IMG/VR virus record: IMGVR_UViG_2541047837_000005 | Span: 1-14,373 of that record | DNA length: 14,373 bases | Source of the DNA: a virus | Taxonomy: Duplodnaviria; Heunggongvirae; Uroviricota; Caudoviricetes | Strand: one strand, 5' to 3' | In this document: one piece after another, positions 1 to 14,373 of the stretch | Layout: every line of letters starts with the position of its first letter | How positions within the stretch are numbered: position 1 is the stretch's first letter | Position numbers and translations under genes: made by a program | The notes under the pieces: model-generated | What the model was told of the DNA's origin: nothing | What the model saw: the letters and a program-made list of their open reading frames with translations, nothing else | The model's database searches: none

Positions 1-219
1 TTACATCCACATAATTTGCTGCCCTGACGGCAACGGGTGCGGCCTTACGGCGTGGACTTCTCCCGGCTTCACGATATATCGCTGTACCGACTCATAAGTG
101 ATGAATGTGGCGCTGCAATTCACGTTCTGACACTGGTGATAACGCTCTTTTGTCGTGTCAGTGATATAGCGACTTGTACGCGCATGTGCGGCATGCTGGC
201 ATAAAGGACAATGAAACAT
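1..219 (-). CDS. ogr: Ogr late-gene transcriptional activator, C4 zinc finger, 72 aa
   Basis: The 93-aa track ORF contains MFHCPLCQHAAHARTSRY...CQNVNC (Cys-x2-Cys-x22-Cys-x4-Cys) from the internal Met at 219; this matches the remembered P2 Ogr N-terminus and length. Stop is TAA at 1-3. Confidence 0.9.
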   Translation of the reverse strand: MFHCPLCQHAAHARTSRYITDTTKERYHQCQNVNCSATFITYESVQRYIVKPGEVHAVRPHPLPSGQQIMWM

Positions 220-253
220 CGCGAGCACCTCTTCCGGTTTTGTTGATGGTGCC

Positions 254-282
254 ATTTTAGTTAATTTATCCTTATAAAACAA
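254..282 (-). promoter_or_regulatory. Candidate sigma70 promoter for ogr (TTGTTT, 17-bp spacer, TAAAAT on the minus strand)
   Basis: Hexamers read by eye in the AT-rich leader upstream of the ogr ATG; no experimental or computational support. Confidence 0.25.
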
Positions 283-300
283 ACAGATAAAACAAAAACA

Positions 301-1263
301 TCACTCATCATCTTCTGTTTCGTACTCCACATCAGAAAGCCTGACCTCAAGCTCCAGGGACGTCGTGAAGCCGCTATTATTCAGAAAATGTGTCACCTTA
401 GTGATTGTCCAGTCCTGCTCGTCTATGACGCGCTTAAAGCCTGACACTTTAACCGGTGTTTCCGTGTAAATATCTGCCCGACCGGTAGCCAGGCTGATGG
501 AGAACTCCGCCACACCCCGTTGCAGTTTATCCCACTTCGCCTGAGCGGCGCGCATGGCCTGCGCTTTCGTGGCATATACCGTAGTCAGGGCAAAAACGTT
601 GTCAGCCTCACCGGCCATGTATTCACCTTCGCGCGCTTCCGGTACTTTAGGCGCTTTCTTCTGCCTGACCGGTTTCGCTTTCGGGTGCTCCAGTGCGCGC
701 AGGTGTTTCTCTTTCTTTTTGCGTTTCAGTTTTACCTTCTGCTTTTGTGGCTTCGGGTCTTTGGTGTGTAACCACTTTGCCGTTACGCCGGTATAGGCTC
801 CACGGTCAGCAATCGCAAAATGATGGCGGTCGCCGTCGCTGCGGGTTATGGTGACCTGCGGGATTTTTTTACCACTGGCCGTCACCCCCTGCCCCGCTTT
901 GAGAAACAACAGTTTTCCCATTTTTACCGACACCTCACCGCCGTTGCGTTCTGCAAGACGGGTCAGGAATTTCGCATCAGACTCCTGCGACTGGTCGATG
1001 TGCGGGATTTTAATTCCGGCCAGTGACGGAGCGACACTAGCTTCCAGCCTGTTAACGGCGCGTTTTGTCGCTTCCGGCCACTTTTCATCCCACCTGTCGA
1101 CCGAAAACGCCCACGCCAGCCACGGCAGCAGATTTGCCGGACAGGTGTCCGGGTTCCACAGTTCACGAATACTGACCGGCGTTTTTTCAATTTCCGCACA
1201 GGCTTTTGCGGCGGCAACTTCAAGCGGTGATGAGCCGGTCGGCAGCAGTCGCGAATCACTCAT
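301..1263 (-). CDS. Chimeric tail ORF: about 70 aa resembling the baseplate protein gpI N-terminus fused in frame to the C-terminal region of tail protein gpD (deletion remnant), 320 aa
   Basis: N-terminus MSDSRLLPTGSSPLE...LWNPDTCPANLLPWLAWAFSVDRWDEKW resembles the gpI family; remainder (IPHIDQ...TITRSDGDRHHFAIADR...LELEVRLSDVEYETEDDE) resembles the gpD C-terminus; length 320 aa versus about 387 for P2 gpD; lies directly upstream of ogr as D does in P2. Confidence 0.6.
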   Translation of the reverse strand: MSDSRLLPTGSSPLEVAAAKACAEIEKTPVSIRELWNPDTCPANLLPWLAWAFSVDRWDEKWPEATKRAVNRLEASVAPSLAGIKIPHIDQSQESDAKFLTRLAERNGGEVSVKMGKLLFLKAGQGVTASGKKIPQVTITRSDGDRHHFAIADRGAYTGVTAKWLHTKDPKPQKQKVKLKRKKKEKHLRALEHPKAKPVRQKKAPKVPEAREGEYMAGEADNVFALTTVYATKAQAMRAAQAKWDKLQRGVAEFSISLATGRADIYTETPVKVSGFKRVIDEQDWTITKVTHFLNNSGFTTSLELEVRLSDVEYETEDDE

Positions 1264-1406
1264 CCGAGCCCCCGGTCACGACGCGGTATTCGGTGCAGAA
1301 AGACGCCTGCGTACTGTTGAGCACAATGTCGGCCAAGCACCTTGCCGACAACAATCAGCACTCCAATCATGAAAAGCGACAGGACGCTTTTTTCTTCTGC
1401 TGTCAT
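1260..1406 (-). pseudogene. 48-aa remnant ORF: holin gpY-like N-terminus (MTAEEKSVLSLFMIGVLIVVGKVL) joined to a short tail that ends in an ATGA overlap with the next ORF
   Basis: Translated by hand from the minus strand (below the ORF-track size cutoff). GGGAG ribosome-binding site upstream of the ATG at 1406; hydrophobic helix typical of a holin N-terminus; TGA stop overlaps the ATG at 1263. Confidence 0.35.
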
Positions 1407-1409
1407 GCG

Positions 1410-1613
1410 TTACTCCCACAGATTGACAGTTTCAGCCACGGGCGCGGTCTGAACGTCGGGCAGTTCGACGGCGGTGCCGTGTGGCAGCACCGCACCCAGT
1501 TCAGCCAGTCCCGGATTTGCGGCGAGCACGGCCTCGACCACGCCCTCAGTGCGCCCGTAATACCGGACACAAATGGCGTCGAGCGTGTCGCCCTGTAGCG
1601 CAAAGGTCTTCAT
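1410..1613 (-). CDS. X: Tail protein X (LysM-like), 67 aa
   Basis: MKTFALQGDTLDAICVRYYGRTEGVVEAVLAANPGLAELGAVLPHGTAVELP from the internal Met of the 90-aa track ORF; ATGA start/stop overlap with L at 1611-1615. Confidence 0.85.
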   Translation of the reverse strand: MKTFALQGDTLDAICVRYYGRTEGVVEAVLAANPGLAELGAVLPHGTAVELPDVQTAPVAETVNLWE

Positions 1614-2122
1614 CAGATTTGACTCACGATGCAGCGCGGCTTGTCCTGGATGCGCGCCACTGCCCAGCGCATATCCCGCCACAGCTCATCAATGGTGCTG
1701 TCAATGCTGTCGGCCTTCTTGTCGCCTTTCGCACTGGCATCCACGCCGCGATAACGCTCATAAAGCGACGCGGTCGCCATCGCACACACGGCGCGCTCGT
1801 AGTAAAAAACTTTGATGCTTTCACCGTCGATGTCGTCCGCCGGGACGTCCGCCAGACGCGTAAAACCGGCGGCAATTTTCTGTTCGCGGTACTCGTACAG
1901 CTCCGCATTCGTCTCCGCCATGCCTGACTTGATGGCCTCACGCAGACGGGCGGGGGCGACGGTCTGCTCAAGGCGCATACGTTCCCGGACGCGCTTCGGG
2001 TCGATATCGGGAAAAAAGAACGTGTTTTTAATCACCGGCTCGTCGCCTGCCGGTTGCGGGATGACCACCGTACCCTCACCGGACACGGGAGCCTCCTTTC
2101 GCGGAATAATCAGCGTCATCAT
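1613..2122 (-). CDS. L: Head completion / capsid stabilisation protein gpL, 169 aa
   Basis: Starts MMTLIIPRKEAPVSGEGTVVIPQPAGDEP at the internal Met of the 189-aa track ORF; length matches P2 gpL; positioned between M and X. Confidence 0.85.
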   Translation of the reverse strand: MMTLIIPRKEAPVSGEGTVVIPQPAGDEPVIKNTFFFPDIDPKRVRERMRLEQTVAPARLREAIKSGMAETNAELYEYREQKIAAGFTRLADVPADDIDGESIKVFYYERAVCAMATASLYERYRGVDASAKGDKKADSIDSTIDELWRDMRWAVARIQDKPRCIVSQI

Positions 2123-2221
2123 GACTACCTCTGAAAAGTCGGGCGGTGGACGCCGGTACAGTGTCAGGTGATTCACCCTCACTGACCGGCGTGCCGCCCT
2201 GGCGCGGGGCGCATTCGGTTG

Positions 2222-2659
2222 TTAACTGGCTTTCTTTTTCGGGCGTCCACGTTTTGCCGGTGTCGCACTCCGGGTCTTACGCGGGGCGCGGGTGGCCGCT
2301 TTGGGCTGCGGCTCCGGCTTCGGTTTCAGCTCCCGCTCCAGTCGTTCAATCTCTTTTTTGACGCCTGCCTGACAGTCGAGCTGTGTCGCACGTTGCAGGT
2401 GAGCCATCAGAATGTCATCCTGTGCACCTTTGCCCTGCTCCAGCACGCCGTTCACCCACGGCAACCAGAACGGCAGCAGTTCGCGTTTTTTCGCGGCCTT
2501 CAGCTCTTTTGAATAAATCGCTTTCAGTGTGCGCTGGTCTGCGGCGAGCTTAACCAGCATCTGCTCATAGACAGTTGCATGTCGCAGCGGGGCGGCTTCC
2601 CGCTGCGCGGTCATCGCTGCCGAGACCCGCATCATGTGGCGCTGTGCGGGACTCGTCAT
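2222..2659 (-). CDS. M: Terminase small subunit gpM-like, internally shortened (145 aa versus about 247 in P2)
   Basis: Ends recognisable (MTSPAQRHMMRVSAAMTAQREAAP at the N-terminus; basic KPKPEPQPKAATRAPRKTRSATPAKRGRPKKKAS tail); position between N and L; about 100 aa shorter than remembered P2 gpM. Confidence 0.7.
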   Translation of the reverse strand: MTSPAQRHMMRVSAAMTAQREAAPLRHATVYEQMLVKLAADQRTLKAIYSKELKAAKKRELLPFWLPWVNGVLEQGKGAQDDILMAHLQRATQLDCQAGVKKEIERLERELKPKPEPQPKAATRAPRKTRSATPAKRGRPKKKAS

Positions 2660-2662
2660 CGG

Positions 2663-3736
2663 TTACGCTCCCGGCTCTGCGGTCGCCTTAGCCGGTGTGG
2701 AGAAATCACCGACCTTAATTTTTTCCACCAGACAACCGGCGGCGTAGTCTTCCACCACGTAATCAATGTTCATTGACTCGTAGTTCTCCACGCGGTCGAG
2801 TTTCGGGTTTTCCTCAATCACGCGGCGATGGCTGTCATCCATGTAGTAGATGGACAGGTTTTCCAGCTTCGTGATGAGCATCGCATCCGCCGGGAAGTAC
2901 GGGACGCGTACCGCCGGCAGGTTACCGATGCGTTTCTGGCTGATGATGACGTCAGCGGCCAGCATTTCGCTGTTGTCCTGCTCCTTGTTGACGATGGGGA
3001 AATATTTGTCCGCCAGCAGCTGACGCCCCACAATCACCACAAGGTCAGGGTCTTCCTGATACCACGGCTCAATCAGGTTGTTGGTCGCATCCATCACCAG
3101 TGCATCGAGGCTGGCATAATCACCGCTCTTACCCACGCGGATGACCTCAGAGGTGGTGTGCCCTTCCTCGTCAGTGACCTTGCTCATCACGCGCGCCGGG
3201 GCTTCATTGCGGTATTTCTGCAGCCAGCCGACCGCCACATCCTGCAGCATCGGATTGCTGCTGCGGTCAGAGGTTTCGGCACGCCTCACGCCGTTAAAAC
3301 CGGCCATGATGAAATCAAGGGACTGGCGTTTGATAATGGCGTTACGGACACGGAGCTGGAAATCCTGATAACGCGCCCACAGGTCCAGCGTTTTGTAGCG
3401 GATATAAAAATCGAAGTTAATCTGGTCGCATTCGTACTTGTTTGACGCCAGCTTCGAGAAGTCCTTCGGCTGACGCTCGGTGCCACCGGCGGTGTCGGTG
3501 GTGCTGGCGATGGAGCCGGTGACACCGATGCCAATTTTTTCCCCTTTCATTTCGCTGACCGGCACAATGTTGATGCGGGTCAGAAAGTCAGAGGACTCCT
3601 GCATGGTGTTCATCAGGGTCTGGGTGACCGACGGTTCAACGGTGAATTTTTTCGACACATCACCGGCGTCGATGCCGTTCAGTTCGGCAACACGGGACAG
3701 GTAAGCATTAAATTTAAAGCGGGTTTCCTGGCGCAT
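2663..3736 (-). CDS. N: Major capsid protein precursor gpN, 357 aa
   Basis: Full-length match in size and sequence character to P2 gpN (MRQETRFKFNAYLSRVAELNGIDAGDVSKKF...); AGGA ribosome-binding site upstream; follows O. Confidence 0.92.
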   Translation of the reverse strand: MRQETRFKFNAYLSRVAELNGIDAGDVSKKFTVEPSVTQTLMNTMQESSDFLTRINIVPVSEMKGEKIGIGVTGSIASTTDTAGGTERQPKDFSKLASNKYECDQINFDFYIRYKTLDLWARYQDFQLRVRNAIIKRQSLDFIMAGFNGVRRAETSDRSSNPMLQDVAVGWLQKYRNEAPARVMSKVTDEEGHTTSEVIRVGKSGDYASLDALVMDATNNLIEPWYQEDPDLVVIVGRQLLADKYFPIVNKEQDNSEMLAADVIISQKRIGNLPAVRVPYFPADAMLITKLENLSIYYMDDSHRRVIEENPKLDRVENYESMNIDYVVEDYAAGCLVEKIKVGDFSTPAKATAEPGA

Positions 3737-3794
3737 AGTTTTTCCTGAAATTAAGGGTTAATCGTGAAGGTTTTCCCGGACTGACTGACGCCGG

Positions 3795-4649
3795 TCAGCA
3801 GTTCGTCATCAGGGCGTCACCGCCACCACCGGTGGCCTTGCTGCGGCGCTGCTGGGTCAGACTTTCGGTGTGGTCGAGACTGTTTTTCAGGCGGGTGAAT
3901 GCCTGGCTGGTTTCATCCGCCCTGTCAGTCACCTCCTGCTTAAGTGCGGAAAAGGCGGTTTCCATCTCAGAGAGGCGCTGCTCAGTGGCGCTCAGTTTTT
4001 CCTGCACATGTTCAGCAACAGCGGTCACCGCTTCATGCACGTCATTCAGACGGGCGTCATCGCTGGCCTGTTTGCGGCCAAAAATGGATTTCACCTTTTC
4101 GGTCAGGGCGGTGAACACGGTTTCAGGCAGGTCTTCAAATTCCAGCTCAACAGGCGTTGCCACTGAAATCAGGTTTTCAGGGCTTAATTTGAAGCGGTTC
4201 AGGGGGTTGTGTTTTGCCGTGCGGCAGAATTCCAGGTATTCCGTGCCGAGGCTTGCCGGGTCATCGGTGACGGCCAGCCCCACCAGATAACATTTGCCGG
4301 TATTGGCAAAGTTCGGCTGAATTTCCATTGAGGTGTAGACTTTCTGCGCGGCCTTGTTCATCGCGATAAGGTCATCGGTCGGGGTGATTTTCGCAAACAG
4401 CGCCCATTTGCCTTTCAGCGCCGAATCGTCGTCAATCTTTTCGGCCTTCAGTTCGACCACATCGCCATAACGTTTAAAAATACCGTCAGGCAGGATGCCG
4501 CGCAGATGTTCCAGGTTAATGCGGCAACCGTAGACACGCGGGTCAAAGGTTTCAGCCATTTCCTGAATATCCTGCGCACTGATGACACGCCCGTCACAGG
4601 TGTCACCCTCAACGCCGATACGAAAGAATTTTGAGACTTTTTTTGCCAT
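3795..4649 (-). CDS. O: Capsid scaffolding protein gpO, 284 aa
   Basis: MAKKVSKFFRIGVEGDTCDGRVISAQDIQEMAETFDP from the internal Met of the 306-aa track ORF; length equals P2 gpO; AGGA ribosome-binding site upstream. Confidence 0.88.
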   Translation of the reverse strand: MAKKVSKFFRIGVEGDTCDGRVISAQDIQEMAETFDPRVYGCRINLEHLRGILPDGIFKRYGDVVELKAEKIDDDSALKGKWALFAKITPTDDLIAMNKAAQKVYTSMEIQPNFANTGKCYLVGLAVTDDPASLGTEYLEFCRTAKHNPLNRFKLSPENLISVATPVELEFEDLPETVFTALTEKVKSIFGRKQASDDARLNDVHEAVTAVAEHVQEKLSATEQRLSEMETAFSALKQEVTDRADETSQAFTRLKNSLDHTESLTQQRRSKATGGGGDALMTNC

Positions 4650-4822
4650 TGTCAGGAGTCCTGAATAGTGATTAGAGGAGTCACATGTCGGCATCAGTTT
4701 CCCGACGATACGCATCCTCCGCCATCAGTCCCGGATGGCTTATCACTGACACAACAGCACCTTAGCGAATCGCGGGGCGCGACTCAGTAGCCTTGCCGTG
4801 TATTCATCACGGCGAGGTATTC
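4650..4822. promoter_or_regulatory. Divergent late-promoter region between O (minus) and P (plus); contains a 7-bp direct repeat AGGAGTC (4654-4660 and 4676-4682) and an inverted repeat CCGTG-N7-CACGG (4794-4812)
   Basis: Intergenic position between divergently oriented late operons, as in P2; repeats read by eye; no clear TGT-N12-ACA Ogr-type site found. Confidence 0.4.
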
Positions 4823-5560
4823 ATGACCATCACCACAGACACCACTCTTTTACACGACCCGCGTCGTCAGGCGGCGCTGCTGTACTGGCAGGGGTTTTCC
4901 GTGCCGCAGATTGCCGCCATGTTGCAGATGAAACGCCCGACGGTGCAGAGCTGGAAACAGCGCGACGGCTGGGACAGCGTTGCCCCCATCAGCCGTGTCG
5001 AAATGAGTCTGGAAGCGCGGCTGACCCAGCTCATCATCAAACCGCAGAAAACCGGCGGTGACTTCAAGGAAATTGACCTGCTGGGACGCCAGATTGAACG
5101 GCTGGCGCGGGTCAACCGCTACAGTCAGACCGGCAACGAGGCAGACCTTAATCCGAACGTCGCTAACCGCAACAAAGGCGGGCGTCGCAAACCGAAAAAG
5201 AATTTTTTCAGTGACGAGGCCATCGAAAAGCTGGAGCAGATTTTCTTTGAGCAGTCTTTCGACTATCAGTTGCACTGGTACACGCCGGAAATGAAAACCG
5301 CAATGGTGCTCAAGGCAAAAGACGTCATCCGCCGTGGCTGTCTGGAATACGACGTCAGCGCCACCGACATCACCAGCTCGTTTATGGCTATCCGCAAGAC
5401 CATGACCAGCAGCGGACGCAGTGCCACCTATGAGGCCAGCCGCAGCGAGGAAGCCAGCCACGCCGACCTCGCCTGGGCGACCATGCACGCCCTGTTAAAT
5501 GAGCCACTCACCGCCGGTATCAGCACCCCGCTGACATCCACCATTCTGGAGTTTTACTGA
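4823..5560 (+). CDS. P: Terminase large (ATPase) subunit gpP-like, internally shortened (245 aa versus about 590 in P2); no Walker A motif seen
   Basis: MTITTDTTLLHDPRRQAALLYWQGFSVPQIAAMLQMKRPTVQSWKQRDGWDS N-terminus after GAGG ribosome-binding site at the internal ATG 4823; stop TGA overlaps the Q ATG at 5560; no GxxxxGK[ST] in the translation. Confidence 0.7.
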   Translation: MTITTDTTLLHDPRRQAALLYWQGFSVPQIAAMLQMKRPTVQSWKQRDGWDSVAPISRVEMSLEARLTQLIIKPQKTGGDFKEIDLLGRQIERLARVNRYSQTGNEADLNPNVANRNKGGRRKPKKNFFSDEAIEKLEQIFFEQSFDYQLHWYTPEMKTAMVLKAKDVIRRGCLEYDVSATDITSSFMAIRKTMTSSGRSATYEASRSEEASHADLAWATMHALLNEPLTAGISTPLTSTILEFY

Positions 5561-6594
5561 TGAGCAAGAAAAAAGGGAAAACACCGCAACCTGCGGCAAA
5601 AAAAATGACCGCCAGCGCCCCGAAAATGGAGGCATTCACCTTTGGTGAGCCGGTGCCGGTACTCGACCGCCGTGACATTCTGGATTACGTCGAGTGCATC
5701 AGTAACGGCAGATGGTATGAGCCACCGGTCAGCTTTACCGGTCTGGCAAAAAGCCTGCGTGCTGCCGTGCATCACAGCTCACCGATTTACGTCAAACGTA
5801 ATATTCTGGCCTCGACATTTATCCCGCATCCGTGGCTTTCCCAGCAGGATTTCAGCCGCTTTGTGCTGGATTTTCTGGTGTTCGGTAATGCGTTTCTGGA
5901 AAAGCGTTACAGCACCACCGGTAAGGTCATCAGACTGGAAACCTCACCGGCAAAATATACCCGCCGAGGCGTGGAAGAGGATGTTTACTGGTGGGTGCCG
6001 TCCTTCCATGAGCCGACACCTTTCGCGCCCGGCTCCGTGTTTCACCTGCTGGAGCCGGATATTAATCAGGAGCTGTACGGCCTGCCGGAATATCTCAGCG
6101 CCCTTAACTCTGCCTGGCTGAATGAGTCGGCCACGCTGTTCCGCCGCAAGTATTACGAAAACGGCGCACATGCCGGATACATCATGTACGTCACCGATGC
6201 CGTGCAGGATCGCAACGATATCGAAATGCTCCGCGAAAACATGGTGAAGTCGAAAGGCCGCAACAACTTTAAAAATCTGTTTCTCTATGCCCCGCAAGGG
6301 AAAGCCGACGGCATTAAAATTATCCCGCTCAGTGAAGTGGCGACGAAGGACGATTTTTTTAATATCAAAAAAGCCAGCGCCGCTGACCTGCTGGACGCAC
6401 ACCGCATCCCCTTTCAGTTGATGGGCGGCAAGCCGGAGAACGTCGGGTCACTGGGAGATATTGAGAAAGTGGCAAAGGTCTTTGTCCGCAATGAGCTTAT
6501 CCCGTTACAGGACAGGATCCGCGAGATAAACGGCTGGCTCGGTCAGGAGGTCATCCGCTTTAAAAACTACTCACTGGACACTGACAACGGCTGA
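5560..6594 (+). CDS. Q: Portal protein gpQ, 344 aa
   Basis: Length and sequence character of P2 gpQ; translationally coupled to P; followed by a terminator and cos. Confidence 0.92.
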   Translation: MSKKKGKTPQPAAKKMTASAPKMEAFTFGEPVPVLDRRDILDYVECISNGRWYEPPVSFTGLAKSLRAAVHHSSPIYVKRNILASTFIPHPWLSQQDFSRFVLDFLVFGNAFLEKRYSTTGKVIRLETSPAKYTRRGVEEDVYWWVPSFHEPTPFAPGSVFHLLEPDINQELYGLPEYLSALNSAWLNESATLFRRKYYENGAHAGYIMYVTDAVQDRNDIEMLRENMVKSKGRNNFKNLFLYAPQGKADGIKIIPLSEVATKDDFFNIKKASAADLLDAHRIPFQLMGGKPENVGSLGDIEKVAKVFVRNELIPLQDRIREINGWLGQEVIRFKNYSLDTDNG

Positions 6595-6599
6595 ACATC

Positions 6600-6621
6600 G
6601 CCGCCTGCGGGCGGCTTTTTT
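6600..6621 (+). terminator. Rho-independent terminator after Q: GCCGCC-TGCG-GGCGGC stem-loop followed by TTTTTT
   Basis: Perfect 6-bp GC stem with 4-nt loop and a 6-T run immediately 3' of the Q stop codon. Confidence 0.6.
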
Positions 6622-6763
6622 ACAACCCGCCATCACGCCCTCACACGCTCACCACCGCACAAAACAGCCCGCATACACACCAACGCCCCGGCGAACAATC
6701 TAAACGCCATCACGACGCGCTCAGACGCTGAAAAAATAAAATCAGCACCACCGCCAGCGCGCA

Positions 6764-6782
6764 GTGCTTTCCCCGCCTCGCC
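6764..6782 (-). other. cos cohesive-end site (19-nt P2 cohesive end GGCGAGGCGGGGAAAGCAC, present as its reverse complement)
   Basis: Exact 19-mer GTGCTTTCCCCGCCTCGCC on the plus strand, about 170 bp beyond Q, where cos lies in P2. Confidence 0.75.
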
Positions 6783-6905
6783 CGCCCGCTTCATGGGTCG
6801 GTTTTAATGCAGGTGCATGACCACCATGGTGTCGCGCCTATTCTGACGGAGCACGATCTAAACTAGCAGCTCCAACGCATGCAAAACAATGCGCCTAATG
6901 CTTGC

Positions 6906-6918
6906 ACATCTGAAAATA
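6906..6918 (+). repeat. Left copy of imperfect 13-bp direct repeat ACATCTGAAAATA flanking the AT-rich cargo
   Basis: 12 of 13 match to 8879-8891 (ACACCTGAAAATA); located at the left edge of the AT-rich block. Confidence 0.3.
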
Positions 6919-7049
6919 AAAATCGTGTAGAAAGATATAGCAAAGTCTGCATATTAAAGCTGGCTGGCACGCAACTCATATCGCAGTGATTTGCCAATTA
7001 CATTGCGCAAAATTTACACTAACAACGGTTATCAAGAAGCAGGCGCAAA

Positions 7050-7060
7050 TTGATTATCAA
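7050..7060. promoter_or_regulatory. Palindrome TTGAT-T-ATCAA in the leader of the MBL-fold gene (candidate operator)
   Basis: Perfect 5-1-5 inverted repeat about 145 bp upstream of the ATG at 7205. Confidence 0.2.
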
Positions 7061-7126
7061 AAACTCGATCTAATCTATTGATCTAGACACGAATATTTAT
7101 GCATCCTGATATTGTTTTAAAGGTCT

Positions 7127-7142
7127 TTGATTGCCTAATCAA
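7127..7142. promoter_or_regulatory. Palindrome TTGATT-gcct-AATCAA in the leader of the MBL-fold gene (candidate operator overlapping a putative promoter)
   Basis: Perfect 6-bp arms with a 4-bp spacer about 65 bp upstream of the ATG; shares the TTGAT half-site with 7050-7060. Confidence 0.2.
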
Positions 7143-7204
7143 GTCCTGCACTACTTTGGCGTACAACACTTACATAAAGTTGAAAACTACAGAAGGGCAC
7201 AAGA

Positions 7205-8290
7205 ATGGGTTACGAAGTTGATTTCTTAGCAGTTGGAGAAAAAAAAAGTGGAGATGCTATCTGCATAAGATGGGGCAACCTCCACGGAACAAGAGCAGAG
7301 CAAAAAGTTGTCGTAATTGATGCGGGGTACGCAAGCACTGGTCCACAAATAATTGAACATTTACAGAAATACTATCATACAAATACTATTGACTTACTCA
7401 TATCCACGCATCCAGATAGCGACCATGCTGGCGGCCTTGAGCATGTGATTGAGAATGCGGAAGTCAAAGAGTTCTGGATTCACCAACCTTGGGAGCATAA
7501 TGAAAATCTCGCGCAGGAATTTGCTGATGGAAGGATAACAGATGCAAGTATTGCCAGACGTATACAAGATAATCTACAAAAAGCCTATGATGCCGTCAAA
7601 TCAGCGAAAAAAAAAGGAATAGAAATTAAGGAGCCTTTTCAAGGCAGGACTTGGGACAATTCTAAACTGGTTGTTATTGGACCAACACAAGCATACTATG
7701 AAACATTAATCCCCGATTTTGCAAGAATGCCTGAAAAAGCAGAAACAACTGCAACCAGTGGTACAGATGCATATAACTACTTTTTTGAGAAAGCCAAAGA
7801 ACAAGTCGAGTATATTGCTGATTGGTTCTCTGATGAGGGAATTGATGACAAGGACACAACTACTGCACAAAACAATTCAAGCGTTATATTAAAAATTGAA
7901 ATTGACAATAAAACACTAGTATTTACAGGTGATGCAGGAATAACTGCATTAGATATGGCTGCTGATCATATAAATAATAACTCATTATCATTTATTCAAG
8001 TGCCCCACCATGGAAGCAGGAGAAACATCGGTCCAGCGGTGCTAAATAAGCTCGTTGGAAATATTGTAAGCGAAGGAGGAAGAAGTGGTGTTTGTGCATT
8101 TATATCATGCGCACCGGATTCCGATAAACACCCTCATCAAGCGGTCATTAATGCTTTTACAAGGCGTGGAGCCAAAGTAGTCGCCACAGAAGGCACCAAT
8201 AAACGCCATTCTAGTAATGCCCCCGCCAGAGATGGCTGGACTGCAGTCACCCCACGCTCATACGCAAGGAGTTATAAGACTGAAGAATAA
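7205..8290 (+). CDS. Metallo-beta-lactamase-fold hydrolase, ComEC/Rec2-like nuclease-type domain, 361 aa; cargo gene
   Basis: Motifs AVGEKKSGDAICI...VVVIDAGY, STHPDSDHAGG (His69/Asp71/Asp73/His74), LVFTGDAG, VPHHGS, and C-terminal HPH...VATEGTN, typical of ComEC-type MBL domains; about 35% GC in sampled lines; GAAGGG ribosome-binding site; position of old in P2. Confidence 0.75.
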   Translation: MGYEVDFLAVGEKKSGDAICIRWGNLHGTRAEQKVVVIDAGYASTGPQIIEHLQKYYHTNTIDLLISTHPDSDHAGGLEHVIENAEVKEFWIHQPWEHNENLAQEFADGRITDASIARRIQDNLQKAYDAVKSAKKKGIEIKEPFQGRTWDNSKLVVIGPTQAYYETLIPDFARMPEKAETTATSGTDAYNYFFEKAKEQVEYIADWFSDEGIDDKDTTTAQNNSSVILKIEIDNKTLVFTGDAGITALDMAADHINNNSLSFIQVPHHGSRRNIGPAVLNKLVGNIVSEGGRSGVCAFISCAPDSDKHPHQAVINAFTRRGAKVVATEGTNKRHSSNAPARDGWTAVTPRSYARSYKTEE

Positions 8291-8295
8291 TTCGT

Positions 8296-8317
8296 TAAGC
8301 TGCCTTAGGGCAGCTTA
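8296..8317. terminator. Hairpin TAAGCTGCC-TTAG-GGCAGCTTA between the convergent cargo genes (candidate bidirectional terminator)
   Basis: Perfect 9-bp stem with 4-nt loop starting 6 nt after the MBL gene stop, AT-rich on both sides; the stop codon of the minus-strand gene lies in the loop. Confidence 0.5.
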
Positions 8318-8793
8318 TTATTAGCCTTACTCACTCTTAATGTAATAAACTTAATTTGCTTAACGTACGACACAATAAAAACAAAAATCAAAAACAATGA
8401 AATCCATTTCGACGCCATGTAATCACCACCAACTACAAACGAAACAAAAAACAAAGAAAACAAAAAAACCAAGGACATAGAGAATAACGTCCTATACATA
8501 TTTGCAGTTTCTTGAAGAAGCTCTATTTTATTATCCTTTCTACATGCTGAGATATATTCCTCATATGGAACAAATTTTACCAGCCCCAAAAATTTCAACA
8601 CAGGCTCAAAAACAATAGACCCAATCCTTCCGATAATTATCCCCGTAAAATAGTAAAGTACCACATTCTTAACAACATCATCTGTGGATAATATCACATT
8701 GGTTGCCCGCTCAAACAAATAAATAAATAAAGCACCGGGAAAGAGATTGTTAAATATATTATAAGACGATATTTTTTCCCATAAACCATCCAT
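8305..8793 (-). CDS. Small multi-pass membrane protein of unknown function, 162 aa; cargo gene
   Basis: Three to four hydrophobic stretches (GALFIYLF; VVLYYFTGIIIGRIGSIVFEPVL; LFSMSLVFLFSLFFVSFVVGG; WISLFLIFVFIVSYV); ATG at 8793 with AAAGGTG ribosome-binding site (the track ORF starts at an upstream GTG); AT-rich. Confidence 0.65.
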   Translation of the reverse strand: MDGLWEKISSYNIFNNLFPGALFIYLFERATNVILSTDDVVKNVVLYYFTGIIIGRIGSIVFEPVLKFLGLVKFVPYEEYISACRKDNKIELLQETANMYRTLFSMSLVFLFSLFFVSFVVGGDYMASKWISLFLIFVFIVSYVKQIKFITLRVSKANNKLP

Positions 8794-8878
8794 ACAACAC
8801 ACCTTTTAACCAATTTTAAAGACGCCATTTTCATCAAAAGAAACAAAAATAGCAAGAACATCAGAACAAACTCTTTGA

Positions 8879-8891
8879 ACACCTGAAAATA
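8879..8891 (+). repeat. Right copy of imperfect 13-bp direct repeat ACACCTGAAAATA flanking the AT-rich cargo
   Basis: 12 of 13 match to 6906-6918; about 90 bp upstream of the membrane-protein start. Confidence 0.3.
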
Positions 8892-8908
8892 TTATGTTCC
8901 GACACCAT

Positions 8909-9061
8909 TCATTTTGTAAAAGCAGAATATCCCAAACACACATCGATTGTAGGATATATAAACGTCTTCCTGCCATATGTTATGGTAGCCCCTCGCGCCA
9001 GCGCCTCAAGCTCCCATCGCTGCGGCCTGATACCGTTCTGAGCAAGGTCAACGCGGATACT
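8909..9061 (-). pseudogene. Possible out-of-frame C-terminal remnant of replication gene A (...IRVDLAQNGIRPQRWELEALARGATITYG...)
   Basis: ORF in a different frame continues directly past the A stop (9048) to 8909 with GC content like the P2 core; assignment to the A C-terminus is from imperfect memory. Confidence 0.3.
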
Positions 9062-10766
9062 CGTTAACGTCATCCGACGGGCTACGGGCGACTCTGACAG
9101 TCTGACAATCGCGCGGAACATTTGCCCCACCCTGCGCGCTGATATACAACGCAAAATCACCACTGTCTGCGGCGGCGCGTGCAGCCTCGACGCGCTCGTC
9201 AAACTCATCAGCAATGCTGACGCCGCGAGGCAATTTGCGTAGTTCACGGTAAGCCCCCATTGTCGGCAGGCCAACCGTTTTAAATTGCGGAATGCGCCAC
9301 GTTGACGCCCATGCGGTAACAGCCGCGGCAGTATCTTTCAGCGGTCTGCCGGTATCGTTATCGAGCTGCCCATCCAGTGCATAGCCGTCGATATTTTTTG
9401 AGATGTATTTCGCGATATACCCCGCAGCACCGCCCCGGTTAAGATGTTTTGCCTGAAAACGGTTTCGCGCGGCTCCTCTTTCGTCGCCATCCTCTTTGAG
9501 CGCATAGCGACGCATGATTTCGATAATCTGGTTACGCTGGCGTGGATTACAAAAAAGCATCATATGCCAGTGCGGCGTTCCGTCGTGGTGTGGCTCGACG
9601 ACACGCAAACCGTAGGCCTGTAAATCATTATCCTTGAATGCCGTGCGCATCAGGCTCCAGATACGGCAGAGATAACGCTGCGCATCCTTTGGATTAAATG
9701 CCTCATCGTTCCAGCCGTGATTAAGCTGAACGGTTTTACTTTCGCCTTTTCCGACCTGACGTGTCGGGTGATACTTTGACGGCGCGGTCAGCGTGATAAA
9801 CATCCCCACATCACCCTCTGCAGCGGCGTAACGCTCAATACCGGCAATGGTGTTCATCAGCTCCATCCGGCGAATTTCAGGATTAGAAATACTGCCCATC
9901 ACCTTACTGATAAGGTCGATGCGCTCGCCGGTTTCCTTATTTTCAAGGTCACACGATTTAAGAAATTCCAGATTTGCCTGGCGGCGTGCACGCACATCAC
10001 GAATGGCATGTTTACTGGCATAAGGAGAACGGTCTTTATTGACCTCCCCGACAGCAATCAGTAACGCCTCATGCCAGCGCATACGCTGGCCTTTAAGCTG
10101 ATGAGTCCACCACTCATCGTTAAACAGACGGGCAATGGCAGAATATGCCTGCCTCGTGGTCATCTGCCCTTTACGGTATTTTTTCCAGTAGAGAGGGGAA
10201 ATATTGAAAGCTCGTGCAGCGCCAGCAACATGACCATACAGGTGAGCCTGCGCCTCATCCGTAAACAGCGATTCTTTCTCGCCATGCGCATCCACCCAGG
10301 CATCGCAGAGTTCCTCATACATCATGAAAAGCTGTGATGAGATACGGGCGGCAAACTTTTTCAGCTCCTTGTCATTCATTCCAGGCAAACGCGCATAATG
10401 GTCACGCTCTGCCAGAAACAGCAACGACGCGTCGGTGTTCATTTCATGGCGCTGATTCACACGCTCAATGCGCGGCCATAAACGACGCTGAAAAGTGGAT
10501 GTGAGGAAATAAAACCCGTGCACCGGGCTTTTATTGCGCCGGATGTAGTCATAGCGTGAAGTAAACAGCGAGCGCAAAAAGTAAGGCAGGCGATTAATCG
10601 TGGATAAAACACCTTGCACCTGACGCATCTCGTCACGTGTAAGGGGTCTTTCGCGCCCGACGGCCTCGCGTGGCGCGTTCCATGCATAAGCACCGGTAAA
10701 CGTCTCACCGGTGCCTGCGGCAAATGCTGACGGAGGGACAAAACGCCCGGAGGCTTTAACGGCCAT
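9048..10766 (-). CDS. A: Rolling-circle replication initiator gpA, C-terminally truncated (572 aa from the ATG versus about 761 in P2)
   Basis: MAVKASGRFVPPSAFAAGTG start at the internal ATG 10766 (the track ORF begins at an upstream TTG); HWHMM metal-binding motif and GYIAKYISK active-site tyrosine pair present; ends abruptly ...SDDVNEYPR. Confidence 0.85.
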   Translation of the reverse strand: MAVKASGRFVPPSAFAAGTGETFTGAYAWNAPREAVGRERPLTRDEMRQVQGVLSTINRLPYFLRSLFTSRYDYIRRNKSPVHGFYFLTSTFQRRLWPRIERVNQRHEMNTDASLLFLAERDHYARLPGMNDKELKKFAARISSQLFMMYEELCDAWVDAHGEKESLFTDEAQAHLYGHVAGAARAFNISPLYWKKYRKGQMTTRQAYSAIARLFNDEWWTHQLKGQRMRWHEALLIAVGEVNKDRSPYASKHAIRDVRARRQANLEFLKSCDLENKETGERIDLISKVMGSISNPEIRRMELMNTIAGIERYAAAEGDVGMFITLTAPSKYHPTRQVGKGESKTVQLNHGWNDEAFNPKDAQRYLCRIWSLMRTAFKDNDLQAYGLRVVEPHHDGTPHWHMMLFCNPRQRNQIIEIMRRYALKEDGDERGAARNRFQAKHLNRGGAAGYIAKYISKNIDGYALDGQLDNDTGRPLKDTAAAVTAWASTWRIPQFKTVGLPTMGAYRELRKLPRGVSIADEFDERVEAARAAADSGDFALYISAQGGANVPRDCQTVRVARSPSDDVNEYPR

Positions 10767-11031
10767 ATGAGCCAAAAGCCTCTGAACAACGCTTGCTGAG
10801 TTGCTCAACCTGCGCGTTTAAATCAGCAAAAGACTTTGCGCTTCCGGTCAGAATATCGTGATGCATCAGGCCGGAAACGAGCTGGCTTAATTTCGGGTAA
10901 TAACCAACCACCGCCAGCCATTCCTGACCGGCGTTTTTACCGCTTTCCGCTCTCTTTTTCTCGTGGAGAATAAACTGAAAGCTGTCACTGGTAACGACAT
11001 AACGTTCGCCAATTTCAATACGAATACTCAT
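10756..11031 (-). CDS. Hypothetical early-operon protein, 91 aa (P2 orf83-like by position)
   Basis: ATG with GGAG ribosome-binding site 8 nt upstream; overlaps the A start by 11 nt; between the zinc-finger ORF and A. Confidence 0.55.
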   Translation of the reverse strand: MSIRIEIGERYVVTSDSFQFILHEKKRAESGKNAGQEWLAVVGYYPKLSQLVSGLMHHDILTGSAKSFADLNAQVEQLSKRCSEAFGSYGR

Positions 11032-11252
11032 GCTGTTCTCCAGTAATGTTTGTTTTTTGCTTCAAAGACTGACTGACAGGAAACACAACGCGTGGCTGAC
11101 GGATAAGCCGCACGACGGGCAGCAGGTATTGGCGCATCACACTCTTCGCAAACCAGCGCAGAAGCACCACAATGTTTTACCCTTGCCGCGTTAATCTGGC
11201 GCTCCAGTAATTCAGCCTGTTGTTCCTGAATAAAATCCACGTTGTCCGGCAT
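11028..11252 (-). CDS. TraR/DksA-type C4 zinc-finger protein, 74 aa (P2 orf82-like)
   Basis: CGASALVCEECDAPIPAARRAAYPSATRCVSCQ gives a CxxC...CxxC arrangement; coupled to flanking ORFs by start/stop overlaps. Confidence 0.65.
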   Translation of the reverse strand: MPDNVDFIQEQQAELLERQINAARVKHCGASALVCEECDAPIPAARRAAYPSATRCVSCQSVFEAKNKHYWRTA

Positions 11253-11554
11253 TACCAGCTCCTTTTGTCGTTCAGTTTCTTAAATTCATCAGCGCAATAG
11301 CTGGTGATTTCTGTCGTTAATTTTGTCAGTTCATCCACGGAGGAAATTTGCTTGTGAAATACAGCGCGTTTAACAAGTAAATTGACCACATCAGACAGGA
11401 GGTTTAATTCACTCTGATAAATCGCGATAACAGATTCAGTTATTTCGCGTTTTTCTTTATCAAGCCTAAGTTGAATAAGAGACAAATCGCCATTTTTCAT
11501 AACGACGATTTTTAAGGCATTGTTCAGTAAAACAACTGAACGAGAACAGGACAT
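11252..11554 (-). CDS. Hypothetical early-operon protein, 100 aa from the ATG (P2 orf81-like by position)
   Basis: Track ORF starts at TTG 11557; ATG at 11554 overlaps the upstream stop by 1 nt; co-oriented within the B-to-A operon. Confidence 0.5.
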   Translation of the reverse strand: MSCSRSVVLLNNALKIVVMKNGDLSLIQLRLDKEKREITESVIAIYQSELNLLSDVVNLLVKRAVFHKQISSVDELTKLTTEITSYCADEFKKLNDKRSW

Positions 11555-11778
11555 CAAAGCACCTCCCCGCGAGACAATCCGATGTTGTGAAATTTTTCCG
11601 ACTCCTGACTGAGCAGCTCGACTATCTCCACGCGGGATAACTCCGCCTTTGTGATGTGGCGAATCATGGCGTCAAGATGAGAAGAAAAGCGCGTCGCAGC
11701 GTCGGCCTGTGCTTCGGTTCTGGCCTGTTGCAGCAGTAATGCGTATTTACCGCACTGATTTTCAGAAACTGTATGCAT
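11554..11778 (-). CDS. Hypothetical early-operon protein, 74 aa from the internal ATG (P2 orf80-like by position)
   Basis: Internal ATG at 11778 has a GGAG ribosome-binding site 7 nt upstream; the track ORF extends to 11811. Confidence 0.5.
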
Positions 11779-11841
11779 GACTTTCTCCAGGCAAAAAGAA
11801 GCCCCGCACAATTAAGTGCGTTAAAAACTCTGGTTAATTAC

Positions 11842-12342
11842 TTAATGCAGATATTGCTCTGGTTTTACCGACGTCAGAATTGTCGGTGCATACTCAAACA
11901 GACTGAATAATTCACGTAATGCACGGAATAAAGCATCACGCCAGTAACATGATTCTTCATTAATTCGCCAGTATGGCTGGTTAAATTCTTTTTCTGTCAG
12001 TCGTGCGTGCATAAATAAAGTGCGACGCTGACTGACTGTTAAAAAACTAATATATGCATACTCACTTGCGCCAACCTGACGGCGTTTTGAGAATGCCCCA
12101 CGCAATTCATCAATTGCACATACCAGTCGTTCACGTTCGACGTCGTTCATTTCTTCAAAACGCATCGTTGCGTGACGCTGTTTTAACTGAGCATGGAAGC
12201 AAACCGTTAACCGTTCGCGCTCCATCATCTGATTATAATAATCACATGTATCCTGCCAGCGAGGAACGGCAAGATGCTTACCAATTATCCGGCGCATAGC
12301 TGCTGGCTGTTTTTCAACGAGATTGAGCGTCATCACTGTCAT
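11842..12342 (-). CDS. B: Replication protein gpB (helicase-loading accessory), 166 aa
   Basis: Length identical to P2 gpB (166 aa); position between the orf78-like gene and the small early ORFs; ATG at 12342 overlaps the upstream stop. Confidence 0.75.
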   Translation of the reverse strand: MTVMTLNLVEKQPAAMRRIIGKHLAVPRWQDTCDYYNQMMERERLTVCFHAQLKQRHATMRFEEMNDVERERLVCAIDELRGAFSKRRQVGASEYAYISFLTVSQRRTLFMHARLTEKEFNQPYWRINEESCYWRDALFRALRELFSLFEYAPTILTSVKPEQYLH

Positions 12343-12575
12343 TTCCAGACCCTCCGGCTTTTCAGAAAGGTCAGAGCCTTTTTTACCGGACTCTGTTTTT
12401 TGGTGCGGATAATGATTCCCTTACGCCCCTTACCGTGGGTGATGGTGAAGTCAATCGCCCTGGGGCTTTCGTTACGCAATAACTGAGCAATACAACGAGG
12501 CTCGTTCATCCTTTCCACCTTAAGCCGCACGGCCATGTCTTGATTTGCTGTAACTAATGCGATTTTTCCAGTCAT
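12339..12575 (-). CDS. Hypothetical protein, 78 aa from the internal ATG (P2 orf78-like by position and length)
   Basis: Track ORF of 86 aa starts at TTG; from the ATG at 12575 the product is exactly 78 aa; lies between cox and B. Confidence 0.45.
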   Translation of the reverse strand: MTGKIALVTANQDMAVRLKVERMNEPRCIAQLLRNESPRAIDFTITHGKGRKGIIIRTKKQSPVKKALTFLKSRRVWK

Positions 12576-12891
12576 GCCATTCTGTCGGAGCTTCATCAAC
12601 TAGCTGGGCTGCGTACTTGTCCCACTCACGGCGATTAATCCATAATTCAGCTTTCCCTCTTGGTTTTAATGGGTCTGTCATGTAGAAGGCTGGCAGCTTT
12701 CCTGCTTTAGCCATTTCAGCCACCGCGCGTGGTGTCTTACCGATGTAAAGAGCAAAACCTTCTTTCGACAGCAAATCAGATGGGCGCTCTGAAATCTGAA
12801 TGCTTTTACGTTTGGCTTCATTTTCGAAACTTGCCTCATCGCTAGTTGGACAAGAAATTTCTACATTTGTCGTCACTTTGCTATCCTCCAT
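12520..12891 (-). CDS. cox: Cox/Apl-like helix-turn-helix excisionase and lytic-switch repressor; ORF is 123 aa, longer than the 91 aa of P2 Cox
   Basis: First gene of the early operon, divergent from C; helix-turn-helix-like segment FALYIGKTPRAVAEMAKAGKLPAFYMTDP resembling the Cox GKLP..MTDP region; ATG at 12891. Confidence 0.6.
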   Translation of the reverse strand: MEDSKVTTNVEISCPTSDEASFENEAKRKSIQISERPSDLLSKEGFALYIGKTPRAVAEMAKAGKLPAFYMTDPLKPRGKAELWINRREWDKYAAQLVDEAPTEWHDWKNRISYSKSRHGRAA

Positions 12892-12984
12892 AAGATTTGC
12901 GATTCACCAACTGGAGCCATCTAGAGCCTTTTTGAGCGAATCACAAATTGCCAAGTAACAATATAATTGGAGATTAGCAAAATT
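12892..12984. promoter_or_regulatory. Immunity switch region between cox and C with repeated GCGA(T/A)TCAC motifs (12899-12907, 12936-12944) and TATAAT at 12962-12967
   Basis: Divergent intergenic region at the expected Pe/Pc position; two copies of a 9-bp motif 37 bp apart; promoter elements read by eye only. Confidence 0.4.
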
Positions 12985-13284
12985 ATGTCAAGTGAACAAA
13001 GTGAGAAACTAAAGCTCATCCGTGAATCCGAACGCCTTAAAACTAAGGAACTTGCTGAATTAATTGGAATTAATTACTACACATATCATGGATATGAATC
13101 AGGAAAATCAAAAATGCCTATGGAAGCAGGTATGAAGCTGTTTAAGCATCCACGCTTTCGCAAGTATCGTGACTGGTTCATGTTTGATGAAACAGATCCA
13201 GCAGCTGGACAAATAGCCCCGGCTCTCGCACACATTGGGCAAGACTCAACAACCTTGCACCACTCAGACCAGAAGACTGGCTGA
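12985..13284 (+). CDS. C: Immunity repressor C, 99 aa
   Basis: From ATG 12985 (the track ORF starts at TTG 12967): helix-turn-helix LKTKELAELIGINYYTYHGYESGKS and C-terminus GQIAPALAHIGQDSTTLHHSDQKTG resembling P2 C; 99 aa as in P2; upstream of int. Confidence 0.8.
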   Translation: MSSEQSEKLKLIRESERLKTKELAELIGINYYTYHGYESGKSKMPMEAGMKLFKHPRFRKYRDWFMFDETDPAAGQIAPALAHIGQDSTTLHHSDQKTG

Positions 13285-13377
13285 CGATTTATTCAGCATA
13301 TGTGTGTAGTAAATGTACGAAAGAAAATTGCATTAATTTTCAAGTAGTAGAAGTAAACAGCGTCATCGGAGGGCTTT

Positions 13378-14373
13378 ATGTCTATTAAAAAGCTCGATGA
13401 TGGTCGTTATGAAGTGGACGTCAGACCGCAGGGTGCAGATGGAAAACGTATCAGGCGGAAATTTAAAACTAAAGGTGAAGCTCAAGCATTCGAACGTCAT
13501 GTACTGGTTAACTACCACAACAAAGAGTGGTTGGAGAAACCAGCCGACCGCCGAACTCTTACAGAGTTGTTAGGCAGATGGTGGATATATCACGGAAAAT
13601 CACATGAGCGTGGAGATATTGAACGGGGGCGTTTAACGACAATAATCGCCAAATTTGCAGAAATGGGAGTGTCCAGAGCTGACCAGCTAACAAAGAAAAC
13701 GATAACTGATTATCGCGTTGTAATGATGAACGATGGTCTGAAACCAGCCAGCGTAAATCGACATCTGGCAATAATGAGCGGGATGTTCACCAAGTTAATT
13801 GACGCCGGTGAATACCACTCTCACAACCCGTTCCGTGAGATTAAACGGTTACGTGAAGCTGTTACGGAAATGGCTTTTTTGTCCAGTGAAGAGATTACGC
13901 GGCTGTTATCCATGCTTGATGGTGATGAATTAAATGCAACTCTGGTCTGCCTTTCTACTGGTGGACGCTGGAGTGAAGTGTCTAATTTAAAAGCTGAACA
14001 CATCATTAACCAGATGGTTACGTTTATGAAAACTAAAAACGGAAAACGCAGGACAATTCCCGTTTCGCAGGACCTGATTAAACGGATCAAGACCAAAAAT
14101 TCAGGCAGGCTTTTTAATGCCAGTTACTACAAAGTGCGTAACGCTCTCAGGGAAGTAAAACCCGATTTACCTGACGGACAAGCAGTACATGTTTTGAGGC
14201 ATACATTTGCCACACATTTTATAATGAATGGAGGTAACATAATCACATTGCAGCGCATCCTGGGTCATTCTAACATTCAGCAAACTATGACCTACGCACA
14301 CTTTGCACCGGATTTCTTACAAGATGCTGTGACTCTTAACCCGGTGTCAGGAATGTCCATAATGCGTCCATAA
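13378..14373 (+). CDS. int: Tyrosine integrase (P2 Int family), 331 aa
   Basis: N-terminus MSIKKLDDGRYEVDVRP; catalytic signature TGGRWSE, HVLRHTFATHF, GHSNIQQTMTYAHF; GGAGGG ribosome-binding site; TAA stop is the last codon of the window. Confidence 0.92.
   Translation: MSIKKLDDGRYEVDVRPQGADGKRIRRKFKTKGEAQAFERHVLVNYHNKEWLEKPADRRTLTELLGRWWIYHGKSHERGDIERGRLTTIIAKFAEMGVSRADQLTKKTITDYRVVMMNDGLKPASVNRHLAIMSGMFTKLIDAGEYHSHNPFREIKRLREAVTEMAFLSSEEITRLLSMLDGDELNATLVCLSTGGRWSEVSNLKAEHIINQMVTFMKTKNGKRRTIPVSQDLIKRIKTKNSGRLFNASYYKVRNALREVKPDLPDGQAVHVLRHTFATHFIMNGGNIITLQRILGHSNIQQTMTYAHFAPDFLQDAVTLNPVSGMSIMRP

Follow-up and report, generated by a model that had tools for sequence, protein, structure and literature searches.

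A P2-family prophage between pflA and pflB

The stretch of DNA analyzed here (the window; virus record IMGVR_UViG_2541047837_000005, 14,373 bp) corresponds exactly to the interior of a P2-like prophage, from ogr to int. It matches part of scaffold KE700922.1 of an E. coli draft genome (GCA_000459235.1) letter for letter, lying between pflA and pflB, with the 5′ end of pflA as the integration site. A 13-bp att core, GTCAGTTATTGGT, was found on both flanks just beyond the window, 126 nt ahead of position 1 and 91 nt past position 14373. The att arms are intact, with 0-3 mismatches compared to the full-length prophage at the identical chromosomal site of E. coli EFF60 (locus L002; NZ_CP086678.1, 258-288 kb), which served as our sister reference. 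The reconstructed empty site was matched in one piece in 5,021 of 5,426 complete E. coli genomes, at a best identity of 100%; together with the duplicated att core around the element, it identifies the insertion as site-specific.

The P2 gene order from ogr to int is kept, with divergent P-Q and O-N-M-L operons and the early cox-B-A genes opposed to C-int (six collinear blocks in blastn; tblastn), in agreement with an initial annotation that had read the window as this span of a P2-family prophage. Pfam families could be assigned to the called genes and an Ogr/Delta zinc-finger activator is present. The head proteins are those of the Peduoviridae: the N capsid (PF05125), O scaffold, Q portal and L are 98.8-100% identical to P2 over their full length. 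Backbone GC content is 51-62%. Judged by its sequence, the window represents the internal part of a Peduoviridae (P2-family) prophage inserted at the first codons of pflA in the E. coli chromosome.

Tail and lysis genes are lost and both terminase genes are internally deleted

Gene content was scored by tblastn with all 42 P2 proteins against the window. Full-length matches were obtained for Ogr (72/72), X (67/67), L (169/169), N (357/357), O (284/284), Q (343/344), Orf78, B (166/166) and Orf80-83. Only fragments were found of P (aa 1-152 and 498-590), M (1-85 and 188-247), Y (1-24), I (1-70), J (the last ~27 aa), D (138-387) and A (1-570, plus an out-of-frame tail), while K, lysA/B/C, R, S, orf30, V, W, H, G, Z/fun, FI, FII, E, T, U, orf91, tin and old had no match in the window. 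The element is thus compact, under half the normal size and devoid of tail, baseplate, tail-fibre and lysis genes by blastn and tblastn, as had been proposed. The genes from Y to D were correctly described as missing (J and I persist as fragments, and the 42-protein search recovered none of the missing genes elsewhere in the window), but Y itself is also truncated. The shortening of M, P, D and A was confirmed by alignments, tblastn and Pfam.

The late-gene activator gene ogr (1-219, minus strand) is intact and its 72-aa product is 100% identical to both P2 Ogr and the EFF60 protein. It is followed by an in-frame fusion ORF of 320 aa, I(1-70)::D(138-387) (301-1263, minus strand), which spans junction 1 as judged from blastn endpoints and the junction alignment. 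Pfam recognizes Tail_P2_I at residues 7-70 and Phage_GPD at residues 72-297 of the fusion, and D persists solely as part of this ORF. An 80-nt 3′ remnant of the baseplate gene J (1256-1335, minus strand; L002 15204-15283) matches J aa 274-302 in tblastn. The holin gene Y is reduced to a 48-aa ORF (1260-1406, minus strand) that spans junction 2 and runs out of frame after 24 native codons, the PHROG holin match being limited to residues 1-25. X (1410-1613, minus strand; 67 aa, one residue different from EFF60) and the head completion gene L (1613-2122, minus strand; 169 aa, identical to EFF60) are both intact by tblastn. The small terminase subunit gene M (2222-2659, minus strand) has lost aa 86-187 at junction 3, as shown by blast, leaving 145 aa; positions 1-52 of the 130-position Pfam profile Phage_term_smal are kept, compared to 1-130 in P2 M. 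Comparison with P2 (tblastn) and EFF60 showed N, the major capsid protein gene (2663-3736, minus strand; 357 aa), and O, encoding the capsid scaffold (3795-4649, minus strand; 284 aa), to be intact.

The divergent late promoter region PO/PP, with its Ogr activator site (4650-4822), is retained and presumably functional; it falls within an unbroken 98% block in which window 2405-5302 corresponds to P2 5411-2513, covering P2 3016-3127. The large terminase subunit gene P (4823-5560, plus strand) carries an in-frame deletion of aa 153-497 spanning junction 4. The remaining 245 aa lack the Terminase_6N ATPase domain (aa 164-386 in P2 P) and keep profile positions 86-154 of Terminase_6C. The portal gene Q (5560-6594, plus strand; 344 aa) is intact by tblastn and EFF60 comparison. 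Direct sequence comparison showed that the 19-nt cohesive end cos, GGCGAGGCGGGGAAAGCAC, present in reverse complement at 6764-6782 (minus strand), is identical to that of P2, and the flanking DNA is 96-97% identical to P2. The element therefore has a P2-type cos.

Measured against a virion-forming phage, only pieces of J, I and D are left of the tail, baseplate and fibre genes, the lysis cassette (holin, endolysin, spanins) comes down to 24 codons of Y with K and lysA/B/C gone, and neither terminase subunit is intact. An R-type tailocin derived from a P2-like phage was also considered and rejected: it would keep tail and lysis genes and lose the head, the opposite of the pattern seen here by tblastn.

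The replication origin is deleted, while the immunity and integration genes are intact

The rolling-circle initiator gene A (9048-10766, minus strand) is cut at junction 5 to 570 native residues plus 2, with its Phage_GPA domain (aa 133-462) complete by Pfam. An out-of-frame 3′ remnant of A (8909-9057, minus strand) was recognized by a tblastn match to aa 703-755 in another frame and a match to PHROG 91. The segment lost from A includes the ori nick site, at P2 position 29892 in the P2 RefSeq annotation. The 30-mer of the P2 ori has an exact copy in the EFF60 segment deleted here and no match anywhere in the window with up to 5 mismatches. The origin and the complete initiator of a virion-forming phage are thus also lacking. 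The initial annotation, which had the element unable to form virions alone, was right and understated the damage: it overlooked the ori within the A deletion, the ATPase domain within the P deletion and the truncation of Y. With ori, complete A and the terminase ATPase domain lost, neither replication nor packaging would be expected even if tails and lysis were supplied.

The early genes orf83, orf82, orf81, orf80, B and orf78 (10756-12509, minus strand) are all intact, with 94-99% identity to P2 over their full length. The cox gene (12520-12891, minus strand; 123 aa) is an intact non-P2 allele (Pfam Phage_Cox, E=3e-29), 35% identical to P2 Cox over its full length in tblastn. The immunity repressor gene C (12985-13284, plus strand; 99 aa) and the tyrosine integrase gene int (13378-14373, plus strand; 331 aa) are likewise intact by tblastn and EFF60 comparison, their products being 50% and 53% identical to P2 C and Int, respectively. 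This int/C/cox type is that of phages pro483 and pro147, whose matches extend to the int end of the window. The features initially listed as intact (ogr, X, L, N, O, Q, cos, B, cox, C and int) are indeed so, but int, C and cox are not P2 alleles. The proposal that immunity, integration and cargo genes were kept also agrees with our sequence comparison, in which C, Cox, Int and the cargo proteins were identical to those of the full-length EFF60 sister. P2-type repressors are not SOS-inducible (P2 vs. 186) and the window showed no tum-like gene; mitomycin C induction would therefore probably be uninformative.

Five deletions separate the window from its full-length sister

Alignment of the window to the P2 reference and to EFF60, the former suggested in the initial annotation, gave six collinear blocks of 93.6-99.98% identity separated by five gaps (blastn), and allowed the deletion endpoints to be mapped. 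The five deletions (9,396 + 4,460 + 306 + 1,035 + 422 bp) add up to 15,619 bp, exactly the difference between the sister (29,992 bp from ogr to int) and the window. Junction alignments revealed 2 bp of microhomology at each of junctions 1-4 and 3 bp at junction 5. Deletion 1 (9,396 bp, D to I; junction 1053/1054) removed the 5′ third of D, U, T, E/E′, FII, FI, the tail-fibre/invertase block and most of I. Deletion 2 (4,460 bp, J to Y; junction 1334/1335) took most of J, W, V, S, R, lysC/B/A, K and most of Y. Deletions 3 (306 bp, within M; junction 2405/2406) and 4 (1,035 bp, within P; junction ~5280/5281 in the junction alignment) are in-frame; a blastn overlap at 5279-5302 reflects residual similarity beyond junction 4 (an imperfect direct repeat). 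Deletion 5 (422 bp, within A; junction 9058-9060) causes a frameshift and corresponds to P2 29743-30161. Three of the five deletions are in-frame and, by our own calculation, at least three would be so by chance in ~21% of cases, which leaves slight room for function in the shortened proteins. Outside the deletions, positions 9058-14373 match the EFF60 DNA at all but one base (11810) and retained proteins are 0-2 residues away from their EFF60 counterparts. No point-mutation pseudogenes were found in the window, all of the damage being by deletion.

The window comes from a draft scaffold of 2013-era short reads, and none of the complete E. coli genomes is collinear with it; a full-length prophage collapsed by the assembler or in scaffolding therefore had to be considered. 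We regard this as highly improbable. The window contains no ambiguous bases (N), the junctions unite non-homologous positions through 2-3 bp, for which graph assemblers need spanning reads, and ORFs are fused cleanly in frame at three of them. Furthermore, a different assembler (Logan, sample SRR958405) gave a contig 100% identical over window positions 1-11263, crossing all five junctions, and the contig with these junctions is listed for 4 samples. This independent assembly indicates that the window is not an artefact, the explanation that the initial annotation had named as a threat to its reading. Metagenome, GTDB species-representative and viral contig collections contained no exact copy of the junction sequences; across these collections and the complete genomes searched, they were found in a single lineage only.

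A candidate defence pair occupies the A-Q interval

Between A and Q, adjoining cos, lie two convergent cargo genes separated by 14 bp, with a GC content of 34-42%, compared to 51-62% in the backbone. The A-Q interval of P2 was defined as a defence hotspot by Rousset et al. 2022 (PMC9122126). The first gene (7205-8290, plus strand) encodes a 361-aa metallo-beta-lactamase-fold protein (Pfam Lactamase_B), identical to EFF60 WP_021533447.1, that matches the PADLOC model PDC-M48B (E=6.4e-99, profile positions 5-353 of 357). It has weaker PADLOC matches to LmuA, RTasMBL and Avs1a and falls under the NCBIfam cut-offs for both Avs1a (62.7 vs. 420 bits) and 6A-MBL (33.8 vs. 220). The second gene (8305-8793, minus strand) encodes a 162-aa protein, identical to that of EFF60, which matches PDC-M48A (E=6.8e-49, profile positions 1-162 of 164). 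It belongs to the function-unknown family phrog_11864 and gave no match in Pfam, NCBIfam or the PDB. The pair thus has the composition by which PDC-M48 is defined, an A protein of ~160 aa adjacent to an MBL-fold B protein of ~357 aa, each fitting its model nearly end to end, at the P2 A-Q hotspot; PDC-M48 is itself catalogued as a candidate system only, and our literature search found no publication on it. We therefore consider the cargo a candidate anti-phage system.

The remnant is probably a recently grounded prophage

We conclude that the element is very probably a P2-family prophage grounded by five independent microhomology-mediated deletions, i.e. a case of ordinary prophage decay rather than an evolved compact element; no evidence contradicting this reading was found. 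It is of a well-described kind, an ordinary dead P2-type prophage, probably grounded recently. Defective prophages in enterobacteria generally have reportedly been treated by Bobay, Touchon and Rocha in PNAS in 2014. The absence of point-mutation pseudogenes and the occurrence of the junction sequences in one lineage only suggest that the remnant is young.

The deletions took the whole tail, baseplate, tail-fibre and lysis blocks, the cores of both terminase subunits, and the origin with the C-terminus of the A initiator. They spared C, Cox and Int, Ogr and X, the early genes and the head genes Q, O, N and L, as well as both att sites, cos and the candidate cargo pair. The remnant would behave as a fixed chromosomal island, kept silent by C, which is also predicted from its intact sequence to confer immunity to phages that share its immunity type. 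The cargo, probably expressed from its own promoter like old and tin of P2, may give protection from other phages. Excision by Int and Cox could still yield a 14.6-kb circle, which would be lost for want of an origin. No virion could be made; procapsids might form at most, were the late genes ever switched on.

P2 (NC_001895), EFF60, pro483 and pro147 share the order ogr-D...L-M-N-O/P-Q-cos-hotspot-A-B-cox-C-int. DNA shared by the window with P2 and the pflA-site prophages is 97-99.98% identical, with an identical cos, and EFF60 has the same integrase, att core, site of integration and hotspot cargo. Compared to full-length P2-like phages, the window lacks 15.6 kb in five deletions, the tail, baseplate, fibre and lysis genes and ori, and has M, P and A in internally deleted or truncated form.

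The window also resembles P4-like satellites and capsid-forming PICIs, being small (10-15 kb for these elements), with an integrase and cos, no tail or lysis genes, and defence cargo adjoining cos (PMC9122126). A tail-less island of capsid genes that is packaged via cos by a helper P2-like phage could account for the intact cos, int, cox, ogr and att sites, for the retention of head genes (portal, scaffold, capsid, head completion) where tail and lysis genes are absent, and for a size of 14.6 kb, within the satellite range. We nevertheless think this most unlikely. The origin is absent, the initiator truncated and both terminase subunits gutted, and P4-type genes (sid, psu, delta, epsilon, alpha primase) were not found by tblastn, Pfam or PADLOC. 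The backbone shares 97-99% identity with ordinary full-length P2-like phages, arguing against independent evolution, and the junctions are confined to one lineage and absent from viral and metagenome collections. Membership of either satellite class was rejected on two counts: as a replication module of its own the element has just a truncated A and B, with ori deleted, and no helper-exploitation genes came up in these searches, nor is its own packaging module complete, both terminase subunits being internally deleted. Unlike these satellites, it lacks a working replication module, a working terminase and genes for redirecting capsid size or derepressing a helper, and amounts to P2-like sequence minus pieces.

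Two complete genomes, of E. coli SW071614 and EF7-18-58, carry independently deleted P2-like prophages at pflA/pflB. Both have lost the baseplate-to-lysis block (J to K and J to Y, respectively), with P and part of Q missing as well in EF7-18-58, and the J-side breakpoint in SW071614 is at most 2 nt from that of the window. However, the partner breakpoints differ, tail genes are kept in both, and the cargo is different (a DUF262 protein and a reverse-transcriptase cluster, respectively), indicating separate events.

This recurrent loss of the J-to-K/Y lysis and baseplate block would also fit domestication, in which a remnant under selection for repressor immunity and the PDC-M48 cargo sheds the dangerous functions of lysis, replication and packaging to become a stable defence island. 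The five deletions each knock out a separate lethal or mobility function, cargo, C and int show no difference from the functional sister, and the same possibility has been raised for defective P2 elements (PMC13586616). We consider this conceivable but doubtful: the junctions are known from one lineage only, in so young a remnant, retention looks the same as insufficient time for decay, ogr, X and the head genes are just as intact without obvious use, and the defence role of the cargo is that of a candidate only. The elements in question, described as 'UGRs with P2 core markers' (Nucleic Acids Res 2026, PMC13586616), are defective P2 prophages with conserved defence genes and often damaged replication genes. 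In the window, too, a replication gene is among those damaged, but all of the damage is by deletion and the regulatory and integration set is whole, which fits a very recent remnant.

Five microhomology deletions reduce a P2-like prophage

Megablast searches of phage records and complete E. coli genomes matched the window to P2-family phages and prophages at 97-99% identity, each match being split into at least five pieces over about 19.5 kb of the subject. The best full-length relative lies in E. coli EFF60, as a prophage flanked by pflB and pflA. Exact-protein look-ups placed the window likewise between pflA and pflB, on scaffold KE700922.1 of GCA_000459235.1 (locus L006), where the reverse complement of 6394-20766 is exactly the window, running from the ogr stop codon to the int stop codon. 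Scans of the window for tRNAs and Rfam families found nothing.

A blastn comparison with the EFF60 locus (L002, from NZ_CP086678.1) resolved six collinear blocks: window 1-1054 aligned with L002 4553-5606 (96.8% identity), 1053-1335 with 15001-15283 (93.6%), 1334-2406 with 19742-20814 (98.3%), 2405-5302 with 21119-24017 (98.3%), 5279-9060 with 25028-28809 (99.2%) and 9058-14373 with 29229-34544 (99.98%). The intervening deletions, numbered 1 to 5, measure 9,396, 4,460, 306, 1,035 and 422 bp; for deletion 4, blast coordinates give 1,034 bp, corrected to 1,035 by a 1-nt alignment gap, in agreement with the ORF length. Their sum, 15,619 bp, is the difference between the ogr-to-int span of EFF60 (29,992 bp) and the window (14,373 bp), and there is no further loss or gain relative to EFF60. 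Junction alignments revealed 2 bp of microhomology at junctions 1-4 and 3 bp at junction 5. Alignment to phage P2, which the initial annotation had proposed as a check, gave the same endpoints. Together with tblastn searches using all P2 proteins, these comparisons bear out its description of an ogr-to-int P2-like prophage without tail and lysis modules.

Consequences for individual genes

Genes were called by combining tblastn with all P2 proteins, ORFs and domain matches. Deletion 1 creates an in-frame fusion of I codons 1-70 to D codons 138-387 (a 320-aa ORF, 301-1263), with loss of U, T, E/E', FII, FI and the fibre genes. After deletion 2, the first 24 codons of the holin gene Y run out of frame into the final 80 nt of J; the genes lost are W, V, S, R, lysC/B/A and K. 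Deletion 3 takes M residues 86-187 in frame, leaving the small-terminase Pfam domain with 52 of its 130 profile positions. Deletion 4, again in frame, takes P residues 153-497, comprising the complete Terminase_6N ATPase domain together with half of the nuclease domain; the P stump retains the N-terminal HTH domain and the C-terminal end of the nuclease domain. Deletion 5 throws A out of frame after residue 570 and eliminates the equivalent of P2 29743-30161, including the annotated ori nick at 29892. A 30-mer at this nick has an exact copy in the corresponding deleted segment of EFF60, and no match in the whole window with up to 5 mismatches allowed. The late promoters PV and PF were lost with deletions 1 and 2, while the PO/PP region was kept. 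Three deletions out of five preserve the reading frame; we calculate a chance probability of about 0.21 for this, which does not count as evidence of function.

M, P, D and A are thus shortened as initially annotated, by deletions 3, 4, 1 and 5, respectively. The genes listed there as intact (ogr, X, L, N, O, Q, B, cox, C and int) indeed have full-length ORFs; Ogr, X, L, N, O, Q, Orf78, B, Orf80-83, Cox, C, Int and both cargo proteins are free of internal stops. The intact proteins are 0-2 residues apart from their EFF60 counterparts, and the 19-nt cos is identical to that of P2. The initial observation and its interpretation are therefore correct, and the damage is greater than was stated: tails, lysis genes, the terminase ATPase and the origin are all missing, with the regulatory, integration and cargo genes kept.

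The Int, C and Cox alleles differ from those of P2 (53%, 50% and 35% identity, respectively, by tblastn) and are of a type common to phages pro483 and pro147, whose matches reach the int end of the window. The backbone is mosaic in its similarity to EFF60, with a single base (11810, intergenic) different in the early/immunity half (9058-14373) and 0.8-6.4% divergence in the late half (1-9060). The I/J fragment is nearer to P2 (98.2% vs. 93.6% for EFF60).

A candidate defence pair at the A-Q hotspot

Between cos and A lie two convergent cargo genes, with a GC content of 34-42% vs. 51-62% in the backbone. The first (7205-8290) encodes a 361-aa metallo-beta-lactamase-fold (MBL) protein matching PADLOC PDC-M48B (E=6e-99); the second (8305-8793) encodes a 162-aa protein matching PDC-M48A (E=7e-49), with no relative in Pfam or NCBIfam and no meaningful PDB sequence match. 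The MBL protein also has weaker PADLOC matches to LmuA, RTasMBL and Avs1a, MBL components of known defence systems, and falls under the NCBIfam cut-offs for Avs1a and 6A-MBL. Its top PHROG match (phrog_7043) bears the label 'tail protein', and RefSeq names it 'ComEC/Rec2 family competence protein'; both names appear to be wrong and to derive from the shared MBL fold. A literature search found no papers on PDC-M48, whose activity is that of a candidate only. The P2 defence hotspot between gpA and gpQ, adjoining cos (PMC9122126), is where the window has the PDC-M48 pair. P2 itself has old and tin there.

Integration at pflA

A 13-bp att core, GTCAGTTATTGGT, occurs on both sides of the window, 126 nt before position 1 and 91 nt after 14373, giving an element of 14,602 bp from core to core. 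The att arms differ from those of EFF60 at 0 and 3 positions. We rebuilt the empty site by fusing the two host flanks at the core. It gave a single-piece match in 5,021 of 5,426 complete E. coli genomes (best 100% identity), which confirms the host and att assignment; the uninterrupted pflA site is missing from the other 405 or so. On L006, the effect on pflA concerns 6291-6362 on the attL side (32-103 nt past the window end) and 20880-20895 on the attR side.

The att core overlaps codons 2-5 of pflA and one more base, the first of codon 6. Lysogens at this site have a changed PflA N-terminus: the start moves to a phage-borne ATG, adding a 19-residue extension (MSNLTNCNTTENTATAGATK-SVIG...; 265 vs. 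246 aa), and the native start and promoter stay at attR.

The junctions are authentic and known from one lineage

An assembly artefact, the refuting alternative named in the initial annotation, would place the five junctions in the assembly rather than in the genome. The window contains no N characters, and a contig from the independent Logan assembly of SRR958405 is identical to window 1-11263, crossing all five junctions. Moreover, graph collapse could not create junctions with just 2-3 bp of homology. We therefore reject this explanation, whose probability is negligible.

No complete E. coli genome was collinear with the window by megablast, and junction-spanning BLAST found the P, I::D and J-Y junctions in none of the 5,426 genomes; for M and A this search merges pieces less than about 620 bp apart, such that full-length genes score as 100% covered. 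Metagenome contigs gave no exact match to the M and P junctions, nor did GTDB species-representative genomes to the I::D and A junctions, or IMG/VR to a degenerate pattern for the J junction. The Logan contig with the five junctions is listed for 4 samples. Exact matches to the deleted proteins were confined to the NCBI scaffold and this contig. On all these results, the remnant is known from one lineage only. It looks young, judging by the lack of point-mutation pseudogenes. Domestication driven by selection would be a nuance of recent grounding, and one that we consider unlikely; a single young lineage does not separate it from recent neutral decay.

Predicted behaviour of the remnant

By analogy with P2, the early operon would be repressed by C, conferring homoimmunity, and the cargo would be expressed in the lysogen as old and tin are. 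Int and Cox could excise a circle that would be unable to replicate and so be lost. Late transcription in P2 requires both Ogr and replication, making late-gene expression unlikely here. Repressors of the P2 type do not respond to SOS induction, and the window showed no tum-like gene; mitomycin C should therefore have no effect.

The element might instead be a satellite-like hitchhiker, but the origin is missing, the terminase is gutted and helper-exploitation genes are absent, leaving this very improbable; satellite and tailocin readings were both rejected on membership tests. The in-frame stumps of M (1-85 and 188-247), P and the I::D fusion retain terminal interaction regions. If switched on by the Ogr of a superinfecting P2-like phage, they could act as dominant-negative poison subunits and, with the C repressor and PDC-M48, form a multi-layer anti-P2 exclusion island. 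We give such a non-inert remnant, along with the related proposal of a deletion hotspot at the J 3' end, a slim chance.

The window is one more instance of a well-known kind: an ordinary P2-like prophage, grounded recently. It fits the published description of defective P2 elements as stable carriers of defence genes (PMC13586616). As a clean, well-resolved case of grounding it has little significance beyond annotation: microhomology deletions hit lysis, tail, packaging and origin, leaving the repressor, integrase and hotspot cargo untouched. Prophage callers should not score it as an intact phage. The source strain could offer a background for PDC-M48 work without phage interference and, with sister isolates, a means of ordering the deletion events.

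Recurrent decay and the J-side breakpoint

Independently decayed P2-like prophages occupy the pflA site in two other complete genomes. SW071614 (locus L007) has a J-to-K deletion, compared with J-to-Y in the window. EF7-18-58 (L008 4459-28880, from NZ_CP068591.1) has a J-to-Y deletion and a P-to-Q deletion, the latter taking P together with the 5' portion of Q; a tail-fibre assembly gene is damaged, and the hotspot holds reverse-transcriptase-containing cargo. These deletions indicate that loss of the baseplate/lysis block is recurrent.

The J-side breakpoints of the window (1334/1335) and SW071614 (L007 14278-14283) are at most 2 nt apart, and the J motif CGGC(C/T)A provides the microhomology in both events. 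Its partner is CGGCAA in Y for the window and a K-side sequence with a 6-nt overlap, CGGCTA, for SW071614; Y and K share the motif AA(A/G)CACCTT(C)GCCG at these partner sites. A two-step origin would start with a J-K deletion like that of SW071614 and continue with slippage between the K and Y motifs, which are similar. The junction should then read GTCGGCAAGC, but the window shows GTCGGCCAAGC. This origin is further disfavoured by the SW071614 junction, which was found in SW071614 alone and has its own 6-nt microhomology. With the two-step history rejected on the junction sequence, we treat the two deletions as independent uses of a favoured microhomology. The J 3' end may be a microhomology hotspot; the motif, a breakpoint in two independent prophages, might mark a genuine deletion hotspot, through which P2 prophages would be grounded repeatedly by lysis-block loss.

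In another P2-like prophage, in E. coli ETEC4069 (NZ_CP122679.1 4851172-4851832), the gene for the large terminase subunit has an internal deletion of its own, about 420 bp long and different from that in the window; its product is annotated as 'terminase large subunit domain-containing protein'.

Follow-up and report, generated by a model that had tools for sequence, protein, structure and literature searches.

An in-frame fusion of the P2 tail genes I and D in a multiply deleted prophage of Escherichia coli HVH 209, most likely an accident of prophage decay

The open reading frame at positions 301 to 1263 is, with a probability of about 0.92, an accidental in-frame fusion (I::D) of two P2 tail genes that originated from a microhomology-mediated deletion of about 10.8 kb in the course of prophage decay, and the encoded protein is most likely non-functional. 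Illegitimate recombination would have joined codon 70 of the baseplate gene I to codon 138 of the hub gene D. Judged from its sequence, the window, i.e. the whole stretch of 14,373 nucleotides that was analysed, is a multiply deleted P2-like (Peduovirus) prophage of Escherichia coli HVH 209, and the fusion is one of the five deletions it carries. Between them, these deletions took away the lysis cassette, almost every tail gene, the core of each terminase subunit and the replication origin, so that the prophage is permanently defective.

Alignment of the window with the P2 reference (NC_001895; proteins gpI, NP_046774.1, and gpD, NP_046784.1) yields collinear blocks of 97-98% identity in which the P2 gene order is kept and which are interrupted by five gaps, and a gene-by-gene tblastn comparison agrees with this layout. 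Genes spared by the deletions (Q, O, N, L, X, ogr, B and orf78-83) are of full length, with 94-100% amino acid identity to P2. Most of Y and most of J are missing, as are K, R, S, V, W, H, G, FI, FII, E, T and U; M, P and A have internal deletions, and ori is gone as well. Hence, the element belongs with the P2-like phages except that the complete P2 essential gene set is lacking. The features are given below; all deletion sizes are stated relative to P2, since a parental prophage of the HVH 209 late region was not found (the intact prophage of strain EFF60, described further below, is only 93.6-98.4% identical there), and the true sizes could differ by the variable cargo of the Z/fun and orf30 regions.

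1..219, minus strand: ogr, the late-gene activator, 72/72 amino acids identical to P2 Ogr, directly downstream of the chimera
301..1263, minus strand: chimeric open reading frame of 320 aa, gpI(1-70)::gpD(138-387), EQU65680.1, annotated 'phage tail protein I'
301..1053, minus strand: gpD-derived part, codons 138-387 plus stop (P2 23201/3-23954)
1053..1054: I/D deletion junction, microhomology TA, P2 12404-23202 (10,799 bp) absent
1054..1263, minus strand: gpI-derived part, codons 1-70 (P2 12193-12402/3), in which the start codon and ribosome-binding region native to I are kept
1260..1406, minus strand: remnant open reading frame of 48 aa, codons 1-24 of holin gene Y followed by the 3' end of J out of frame
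1334..1335: Y/J junction, codon 24 of Y joined to the last 80 nt of J, microhomology TG, 5,334 bp absent
1413..2122, minus strand: X (67 aa) and L (169 aa), intact
2222..2659, minus strand: terminase small subunit gene M, shortened in frame by an internal 306-bp deletion
2405/2406: M deletion junction, microhomology TG, 306 bp = 102 codons, in frame
2663..4649, minus strand: N (major capsid, 357 aa) and O (scaffold, 284 aa), intact
4823..5560, plus strand: terminase large subunit gene P, shortened in frame by an internal 1,035-bp deletion
5279/5280: P deletion junction, microhomology TA, 1,035 bp = 345 codons, in frame
5560..6594, plus strand: portal gene Q, intact
about 6764-6811: joined cos ends, after Q
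7205-8290, plus strand: cargo at the P2 old/tin position, MBL-fold protein (PADLOC PDC-M48 B, E = 6e-99)
8305-8802, minus strand: cargo at the P2 old/tin position, small membrane protein of 162-165 aa (PDC-M48 A, E = 7e-49)
9048..10766, minus strand: replication gene A, truncated by a frameshifting 422-bp deletion; gpA ends after about 570 residues
9058-9060: A deletion junction, microhomology GTA, 422 bp, frameshift
10759..14373: intact early region with orf83-orf78, B, a Cox-family gene, an HTH repressor and a tyrosine integrase

The frame of the chimera stays open for 320 codons before it meets its stop, and it contains the motif LWNPDTCPANLLPWLAWAFSVDRWDEKW. In direct protein comparison, residues 1-70 match P2 gpI 1-70 at 70/70 positions and residues 71-320 match P2 gpD 138-387 at 250/250 positions. 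A preliminary description of this DNA had proposed that about 70 N-terminal residues are gpI-like and that the remainder resembles the C-terminal part of gpD, and both assignments hold. Beyond that description, the two halves turn out to be identical rather than just similar to the P2 proteins, and the fusion proves to be one deletion among five. BLASTP against the P2 proteins places gpI at residues 1-72 (71/72 identical, E = 7e-50) and finds the chimera identical to gpD without a break from N138 to the C-terminus (E = 0.0). No single family covers the frame from end to end; instead, two partial Pfam domains are found. Tail_P2_I (PF09684) occupies aa 7-70 (E = 5.8e-24; 85 bits against a gathering threshold of 20.6) and covers profile positions 1-64 of 139, corresponding to residues 1-70 of the 176 aa of gpI. 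Phage_GPD (PF05954) follows at aa 72-297 (E = 3.9e-20; 72.7 bits against a threshold of 30.1) with profile positions 109-304 of 305, corresponding to gpD residues 138-387 of 387 aa. Both domains thus pass their thresholds and both are incomplete. Agreement of this extent is well outside what chance would give.

Compared with P2, the whole chimera carries 23 nucleotide differences, and every one of them (23/23) is synonymous. This pattern points to purifying selection acting while the parental genes were still functional, rather than to decay or adaptation after the fusion. Hence, nothing has changed in the chimera since the fusion took place, and its divergence from P2 predates that event.

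The junction itself was located by DNA comparison, in which window positions 1-1054 correspond to P2 24254..23201 and positions 1053-1335 to P2 12403..12121. Thereby, the break that had been expected near nucleotide 1053 is placed at 1053/1054. Read on the P2 strand, GCGCCGTTA is followed directly by ACAGGCTGG, the dinucleotide TA being common to both parents, so that microhomology of 2 nt is present at the I/D junction. In addition, the flanks show an imperfect six-base likeness on the window plus strand (TTACGG in D, TAACGG in I). Between the two joined segments, the remainder of I is missing, together with H, G, the Z/fun region, FI, FII, E/E', T, U and codons 1-137 of D. Loss of the genes between I and D with the frame left open, as suggested in the preliminary description, is thus borne out by one scar of 10,799 bp relative to P2, and this scar is compatible with one step or several. 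The reading frame was kept because the shared T falls on a third codon position in both genes. As an open frame across such a junction has a prior of 1 in 3, it needs no special explanation.

The other four deletions are of the same appearance. The Y/J deletion takes Y beyond codon 24, then K, lysA, lysB, lysC, R, S, orf30, V and W, and finally most of J, and the remaining three lie within M, P and A. Microhomologies at the five junctions amount to 2, 2, 2, 2 and 3 nt, and filler bases occur at none of them. For random blunt joins, and assuming equal base frequencies, the probability of at least 2 nt is 0.156 per junction and about 9e-5 for all five. Microhomology of at least 2 nt at 5/5 junctions therefore points to microhomology-mediated illegitimate recombination, either by replication slippage or by end joining. 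An open frame was kept by three of the five deletions (I/D, M and P), slightly more than the expected one third and not significantly so (binomial P of at least 3 of 5 = 0.21). The deleted P gene retains its N-terminal HTH/Terminase_5 and C-terminal Terminase_6C parts according to precomputed Pfam annotation. With the annotated ori nick site (P2 29892) deleted and gpA cut short, the HVH 209 prophage would be unable to replicate.

Expression of the chimera can be considered from what is left around it. The pO/pP control region lies just beyond N-O and is kept in a block 98% identical to P2. A terminator scan of the minus strand from pO to the chimera returned one weak site, at 4310-4293 inside O. 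At the far end of this stretch, the TGA of the 48-aa Y'-J' remnant overlaps the ATG of the chimera (ATGA, 4 nt). The chimera would be transcribed solely as the end of an O-N-M'-L-X-Y'-I'::'D late operon, by read-through from the Ogr-dependent promoter pO. The P2 late operon needs Ogr, and Ogr in turn depends on replication. Since ori and the C-terminus of A are lost, expression of the fusion would probably require an activator brought in by an infecting P2-like phage or P4; under normal conditions, the chimera is thus probably silent.

By exact-sequence look-up, the chimera was identified as a protein of E. coli HVH 209 (4-3062651), encoded on scaffold KE700922.1 of assembly GCA_000459235.1. 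The prophage lies between pflA and pflB, and its ogr side abuts pflB-focA-ycaO. Clustering of about 15 billion proteins at 90% identity puts the chimeric protein in a cluster by itself, and it has one NCBI accession, from one strain. Neither the I/D nor the Y/J junction was found in 5,426 complete E. coli genomes (0/5,426), and the Y/J-type junction pattern AAGGTGNTTNGCCGACATYGTGCT gave 0 matches in IMG/VR viral contigs. The classical defective P2-like prophage of E. coli B was considered as a possible identity of the element and rejected, as the junctions occur in no complete RefSeq E. coli genome and also because the chimeric protein is placed in HVH 209. A junction from a draft scaffold raises the question of a mis-join within or between P2-like prophages in a short-read assembly, all the more as E. 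coli genomes often carry several such prophages (positive genomes have a median of 3 matching places). However, the chimeric protein is also encoded on a Logan contig of run SRR958405 that was assembled separately, and window positions 1-11263 are present base for base both in this contig and in the NCBI scaffold. Furthermore, the joined segments share just 2 nt, whereas mis-assemblies span long repeats, and all five junctions are clean and collinear. An assembly artefact is therefore the least probable of all explanations considered here, with hardly any likelihood left to it.

The age of the deletions can be judged from an intact P2-like prophage in E. coli EFF60 (NZ_CP086678.1 257873-287864), which likewise resides between pflA and pflB and shares integrase, immunity genes and cargo with HVH 209. 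Unlike the HVH 209 element, it possesses complete I, H, G, FI-U, D, Y-J, M, P and A. Over window positions 9058-14373, the two differ at 1 of 5,316 positions (99.98% identity), and the EFF60 A gene is 422 bp longer and holds the stretch deleted in HVH 209. In the late genes, EFF60 is mosaic relative to the window, as reflected in the lower identity range given above; late modules have been exchanged between P2-like prophages with near-identical early regions. The near-identity of the early region to that of an intact prophage suggests that the HVH 209 element was a working phage until recently and that its deletions are recent. Taken with their distribution, the sequences mark the five deletions as young and strain-specific.

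As an alternative to successive independent deletions, all five junctions might have arisen at once in a single replication-based, serial template-switching event of the MMBIR/FoSTeS type. The five collinear forward skips with microhomology of 2-3 nt and without point-mutational decay between them are in line with this, as is the early region that is 99.98% identical to an intact prophage, and the retained J'-I' island between the two largest deletions measures just 283 bp. Yet stepwise loss under selection against lysis and induction would lead to the same result, between one and several deletions of this kind are found elsewhere in the P2-like prophages of other strains, and the inversions, templated insertions and duplications that often accompany template switching are missing. 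A one-event origin is thus unlikely, though it has clearly more in its favour than any other alternative discussed here.

Two strains with independent deletions of this kind, E. coli SW071614 and EF7-18-58, deserve a direct comparison. In both, non-homologous deletions with microhomology of a few nucleotides have removed lysis and tail genes and kept the head genes and ogr. In contrast to HVH 209, their end points differ and no I::D fusion is formed, and HVH 209 has five deletions at once. SW071614 carries a deletion from lysozyme gene K to J, while EF7-18-58 carries one from Y to J at P2 6944/11799 and has also lost P and the 5' portion of Q. In EF7-18-58 (9586-9608, 13523-14275), there are several internal deletions, and a reverse-transcriptase gene adjoins the prophage. 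Multiply deleted P2 remnants are hence not unique to HVH 209. The P2 remnant of E. coli K-12 consists of ogrK and a D fragment and may go back to the same kind of deletion. The fusion is accordingly another case of an already known class of prophage deletions and does not constitute a new one. Deletion is the usual route of prophage degeneration (PMC6379469), and the literature searched yielded general accounts of prophage decay and no description of this I::D fusion.

One end point does coincide between strains. The Y/J deletion of HVH 209 (P2 6788/12123) and the K/J deletion of SW071614 (P2 7196/12123; junction at 9278-9281 of the compared locus) share their J-side end, P2 12122/12123, to the nucleotide. 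In the window, CGGCAAGGTGCTTG adjoins GCCGACAT at this place; in SW071614, CGGCGAAGGTGTTTA adjoins GCCGACAT, and this left flank resembles that of the window. Outside SW071614, its K/J junction was found in none of the complete E. coli genomes. The J'-I' fragments of the two strains are about 97% identical, which, together with the restriction of each junction to one strain, makes shared recent ancestry unlikely. In Y, the break falls within the 3' arm of a hairpin with 7 perfect base pairs (z = -2.4 versus shuffles), and in K it borders on a weaker one (z = -1.8 versus shuffles), and folding of the J region is no better than that of shuffled sequences (z about 0). These values hint at a possible tie between the hairpin structure at Y and K and the position of the breaks. 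It is possible that P2 gene J contains a recurrent break point, i.e. a deletion hotspot, or that a two-step deletion proceeded via an imperfect repeat.

Apart from phage genes, the prophage holds two cargo genes matching the candidate defence system PDC-M48, and both are intact in an otherwise dead prophage. The MBL-fold protein is annotated as a member of the ComEC/Rec2 family in RefSeq, and the pair occurs at an identity of at least 98.9% in 21 complete E. coli genomes. A 2026 survey described defective P2-like prophages with intact defence genes (PMC13586616), and the HVH 209 locus fits this description because the PDC-M48 pair is intact in a defective P2 element.

As to a function of the hybrid protein, comparison with its two parents is instructive. 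With P2 gpI it shares residues 1-70, the start codon and the upstream 3' end of J, but it is devoid of residues 71-176 (profile positions 65-139) and is not followed by the tail-fibre gene H. Likewise, residues 3-69 align to residues 2-66 of Tri2 of the R2-pyocin (PA0619, PDB 6u5b), the structural homologue of gpI. With P2 gpD it shares the sequence from residue 138 onwards, the same stop codon and ogr as the next gene, whereas the N-terminal 137 residues (profile positions 1-108) as well as the upstream gene U and the whole F operon are absent. To Tri2 and to the R2-pyocin homologue of gpD (chain 6u5h_C), the chimera aligns in part only. Because gpI has lost its last 106 residues and gpD its first 137, and because none of the assembly partners V, W, J, H, FI, FII, E, T and U is left, the hybrid protein is very probably a non-functional by-product.

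A beneficial role would require that the fusion, perhaps along with the in-frame-deleted P and M, was retained as useful, e.g. as a dominant-negative baseplate or hub fragment directed against superinfecting P2-like phages or P4 satellites. Incoming Ogr or Delta would then switch on the remnant pO, and the I::D decoy would block tail assembly; if true, the decayed prophage would provide abortive interference beside its PDC-M48 cargo. Several features could be read in this way: the frame is open, the native start is kept, the 4-nt overlap would allow translational coupling, the operon is switchable by phage Ogr or P4 Delta according to established P2 late-gene regulation, there are zero amino acid changes relative to P2, and the intact candidate defence system means that the locus may be under selection. 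However, the open frame is adequately accounted for by its 1/3 prior and the absence of nonsynonymous change by the recent date of the deletion, while a protein that is a singleton in databases and a junction that is found in no complete genome give no sign of spread or retention. Moreover, the hub profile is missing positions 1-108 of 305, the gpI part covers less than half of its profile, and a search of the PADLOC-DB defence models with the chimera gave 0 families at E values of at most 0.01. Retention of the fusion for a useful function is accordingly highly improbable, and the decoy mechanism proposed for it is equally so.

If the fusion is, as favoured here, an accident of prophage decay, the name 'phage tail protein I' hides a remnant of two fused genes, and a pseudogene flag is due. 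The fusion as such is of little importance beyond correct annotation. The locus, in turn, would represent a clean and datable case of the grounding of a P2-type prophage, in which deletions proceeded without point-mutational decay and head genes, ogr and a candidate defence system were spared.

Follow-up and report, generated by a model that had tools for sequence, protein, structure and literature searches.

The 245-aa open reading frame at positions 4823..5560 on the plus strand of the window (the whole 14,373-nt stretch of DNA analysed in this study) was confirmed, by translation, Pfam search and alignment to the 590-aa intact protein, to be a deletion product of the large terminase gene P of the P2 family. 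We put at about 0.9 the probability that this P remnant is dead, having arisen by one of the five deletions of a decaying cryptic prophage, and that its frame was preserved by accident. The lesion itself is ordinary prophage decay, and its sole part worth follow-up is the reused right breakpoint at the Tyr498 codon of gpP.

Internal deletion of the large terminase gene

The P remnant begins with the ATG at 4823 and is closed by the TGA at 5558-5560. The mechanical list of open reading frames also includes a TTG at 4793, which would lengthen the product to 255 aa; the start in intact gpP genes is the ATG equivalent to 4823, not this TTG. At the other end the stop codon overlaps the ATG of the portal gene Q at the A of position 5560, forming the sequence TGATG. 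Full-length gpP is 590 aa in phage fiAA91-ss (YP_008766920.1) and in the prophage of strain EFF60, and 588 aa in vB_EcoM-813R9, in agreement with the preliminary description of this DNA, made from the sequence alone, which had noted a gpP cut to 245 aa, less than half of the expected length. The N-terminal region and the Q-coupled C-terminus that it had recognized correspond to gpP residues 1-152 and 498-590, respectively, and residues 153-497 are missing.

Breakpoint analysis against the P genes of EFF60 and fiAA91-ss identified a single clean gap of 1,035 bp, equal to 345 codons and in frame. A 2,001-bp query around the remnant was aligned with 98-99% identity, in two pieces, on 3,036 bp of fiAA91-ss and many other Peduoviruses, including P2-like phages of Yersinia, Salmonella and Escherichia, and the DNA flanking the junction is 97-99% identical to both ends of the intact 1,773-bp P genes. 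The junction lies at a TA microhomology at 5279..5280 (plus strand), the dinucleotide that opens the codons of both Tyr153 (TAT) and Tyr498 (TAC) in the intact gene. The 5' remainder at 4823..5278 (plus strand) carries codons 1-152, with the Terminase_5 helix-turn-helix (residues 12-69) and a helical linker, while the 3' remainder at 5281..5560 (plus strand) carries codons 499-590, with the last 69 profile positions of Terminase_6C and the C-terminal tail.

Domains lost and retained

In the intact gpP of fiAA91-ss, Pfam search gives Terminase_5 at residues 12-69, Terminase_6N at 164-386 and Terminase_6C at 413-571 (profile positions 1-154). The same search of the P remnant gave the helix-turn-helix domain Terminase_5 (PF06056; residues 12-69, E = 8.7e-28) and a part of Terminase_6C (PF17289; residues 153-226), covering profile positions 86-154 of 155 only, and found no ATPase domain and no match to Terminase_6N (PF03237). 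The 1,035-bp gap takes out the whole of Terminase_6N and the first 85 of the 155 profile positions of Terminase_6C, so that the ATPase and half of the nuclease are gone; the preliminary description had proposed the loss of the ATPase and nuclease core. The two checks named there gave the same answer, the profile search detecting a terminase ATPase in intact gpP and none in the remnant, and the alignment to full-length gpP resolving the remnant into two end pieces of a 590-aa protein, the homologues of which are not about 245 aa long. Stripped of its motor and of the first half of its nuclease, the P remnant would not act as a terminase. Among five features of a functional gpP, it retains the Terminase_5 domain and the position divergent from O with an overlap to Q, and lacks the other three, namely the ATPase domain, a complete nuclease domain and a length of about 590 aa. 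Search against NCBIfam release 20 gave sub-threshold matches only, such as TerS_not_xtmA with 24 bits against a cut-off of 120.

One argument for the loss of ATPase has to be given up. The motif GxxxxGK[ST] is indeed absent from the P remnant, but it is also absent, together with its relaxed forms, from the two intact gpP sequences searched (fiAA91-ss and EFF60), so that its absence is not diagnostic of the lesion. The start of the Terminase_6N match of gpP is LKSRQIGAT (residues 164-172), which by comparison with the SRQLGKT motif of T4 gp17 we take to be a likely deviant Walker A, and the sole Walker B-like motif of intact gpP is LYVDE (residues 250-254). Both are located inside the deleted stretch. 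A sequence search of PDB with intact gpP gave nothing at E of 0.01 or below, and the catalytic residues thus cannot be mapped from a solved homologue. The AlphaFold2 model of the P remnant, computed from a shallow alignment of 29 sequences, gave block means of pLDDT between 66 and 88 for residues 11-100, the confident fold being confined to the N-terminal domain, and pLDDT below 50 at residues 172-245; independent folding of the orphan C-terminal piece is not predicted.

The prophage and its five deletions

The source of the window is an E. coli isolate (assembly GCA_000459235.1, a short-read scaffold of 4.16 Mb), in which a P2-like prophage is inserted between pflB and pflA. The limits of the window are exactly those of this prophage, its ends being the stop codons of ogr and int, and the gene calls of the source locus agree with our assignments. 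The reference was strain EFF60, where the same chromosomal site is occupied by a prophage that measures about 30 kb from ogr to int and looks intact. Compared with the EFF60 prophage the window has five deletions, which reduced an original element of about 30-33 kb to 14.4 kb.

The deletion from D to I, of about 9.4 kb, removed most of the tail genes. Its junction lies near 1053-1058, within an in-frame I::D fusion of 320 aa at 301..1263 (minus strand), composed of the N terminus of the baseplate gene I and the C terminus of gpD (Pfam Tail_P2_I at residues 1-64 and Phage_GPD at 109-304; the blocks were compared with L002). The deletion from J to the holin gene, of about 4.46 kb with its junction near 1333-1335, removed lysis, tail-completion and baseplate genes, and left an N-terminal stub of the holin joined to the 3' end of J at 1260..1406 (minus strand), which is not an in-frame fusion. 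Gene M for the terminase endonuclease, the small subunit (2222..2659, minus strand), has lost 306 bp in frame at a CA junction (2405-2406), giving 145 instead of 247 aa, and gene A for the replication endonuclease (9048..10766, minus strand) has lost 422 bp out of frame at a TAC junction (9058-9060), giving 572 instead of 759 aa. The deletion in P is the fifth. Three of the five (P, M and I::D) thus preserve the frame; the chance of three or more out of five is about 0.2 and not significant. With this figure, and with the J/holin junction not forming an in-frame fusion, selection for in-frame deletions was rejected as evidence.

The head genes retain the canonical layout of P2, with the plus-strand genes P and Q facing away from the minus-strand genes O, N, M and L. 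Genes L (head completion, 169 aa, 1613..2122, minus strand), N (major capsid, 357 aa, 2663..3736, minus strand), O (scaffold/protease, 284 aa, 3795..4649, minus strand) and Q (portal, 344 aa, 5560..6594, plus strand; Pfam Phage_portal) are intact and equal in length to the genes of intact prophages, and the 19-nt cohesive-end sequence of cos, GTGCTTTCCCCGCCTCGCC on the plus strand, is present at 6764..6782 and is identical to the annotated cosL end of fiAA91-ss. The preliminary description was therefore right that cos and the capsid genes remain. O is separated from the divergent P remnant by a late-promoter region of 173 bp; the sole match to the Ogr-box consensus TGT-N12-ACA in the window is at 7672, outside this intergenic region, and this count is below the chance expectation. 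The two ends of the prophage are formed by ogr (1-219, minus strand) and the integrase gene (13378..14373, plus strand), and X, cox, C, int and ogr are also intact. An intact P2-like prophage (Peduoviridae) has the late genes Q, P, O, N, M, L, X, lysis, R, S, V, W, J, I, H, G, FI, FII, E, T, U and D together with ogr, int, C, cox, B and A; this full set is not present in the window, the tail, lysis and baseplate genes being missing and M, P and A damaged.

Between Q/cos and A lies the cargo, a pair of genes that match the candidate defence system PDC-M48, one encoding a protein of MBL fold (ComEC/Avs1a-like; 7205..8290, plus strand; PADLOC PDC-M48 B, E = 6e-99) and the other a 162-aa protein (8305..8793, minus strand; PADLOC PDC-M48 A, E = 7e-49). 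The intact prophage of EFF60 has this pair too, and the location between Q/cos and A is a hotspot, a concept taken from earlier work (bioRxiv 10.1101/2021.01.21.427644). The block from A to int is 99.98% identical to that of the EFF60 prophage, which suggests that the decay of the window is of recent date.

From these observations the following course of events is proposed. By illegitimate recombination at the level of microhomology, the TA of Tyr153 would have been joined to the TA of Tyr498 with the loss of 1,035 bp in frame, leaving a protein with the N-terminal helix-turn-helix and the last 92 residues of gpP, devoid of the ATPase motor and the N-terminal half of the nuclease, which would thereby neither cut cos nor translocate DNA. 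The five deletions (D-to-I, J-to-holin, M, P and A) would together have shrunk the prophage between pflB and pflA to 14.4 kb. The maintained frame and the TGATG coupling to Q would be by-products of a deletion length divisible by three and are most simply taken as accidents, and the remnant protein is presumably neutral. It is safe to say, from the gene content, that the element would be unable to package its own DNA. The P lesion is not the sole packaging defect, as the terminase subunit M is also cut by 306 bp, and the damage extends beyond packaging, most tail and lysis genes being gone and the replication gene A truncated.

Other deletion alleles of gpP

The exact protein sequence of the P remnant is deposited at NCBI (WP_021544780.1 / EQU65687.1), under the name 'terminase gpP N-terminus-related DNA-binding protein', and was also found in an independent Logan assembly. 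The allele is thus already known to public databases under a generic name. Our search of the literature found no description of recurrent gpP deletions. At 90% identity the remnant forms a cluster of 3 members among about 15 billion proteins. Neither the deleted element nor the P junction of the window was found in any of 5,426 complete E. coli genomes, and exact and degenerate patterns of the P junction gave zero matches in viral_contigs, genome_contigs and metagenome_contigs.

A database search for gpP alleles, in which the matches listed were all 425 aa or shorter and the full-length sizes were taken from annotated phages and genomes, identified at least 14 independent in-frame alleles of 192-419 aa that keep both N and C termini, in lineages of E. 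coli, Salmonella, Klebsiella-type and Pseudomonas. Examples are WP_282834431.1 of E. coli ETEC4069 (385 aa, lacking 293-497), P0002/MEB5674461.1 (240 aa, lacking 164-513, junction TATCC), which is a member of the same 90% cluster and belongs to a much more intact prophage, and P0025 (192 aa, lacking 52-449). The alleles of ETEC4069, P0006 and P0030 have the right breakpoint at Tyr498 in common with the P remnant. Since the left breakpoints, the integration sites and the cargo of the other alleles all differ from those of the window, we consider their deletions to be independent events, and the existence of so many different internal deletions of gpP in other remnants argues for ordinary random decay.

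The remaining member of the cluster, L005 (ENA ERZ27271656 k141_95098), is a metagenome contig with a 245-aa allele, the P junction of which is identical to that of the window. Its second lesion is different, N being fused next to the tube gene. Along 3129-6812 of the window, L005 differs at 76 of 3,684 positions (2.1%), the nearest differences on either side of the P junction being at distances of 86 bp (left) and 46 bp (right). Inside the P remnant there are 9 differences, 8 of them synonymous; at most of these 9 sites, variation is also seen between the other P alleles in the comparison, of which two are intact. A junction shared despite such divergence and such a synonymous bias disfavours a single recent neutral event, and fits either an independent recurrence of the deletion or recombination of the flanks with live phages.

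Besides the alleles with both termini, gpP fragments with the N terminus only were encountered, many clusters of which are exactly 164 aa long with 70-100% identity (P0026, P0028, P0032, P0033, P0037, P0038, P0065, P0087, P0088 and others), a length that suggests either repeated truncation at one point or a separate family, near residue 130-164. Remnants of P2-like and 186-like prophages with multiple deletions are common (L004, L006, L007, L009-L011, L013, L016, L086 and L110), and their cos-adjacent cargo varies, including a retron Ec48-like reverse transcriptase, an AAA_23/MC4 set, an HNH protein and ThsB-TIR. The lesions of L010 are confined, within the locus, to O and P, together with a Q five residues shorter than usual, and this case suggests that the loss of P may come early in decay.

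Repeated use of the Tyr498 breakpoint

The finding that counts against random decay is the right breakpoint, which is non-random. At least six other independent deletions reuse the Tyr498 site to the nucleotide or within 3 nt, at L006 12568-12575, L007 10963-10964, L012 about 6985-6987, L016 10605-10607 (minus strand), L086 5647/5648 and L110 3269-3271. The left ends of these six are at P codons 293, 329 and 347, in the sheath gene, in J and at the start of H. Among the 14 gpP alleles, four have the right breakpoint at codon 498 or 499, one of them in a lineage only 56% identical in protein (simulation P of about 0.001, the test being post hoc). A site-anchored, and hence biased, pattern scan added three further deletions that end at the same nucleotide. 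None of their left ends is in P: one is in the sheath gene, with a loss of 14.7 kb, another in J, and the third where the tail-fibre gene H begins. Because some left ends lie outside P, selection for fusions of the N and C termini of gpP cannot explain the fixed Tyr498 site. All 7 events at Tyr498 retain the 3' end of P and Q.

The microhomologies at the Tyr498 events are TA, TAC, CTAC or CACGC. In a wider comparison (the window, L004-L013, L016 and L110), TA/TAC or CA is the microhomology at about 10 of 16 distinct junction sites, a share of TA/CA that by hand estimate is far above the dinucleotide expectation, and several partners on the deleted side are CAGCG, or TAC followed by G/C-rich bases. 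These features suggest that a sequence-biased deletion process stands behind the junctions. A hairpin or other secondary structure at the hot spot was rejected after DNA folding in 101-nt windows, the right and left sites giving z values between -0.2 and +0.8. Nicking by the phage A protein at a copy of an ori-like site was likewise not supported, gene A of the intact prophage containing no sequence similar to the breakpoint site, and inspection by eye showed no resemblance of the breakpoint to an invertase (cix/hix-like) site or a P2 att-like site.

A looser pattern anchored at Tyr498 matched at least 120 loci in metagenomes, of which only L086 and L110 are gpP junctions. The pattern was swamped by an abundant unrelated protein of gut bacteria that also contains YTPEMKTA (...THNQAVFDA YTPEMKTAR HTHIITGLPDT...; L017-L136 in metagenome_contigs), from which it follows that short back-translated patterns need a check at the protein level. 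The analogous pattern for the 186/Klebsiella-type lineage gave intact genes with Ile497 and no junctions.

It is conceivable, though in our estimation unlikely, that the Tyr498 breakpoint marks a site-preferential process of DNA breakage or joining that dismantles P2-like prophages, the loss of P then being directed, recurrent and early rather than a matter of random decay. In one model, a fixed site of nicking, cleavage or replication stalling would exist there, the 3' side of which is always kept, and variable upstream partners would be joined to it through TA, TAC or CA microhomology.

Alternative explanations

Other readings of the P remnant were weighed against that of a dead deletion derivative. 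An artefact of assembly, in which a collapsed or chimeric contig hides an intact P, deserves mention, as the source is a short-read scaffold (GCA_000459235.1) and five gaps in one prophage are unusual; it is very improbable, because the same protein is present in the independent Logan assembly and the same junction in the unrelated ENA metagenome contig, because the junction microhomologies of 2-3 nt are far below any assembler k-mer, and because a comparable P2-like remnant with multiple deletions exists in the complete genome of ETEC4069. We give still less credence to the view that the remnant is a genuine member of a naturally short family of about 245 aa related to the N terminus of gpP. 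The name given by NCBI and the existence of many proteins of 136-250 aa with Terminase_5 speak in its favour, but both halves of the remnant are 97-99% identical in DNA to the ends of intact P, its position is that of P between O and Q, its C-terminal half matches just the last 69 of the 155 nuclease profile positions, and its relatives of similar length are limited to two other deletion alleles.

More attention was paid to the idea, still improbable, that the remnant is retained as a functional mini-protein, a dominant-negative decoy made of the helix-turn-helix N-domain fused to the C-terminal tail and expressed from the Ogr-dependent late promoter upon infection by a P2-like phage or a P4-like satellite. 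Its targets would be gpM, cos DNA or the portal, and by stopping the invader from being packaged it would benefit the host. It would accord with the preservation of the frame and of the translational coupling to Q, with the retention of ogr, the late-promoter region and cos, with the NCBI name, and with the recurrence of in-frame fusions of the N and C termini in at least 14 independent alleles of several lineages, as well as with the identical junction on two backgrounds diverged by 2% with 8 of 9 differences synonymous. For the synonymous bias, however, divergence that predates the deletion, or recombination with live phages, is a sufficient explanation, and the use of Tyr498 by deletions in the sheath gene, J and H that are not gpP fusions indicates that recurrence takes place at the level of DNA and not by selection for a protein. 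Furthermore, the allele is very rare (a cluster of 3 in about 15 billion proteins, with no occurrence in the 5,426 complete E. coli genomes), unlike a beneficial gene, its C-terminal remnant is not predicted to fold, and it has no match among the PADLOC families, the profiles of known anti-phage defence.

Implications

In annotation, the ORF is best labelled a terminase pseudogene or remnant, neither a DNA-binding protein nor a terminase, and the element does not belong in counts of inducible phages or satellites. On its own the finding means that this prophage is dead. P2-like prophages are major carriers of anti-phage defence cargo in E. coli. If the bias to Tyr498 and to TA/CA junctions holds in a systematic survey, it would indicate that the fast inactivation of these prophages has a specific mechanism, and if the breakage is indeed site-preferential, the loss of P would be a step that turns phages into immobile carriers of defence cargo.

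Comparison with known terminases and prophages

The motor/nuclease architecture of terminases of the T4 gp17 type (Terminase_6N plus Terminase_6C) is also present in the parent gpP, which differs from them in an extra N-terminal helix-turn-helix domain of about 160 aa and in a non-canonical Walker A. Compared with gpP of fiAA91-ss, the P remnant occupies the same slot between O and Q, has the same Terminase_5 N-domain and the same stop/start overlap with Q, and its retained residues are identical except for E147D; it differs in that 153-497 are absent, a stretch that holds the entire ATPase together with the first 85 of the 155 nuclease profile positions. The prophages of a paper of 2014 were reportedly shrunk by successive deletions, with integrase, repressor and some structural genes left. 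The window was likewise shrunk by successive deletions and likewise retains integrase, repressor and some structural genes, whereas its remaining genes are without sign of selection and its decay looks recent, as judged from the 99.98% identity between A and int. Further close parallels are the alleles of ETEC4069, P0002 and P0025, which have the same kind of lesion in the same gene as the P remnant and belong to prophages with further deletions.

Follow-up and report, generated by a model that had tools for sequence, protein, structure and literature searches.

The cos site at 6764-6782 of the DNA analysed here is most probably a passive relic, genuine and intact in sequence, left in a pro483-type Peduovirus prophage that became defective very recently. 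The DNA in question (the window, 14,373 nt) makes up the body of a P2-like prophage of pro483 type, which a single E. coli strain (GCA_000459235.1) carries in its pflA gene. In our account cos would simply lie in a stretch that was missed by all five of the deletions suffered by this prophage, within an element that would no longer replicate, package itself, lyse the cell or build tails. Because the deletions remove about 52% of the prophage, a site as small as this would be expected to survive about half the time by chance. Its retention is not remarkable, being what is expected from where the deletions fell, and the feature is the familiar cos of the P2 family in a defective prophage that is ordinary and very young.

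The cos site and its flanks

The 19-nt cohesive-end sequence GGCGAGGCGGGGAAAGCAC has a single match in the window, on the minus strand and free of mismatches, against a chance expectation of 0.01. The 19-mer is identical to both ends of P2 (NC_001895) and to the left end of P4 (NC_001609), and the claim of an exact P2 cohesive end made in a first-pass annotation of the sequence is thereby confirmed. P2 and P4 have only a ~55-bp cos core in common (PMC9594776), and this core too is found in the window:

6764..6782, minus strand: 19-nt cohesive end, cos cleavage region of the P2/P4 family, exact (single exact match)
6757..6812, minus strand: 56-bp cos core common to P2 and P4 (by alignment; 54 of 56 positions as in P2)

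The two differences from the P2 core both lie to the left of the 19-mer, the window having CCGACCCATG where P2 has CCGCCCCGTG. Both variants are also present in the intact EFF60 prophage that serves below as the reference, and pro483 carries a closely similar variant, CCGACCCATA, at the same place. The exact 56-mer core was found in 24 IMG/VR contigs, mostly of ~30 kb, and when the comparison is widened to a 171-bp cos region, phages 12W and D8 match at ~98%.

Longer cos flanks raise P2 cosmid transduction more than 1000-fold (PMC9594776). Those in the window are unaltered, as they differ from EFF60 at just one base over the 160 bp to each side of the 19-mer. Altered flanks, which the first-pass annotation had itself named as a finding that would speak against its interpretation, were therefore looked for, and what was found instead was a match to intact EFF60, 12W and D8. 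The surroundings are equally regular: Q ends at 6594, the core occupies 6757-6812, the cargo follows at 7205-8793, directly beside cos as had been noticed at the outset, and A' (the truncated A gene) starts at 9048. The window site thus has the 19-nt end, the ~55-bp core and the place between Q and a variable locus that characterise cos in the P2 family. Judged from its sequence, it could still be recognised and cut by the P2-family terminase of another phage. No second cos-like site that would permit cos-to-cos packaging in situ was found in the window with up to three mismatches allowed.

A 53-aa ORF runs across cos on the minus strand (6633-6794), and the pro483 record has a short hypothetical CDS in part of the intergenic stretch that this ORF spans. 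The ORF is most likely not a gene.

A pro483-type prophage in pflA

The window is 100% identical to scaffold KE700922.1 of GCA_000459235.1, on which the prophage sits between pflB and pflA, and it contains no N runs. Nearly all of it can be aligned to P2 and related phages, with the P2 orientation reversed and with identities to P2, pro483 and EFF60 of 97-99.98%. The gene order reads ogr, a remnant of D, an I/J fragment, Y', X, L, M', N, O, P', Q and cos, followed past cos by a 2.1-kb non-P2 insert, A', orf83 to orf78, B, cox, C and int, which ends at 14373.

A 13-bp att core, ACCAATAACTGAC, flanks the prophage as a direct repeat and overlaps codons 2-5 of pflA. The same sequence forms both ends of the pro483 phage record, and the same pflA core is found in EFF60 and in the KFu022 prophage discussed below. 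The genes int, cox and C, which had looked intact at first sight, are intact by comparison, each product being identical throughout to its counterpart in the intact EFF60 prophage:

12520..14373: lysogeny/excision module of pro483 type (cox minus, C plus, int plus), all identical to EFF60
12520-12891, minus strand: cox, 123/123 against EFF60
12985-13284, plus strand: C, 99/99 against EFF60
13378-14373, plus strand: int, 331/331 against EFF60

With both att cores present, the cis and trans parts required for excision are all intact by sequence, and the predicted excised circle measures 14,589 bp.

The pflA junction sequences lie just outside both window ends (locus L007, 6291-6394 and 20767-20892), and there is one private SNP in the ogr-side att arm. 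The prophage supplies a new 5' end to pflA, and PflA is called as a protein of 265 aa with a phage-derived N-terminus.

Five recent deletions

As the reference for mapping deletions we used the intact EFF60 prophage (NZ_CP086678), which is ~30.2 kb long, occupies the same pflA site and carries the same cos-adjacent insert; the window was compared also with P2 and pro483. Relative to EFF60, five deletions, together accounting for 15.6 of the 30.2 kb, take out the tail and lysis genes:

junction 1053-1054: deletion 1, 9,396 bp from I to D, giving an in-frame I(1-70)-D(last 250) fusion
junction 1334-1335: deletion 2, 4,460 bp from J to Y
junction 2405-2406: deletion 3, 306 bp within M, in frame
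junction 5279-5280: deletion 4, 1,035 bp within P, in frame
junction 9058-9060: deletion 5, 422 bp within A, frameshifting

The overlap at the junctions is only 2-3 bp at all five deletions, which are of microhomology type. The terminase genes are crippled, as had been claimed: P' is without residues 153-497 of 590 (345 codons), a loss that, going by the Pfam domains of the intact protein, takes the ATPase domain (164-386) entirely and over half of the nuclease domain (413-571), and M' is without residues 86-187 of 247 (102 codons). A' consists of 570 native residues of the original 759, plus PR. The segment lost from A corresponds to P2 29743-30161 and contains the annotated origin nick site at 29892; a 40-mer around this nick is absent from the window and present exactly in EFF60. 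All the other genes are open, and nearly or fully identical to those of EFF60. Only three mismatches separate the two over the whole of 6675-14373 (99.96% identity), from which we infer that the deletions are recent. The remainder of the gene map is as follows:

1..219, minus strand: ogr, late-gene activator, intact (72/72 identical to P2)
301-1263, minus strand: I(1-70)-D(last 250) in-frame fusion, 320 aa, deletion remnant
1260-1406, minus strand: Y', truncated holin, deletion remnant
1410-1613, minus strand: X, intact (compared with EFF60)
1613-2122, minus strand: L, head completion, intact (compared with EFF60)
2222..2659, minus strand: M', small terminase, internally deleted, 145 aa
2663-3736, minus strand: N, major capsid, intact (compared with EFF60)
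3795-4649, minus strand: O, scaffold, intact (compared with EFF60)
4650..4822: divergent late promoters P_P/P_O and Ogr activator site (172/173 identical to P2)
4823..5560, plus strand: P', large terminase, internally deleted, 245 aa
5560..6594, plus strand: Q, portal, intact, 344 aa (342/344 against EFF60; Pfam Phage_portal)
6600..6615, plus strand: tQ-like intrinsic terminator after Q (terminator scan; corresponds to the P2 tQ annotation)
9048..10766, minus strand: A', truncated replication initiator, without the P2-type origin nick site
10756..12509, minus strand: early genes orf83, orf82, orf81, orf80, B and orf78, intact (compared with EFF60)

Peduovirus synteny, att repeats at the site used by its relatives and the loss of essential lytic genes together identify the element as a defective P2-like prophage. 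A promoter and terminator scan of the window gave nothing beyond the tQ terminator, and an Rfam scan gave no RNA family. The in-frame deletions are those in I-D (301-1263), M (2222-2659) and P (4823-5560), and M' and P' lie downstream of Ogr-dependent late promoters.

Other degraded prophages also keep cos. One, in KFu022 (NZ_CP091677, locus L035), is P2-like, occupies the same pflA site and was degraded independently, and another, on IMG/VR contig L031, is a differently deleted prophage of P2 type that retains both cos and Q. Of the 1,663 complete E. coli genomes that have a P match, ~48 have no more than a partial P, which adjoins the portal gene in the examples listed. As to the KFu022 prophage itself, it has lost its tail genes and kept terminase, capsid and lysis genes, A and cos; its cargo is a different one (an AAA ATPase), and its C and Cox are different also.

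The deleted form has been seen in a single strain. When the proteins M', I-D fusion, A' and P' were looked up by exact sequence, the only matches were GCA_000459235.1 and the Logan assembly of SRR958405, and DNA scans of metagenome and species-genome collections for the P and A deletion junctions (two of the five) gave 0 matches. None of the 24 IMG/VR contigs with the same cos core has the deletions, and the best matches listed from 5,426 complete E. coli genomes are all of intact length (~19.5 kb for window positions 1053-14373). The deleted form is thus a singleton at a pflA site used by intact relatives, with no footprint of spread.

The cargo beside cos

The insert between cos and A carries an intact pair of genes that matches PDC-M48, an unvalidated candidate defence system in PADLOC:

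7205..8290, plus strand: cargo gene 1, MBL-fold hydrolase, 361 aa (PADLOC candidate PDC-M48B, E 6e-99)
8305..8793, minus strand: cargo gene 2, small hydrophobic protein, 162 aa (PADLOC candidate PDC-M48A, E 6e-49)

The product of the second gene is probably a membrane protein. According to the supplement of Rousset et al. (2022), the same protein pair (with the MBL-fold hydrolase as WP_021533447) is among the occupants of the P2 cos-adjacent hotspot, and what defines that hotspot, variable genes with defence-associated domains between cos and A, is found in the window. A literature search for PDC-M48 yielded no paper naming it and no anti-phage activity of the pair.

At an identity of at least 99.8% the 2.1-kb cargo is present in 22 of 5,426 complete E. 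coli genomes. In every case the copy lies next to gene A of a P2-like prophage; these prophages occupy several chromosomal positions and have at least two int modules between them. A variant of the cargo with 73% identity occurs in 23 more complete E. coli genomes.

Proposed packaging by a helper phage

The first-pass annotation had gone further, suggesting that a helper phage could excise and package the element and so make of it a satellite-like vehicle for the cargo. As a description this stands, in that cos and its flanks, the crippled terminase, int, C and cox, att and cargo are all as supposed, whilst the function of helper packaging does not: excision and packaging of the element by a helper are unsupported, there being no origin, the wrong size, no helper-control genes and no more than a singleton. 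That a P2-like helper, co-resident or superinfecting, sets the element's Int and Cox to excising it, and that the helper terminase then packages the DNA via cos so that the cargo moves, we consider improbable.

An exact cos with native flanks, identical to that of P2 and P4, is a helper-compatible packaging signal, and in this respect the element resembles a P4-like satellite; it has none of the replication module or origin, the helper-manipulating genes, the capsid-matched size and the recurrence across genomes that such satellites show. P2 terminase uses circular DNA as its substrate, which is what the excised element would be (PMC5557969), and P2 transduces small plasmids bearing cos at frequencies of 1e-5 to 3e-2 (PMC9594776). 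PMC11389934 moreover cites the packaging of defective E. coli O157 prophages with the help of other prophages.

What the helper would have to package is of the wrong length, however. The 14,589-bp monomer amounts to 126% of P4, 43% of P2 and 50% of pro483 (genomes of 11,624, 33,593 and 29,237 bp, respectively; the Peduovirus records listed span 28.9-34.8 kb). It is too big for a P4-size head and about half a P2 headful, and so fits neither capsid. Only a dimer, expected to be rare, would fit, its 29,178 bp being close to the size of the pro483 genome. In cos packagers a cos has to lie close to terminase once the head has filled, and packaging of P4 genomes into P2 heads is inefficient even for three of them together (PMC6893505).

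With the P2-type origin deleted and A truncated at residue 570 of 759, the excised circle would not amplify. The A protein of P2 acts preferentially in cis. The window has no gene of the sid, psu, epsilon or alpha kind; every ORF in it is either a P2 homologue or cargo.

The element has int, C, cox and both att sites intact, but classical P2 cannot supply excision, because P2 Int is identical at only 174 of 331 positions, the att core is different and the two Cox proteins have only 30 residues in common. Cox is needed for excision, and whilst some heterologous Cox proteins complement P2 cox mutants, others do not (PMC3936717). KFu022 combines the int type of the window with a different C and Cox, indicating that heteroimmune phages of the pflA integrase type probably exist. 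Phages of the resident immunity type should, from what is known of P2 biology, be held in check by the intact C. Since repressors of P2 type do not respond to SOS induction, derepression would have to be spontaneous. Repression of the homoimmune helper is a difficulty that has been noted for prophage-derived proto-hitchers, a role already proposed in general terms for defective prophages (PMC11389934).

The distribution of the element also argues against helper-driven transfer, since it is a singleton at the ancestral pflA site with no trace of spread, and the cargo already travels in full-length phages. Transduction en bloc would, we infer, be extremely rare. It would need either spontaneous derepression or a compatible Cox, and then the conversion of an unreplicated 14.6-kb circle into a 29.2-kb dimer filling a T=7 head.

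A possible recombination route for the cargo

If this copy of the cargo moves, homologous recombination into an incoming heteroimmune P2-like phage appears likelier than transduction en bloc: the phage would take up the cargo, which sits in the cos-adjacent hotspot flanked by conserved Q/cos and A sequence, and would afterwards package itself, as a recombinant, with its own terminase. A mosaic boundary is visible near 6674/6675 (within 6594-6764), ~90 bp from cos on the Q side, the mismatches to EFF60 numbering 27 in 5303-6674 as against the three in 6675-14373. This abrupt change in identity, together with the distribution of the cargo, would fit an exchange of the cos-adjacent locus among P2-like genomes. 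Such exchange by homologous recombination has been discussed (Rousset et al. 2022), and recombination between phages and defective prophages has been shown experimentally for lambdoid phages (PMC3945230). A crossover that rescued the cargo without the A deletion would have to fall in the ~250 bp that separate the cargo from the junction of deletion 5, and confinement of viable recombinants to this short stretch implies a lower frequency.

Interference and assembly

The truncated genes could in principle have a function of their own in defence against P2, the Ogr protein of an infecting phage switching on the late promoters, P' and M' poisoning its terminase and the chromosomal cos serving as a decoy; we think this very unlikely. 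The deletions in M and P are in frame and leave ORFs of 145 aa (M') and 245 aa (P'), of which P' retains the Terminase_5 HTH domain at its N-terminus and the final stretch of the nuclease domain. Taken with a late promoter and Ogr site identical to those of P2 at 172 of 173 positions, these in-frame stubs imply that P' and M' would be made during helper infection. However, three deletions out of five being in frame has a chance probability of ~0.2 and is not unusual, other degraded P2 prophages have different, out-of-pattern deletions, and nothing about the element, a singleton, points to selection or recurrence. We attach just as little probability to a nascent hitcher, in which Ogr-induced P' and M' would dampen helper packaging and rare 29.2-kb dimers, packaged via cos, would carry PDC-M48 to new hosts, the helper being a heteroimmune P2-like phage with the pflA integrase type.

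That the deletions, seen as they are in one strain only, might be mis-joins in the assembly of a prophage that is in truth intact and self-packaging is scarcely credible, given that the same junctions occur in the NCBI scaffold and in the independently built Logan assembly of SRR958405, that each falls in unique sequence, overlapping by just 2-3 bp and free of repeats that could mislead an assembler, and that the window, with no N runs, matches the scaffold at 100%.

Relation to known systems

The P2/P4 cos site itself is said to go back to work by Ziermann and Calendar in 1990. The site in the window shares with it the 19-nt end, 54 of 56 core positions and the same place between Q and the locus next to A, and differs from the cos of P2 in its two substitutions and in sitting in a prophage without working terminase, origin, tail or lysis genes. 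The pflA prophages EFF60 and pro483 (NC_028943) agree with the window in att site, in int, C and cox and in their early genes; EFF60 also has its cargo and cos, whereas the window is without the 15.6 kb removed by the five deletions.

P4-like elements resemble the window in having a cos core, an integrase and defence cargo directly beside cos, the cargo of the window being a candidate only. P4, however, has its own replicon (alpha, ori, crr) as well as epsilon for helper derepression, delta as late activator and sid and psu for control of capsid size, to which the window can oppose only ogr, and its 11.6-kb genome fits the small head, whilst the window element measures 14.6 kb. Phage-inducible chromosomal islands (PICIs) bring their own replication module, repressors that sense the helper and genes that redirect packaging, and they recur in many genomes; in none of these respects does the window element resemble them. 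It is like the cos-type PICIs SaPIbov5 and EcCICFT073 in being chromosomal, in lacking terminase and in carrying the cos of a helper, as set out in PMC5052747 and PMC9006064.

A freshly decayed P2-like prophage that keeps a perfect cos beside a candidate defence cassette matters little as it stands. Were helper-dependent transfer true of it, the element would represent a natural first step from prophage to satellite, a transition that is discussed but rarely observed. Of more practical use is the point that such remnants are reservoirs from which incoming P2-like phages can gain cos-adjacent cargo by recombination. In 1959 Cohen reportedly described P2 Hy dis as having arisen from a defective P2-related prophage of E. 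coli B. The window element is like that prophage in that a defective P2-like resident, highly similar to incoming phages of its kind, can pass on its immunity or cargo region by homologous recombination; unlike the source of P2 Hy dis, it is not one from which a recombinant has been observed, and its A deletion narrows the stretch available for crossover. P2 Hy dis is also mentioned in PMC3936717.

A last observation concerns the deletion endpoints. The J-side endpoint of deletion 2 (...GATGTCGGCCA, P2 coordinate 12121) coincides with a deletion endpoint in L031 (4466-4467), which is an unrelated degraded prophage of P2 type at a different att site; the other side of the L031 deletion is different. 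Pattern scans for the shared endpoint returned only chance matches unrelated to P2. A rough estimate puts the probability of such a coincidence between the window and L031 at ~0.007, and the J endpoint at P2 coordinate 12121 is possibly a deletion hotspot.

What the first reader, a model, noticed from the sequence alone, without database searches (positions are those of the whole stretch)
6880..8900. AT-rich two-gene cargo at the cos-proximal old/tin-equivalent hotspot: candidate uncharacterised anti-phage module
The interval between cos and replication gene A is where P2 carries old and tin, and published surveys (Rousset et al. 2022) describe it as a variable hotspot for defence genes in P2-like prophages. 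Here neither old nor tin is recognisable. Instead there are two convergent genes unrelated to the P2 core, with clearly lower GC (about 35% in lines I counted versus roughly 55-60% in the capsid genes), their own AT-rich leaders and a hairpin between them. The rest of the prophage is decayed while this cargo is intact, which is consistent with selection for the cargo.
Basis: partly seen in the sequence, partly recalled or inferred. Interest (0 to 1): 0.85.

Follow-up and report, generated by a model that had tools for sequence, protein, structure and literature searches.

The report
Membrane-partnered MBL nuclease module in P2 hotspot
A decayed P2-like prophage carries, at its known defence hotspot next to cos, an intact pair of genes (a ComEC-like metallo-β-lactamase-fold nuclease and a small four-helix membrane protein). 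The pair is already listed as the untested anti-phage candidate PDC-M48, and it looks like a membrane-controlled relative of the protease-gated defence nucleases.

Summary
Between the exact P2 cos 19-mer (6764-6782) and a truncated replication gene A (9048-10808) lies a ~2 kb cargo of 38% GC (~6919-8966). It holds two convergent intact genes, a 361-aa MBL-fold protein (7205-8290, +) and a 162-aa four-helix membrane protein (8793-8305, -), separated by a conserved 9-bp hairpin.

The cargo is a good anti-phage candidate but is already catalogued. Both proteins match PADLOC candidate PDC-M48 over their full length. The same two accessions appear as untested P2-hotspot content in Rousset et al. 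2022.

The MBL protein is closest to the ComEC nuclease domain and to the MBL nucleases of Avs1, Lamassu, DRT and Hachiman. It keeps all metal-binding motifs. It has extra segments at the positions of the auto-inhibitory loops of those protease-gated pronucleases, but no protease gene accompanies it.

In 63 of 76 species loci the MBL gene sits beside a small multi-TM gene (controls 29/196). The partners fall into three unrelated families; the window's type is the rare one.

Best reading (~0.5): a cytoplasmic DNase effector controlled by a membrane sensor or anchor. I found no experimental test. I rate it a new variant of a known kind, of moderate interest.

The parts
5560..6594 (+). P2 portal gene Q (344 aa), the left flank of the hotspot
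   Evidence: phrog_68 portal protein, E 4e-176; corresponds to 'phage portal protein' in L001
6764..6782 (-). P2 cos cohesive-end 19-mer
   Evidence: Exact single match, 0 in 200 shuffles; the 19-mer itself is recalled from memory of P2 biology
6919..7204 (+). AT-rich leader of the MBL gene (GC 0.367), with a promoter-like site at 7084-7113 and GAAGGG upstream of the ATG
   Evidence: Homology with the second E. coli allele ends at 6918; promoter-like match 9/12, not above chance for the region; sequence read
7205..8290 (+). ComEC-like MBL-fold metallo-hydrolase, 361 aa (PADLOC PDC-M48B; identical to the E. coli 361-aa cluster P0001 and to the RefSeq CDS WP_021533447); predicted DNase
   Evidence: PDC-M48B E 6.4e-99; LmuA-labelled model 5.6e-28; RTasMBL 3.9e-21; Avs1a 1.3e-15. 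Pfam Lactamase_B 2.4e-13. AF2 pLDDT 91.4. Best PDB fold match is the ComEC beta-lactamase-like domain 9ic4, E 2.4e-14. Motif residues D17, H69, D71, D73, H74, D243, H268, H269 invariant in 61 sequences. No nucleotide differences from the L001 gene
8296..8317 (.). Hairpin between the convergent genes (9-bp stem, 4-nt loop); probable bidirectional terminator
   Evidence: Inverted repeat, 100% complementary; -18 kcal/mol, z -3.4; stem kept with compensatory changes in L008 and L090
8305..8793 (-). Small inner-membrane protein, 162 aa, four long helices (PADLOC PDC-M48A; WP_021533448)
   Evidence: PDC-M48A E 6.8e-49, full length; no Pfam or NCBIfam family; AF2 pLDDT 89.6 with helices 10-31, 40-68, 77-86, 89-120, 126-157; no meaningful PDB fold match; 12 invariant residues in 62 sequences
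8794..8966 (-). AT-rich leader of the membrane-protein gene (GC ~0.34), with a promoter-like site at 8920-8891
   Evidence: TTTACA-18-CATAAT, 10/12, the best match in the region; homology with the second allele resumes at 8967
9048..10808 (-). Replication gene A, truncated (586 aa against 759 aa) by a 422-bp deletion at ~9060; the right flank of the hotspot
   Evidence: phrog_91 'nicking at origin of replication', E 5.6e-287, covering profile positions 5-587 of 852; deletion mapped against L001

Best explanation
The cargo is a two-gene anti-phage module carried as a moron in the P2 Q-A hotspot.

Gene B encodes a cytoplasmic ComEC-type MBL metallo-nuclease. It comes from the same lineage as the auto-inhibited ('gated') DNase effectors of Hachiman-HamM, Avs1, Lamassu/ABC-3C and DRT systems.

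Gene A encodes a small N-in/C-in four-helix inner-membrane protein. It takes the place that a trypsin-like protease-sensor fusion holds in those systems.

Proposed mechanism (inferred, not shown). The membrane protein holds or regulates the nuclease at the cytoplasmic face of the membrane. A membrane-associated cue of infection, such as genome injection or envelope perturbation, relieves the inhibition. The nuclease then degrades DNA, either locally on the incoming genome or generally as abortive infection.

Shown here: the fold, intact catalytic motifs, homology to defence MBL nucleases, extra segments at the positions of the gating loops, conserved pairing with small membrane proteins, mobile-element and defence-island context, and purifying selection.

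Inferred: DNase activity, which protein senses and which acts, the trigger, and anti-phage activity itself.
For: 1. Location. The module lies in the experimentally established P2 defence hotspot between Q/cos and A. An identical MBL protein, with an adjacent convergent 162-aa ORF, is carried by Peduovirus P24E6b. An identical MBL protein is also in Escherichia phages D8, 11W and 12W.

2. Database match. Both proteins match the PADLOC candidate PDC-M48 over their full length.

3. MBL identity.
- The high-confidence model (pLDDT 91.4) is closest to the ComEC nuclease domain (9ic4, E 2.4e-14, TM-score 0.75 on the target length).
- Sequence profiles rank defence-associated MBLs (5.6e-28 to 1.3e-15) above ComEC (TIGR00361, 6.8e-14).
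- Metal-binding motifs are invariant in 61 homologues down to 47% identity.

4. Link to gated pronucleases.
- A profile alignment to the MBL of an ABC-3C operon on Shewanella plasmid pS19501 runs unbroken through residues 13-282 (E 2.4e-12).
- There are ~150 residues between the HxHxDH-type motif and the NNSS motif, against ~64 in ComEC.
- The model's only disordered stretch is 182-194. This lies at the position of the 184-203 inhibitory loop of trypsin-activated MBL; the other reported loop is 107-129. Those MBLs are DNases.

5. Pairing.
- 63 of 76 species loci have a small multi-TM ORF beside the MBL gene, against 29 of 196 control genes (Fisher p = 3e-26). In 58 loci it is downstream on the same strand; gaps in the downstream listing are mostly -4 to +12 bp.
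- The window's membrane family (T1) was next to a defence-clade MBL protein in all six distinct contexts examined, whatever the gene order or orientation.

6. Context. Immediate neighbours are heterogeneous and rich in type I restriction-modification subunits, helicases, integrases, resolvases and DruE. No protease or other third gene is conserved.

7. Constraint. pN 0.14 against pS 0.75 for the MBL gene, and dN/dS 0.17 for the membrane gene.

8. Precedent. In Kiwa, a membrane sensor is coupled to a cytoplasmic effector (PMC11785009).
Against: - No phage-challenge data were found for this pair or for PDC-M48. PADLOC's PDC systems are explicitly untested.
- The direction of signalling is not established. 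Small membrane proteins in defence systems are usually assumed to be effectors (Rousset et al.).
- Insertion 1 is a well-folded, highly conserved helical pair (pLDDT 94-98), not a floppy loop. It may be a substrate- or partner-binding element rather than a gate.
- I could not inspect model coordinates, so I could not test whether the active site is occluded.
- Loop 2 has no conserved cleavage motif, and no protease is linked.
- The second-best fold match is the phosphorylcholine esterase Pce, so a non-DNA phosphodiester substrate is not excluded.
- In E. coli the two genes are convergent with separate promoters, which is unusual for an obligate complex.
Confidence: 0.5

Rival explanations
1. 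Reversed roles. The MBL enzyme is the sensor or trigger: it acts on a phage nucleic acid or small molecule, or is modified on infection. The membrane protein is the effector that permeabilises or depolarises the inner membrane (abortive infection), as with the TM effectors of CBASS, Pycsar, retron and Hailong-type systems.
For: Rousset et al. note that TM proteins in known systems are believed to be suicide effectors. In L094 the same membrane family sits beside a 6A-MBL-like operon. There the MBL protein occupies the place of the conjugated 'signalling enzyme' of type II CBASS and Pycsar, systems whose effectors are often membrane proteins (my knowledge). Three unrelated membrane families are interchangeable with one MBL family, as effectors often are.
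Against: The nearest characterised relatives of the MBL protein are themselves the killing DNases. The membrane family has 12 invariant, mostly polar or glycine residues that by topology lie at the cytoplasmic helix ends (inference). That looks more like a specific interaction or catalytic surface than a generic pore. There was no significant holin or pore-family match (Phage_holin_2, E 0.051, below cut-off).
Confidence: 0.17
2. The pair is not a defence system. It is a selfish maintenance or addiction module (toxic nuclease plus protective membrane partner), or another accessory function that travels with mobile elements and stabilises the prophage.
For: The pair is found on prophages, plasmids and a Tn7-like element. 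The nuclease is probably toxic if deregulated (analogy with the 'pre-cut' HamM). The cargo persists in a defective prophage.
Against: Its position at the P2 defence hotspot, its embedding next to type I restriction-modification systems and its membership of a defence-nuclease lineage fit immunity better. Many toxin-antitoxin-like modules are themselves abortive-infection systems, so this rival overlaps the main reading. Convergent transcription is atypical for toxin-antitoxin pairs.
Confidence: 0.12
3. An envelope-modifying lysogenic-conversion function. The MBL protein is a phosphodiesterase acting on a lipid, LPS or teichoic-type head group (Pce-like), together with a membrane partner, changing the cell surface or receptor availability.
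For: The second-best structural matches are the pneumococcal phosphorylcholine esterase Pce/CbpE (E 3.7e-10 to 1.1e-9). The partner is an integral membrane protein.
Against: The MBL protein has no signal peptide; its N-terminus is the first beta-strand of the fold, so it is cytoplasmic. The ComEC nuclease domain is a better match than Pce. The related trypsin-associated MBL was tested and had no choline-esterase or beta-lactamase activity, only DNase activity.
Confidence: 0.05
4. A DNA-uptake (competence) function, as the RefSeq product name 'ComEC/Rec2 family competence protein' suggests.
For: Sequence and fold similarity to the C-terminal nuclease domain of ComEC.
Against: Only the MBL domain is present. 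TIGR00361 scores 50.9 bits against a cut-off of 190, over two short stretches. Pfam gives no Competence or DUF4131 domain. The partner has no similarity to the ComEC channel. The module is prophage cargo in a species that is not naturally competent through ComEC-dependent prophage genes (my knowledge).
Confidence: 0.02

Closest known systems
PADLOC phage defence candidate PDC-M48 (Payne et al. 2024, bioRxiv 10.1101/2024.01.29.577857)
   Same: Both window proteins match the A and B component models over their full length (6.8e-49 and 6.4e-99) and are adjacent. This is the same entity.
   Different: PDC-M48 is only a computational prediction and is untested. Its A models cover only the 162-180-aa membrane family. 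Here most MBL homologues (57 of 68 clustered downstream partners) pair with two other membrane families of ~210 and ~240 aa that PADLOC and Pfam do not recognise.
Trypsin-MBL / HamM 'gated pronuclease' cassette of Hachiman, Avs1, Lamassu/ABC-3C and DRT (Tuck et al. 2025, PMC12799240; Huang et al. 2025, bioRxiv 10.1101/2025.09.03.673762)
   Same: Homologous ComEC-like MBL nuclease of ~350-370 aa. Extra segments relative to ComEC lie at the same two positions. The profile alignment is unbroken across them, including an S-I-G/A motif aligned with TSIGQG of an ABC-3C-associated MBL. Both are encoded by a separate gene next to their regulator.
   Different: There is no trypsin-like or caspase protease and no helicase, STAND or ABC sensor. 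The partner is a small membrane protein. Loop 2 has no conserved KSS or IS(G)N cleavage motif. Insertion 1 is predicted to be folded.
ComEC/Rec2 C-terminal nuclease domain (PDB 9ic4, 30bt)
   Same: Best structural match. It shares the STHPDxDH, NNxS, GD and PHHGS motifs.
   Different: The window protein is stand-alone and cytoplasmic and lacks the OB-fold and channel domains. It carries ~85 extra residues between the motifs, sits in a mobile-element context, and scores far below the family cut-off.
Kiwa (KwaA membrane sensor plus KwaB cytoplasmic effector; PMC11785009)
   Same: The architecture is analogous: a small multi-pass membrane protein paired with a soluble cytoplasmic effector. Kiwa senses phage-induced membrane changes.
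   Different: There is no sequence relationship; no Kwa models were hit in PADLOC. The effector here is a different fold (MBL).
Rst_Hydrolase-3Tm (HAD-like hydrolase plus TM protein; Rousset et al. 2022)
   Same: A two-gene 'hydrolase plus membrane protein' module from the P2/P4 hotspots.
   Different: That hydrolase is HAD-like, not MBL, and the system comes from P4. No PADLOC hit to it was returned. My initial guess from memory that the two were the same was wrong.
6A-MBL system (E2-E1-JAB 'cap2_3' plus MBL; van den Berg et al. 2024, cited)
   Same: It uses a related MBL protein. In one locus (L094) the window's membrane family lies next to a 6A-MBL-like operon.
   Different: The window MBL protein scores 33.8 bits against a cut-off of 220 for NF058524. 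No E2-E1-JAB gene is present in the window.

Membership tests
PADLOC PDC-M48 | Protein matching the PDC-M48B (MBL) models | tested here: met
   PDLC04676, E 6.4e-99, residues 3-355 on profile positions 5-353 of 357
PADLOC PDC-M48 | Protein matching the PDC-M48A (membrane) models, encoded adjacent to B | tested here: met
   PDLC04670, E 6.8e-49, positions 1-162 of 164; the genes are 14 bp apart and convergent
PADLOC PDC-M48 | Anti-phage activity | not testable with these tools
   PDC systems are described as untested; no paper in the library mentions PDC-M48
Protease-gated MBL pronuclease cassette (trypsin-MBL / HamM) | ComEC-like MBL fold with intact metal-binding motifs | tested here: met
   hits to the LmuA-labelled, RTasMBL and Avs1a MBL models
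Protease-gated MBL pronuclease cassette (trypsin-MBL / HamM) | Two insertions relative to ComEC that occlude the catalytic pocket | tested here: inconclusive
   Extra segments are present at the same positions and align with an ABC-3C-associated MBL. The disordered loop 182-194 lies at the position of the reported 184-203 loop.
Protease-gated MBL pronuclease cassette (trypsin-MBL / HamM) | Adjacent gene encoding a trypsin-like (or caspase) protease fused to a sensor | tested here: not met
   The partner is a 162-aa membrane protein with no protease family hit. No protease recurs among 136 immediate neighbours of homologues.
Protease-gated MBL pronuclease cassette (trypsin-MBL / HamM) | Conserved cleavage motifs (KSS or IS(G)N) in both loops | tested here: not met
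   Loop 1 has an invariant S115 followed by I/L/V116 and G/A/S117. Loop 2 (177-206) is variable with no conserved motif.
ComEC/Rec2 competence protein (RefSeq product name) | Full ComEC architecture (OB/DUF4131, Competence channel, MBL) at or above the family score | tested here: not met
   TIGR00361 scores 50.9 bits against a cut-off of 190.05; PRK11539 scores 27.7 against 969. Pfam finds only Lactamase_B.
P2 old / tin exclusion genes | Homology to Old (ATPase-TOPRIM nuclease) or Tin | tested here: not met
   No old or tin model appears among the PADLOC hits of either protein
6A-MBL system | MBL equivalog NF058524 at or above 220 bits, plus an E2-E1-JAB cap2_3 gene | tested here: not met
   33.8 bits; no such gene in the window
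Rst_Hydrolase-3Tm | HAD-like hydrolase paired with a TM protein | tested here: not met
   The hydrolase here is MBL-fold. The paper describes a HAD-like hydrolase from P4.
Kiwa | KwaA and KwaB homologues | tested here: not met
   No Kwa models among the PADLOC hits; the resemblance is in architecture only

The most novel reading that the evidence does not exclude
The small membrane proteins (three unrelated families) may be a previously unrecognised class of activators for gated MBL nucleases. On this reading they couple an event at the inner membrane (phage genome entry or envelope damage) directly to opening of the nuclease, without the dedicated protease that every characterised member of this nuclease lineage needs. 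The conserved cytoplasm-facing polar cluster of the T1 family (S9/S10, Y11, N15, R56, S59, R101, S142, K145, Q146) would then be either the docking site or an unconventional juxtamembrane Ser/Lys-type catalytic site that processes the nuclease.
Probability: 0.2. Interest if true: 0.7.

Novelty: new variant of a known kind. Interest (0 to 1): 0.5.

Why it matters
If the module is active, it adds a protease-independent way of controlling the widespread ComEC-like defence DNases. It would also be another example, alongside Kiwa and Zorya, of immunity triggered from the membrane.

It can be tested directly in E. coli. An identical MBL gene is carried by the sequenced Peduoviruses P24E6b, D8, 11W and 12W, and P24E6b has the same convergent pair. 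The locus is only ~2 kb with its own promoters.

The comparative result is the new content here: one MBL family paired with three unrelated small membrane families in at least 63 species across many phyla, only one of which current defence-finding models capture. Annotation tools probably under-call this system.

The finding is not a discovery of an unknown locus. PADLOC and Rousset et al. had already flagged it.

Tried and rejected
1. My first guess from memory was that this was Rst_Hydrolase-3Tm. Rejected: that hydrolase is HAD-like and from P4, and PADLOC returned no such hit.

2. The NCBIfam hit to the '6A-MBL' anti-phage system was followed up. It is a ubiquitin-like E2-E1-JAB system, and the hit covers only the metal-motif stretch at 33.8 bits against 220. 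The window module is not a member.

3. Homology between the window's membrane family (T1) and the two commoner partner families was tested by profile-profile comparison. T1 against T2a gave E 0.012 over 20 columns, and T1 against T2b gave E 0.062, so neither is significant. T2a against T2b was marginal (E 3.5e-4, probability 37%).

5. Holin reading: Phage_holin_2 at E 0.051 and 14 bits against a cut-off of 32. Not significant.

6. An Rfam scan of 6500-9200 found nothing above noise (STnc410, E 0.76, 18 bits against 50).

7. Promoter-like sites are no more frequent than in shuffled sequence, so 'own promoters' remains plausible but unproven.

8. Literature searches for any experimental test of PDC-M48 or of an MBL plus TM system found none: Rousset 2022 and its Table S2, Vassallo 2022, Payne 2024, the cold-seep PDC tests, the domain-centric screen and the 2026 P2/P4 preprint.

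9. I tried to read the model coordinates to test active-site occlusion. They are not exposed to the scripting environment.


Full report
**1. What is in the window**

The window is a defective P2-like (Peduovirus) prophage of E. coli.

PHROG and RefSeq comparisons identify these genes:
- head completion gene L (1613-2182, -)
- a shortened terminase small-subunit gene M (2222-2659, -)
- capsid gene N (2663-3736, -)
- scaffold gene O (3795-4715, -)
- a shortened terminase large-subunit gene P (4793-5560, +)
- portal gene Q (5560-6594, +)
- a shortened replication gene A (9048-10808, -)
- the early region, and an integrase gene that starts at 13378 and runs off the window's end at 14373

The P2 cohesive-end 19-mer occurs exactly once, at 6764-6782.

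Against the intact prophage of strain EFF60 (L001), the window is 98-100% identical but carries four lesions:
- 304 bp missing in M
- about 1025 bp missing in P
- 422 bp missing in A (a frameshift, giving 586 instead of 759 aa)
- everything left of ~1330 (from within the holin gene onward) replaced by a tail-fibre fragment

**2. The cargo**

Between cos and A lies a low-GC segment. Sliding-window GC is 0.33-0.44, against 0.51-0.62 in the structural genes. The segment 6919-8990 is 0.378, against 0.557 to the left and 0.474 to the right.

Comparison with a diverged second E. coli allele (L090) sets the boundaries. Homology is continuous up to 6918. The module itself (7203-8858) is 72% identical. 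Flank homology resumes at 8967.

The cargo holds two convergent genes:
- 7205-8290 (+), 361 aa
- 8793-8305 (-), 162 aa, starting from an ATG preceded by AAGGTG

A 9-bp perfect hairpin (8296-8304 / 8309-8317) sits between the stop codons. Its predicted energy is -18 kcal/mol, z = -3.4. In Huaxiibacter (L008) the stem is kept through compensatory changes (GAACTGCCC/GGGCAGTTC), which argues that it is a functional bidirectional terminator.

Promoter-like hexamers lie ~90 bp upstream of each gene, but the region has no excess of such matches. No Rfam family is present.

**3. The locus is already catalogued**

Both proteins match the PADLOC candidate system PDC-M48 over their full length: B at 6.4e-99 and A at 6.8e-49. 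PDC systems are 145 'guilt-by-embedding' predictions that the authors describe as untested. No paper in the library mentions PDC-M48.

The RefSeq proteins of this pair (WP_021533447 + WP_021533448) are listed as 'hypothetical + Lactamase_B' in Table S5 of Rousset et al. 2022, the catalogue of P2 Q-A hotspot contents. They are absent from that paper's table of tested systems.

The cargo is present in 22 of 5,426 complete E. coli genomes. A 100% identical MBL protein is encoded by Peduovirus P24E6b and by Escherichia phages D8, 11W and 12W. P24E6b carries the same convergent pair.

A second allele (75% amino-acid identity for MBL, 63% for the membrane protein) occupies the same hotspot with the same convergent layout, plus an extra 145-aa gene.

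**4. The MBL protein**

Pfam sees only Lactamase_B. The AlphaFold model is confident (pLDDT 91.4). Its only disordered stretch is residues 182-194.

The best solved-structure match is the beta-lactamase-like nuclease domain of ComEC (9ic4: Foldseek E 2.4e-14, TM-score 0.75 on the target; phmmer 2.2e-7). The phosphorylcholine esterase Pce comes next.

In 61 homologues down to 47% identity, the metal-site residues are invariant: D17, H69-P-D71-x-D73-H74, D243, H268-H269, and N223-N224.

Profile scores rank defence-associated MBLs above ComEC itself:
- PADLOC 'LmuA'-labelled model, 5.6e-28
- RTasMBL, 3.9e-21
- Avs1a, 1.3e-15
- ComEC TIGR00361, 6.8e-14, far below its cut-off

Those defence MBLs have recently been shown to be DNA-specific nucleases held inactive by two inserted loops over the catalytic pocket. 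Reported positions are 107-129 and 184-203, with cleavage at I118 and I218 in the long form. A neighbouring trypsin-like protease domain, fused to a Hachiman, Avs, Lamassu or ABC sensor, cleaves the loops and releases the activity.

The window protein has ~150 residues between the HxHxDH-type motif and the NNSS motif, where ComEC has ~64. A profile alignment to the MBL of an ABC-3C operon on Shewanella plasmid pS19501 (L088) runs unbroken through these extra segments (residues 13-282, E 2.4e-12). In that alignment, the family's invariant S115-I/L116-G/A117 aligns with TSIGQG of the plasmid MBL.

Insertion 1 (about residues 94-139) is highly conserved and predicted to be helical. The loop of insertion 2 (177-206) is variable and disordered.

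I conclude that the protein belongs to the lineage of gated defence DNases.

**5. The membrane protein**

The 162-aa protein has no Pfam or NCBIfam family. Some RefSeq records call it 'phosphohistidine phosphatase', for which I found no support.

Its model (pLDDT 89.6) has four long helices (10-31, 40-68, 89-120, 126-157) and a short one (77-86). There is no informative fold match.

Twelve residues are invariant across 62 homologues that reach into Firmicutes: Y11, N15, P19, G20, Y48, G51, R56, G58, S59, R101, K145 and Q146.

By the positive-inside rule, which I applied by hand, the topology is N-in/C-in. These conserved motifs then all lie at the cytoplasmic helix ends, facing the compartment that holds the MBL protein. 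This is inference.

**6. The pairing is the conserved feature**

A scan of one genome per species found 268 relatives of the MBL protein. Eighty loci were retrieved, spanning Proteobacteria, Bacteroidota, Acidobacteriota, Planctomycetota, Actinomycetota, candidate phyla and an archaeal MAG.

In 63 of 76 evaluable loci, a 140-290-aa multi-TM ORF lies within 300 bp of the MBL gene, against 29 of 196 control genes in the same loci (Fisher p = 3e-26). In 58 loci it is immediately downstream on the same strand; gaps in the downstream listing are mostly -4 to +12 bp. Several of the apparent exceptions carry variants, such as a divergent upstream partner in Acinetobacter or a second MBL paralogue followed by a TM gene.

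Clustering of the 68 downstream partners shows three families:
- about 210 aa, 29 loci
- about 240 aa, 28 loci
- the window's 162-aa type; the cluster has 6 members: the window, the two E. coli relatives L001 and L002, and 3 of the scanned species loci

The 162-aa type is not detectably related to the other two. Those two are only marginally related to each other. PADLOC and Pfam do not recognise them.

The association also holds in reverse. The 162-aa family was next to a defence-clade MBL protein in every context examined:
- convergent in Enterobacteriaceae
- upstream and overlapping in Faecalibacillus
- upstream, directly after a type I restriction-modification operon, in L092
- downstream of a 320-aa MBL protein in L093 and L095
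- convergent with a 6A-MBL-like E2-E1-JAB + MBL operon in L094

Immediate neighbours of the pair are heterogeneous: 123 Pfam families among 136 proteins. They are rich in type I specificity subunits, ResIII, UvrD and SNF2 helicases, methylases, integrases, resolvases, DruE and MoxR-VWA. No recurrent protease or third gene appears.

The pair therefore behaves as a self-contained two-gene cassette of defence islands and mobile elements.

Both genes are under purifying selection between the two E. coli alleles. For MBL, pN is 0.137 against a saturated pS of 0.754. For the membrane gene, dN/dS is about 0.17.

**7. Mechanism**

The best-supported reading (about 0.5) is a membrane-coupled nuclease defence. 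The MBL protein is the DNase effector, and the small membrane protein is its sensor, anchor or regulator, standing where the protease-sensor fusion stands in related systems. Kiwa is a precedent for a membrane sensor coupled to a cytoplasmic effector. Zorya is another, from my own knowledge.

The main rival (about 0.17) reverses the roles, with the membrane protein as the suicide effector. That is the usual assumption for TM components, and the L094 context hints at it.

Lesser rivals:
- an addiction module (0.12)
- a Pce-like envelope phosphodiesterase (0.05). The related trypsin-associated MBL was assayed and lacked esterase and beta-lactamase activity.
- competence (0.02), which the domain architecture excludes

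**8. Verdict**

The cargo is a sound anti-phage candidate at the right hotspot, but it is not unrecognised. The 'intact cargo implies selection' argument is weak, because the prophage decay is recent.

I classify it as a new variant of a known kind: the ComEC-like defence-nuclease lineage with a membrane partner instead of a protease.

Interest is moderate (0.5). The locus is already flagged in two public resources. No test has been reported, the membrane partnership is mechanistically unexplained, most partner types are invisible to current defence finders, and the system can be tested directly in E. coli.

Noticed in passing
window 1-1330, ~2406, ~5288, ~9060: The prophage is defective through four lesions relative to intact relatives. 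There are deletions of 304 bp (M), ~1025 bp (P) and 422 bp (A), with alignment overlaps (shared bases) of 2, 10 and 3 bp at the junctions. A left breakpoint inside the holin gene joins to a chimeric tail-fibre ORF (301-1263). None of the 5,426 complete E. coli genomes searched shares the deletion in A.
   Followed up: partly
window 7205-8290 and 8305-8793: The public names are misleading. RefSeq calls the MBL protein 'ComEC/Rec2 family competence protein', and some records call the membrane protein 'phosphohistidine phosphatase'. PHROGs places the MBL protein in a 'tail protein' family (phrog_7043), and NC_049389 annotates it as a tail protein. None of these names is supported by the domain evidence.
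   Followed up: partly
L094:5001-8756: A homologue of the window's membrane protein lies convergent with a near-member of the validated 6A-MBL system (E2-E1-JAB 'cap2_3' at 283 bits against a cut-off of 320; MBL at 215 bits against 220). The membrane protein may therefore be an unrecognised third component of some 6A-MBL operons.
   Followed up: partly
L090:2200-2637 and L091:2200-2637: The second E. coli allele of the module carries an extra upstream 145-aa gene (WP_001752367). It has no Pfam family and no remnant in the window. This is the 'hypothetical + hypothetical + Lactamase_B' entry of Rousset's Table S5.
   Followed up: partly
L064:1270-4056, L072:6989-9749: Some loci have a three-gene form: a 371-aa MBL gene, then a second ~300-aa MBL paralogue (PDC-M48B model PDLC04673), then a ~235-aa membrane protein.
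   Followed up: no
L003-L004 and L009-L086 (most loci): The two commonest membrane-partner families (~210 aa and ~240 aa) have two N-terminal and two C-terminal hydrophobic helices around an ~80-100-aa soluble middle domain. That domain has conserved motifs (for example LPGHRF, DPRID, WY..IYRP, AHK.FLLYRD). They have no Pfam or PADLOC model.
   Followed up: partly
L005:6916-7962: In Faecalibacillus the membrane gene plus MBL pair is preceded by a DUF4365 protein with a weak PADLOC hit to an Aga REase-type model (E 8e-9). This may be a three-gene variant or simply a neighbouring defence gene.
   Followed up: no
L004:9959-17092: In Microbulbifer the pair sits between a type I restriction-modification operon and a Metallophos + YjiT-like + YjiV-like (DEAD helicase/MZB) gene set, which looks like a further candidate defence cluster.
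   Followed up: no

Follow-up and report, generated by a model that had tools for sequence, protein, structure and literature searches.

A ComEC-like MBL-fold protein and a four-helix membrane protein form a conserved candidate defence pair in the cos-gpA hotspot of a P2-type prophage

A low-GC gene pair between cos and gpA

The window, by which we mean the whole 14,373-nt stretch of DNA that was analysed, is a defective P2-type prophage from which most structural genes are gone. Its features follow in the order gpN and gpO (minus strand), gpP and gpQ (plus strand), a terminator (6600-6615), the cos site, an accessory cassette, the early genes and int. The gene for the portal protein, gpQ, ends at 6594. 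The P2 cohesive-end sequence, GGCGAGGCGGGGAAAGCAC, was found as an exact 19-nt match on the minus strand at 6764-6782, where it forms one edge of a variable hotspot. The exact P2 cos sequence was also found in 13 related P2-like loci. To the right of the cassette, gpA (9048-10808), cox and the neighbouring early genes lie on the minus strand, and a repressor-like HTH gene and int lie on the plus strand. The cassette itself (6800-8900), which we regard as a moron, has a GC content of 0.34-0.44, compared with 0.53-0.60 for the flanking phage genes.

Within the cassette, the gene at 7205-8290 on the plus strand encodes an MBL-fold, ComEC-like/HamM-like predicted metal-dependent DNase (PDC-M48B), as deduced from its open reading frame, profile matches and a structure model. 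It starts with ATG, and its 361-aa product is identical to RefSeq WP_021533447.1. The gene at 8305-8793 on the minus strand encodes a 162-aa four-helix inner-membrane protein (PDC-M48A; WP_021533448.1), identified by PADLOC (E = 6.7e-49) and by its AlphaFold2 (AF2) model, and starts with the ATG at 8793, which is preceded by AAGGTG. The two genes are convergent, with 14 bp between them, and the pair is still intact in this otherwise degraded prophage. Sigma-70 promoter-like sites were detected 5′ of both genes, TAGACA-18-GATATT for the MBL gene (7084-7113, plus strand; 9/12) and TTTACA-18-CATAAT for the membrane-protein gene (8891-8920, minus strand; 10/12); both are consensus matches only, and the count of such sites in the region was not above the shuffled expectation. 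Between the convergent stop codons, a hairpin with a 9-bp stem and a 4-nt loop (8296-8317) overlaps the stop codon of the membrane-protein gene. The segment containing it (8285-8330) had a minimum folding energy of -15.6 kcal/mol (z = -3.5 vs shuffles), and the hairpin may act as a shared terminator of both genes. A search of the cassette for inverted repeats with a 9-nt seed gave none, this hairpin was the only structure detected, and no structured RNA was found with Rfam in the whole window.

The MBL gene thus sits in the cos-gpA interval, which is the old/tin site in P2 (Rousset et al. 2022), and the earlier note on this DNA had placed it correctly in this respect. In E. coli, the P2 hotspot holds 169 different systems; a putative plasmid-partitioning system occupies it in about one quarter of P2-like phages, and its cargo, which includes virulence and partition genes, also extends to non-defence functions (Rousset et al. 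2022). Since the cargo is so varied, position by itself tells little about function. The cassette was 99.9% identical in the isolated, viable phages Peduovirus P24E6b and Escherichia phages D8, 11W and 12W, and 23 of the 5426 complete genomes of E. coli carried it at this allele level. The cassette occupied the same slot in P2-like phages (L022) whose portal and gpA proteins are only ∼32% identical to those of the window, and also in a Yersinia P2-like prophage.

The novelty of the locus that the earlier note implied did not hold, because the pair has been catalogued twice. Rousset et al. (2022) list it in their Table S5B as system #34, “Lactamase_B”, of the P2 hotspot, with 107 occurrences and the remark “4 TM in protein 2”, and their Table S5A contains the exact accessions WP_021533447 and WP_021533448. 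The window proteins are 75% and 62% identical to the representatives of system #34, which lie at the same locus. In PADLOC, both window proteins gave full-length matches, the MBL protein to PDC-M48B (E = 6.4e-99) and the membrane protein to PDC-M48A with the E value given above. PDC-M48 is a multi-gene candidate among PADLOC's 145 phage defence candidates (Payne et al. 2024, bioRxiv 10.1101/2024.01.29.577857), a set derived from guilt-by-embedding in known systems (BREX, DISARM, type I RM and Hma) and described as unverified. We detected no structural difference between PDC-M48/Rousset #34 and the window pair, and the window pair is that candidate. Neither source gives a mechanism. System #34 was outside the set cloned by Rousset et al. 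(2022), and we found no experimental test of PDC-M48 or of any MBL plus TM system in the literature. The practical value of the present analysis lies mainly in correcting the annotation of the two genes, for which the names “ComEC/Rec2 competence protein”, “tail protein” and “phosphohistidine phosphatase” are unsupported.

Fold, insertions and relatives of the MBL protein

The earlier note had read the 361-aa protein as an MBL-fold hydrolase of the ComEC flavour and had proposed a Pfam Lactamase_B profile search, and structure prediction with Foldseek, as checks; both analyses bore this reading out. Every motif that had been quoted for the open reading frame was found where it had been placed, with GDA at residue 16, VIDAG at 37, HPDSDH at 69-74, TGDAG at 241, VPHHGS at 266 and HPH at 309. 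The protein matched Lactamase_B (PF00753) with E = 2.4e-13 and 50.9 bits against a gathering cut-off of 22.7. Its AF2 model was confident (pLDDT 89.3, pTM 0.89), with disorder only at residues 182-196, and the best solved match of this model was the beta-lactamase-like domain of ComEC (9ic4; Foldseek E = 2.5e-14, target TM 0.75), which also came first with the sequence profile of the family (2.7e-12). The PF00753 score, the fold and the ordered metal-binding motifs agree in placing the protein among MBL-fold enzymes. In total, 104 MBL-fold structures in the PDB matched the model at E ≤ 0.001 (Foldseek). The second-best match was the pneumococcal phosphorylcholine esterase Pce/CbpE (E = 4e-10), and RNase J, IntS11/CPSF73, the type VII CRISPR nuclease Cas14 and 7dck, an MBL-fold phosphodiesterase with unstated substrate, were also among the matches. 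In an alignment of 31 sequences with identities down to 47%, the invariant residues included D17, D39, H69, D71, D73, H74, H93, D243, H268, H269 and H309. Homologues of the MBL protein were found in 2399 clusters; an exhaustive profile search at E ≤ 1e-30 gave 697 clusters at 50% identity, nearly all of them 350-375 aa long and matched over their full length.

We compared the protein with ComEC and with the defence-associated members of the superfamily. The window MBL and the ComEC domain (9ic4; TIGR00361) have the HxDxDH, NN(S)/NNSS, GD and PHHGS motifs in common, but the window protein consists of the MBL domain only, missing both the OB-fold and the competence membrane domain of ComEC/Rec2, and it has ∼68 residues more than ComEC between motif II and the NNSS motif. 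These extra residues form two insertions absent from ComEC. Insertion 1 (residues ∼98-147) is a confidently folded helical hairpin that carries an invariant DGRxTDxS motif, as seen in the model and the alignment, and insertion 2 (∼165-215) includes the disordered, sequence-variable loop at 182-196. Scores against ComEC family models fell far below their cut-offs (TIGR00361, 50.9 bits vs 190.05; PRK11539, 27.7 bits vs 969), and E. coli ComEC/YcaI aligned to the window MBL only in two short blocks flanking the insertions. Membership of the window MBL in the ComEC/Rec2 family is not supported, and its RefSeq name, “ComEC/Rec2 family competence protein”, over-reaches.

The window MBL reached much higher scores with PADLOC models of protease-associated MBLs than with ComEC. 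It matched the PADLOC model of the LmuA-associated MBL with 96 bits in a colinear alignment of residues 13-283 (model positions 10-278), the RT-associated MBL model with 74 bits and the Avs1a model with 56 bits. Scores against the NCBIfam Avs1a equivalog (62.7 bits, cut-off 420) and 6A-MBL_enzyme (33.8 bits, cut-off 220) were below the respective cut-offs. In a BLASTP comparison, the MBL protein of a Clostridium butyricum ABC-3C locus was 26% identical to the window MBL over 296 aa (E = 7e-18), in an alignment that spans both insertions; this C. butyricum protein itself scores 201 bits to the LmuA-MBL model, and its gene is followed by a protease-fusion gene. MBL proteins linked to proteases are known from Hachiman, AVAST type 1, Lamassu, DRT, ABC-3C and caspase (canu) systems, and HamM, Avs1a and VcMBL are metal-dependent, DNA-specific nucleases (PMC12799240; 10.1101/2025.09.03.673762; PMC12642450). 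In the HamM/Avs1a-type enzymes, two loops that are absent from ComEC hold the nuclease inactive until the partner protease cuts them (PMC12799240; 10.1101/2025.09.03.673762; PMC12642450). The closest characterised relatives of the window MBL are, as judged from these alignments, the HamM/Avs1a-type defence DNases and not ComEC. The domain does belong to named anti-phage systems, of which the earlier note gave none: Avs1a of AVAST type 1, HamM of Hachiman, the Lamassu and DRT MBLs, and 6A-MBL.

The likeness to these zymogens raises the question of whether the insertions also gate the window enzyme. Against gating, the loop at 182-196 is variable, and neither of the cleavage motifs KSS and IS(G)N was found conserved in the loops across the 31 aligned sequences. 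There is also no protease next to the window MBL, the neighbours of which are the cos site, the membrane protein and gpA. With neither a protease nor a conserved cleavage motif, gating by the insertions is uncertain.

ComEC and the nearest relatives in defence systems are DNases, and the likeliest chemistry of the window MBL would be that of a nuclease. The second place of Pce/CbpE among the structural matches means that a non-DNA substrate is possible. We considered whether the pair might serve a purpose other than defence. The enzyme could be a phosphodiesterase or esterase with a substrate other than DNA at the membrane, such as lipid or envelope head groups in the manner of Pce, or it could act in lysogenic conversion or DNA scavenging, to the advantage of host or phage in another way. 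An obligatory membrane partner would fit a membrane-proximal substrate, and virulence and partition genes are carried in the same hotspot. However, the MBL protein has no signal peptide and its core begins at residue 2, so that the enzyme is expected to be cytoplasmic; in the 2025 work on protease-linked MBLs, choline-esterase, beta-lactamase and RNase activity were all absent from the HamM-type relatives; and the pair is repeatedly associated with RM and defence islands, as described below. We consider a non-defence function of this kind decidedly unlikely.

The membrane partner and the conservation of the pairing

We next turn to the 162-aa membrane protein. Its AF2 model (pLDDT 88.8) has long helices at residues 10-31, 40-68, 89-121 and 126-157; a 20-residue segment separates helix 2 from helix 3, and the other two connections are very short loops. 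The periplasmic loops in this model are <10 residues long and leave almost no periplasmic surface, and with loops so short the protein has no obvious sensing domain. Its basic residues are grouped at the N-terminus, in the middle segment and at the C-terminus, from which we infer an N-in/C-in topology. An alignment of the membrane family revealed the invariant motifs KISSYNxFN-x-PG, YYF-G-x4-R-x-GS, NxYRT and SYxKQ, which, given N-in/C-in, are predicted to lie on the cytoplasmic side. Searches with the protein and its relatives gave no Pfam match at E ≤ 0.01 and no NCBIfam match, and the best hit of a fold search of the PDB was not significant (E = 0.35).

Two identities were considered for the partner and set aside. 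That it is itself a protease is unsupported, as the family alignment shows no invariant His and no recognisable intramembrane-protease motif. That the partner and the MBL protein together represent a split ComEC was rejected at the sequence level, since hhalign against the membrane region of E. coli YcaI gave a probability of 0.7%.

We surveyed the pairing in 41 IMG/VR loci and in other genomic contexts. The earlier note had described the MBL protein as stand-alone, which proved mistaken: a conserved membrane-protein gene, 14 bp away in the window, adjoins the MBL gene in almost every locus examined. Among close homologues of the MBL protein (≥54% identity, P2-like), all 16 of 16 had a gene of the same membrane family in convergent orientation at a distance of 13-33 bp. 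The same pair was convergent in the locus L042 and on a 5.5-kb plasmid of Citrobacter, with a 4-nt overlap of the two genes on the plasmid. In Faecalibacillus (Firmicutes), the same membrane family was found directly upstream of the MBL gene, co-directional and with a 4-nt overlap, and the MBL protein paired with it is without insertion 2; an unclassified bacterium and the loci L043 and L045 likewise carried this family directly upstream and co-directional. In Aeromonas, Microbulbifer, Alishewanella, Rhodococcus and many viral contigs, where the MBL homologues are more distant (30-50% identity), the gene that followed encoded a member of one of two other multi-TM families of ∼205-266 aa, to which the PADLOC PDC-M48A models are blind. 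No homology was detected among the three membrane-partner families (hhalign probabilities 0.1-2%). In none of these loci did a protease gene lie beside an MBL homologue. The constant element is therefore a window-type MBL together with some small polytopic membrane protein, and with three unrelated partner families a specific protein-protein switch is hard to reconcile.

The exchange of partners around a constant MBL protein resembles what is seen where effectors are swapped, and it raises the alternative that the membrane protein is the killing effector, which would disrupt or depolarise the membrane in an abortive infection, with the MBL protein as sensor or regulator. In that case the MBL protein might, for example, recognise or process nucleic acid of the phage, or else a nucleotide signal, before it activates the membrane protein. 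In many two-gene systems that combine an enzyme and a TM protein, the latter is assumed to be the effector (Rousset et al. 2022, discussion), and the phosphodiesterase 7dck is among the structural matches. The closest characterised relatives of the window MBL, however, are terminal DNase effectors themselves, the complete catalytic set of the MBL protein is invariant, and searches of PADLOC, Pfam and the PDB showed no resemblance of the membrane protein to known TM effectors, whether pore-forming or from defence systems. We therefore regard this division of labour as unlikely.

The genomic surroundings of the pair bear on its function as well. It was found on the 5.5-kb plasmid, on other plasmids and in prophages. 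A type I RM system adjoins it in the loci L003, L008 and L056, two of which (L003 and L056) also have Gabija-like and YjiT/YjiV genes, and a DUF4365 gene lies nearby in L004. The MBL pair thus recurs beside or within islands of type I RM, Gabija-like and YjiT/YjiV genes.

Its presence on plasmids and prophages, and its survival in a prophage stripped of most structural genes, would also suit an addiction module of the toxin-antitoxin (TA) type that stabilises mobile elements. The nuclease would then be the toxin, which the membrane protein counteracts or sequesters, and phage exclusion, if there is any, a side effect. Convergent genes with separate promoter-like sites would permit independent expression. 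On the other hand, the small plasmid already carries ccdAB, and many of the homologous pairs are co-directional and overlapping, an arrangement equally in keeping with a stoichiometric complex and with a TA system. Nothing points to a differing stability of the two products, and TA and defence roles can coexist. We consider an addiction role very unlikely as the explanation of the pair.

A proposed defence module and its comparison with known systems

Taken together, these data lead us to favour, with moderate confidence, a two-gene module directed against phages or other mobile genetic elements, in which a metal-dependent DNase is the effector and a membrane protein serves as sensor, anchor or regulator. 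In this model, a lysogen with the cassette would most likely be protected from other phages or from mobile DNA. The MBL protein of 361 aa would be a cytoplasmic, binuclear-metal DNase of the ComEC-like MBL branch, and because it has kept the insertions that cover the active site in its relatives, it is probably inactive until infection. The membrane protein would anchor or regulate the nuclease at the membrane and may set it free or activate it in response to a membrane event that accompanies infection. The DNA degraded as a result could be the incoming phage genome or, in an abortive infection, all of the DNA in the cell. The lack of kinship among the partner families, the Faecalibacillus MBL without insertion 2, the scant periplasmic surface of the membrane protein and the second rank of Pce among the structural matches weigh against so specific a mechanism.

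A more specific version of this model can be formulated, which we put forward as speculative and rather improbable. According to it, the window MBL belongs to a widespread clade of ComEC-derived defence DNases that is run without a dedicated protease; the four-helix protein, which can be swapped for at least two unrelated multi-TM families, would keep the gated, zymogen-like nuclease at the membrane and provide a membrane-coupled switch, freeing or activating the enzyme once the membrane is perturbed by a phage or phage DNA is injected, so that the invading genome would be cut where it enters the cell.

Several known systems offer points of comparison. P2 Old/Tin and the window pair share the cos-gpA slot, and a nuclease is predicted for both Old and the window MBL. 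Old, however, is an OLD-family ATPase-TOPRIM nuclease, whereas the window pair has an unrelated fold and consists of two genes, one of them for a membrane protein. No ATPase or TOPRIM domain was matched in the window MBL in Pfam, PADLOC or NCBIfam, and the earlier note was right that its fold differs from that of Old. Its further suggestion, that the MBL protein is a functional analogue of Old, stands in part: the DNase relatives make a nuclease plausible, but position alone is a weak argument in a hotspot with 169 systems. The validated system Rst_Hydrolase-3TM (Rousset et al. 2022) is like the window pair in combining a hydrolase with a multi-TM protein in a cos-adjacent hotspot of P2/P4. 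The two were not equated, since the published hydrolase is HAD-like and comes from the P4 hotspot while the window enzyme is an MBL protein, and the window pair gave no PADLOC match to that system.

The closest characterised parallel is provided by the protease-unlocked enzymes. Studies published in 2025 established ComEC-like MBL DNases as death effectors that are unlocked by proteases in Hachiman, AVAST, Lamassu and DRT (PMC12799240; 10.1101/2025.09.03.673762; PMC12642450). The window MBL belongs to a large sister clade of these DNases, the 697 clusters described above, with members in P2-like phages, plasmids and defence islands of Proteobacteria, Actinobacteria and Firmicutes. It is a ComEC-like, defence-type DNase by relationship that has kept the gating insertions and has a membrane partner in place of the protease, in a pair already listed as a candidate. 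If the cassette defends its host, it would represent a second, non-proteolytic control of the same nuclease family and extend the repertoire of the P2 hotspot by a nuclease system coupled to the membrane. The HamM/Avs1a-type zymogens and the window MBL have the ComEC-like core, the catalytic motifs, both insertions and the defence contexts in common. They differ in insertion 1, which is a folded hairpin with DGRxTDxS in the window MBL and a disordered loop in the zymogens, and in the partner, which is a trypsin-like, caspase or subtilisin protease in the zymogens and a four-helix membrane protein in the window. A membrane-coupled switch, if it operates here, would not be the same as the protease-driven one reported in 2025.

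A shortened P2-like prophage

From ogr (1-282) to int (13378-14373), the window looks like a whole P2-like prophage that has nonetheless undergone heavy deletion, spanning ~14.4 kb versus ~31 kb in intact relatives. Junctions were located near 1263-1330, 2405, 5279-5288, and 9058-9060. By comparison with the EFF60 prophage, the terminase gene gpP is short of ~1024 bp (255 aa versus 590 for the product), gpA is short of ~419 bp (586 aa versus 759), and ~304 bp of gpM is missing. A one-piece match to the gpP junction region was found in 0 of 5426 complete E. coli genomes.

On the minus strand, a 320-aa ORF at 301-1263 encodes a fusion protein that begins with the N terminus of gpI, a baseplate protein (positions 1-64 of 139 in the Tail_P2_I profile), and continues with a C-terminal portion of gpD (positions 109-304 of 305 in Phage_GPD). 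This gpI-gpD fusion implies that genes for the tail fibre, sheath, tube, and tape measure (H, G, FI, FII, E, T, and U) were deleted. The ComEC-like MBL-fold protein of the window (gene at 7205-8290, plus strand) is identical to versions from intact prophages and viable phages, and its four-helix membrane partner (8305-8793, minus strand) is nearly identical to the versions from these sources.

Convergent order and hairpins

Precisely where the two genes converge, between their stop codons, is a hairpin with a 9-bp stem and a 4-nt loop (8296-8317; −15.6 kcal/mol, z = −3.5); it overlaps the stop codon of the membrane-protein gene and may serve as a shared bidirectional terminator. The convergent order of the MBL and membrane genes is also kept on a 5.5-kb Citrobacter plasmid and is thus a property of the cassette and not of the phage context.

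Separately, a strong hairpin resembling an intrinsic terminator was seen at 6600-6615, where GCCGCC-TGCG-GGCGGC runs into TTTTTT; it sits directly after the stop codon of the portal gene and upstream of cos.

Public names, partner families, and a protease-linked locus

The public names of both genes are unsupported. RefSeq NC_049389.1 labels the MBL gene "tail protein," the name also given to phrog_7043, the PHROG that this gene matches, and RefSeq genomes name the gene "ComEC/Rec2 family competence protein." The membrane partner is widely named "phosphohistidine phosphatase" in many NCBI entries; searches of Pfam and NCBIfam returned no match for it.

MBL homologues at 30-50% identity pair with two further multi-TM protein families of ~205-266 aa (L003 7095-7760, L002 7109-7735, L056 7095-7742, L024 6088-6846, and L052 5057-5782, among other comparison loci). 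Neither family has detectable similarity to the window partner or to the other, and neither is recognized by the PADLOC PDC-M48A models, the candidate models that match the window partner. Current detection rules would miss such loci as complete systems.

As a comparator for the gated-nuclease clade, we used an ABC-3C-type locus (L051, 4962-10702) from the Clostridium butyricum megaplasmid NZ_CP132345.1. Its MBL protein is protease linked and matches the PADLOC LmuA-MBL model at 201 bits, and the locus also encodes a 453-aa protease-fusion protein, a "middle component 1," and an AAA ATPase.

What the first reader, a model, noticed from the sequence alone, without database searches (positions are those of the whole stretch)
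8305..8793. Small multi-pass membrane protein convergent with the MBL gene
The 162-aa protein has three or four predicted transmembrane helices, no recognisable family, and occupies the slot downstream of A where P2 has orf91/tin. Small membrane proteins often act as abortive-infection effectors or superinfection-exclusion factors in prophages. Convergent orientation with a shared hairpin suggests it is expressed independently of the MBL gene, so the cargo may be two separate single-gene functions.
Basis: partly seen in the sequence, partly recalled or inferred. Interest (0 to 1): 0.6.

Follow-up and report, generated by a model that had tools for sequence, protein, structure and literature searches.

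The report
Membrane partner of MBL defence nuclease
The small membrane protein is a real gene, but it always occurs with the neighbouring metallo-beta-lactamase-fold nuclease, and the pair is a catalogued but untested candidate anti-phage system (PADLOC PDC-M48) carried in the cargo hotspot of P2-like prophages.

Summary
The ORF at 8305-8793 (-) is a real, conserved gene. Its family has 1,225 representatives at 50% clustering, and dN/dS is 0.07-0.22. It has three robust hydrophobic helices and one marginal one, and a confident AlphaFold model (pLDDT 90.5).

It sits in a low-GC island between gpA and gpQ, the P2 cos-proximal defence hotspot. It is convergent with an MBL-fold gene across a 9-bp hairpin.

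- The protein matches PHROG 11864 and PADLOC PDC-M48A. The neighbour matches PDC-M48B.
- An MBL homologue lies in the same gene cluster in all 115 informative loci of 121 examined, in three different gene arrangements.
- In complete E. coli genomes the two genes co-occur 45 of 45.
- Seven loci add an E2-E1-JAB (Cap2/3-like) gene. This links the pair to the validated 6A-MBL anti-phage system.

The MBL is ComEC-like and is related to protease-activated defence DNases (HamM, Avs1a).

Best reading: the two genes form one defence module. I infer that the membrane protein tethers or controls the DNase. The reverse assignment (membrane effector, MBL sensor) is not excluded. PDC-M48 has never been tested experimentally.

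The parts
8305..8793 (-). Gene for the 162-aa membrane protein (PDC-M48A family; = WP_021533448), stop codon included
7205..8290 (+). Gene for the 361-aa MBL-fold hydrolase (PDC-M48B family; = WP_021533447). It is ComEC-like, with HxDxDH (H69-H74), D243 and H268-H269 invariant. Predicted DNase partner.
8296..8317 (.). Perfect 9-bp inverted repeat with a 4-nt loop between the convergent genes. It looks like a bidirectional terminator but lacks a strong T-run. The membrane gene's stop codon lies in the loop.
   Evidence: The terminator scan did not call it.
8800..8805 (-). Shine-Dalgarno-like AAGGTG, 6 nt upstream of the ATG at 8793
   Evidence: Sequence read
8891..8920 (-). Best sigma-70-like promoter match upstream of the membrane gene (TTTACA-18-CATAAT, 10 of 12), inside the 3' end of gpA. 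A consensus match only.
   Evidence: The region holds 8 sites against 5.7 expected, so this is weak evidence.
6991..7113 (+). Two sigma-70-like matches (6991-7020 and 7084-7113, 9 of 12 each) upstream of the MBL gene. Consensus matches only.
6800..9000 (.). Low-GC cargo island of the P2 cos-proximal hotspot. It is 99.9% identical in 22 complete E. coli genomes and 6 phage records.

Best explanation
The membrane protein is one half of a two-gene module. The other half is the convergent MBL-fold gene. The module is carried as accessory cargo in the gpA-gpQ hotspot of P2-like prophages, and its most likely role is anti-phage defence. PADLOC lists it as candidate PDC-M48.

Proposed mechanism (inferred, not shown):
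1. The cytoplasmic MBL protein is a ComEC/HamM-like metal-dependent DNase and is the executing enzyme.
2. The small membrane protein is its dedicated inner-membrane partner. It docks the nuclease through a strongly conserved polar cluster and keeps it tethered or silent until an infection cue at the membrane. The cluster comprises Y11, N12, N15, R56, S59, E63, N98, Y100, R101, S142, Y143, K145 and Q146. I place all of these at the cytoplasmic membrane interface.
3. On the cue, DNA is degraded.

This is the sensor-in-the-membrane, nuclease-in-the-cytoplasm logic that I recall for Kiwa and Zorya. An optional E2-E1-JAB (Cap2/3-like) regulator converts the same core into the validated 6A-MBL type of system.

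Shown: the gene is real and conserved; the pairing is obligate; the context is a defence hotspot; the MBL catalytic motifs are intact.
Inferred: the defence function, the topology, which partner senses and which executes, and physical contact between the two proteins.
For: One unit:
- PADLOC PDC-M48A (E 6.8e-49) and PDC-M48B (E 6.4e-99) match the two adjacent genes.
- An MBL homologue is adjacent in 110 of 121 loci and in the same cluster in 5 more. The other 6 are truncated contigs.
- Three gene arrangements occur, with start/stop overlaps of -1 to -17 nt in many co-directional loci.
- Each gene is in 45 of 5,426 complete E. coli genomes, with the same 22/23 split into two alleles.
- TM and MBL pairwise distances correlate (r = 0.51; 0 of 2000 permutations reach it). 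The nearest TM neighbour carries the same MBL subtype in 51 of 75 cases, against 18.6 expected.

Defence context:
- The P2 gpA-gpQ hotspot (PMC9122126). The arrangement 'hypothetical + Lactamase_B, WP_021533448 + WP_021533447' is listed in that paper's Table S5.
- Distant homologous pairs sit directly after type I RM genes (L009), beside a DpnII RM and an ABC ATPase (L017), and beside DUF4365 (L004).
- PDC systems were defined by being embedded in BREX, DISARM or type I RM systems.

Link to a validated system:
- Seven loci add an E2-E1-JAB gene.
- In L060 and L073 both partners score above the NCBIfam cut-offs for the anti-phage 6A-MBL system: enzyme 438 and 359 bits against a cut-off of 220, and cap2_3 588 and 513 bits against 320.

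MBL as nuclease:
- The nearest solved structure is the ComEC MBL domain, by sequence (9ic4) and by fold (E 1.1e-13).
- HxDxDH, D243 and HH268-269 are invariant in 55 homologues.
- The protein is collinear with the PADLOC models for the Lamassu-, DRT- and Avs1-associated MBLs (E 5.6e-28, 3.9e-21 and 1.3e-15).
- That class has been shown biochemically to be dsDNA nucleases that act as terminal effectors (PMC12642450 and PMC12799240).

Membrane protein as a docking or control element:
- The invariant and near-invariant residues are polar and lie at helix ends, while the cores of the two most hydrophobic helices are unconserved.
- There are 4 K/R and no D/E in the C-terminal tail and 6 K/R in the 63-102 loop.
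- The 150 best family representatives listed are 158-216 aa, with no fused soluble domain that could bind a signal molecule.
Against: - No experiment exists for PDC-M48. Payne et al. call the 145 PDCs untested, and the pair is absent from the Rousset supplementary file listing the systems tested (only Table S5 matched).
- Which protein senses and which executes is not determined by any result here.
- In type II CBASS and Pycsar, and by published analogy in 'MBL pathways', the E2-E1 protein is said to conjugate the signalling enzyme (PMC11601596). That analogy would make the MBL the upstream component and the membrane protein the effector.
- Close MBL homologues (~50% identity) pair with unrelated 4-TM proteins of 207-221 aa, and canonical 6A-MBL loci carry a 252-aa 4-TM gene. 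That kind of swapping is typical of effectors.
- Topology is uncertain. Helix 1 is only marginally hydrophobic, so the conserved N-terminal motif could be periplasmic rather than cytoplasmic.
- Physical interaction was not tested, because no complex prediction was possible with these tools.
- The fold searches gave no informative match for the membrane protein.
Confidence: 0.45

Rival explanations
1. Reverse roles. The membrane protein is the cell-killing effector (a pore or ion leak causing abortive infection). The MBL enzyme is the sensor or signal generator that activates it, as in type I CBASS, Pycsar or Hailong. The Cap2/3-like gene is the optional primer of the upstream enzyme.
For: - The architecture 'enzyme + small multi-TM protein, with or without an E2-E1-JAB gene' parallels CBASS types I and II. 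The trio occurs in seven loci.
- PMC11601596 groups 'MBL pathways' with type II CBASS and Pycsar, where the E2-E1 protein conjugates the signalling enzyme.
- The membrane partner is swapped for non-homologous 4-TM proteins beside close MBL homologues, as effectors often are.
- Rousset et al. note that TM proteins in known systems are believed to be suicide effectors.
Against: - The family has no ligand-binding soluble domain. The top 150 representatives are about 160-215 aa.
- There are no conserved polar residues along the cores of the most hydrophobic helices that could line a pore.
- MBLs of the related defence clade are terminal dsDNases, not signal makers.
- No hydrolase-made second messenger is known for such a system (my own knowledge).
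Confidence: 0.3
2. One reading: two unrelated single-gene cargo functions that happen to lie tail to tail. The membrane protein would be a stand-alone abortive-infection or superinfection-exclusion factor.
For: - Convergent orientation with separate promoter-like sites.
- A hairpin lies between the genes.
Against: - An MBL gene is in the cluster in 115 of 115 informative loci, across phyla and in three arrangements, many with overlapping reading frames.
- Each gene is in 45 E. coli genomes, with the same allele split.
- The two proteins co-diverge.
- The convergent form is confined to the P2-hotspot lineage, plus one metagenome contig.
Confidence: 0.03
3. The pair has a non-defence role. Examples: an envelope-modifying phosphodiesterase anchored by the membrane protein (lysogenic conversion or receptor masking), or a DNA-uptake or DNA-processing function, as the RefSeq name 'ComEC/Rec2 family competence protein' suggests.
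For: - The second-best structural match of the MBL model is the pneumococcal phosphorylcholine esterase Pce (E 3e-10).
- The best match is ComEC.
- P2 hotspots also carry non-defence cargo.
Against: - The MBL has no evident signal peptide (N-terminus read).
- There is no ComEC Competence (channel) domain. TIGR00361 scores 50.9 bits against a cut-off of 190.
- Homologous pairs sit next to or inside RM systems.
- The Cap2/3-containing relatives belong to a system reported as anti-phage.
Confidence: 0.07
4. The membrane protein is an activating enzyme. For example, it could be a membrane-embedded Ser/Lys-dyad peptidase using the invariant S59 and K145. It would license a zymogen-like MBL DNase, replacing the trypsin-like protease of the HamM and Avs1a modules.
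For: - Related defence MBLs are zymogens opened by a partner protease.
- Here the constant partner is the 4-TM protein instead.
- S59 and K145 are invariant, and by my topology inference they lie at similar depths at the cytoplasmic ends of two helices.
- The MBL has a disordered, hypervariable loop at about 177-206 (pLDDT below 50 at 182-194).
Against: - There is no similarity to any peptidase family.
- That loop has no conserved residue that could be a cleavage site, unlike the conserved isoleucines of HamM.
- The proximity of S59 and K145 could not be checked because no coordinates were available.
Confidence: 0.07

Closest known systems
PADLOC PDC-M48 (phage defence candidate, multi-gene no. 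48; Payne et al. 2024 bioRxiv 10.1101/2024.01.29.577857)
   Same: Both genes match its two HMM sets (PDC-M48A at E 6.8e-49, PDC-M48B at E 6.4e-99) and are adjacent. This is the same entity.
   Different: PDC-M48 is a prediction made by 'guilt by embedding'. It has no experiment and no proposed mechanism. The P2 form is convergent, whereas most family members are co-directional operons.
6A-MBL anti-phage system (E2-E1-JAB 'cap2_3' + MBL enzyme; NCBIfam NF058523/NF058524; operon type 6a of Iyer et al. 2006; reported as validated in P. aeruginosa by van den Berg et al. 2024, which I could not read)
   Same: - The MBL partner is homologous.
- Homologues of this membrane protein are the third gene of bona fide 6A-MBL operons (L060, L073, L102, L115).
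- Other 6A-MBL loci carry a different 252-aa 4-TM gene in the same place.
- So an MBL plus a 4-TM protein looks like the shared core.
   Different: - The window has no E2-E1-JAB gene.
- Its MBL scores 33.8 bits against the family cut-off of 220.
- The 2006 description calls the operon 'usually two genes' and does not mention a membrane protein.
Protease-activated MBL nuclease modules (HamM of HamMAB Hachiman, Avs1a, and the Lamassu- and DRT-associated MBLs)
   Same: The MBL is collinear with these PADLOC models (E 5.6e-28 to 1.3e-15). It is ComEC-like with intact metal-binding motifs. That class consists of Zn-dependent dsDNases acting as death effectors.
   Different: - No trypsin-like protease and no sensor ATPase is present. 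The constant partner here is a small membrane protein.
- NF041809 (Avs1a) scores 62.7 bits against a cut-off of 420.
- No conserved cleavage-site residue is seen in the variable loop.
Kiwa (KwaA 4-TM membrane sensor + KwaB cytoplasmic DNA-targeting effector) and Zorya; the comparison rests on my own knowledge of these systems
   Same: A small multi-pass inner-membrane protein is paired with a cytoplasmic protein that acts on DNA. This is the working analogy for the best explanation.
   Different: There is no sequence similarity. No KwaA or Zor model matched in PADLOC at E<=1. The effector fold is different.
Type I/II CBASS and Pycsar with transmembrane effectors
   Same: The pattern is an enzyme plus a small TM protein, with an optional Cap2/Cap3-like regulator.
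   Different: The enzyme is a hydrolase, not a nucleotide cyclase. The TM protein has no SAVED or cNMP-binding domain.
ComEC/Rec2 (the RefSeq product name of the neighbouring gene)
   Same: The MBL domain is the closest solved relative. In ComEC this domain is also joined to a membrane domain.
   Different: The OB and Competence domains are absent. TIGR00361 scores 50.9 bits against a cut-off of 190. The membrane protein shows no similarity to ComEC's channel.
P2 orf91 / tin / old (occupants of the same slot in phage P2)
   Same: The genomic position is the same, between gpA and cos/gpQ. The role as accessory exclusion cargo is also the same.
   Different: There is no homology. P2 and its close relatives match only the gpA end of the query.

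Membership tests
PADLOC PDC-M48 candidate system | Protein matching a PDC-M48A HMM | tested here: met
   PDLC04670, E 6.8e-49, residues 4-162 against profile positions 1-162 of 164
PADLOC PDC-M48 candidate system | Adjacent protein matching a PDC-M48B HMM | tested here: met
   PDLC04676, E 6.4e-99, full length. The gene is 14 nt away.
PADLOC PDC-M48 candidate system | Demonstrated anti-phage activity | not testable with these tools
   The authors call the 145 PDCs untested. No paper in the library mentions PDC-M48.
6A-MBL anti-phage system (NCBIfam) | MBL enzyme scoring above the NF058524 cut-off (220 bits) | tested here: not met
   33.8 bits, E 2e-8
6A-MBL anti-phage system (NCBIfam) | E2-E1-JAB 'cap2_3' gene in the operon (NF058523) | tested here: not met
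   Apart from a 56-aa ORF with no family match, the only ORFs of 50 aa or more that are not nested in a gene or in the gpA remnant are the two genes. cap2_3 is present in related loci L014, L060, L064, L073, L102, L115 and L120.
Protease-MBL nuclease module (HamM / Avs1a type) | MBL nuclease homologous to Avs1a/HamM at family level | tested here: not met
   NF041809 scores 62.7 bits against a cut-off of 420. Only superfamily-level similarity is seen (PADLOC LmuA-type MBL, E 5.6e-28).
Protease-MBL nuclease module (HamM / Avs1a type) | Adjacent trypsin-like protease fused to a defence sensor | tested here: not met
   There is no such gene in the island. The partner is the 162-aa membrane protein.
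ComEC/Rec2 competence protein | Full-length match to TIGR00361, including the Competence channel domain | tested here: not met
   50.9 bits against a cut-off of 190, covering the C-terminal MBL part only. Pfam finds only Lactamase_B.
Phosphohistidine phosphatase (the name some NCBI records give the membrane protein) | Match to a histidine phosphatase family | tested here: not met
   No Pfam or NCBIfam family at E<=0.01 and E<=0.1 respectively. No PDB relative at E<=1. The name appears and has no support.
Multi-pass inner-membrane protein | At least three hydrophobic helices long enough to span the membrane, conserved across the family | tested here: met
   Kyte-Doolittle peaks of 1.83, 2.50 and 1.96, plus a marginal 1.31. 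Family-mean peaks are 1.92, 1.79 and 1.94, plus 1.26. AlphaFold2 gives helices of 20-32 residues. No dedicated topology predictor was available.
P2 core or known P2 accessory genes (orf91, tin, old) | Sequence similarity to P2 genes in that slot | tested here: not met
   Megablast against phage records: P2 and its relatives cover only the last 4% of the query, which is the gpA end.
Kiwa KwaA or other known membrane defence proteins | Match to the PADLOC models of those proteins | tested here: not met
   At E<=1 only PDC-M48A models and a chance-level Csx27 hit (E 0.28) were found.

The most novel reading that the evidence does not exclude
An MBL DNase plus a small 4-TM protein is an unrecognised core immune module. 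6A-MBL would then be its 'type II' form, with a Cap2/3-like regulator. The membrane protein would be a new kind of membrane-embedded licensing factor. It would switch on a zymogen-like ComEC/HamM-type nuclease without a soluble protease. It might do so conformationally at sites of phage genome entry, or through its invariant Ser59/Lys145 pair acting as a peptidase dyad.
Probability: 0.15. Interest if true: 0.75.

Novelty: new variant of a known kind. Interest (0 to 1): 0.45.

Why it matters
Defence-associated MBL nucleases have only recently been shown to be latent DNases unlocked by a partner protease. Here the same kind of enzyme has no protease. Its constant partner is a tiny membrane protein, and the same partnership recurs inside operons of the 6A-MBL anti-phage system.

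If the pair defends, three things would follow:
- It would show a second way of controlling these nucleases, from the membrane.
- It would give 6A-MBL a missing third component.
- It would add a compact 1.6-kb system that P2-like prophages spread among Enterobacteriaceae. It is in 45 of 5,426 complete E. coli genomes.

It also corrects three misleading database names: 'phosphohistidine phosphatase', 'ComEC/Rec2 competence protein' and 'tail protein'.

Tried and rejected
- Pfam and NCBIfam give no family for the membrane protein. A profile search of PDB sequences finds nothing at E<=1.
- I looked for fusions of the membrane domain to an MBL or other domain among the 150 best family representatives and found none.
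- I tested whether the alternative 4-TM partners are remote homologues. These are the 207-221 aa proteins next to ~50%-identical MBLs and the 252-aa third gene of canonical 6A-MBL loci. hhalign gives probabilities of 0.1-0.2. Homology is not established; only the architecture is shared (TM-TM-loop-TM-TM).
- Literature: no paper mentions PDC-M48. Only Table S5 of Rousset 2022 matched the pair, not the table of systems tested. The 2026 P2/P4 hotspot paper (PMC13586616) does not mention MBL or this pair, and its supplements are not held. The van den Berg 2024 6A-MBL paper could not be read, so I do not know whether the validated P. aeruginosa construct included a membrane gene.
- The 56-aa ORF at 8806-8976 upstream of the gene has no family match and overlaps the end of gpA. 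I treated it as spurious.
- The idea that the ORF itself is chance was rejected on family size and dN/dS.
Full report
1. THE OBSERVATION

The window is a piece of a P2-like prophage. Pfam and PHROGs identify gpN (2663-3736, minus), gpO (3795-4715, minus), a shortened terminase gpP (4793-5560, plus), portal gpQ (5560-6594, plus), a shortened replication protein gpA (9048-10808, minus) and an integrase (from 13378, plus).

Between gpQ and gpA lies an island whose GC content is 0.34-0.42, against 0.52-0.58 in the flanks. It holds two convergent genes.
- An MBL-fold gene at 7205-8290 (plus).
- The ORF in question at 8305-8802 (minus).

The ATG at 8793 gives the 162-aa product. Three things support it as the start: an AAGGTG six nucleotides upstream, the PHROG profile alignment, and homologues that start at the same residue.

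The gene is real.
- A profile of 91 homologues finds 1,225 cluster representatives with E<=1e-3 among 1.84 billion, and 562 with E<=1e-30. The top 150 are 158-216 aa.
- dN/dS against five P2-type orthologues is 0.07-0.22.

Hydropathy shows three robust membrane-spanning segments at about 44-62, 103-121 and 126-144, and a marginal one at about 13-35. This holds in the query and across the family. AlphaFold2 with the family alignment gives a confident all-helical model (pLDDT 90.5, pTM 0.84). Its helices are at 12-31, 40-68, 77-86, 89-120 and 126-157.

The hairpin between the two genes is a perfect 9-bp stem at 8296-8317. It is stable on both strands, at -17.6 and -15.0 kcal/mol with z-scores of -3.7 and -3.2. 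The membrane gene's stop codon is in its loop.

Only 'no recognisable family' is inaccurate. Pfam and NCBIfam have nothing. PHROGs has phrog_11864 (E 5.7e-98, function unknown) and PADLOC has PDC-M48A (E 6.8e-49).

2. WHERE IT OCCURS

The 2.25-kb island is 99.9% identical in 22 complete E. coli genomes and in six phage records: two each for Peduovirus P24E6b and phage 11W, and one each for phages D8 and 12W. Where I examined the context, it lies between gpA and gpQ.

The two proteins are identical to RefSeq WP_021533448 and WP_021533447. Rousset et al. 2022 showed that this cos-proximal interval is a hotspot of anti-phage systems in P2-like phages (PMC9122126). Their Table S5 lists exactly this arrangement. 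It was the only supplementary file that matched, so the pair is not in the table of systems tested.

3. ONE UNIT, NOT TWO GENES

The neighbour matches PADLOC PDC-M48B (E 6.4e-99), so PADLOC already treats the pair as one candidate system. PDC systems are 145 untested candidates. They were predicted because homologues are embedded in BREX, DISARM or type I RM systems.

I gathered 120 loci that carry a homologue of the membrane protein. They came from public phage and E. coli records, IMG/VR, metagenomes and genomes. I searched their ORFs for MBL homologues. Counting the window, the 121 loci divide as follows.

| Situation | Loci |
|---|---|
| MBL gene immediately adjacent | 110 |
| MBL gene in the same cluster, not adjacent | 5 |
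| Uninformative (contig ends just after the membrane gene) | 6 |

There is no informative exception.

Three arrangements occur among the 104 adjacent pairs found with single-sequence queries.

| Arrangement | Loci | Note |
|---|---|---|
| TM->MBL, same strand | 57 | often overlapping by 1-17 nt |
| MBL->TM, same strand | 22 | |
| Convergent | 25 | the enterobacterial P2-hotspot lineage plus one metagenome contig |

Distant pairs sit in defence neighbourhoods:
- directly after hsdM-hsdS-hsdR (L009);
- beside a DpnII RM system and an ABC ATPase (L017);
- beside DUF4365 in Faecalibacillus (L004).

In 5,426 complete E. coli genomes each gene is found in 45 genomes. Both show the same split of 22 at >=99% and 23 at ~73% identity.

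Pairwise distances of the two proteins across 75 distinct pairs correlate (r = 0.51), and 0 of 2000 permutations reach that value. The nearest membrane-protein relative carries the same MBL subtype in 51 of 75 cases, against 18.6 expected. Shared descent of the operon can produce this by itself. Even so, it shows that the two genes are inherited as a unit.

4. LINK TO A VALIDATED SYSTEM

Seven loci add an E2-E1-JAB gene to the pair: L014, L060, L064, L073, L102, L115 and L120. In L060 and L073 both partners exceed the NCBIfam cut-offs for the 'anti-phage 6A-MBL system'.

| Component | L060 (bits) | L073 (bits) | Cut-off (bits) |
|---|---|---|---|
| MBL enzyme (NF058524) | 438 | 359 | 220 |
| cap2_3 (NF058523) | 588 | 513 | 320 |

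6A-MBL is cited as a validated system in P. aeruginosa. I could not read the original paper. The 2006 description of the 6a operon mentions two genes and no membrane protein.

Canonical 6A-MBL loci that I sampled (L126-L129) carry a 252-aa gene immediately after cap2_3. Its product again has two hydrophobic segments, a roughly 100-aa loop, and two more hydrophobic segments.

The closest non-enterobacterial MBL homologues (~50% identity; Aeromonas, Chromobacterium, Microbulbifer) lie in Tn7-like cargo or after type I RM genes. Each is followed by a 207-221 aa protein of the same architecture.

Neither alternative partner is detectably homologous to the present family.

An MBL enzyme plus a small 4-TM protein therefore looks like a recurrent core, with the Cap2/3-like gene as an option. 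The window's pair fails both defining tests for 6A-MBL itself. Its MBL scores 33.8 bits against 220, and there is no cap2_3 gene. It is a relative, not a member.

5. THE PARTNER ENZYME

The nearest solved relative of the MBL protein is the ComEC MBL domain, by sequence (9ic4) and by fold. The AlphaFold model has pLDDT 89.6, and Foldseek gives E 1.1e-13. Next come the Pce phosphorylcholine esterase and then the RNase J, CPSF73 and Cas14 nucleases.

The HxDxDH motif (H69-H74), D243 and H268-H269 are invariant in 55 homologues.

The protein is collinear with the PADLOC models of the Lamassu-, DRT- and Avs1-associated MBLs. Two 2025 papers show that this class consists of dsDNA nuclease zymogens. 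They are unlocked when a partner trypsin-like protease cuts out two insertions (PMC12642450 and PMC12799240).

The present MBL has a disordered, hypervariable segment at about 177-206 and no conserved residue within it. There is no protease gene in the island.

6. HOW IT MOST LIKELY WORKS

Shown:
- the gene is real;
- the pairing is obligate;
- the context is a defence hotspot;
- the MBL catalytic site is intact.

Inferred: everything else.

Conservation in the membrane protein concentrates in four motifs:
- EKISSYNIFNxLxPG (residues 6-20);
- YFxGxxxxRxGS (48-59);
- LxExxNxYRT (93-102);
- FxxSYxKQxxYxxxR (139-153).

The invariant residues are Y11, P19, G20, Y48, G51, R56, G58, S59, R101 and K145. 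The cores of the two most hydrophobic helices are not conserved.

The basic C-terminal tail has 4 K/R and no D/E, and the 63-102 loop has 6 K/R. Together with the positive-inside rule, this suggests an N-in, C-in four-helix topology. That would place nearly all conserved polar residues at the cytoplasmic membrane interface. I read this cluster as a docking or control surface rather than a pore lining. The caveat is that helix 1 is only marginally hydrophobic, so a three-pass form with the N-terminus outside is possible.

I therefore favour this model (confidence about 0.45). The MBL is the DNase effector. The membrane protein tethers and controls it, and releases or activates it on an infection cue at the membrane.

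The main rival (about 0.3) reverses the roles. It rests on the CBASS-like architecture, on the published view that in such pathways the E2-E1 protein acts on the signalling enzyme, and on the swapping of membrane partners.

The other readings carry less weight:
- a non-defence role, 0.07;
- a peptidase-like activator, 0.07;

The higher-level claim, that the two genes form one module whose role is anti-phage defence, I put at about 0.75-0.8.

7. NOVELTY AND VERDICT

The gene pair is already catalogued as PADLOC PDC-M48, in Rousset's Table S5 and in PHROG 11864. It is present unchanged in sequenced phages, so this instance is not new.

It is untested, and I found no proposed mechanism for the pair. 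The following points did not appear in anything I could read:
- the membrane protein family, or an analogous 4-TM protein, is a constant partner of defence MBLs;
- it is a third gene of 6A-MBL operons;
- the P2 pair is a Cap2/3-less, protease-less variant.

I rate it a new variant of a known kind, with interest 0.45. It is a worthwhile, compact candidate for experiment, but the finding as originally framed is only partly right.

Noticed in passing
window 2405, 5279-5288, 9057-9060; also 301-1263: Compared with intact relatives (E. coli 118UI prophage, Peduovirus P24E6b) the window lacks about 304 bp inside gpM, about 1,024 bp inside terminase gpP (255 aa instead of 590) and 418 bp inside gpA. 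ORF 301-1263 is a gpI/gpD fusion. Window 1053-14373 corresponds to 19.5 kb in five pieces in every complete E. coli genome that matches it. Either the prophage is defective through several deletions while its cargo island stays intact, or the sequence is a collapsed or edited assembly.
   Followed up: partly
window 7205-8290 and 8305-8793 (database names): The public names are misleading. The membrane protein is called 'phosphohistidine phosphatase' in several NCBI records, with no family support. The MBL is called 'ComEC/Rec2 family competence protein' in RefSeq. It is called 'tail protein' in PHROG 7043 and in NC_049389.
   Followed up: yes
L121 5107-5739, L124 5102-5725, L125 5095-5760: The closest non-enterobacterial homologues of the MBL (~50% identity) are followed by a different 207-221 aa protein with four hydrophobic segments and a conserved LVFLR...LPG.R...LLYRDA motif. 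It has no detectable similarity to the present family and matches no PADLOC model. These loci lie in Tn7-like cargo or next to type I RM genes.
   Followed up: partly
L126-L129, 8462-9220: Canonical 6A-MBL loci (MBL 387 aa -> E2-E1-JAB 763 aa) carry a third, unnamed 252-aa gene that starts at the stop of cap2_3. Its product has two hydrophobic segments, a loop of about 100 aa, and two more hydrophobic segments. A BrxR-like regulator gene lies upstream on the other strand. NCBIfam has models only for the first two genes.
   Followed up: partly
L060 1443-7524: One Nitrospinota-type contig carries a 6A-MBL trio (MBL, cap2_3, membrane protein). About 1.1 kb further on it has a second, short-type MBL gene (292 aa) preceded by small ORFs. 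This may be two MBL-based systems in tandem.
   Followed up: no
window 8806-8976 (-): A 56-aa ORF lies just upstream of the membrane gene. It overlaps the end of intact gpA and has no match in Pfam, PHROGs or PADLOC. Some phage records annotate extra hypothetical proteins in this island. It is probably not a gene.
   Followed up: partly
window 8305-8320 and orthologues (L023, L015, L003): The C-terminal residues (...KLP or ...ELP) of the P2-type membrane proteins are encoded by the hairpin arm itself, and Leu-Pro is kept in most orthologues. So the hairpin and the protein's C-terminus constrain each other.
   Followed up: no
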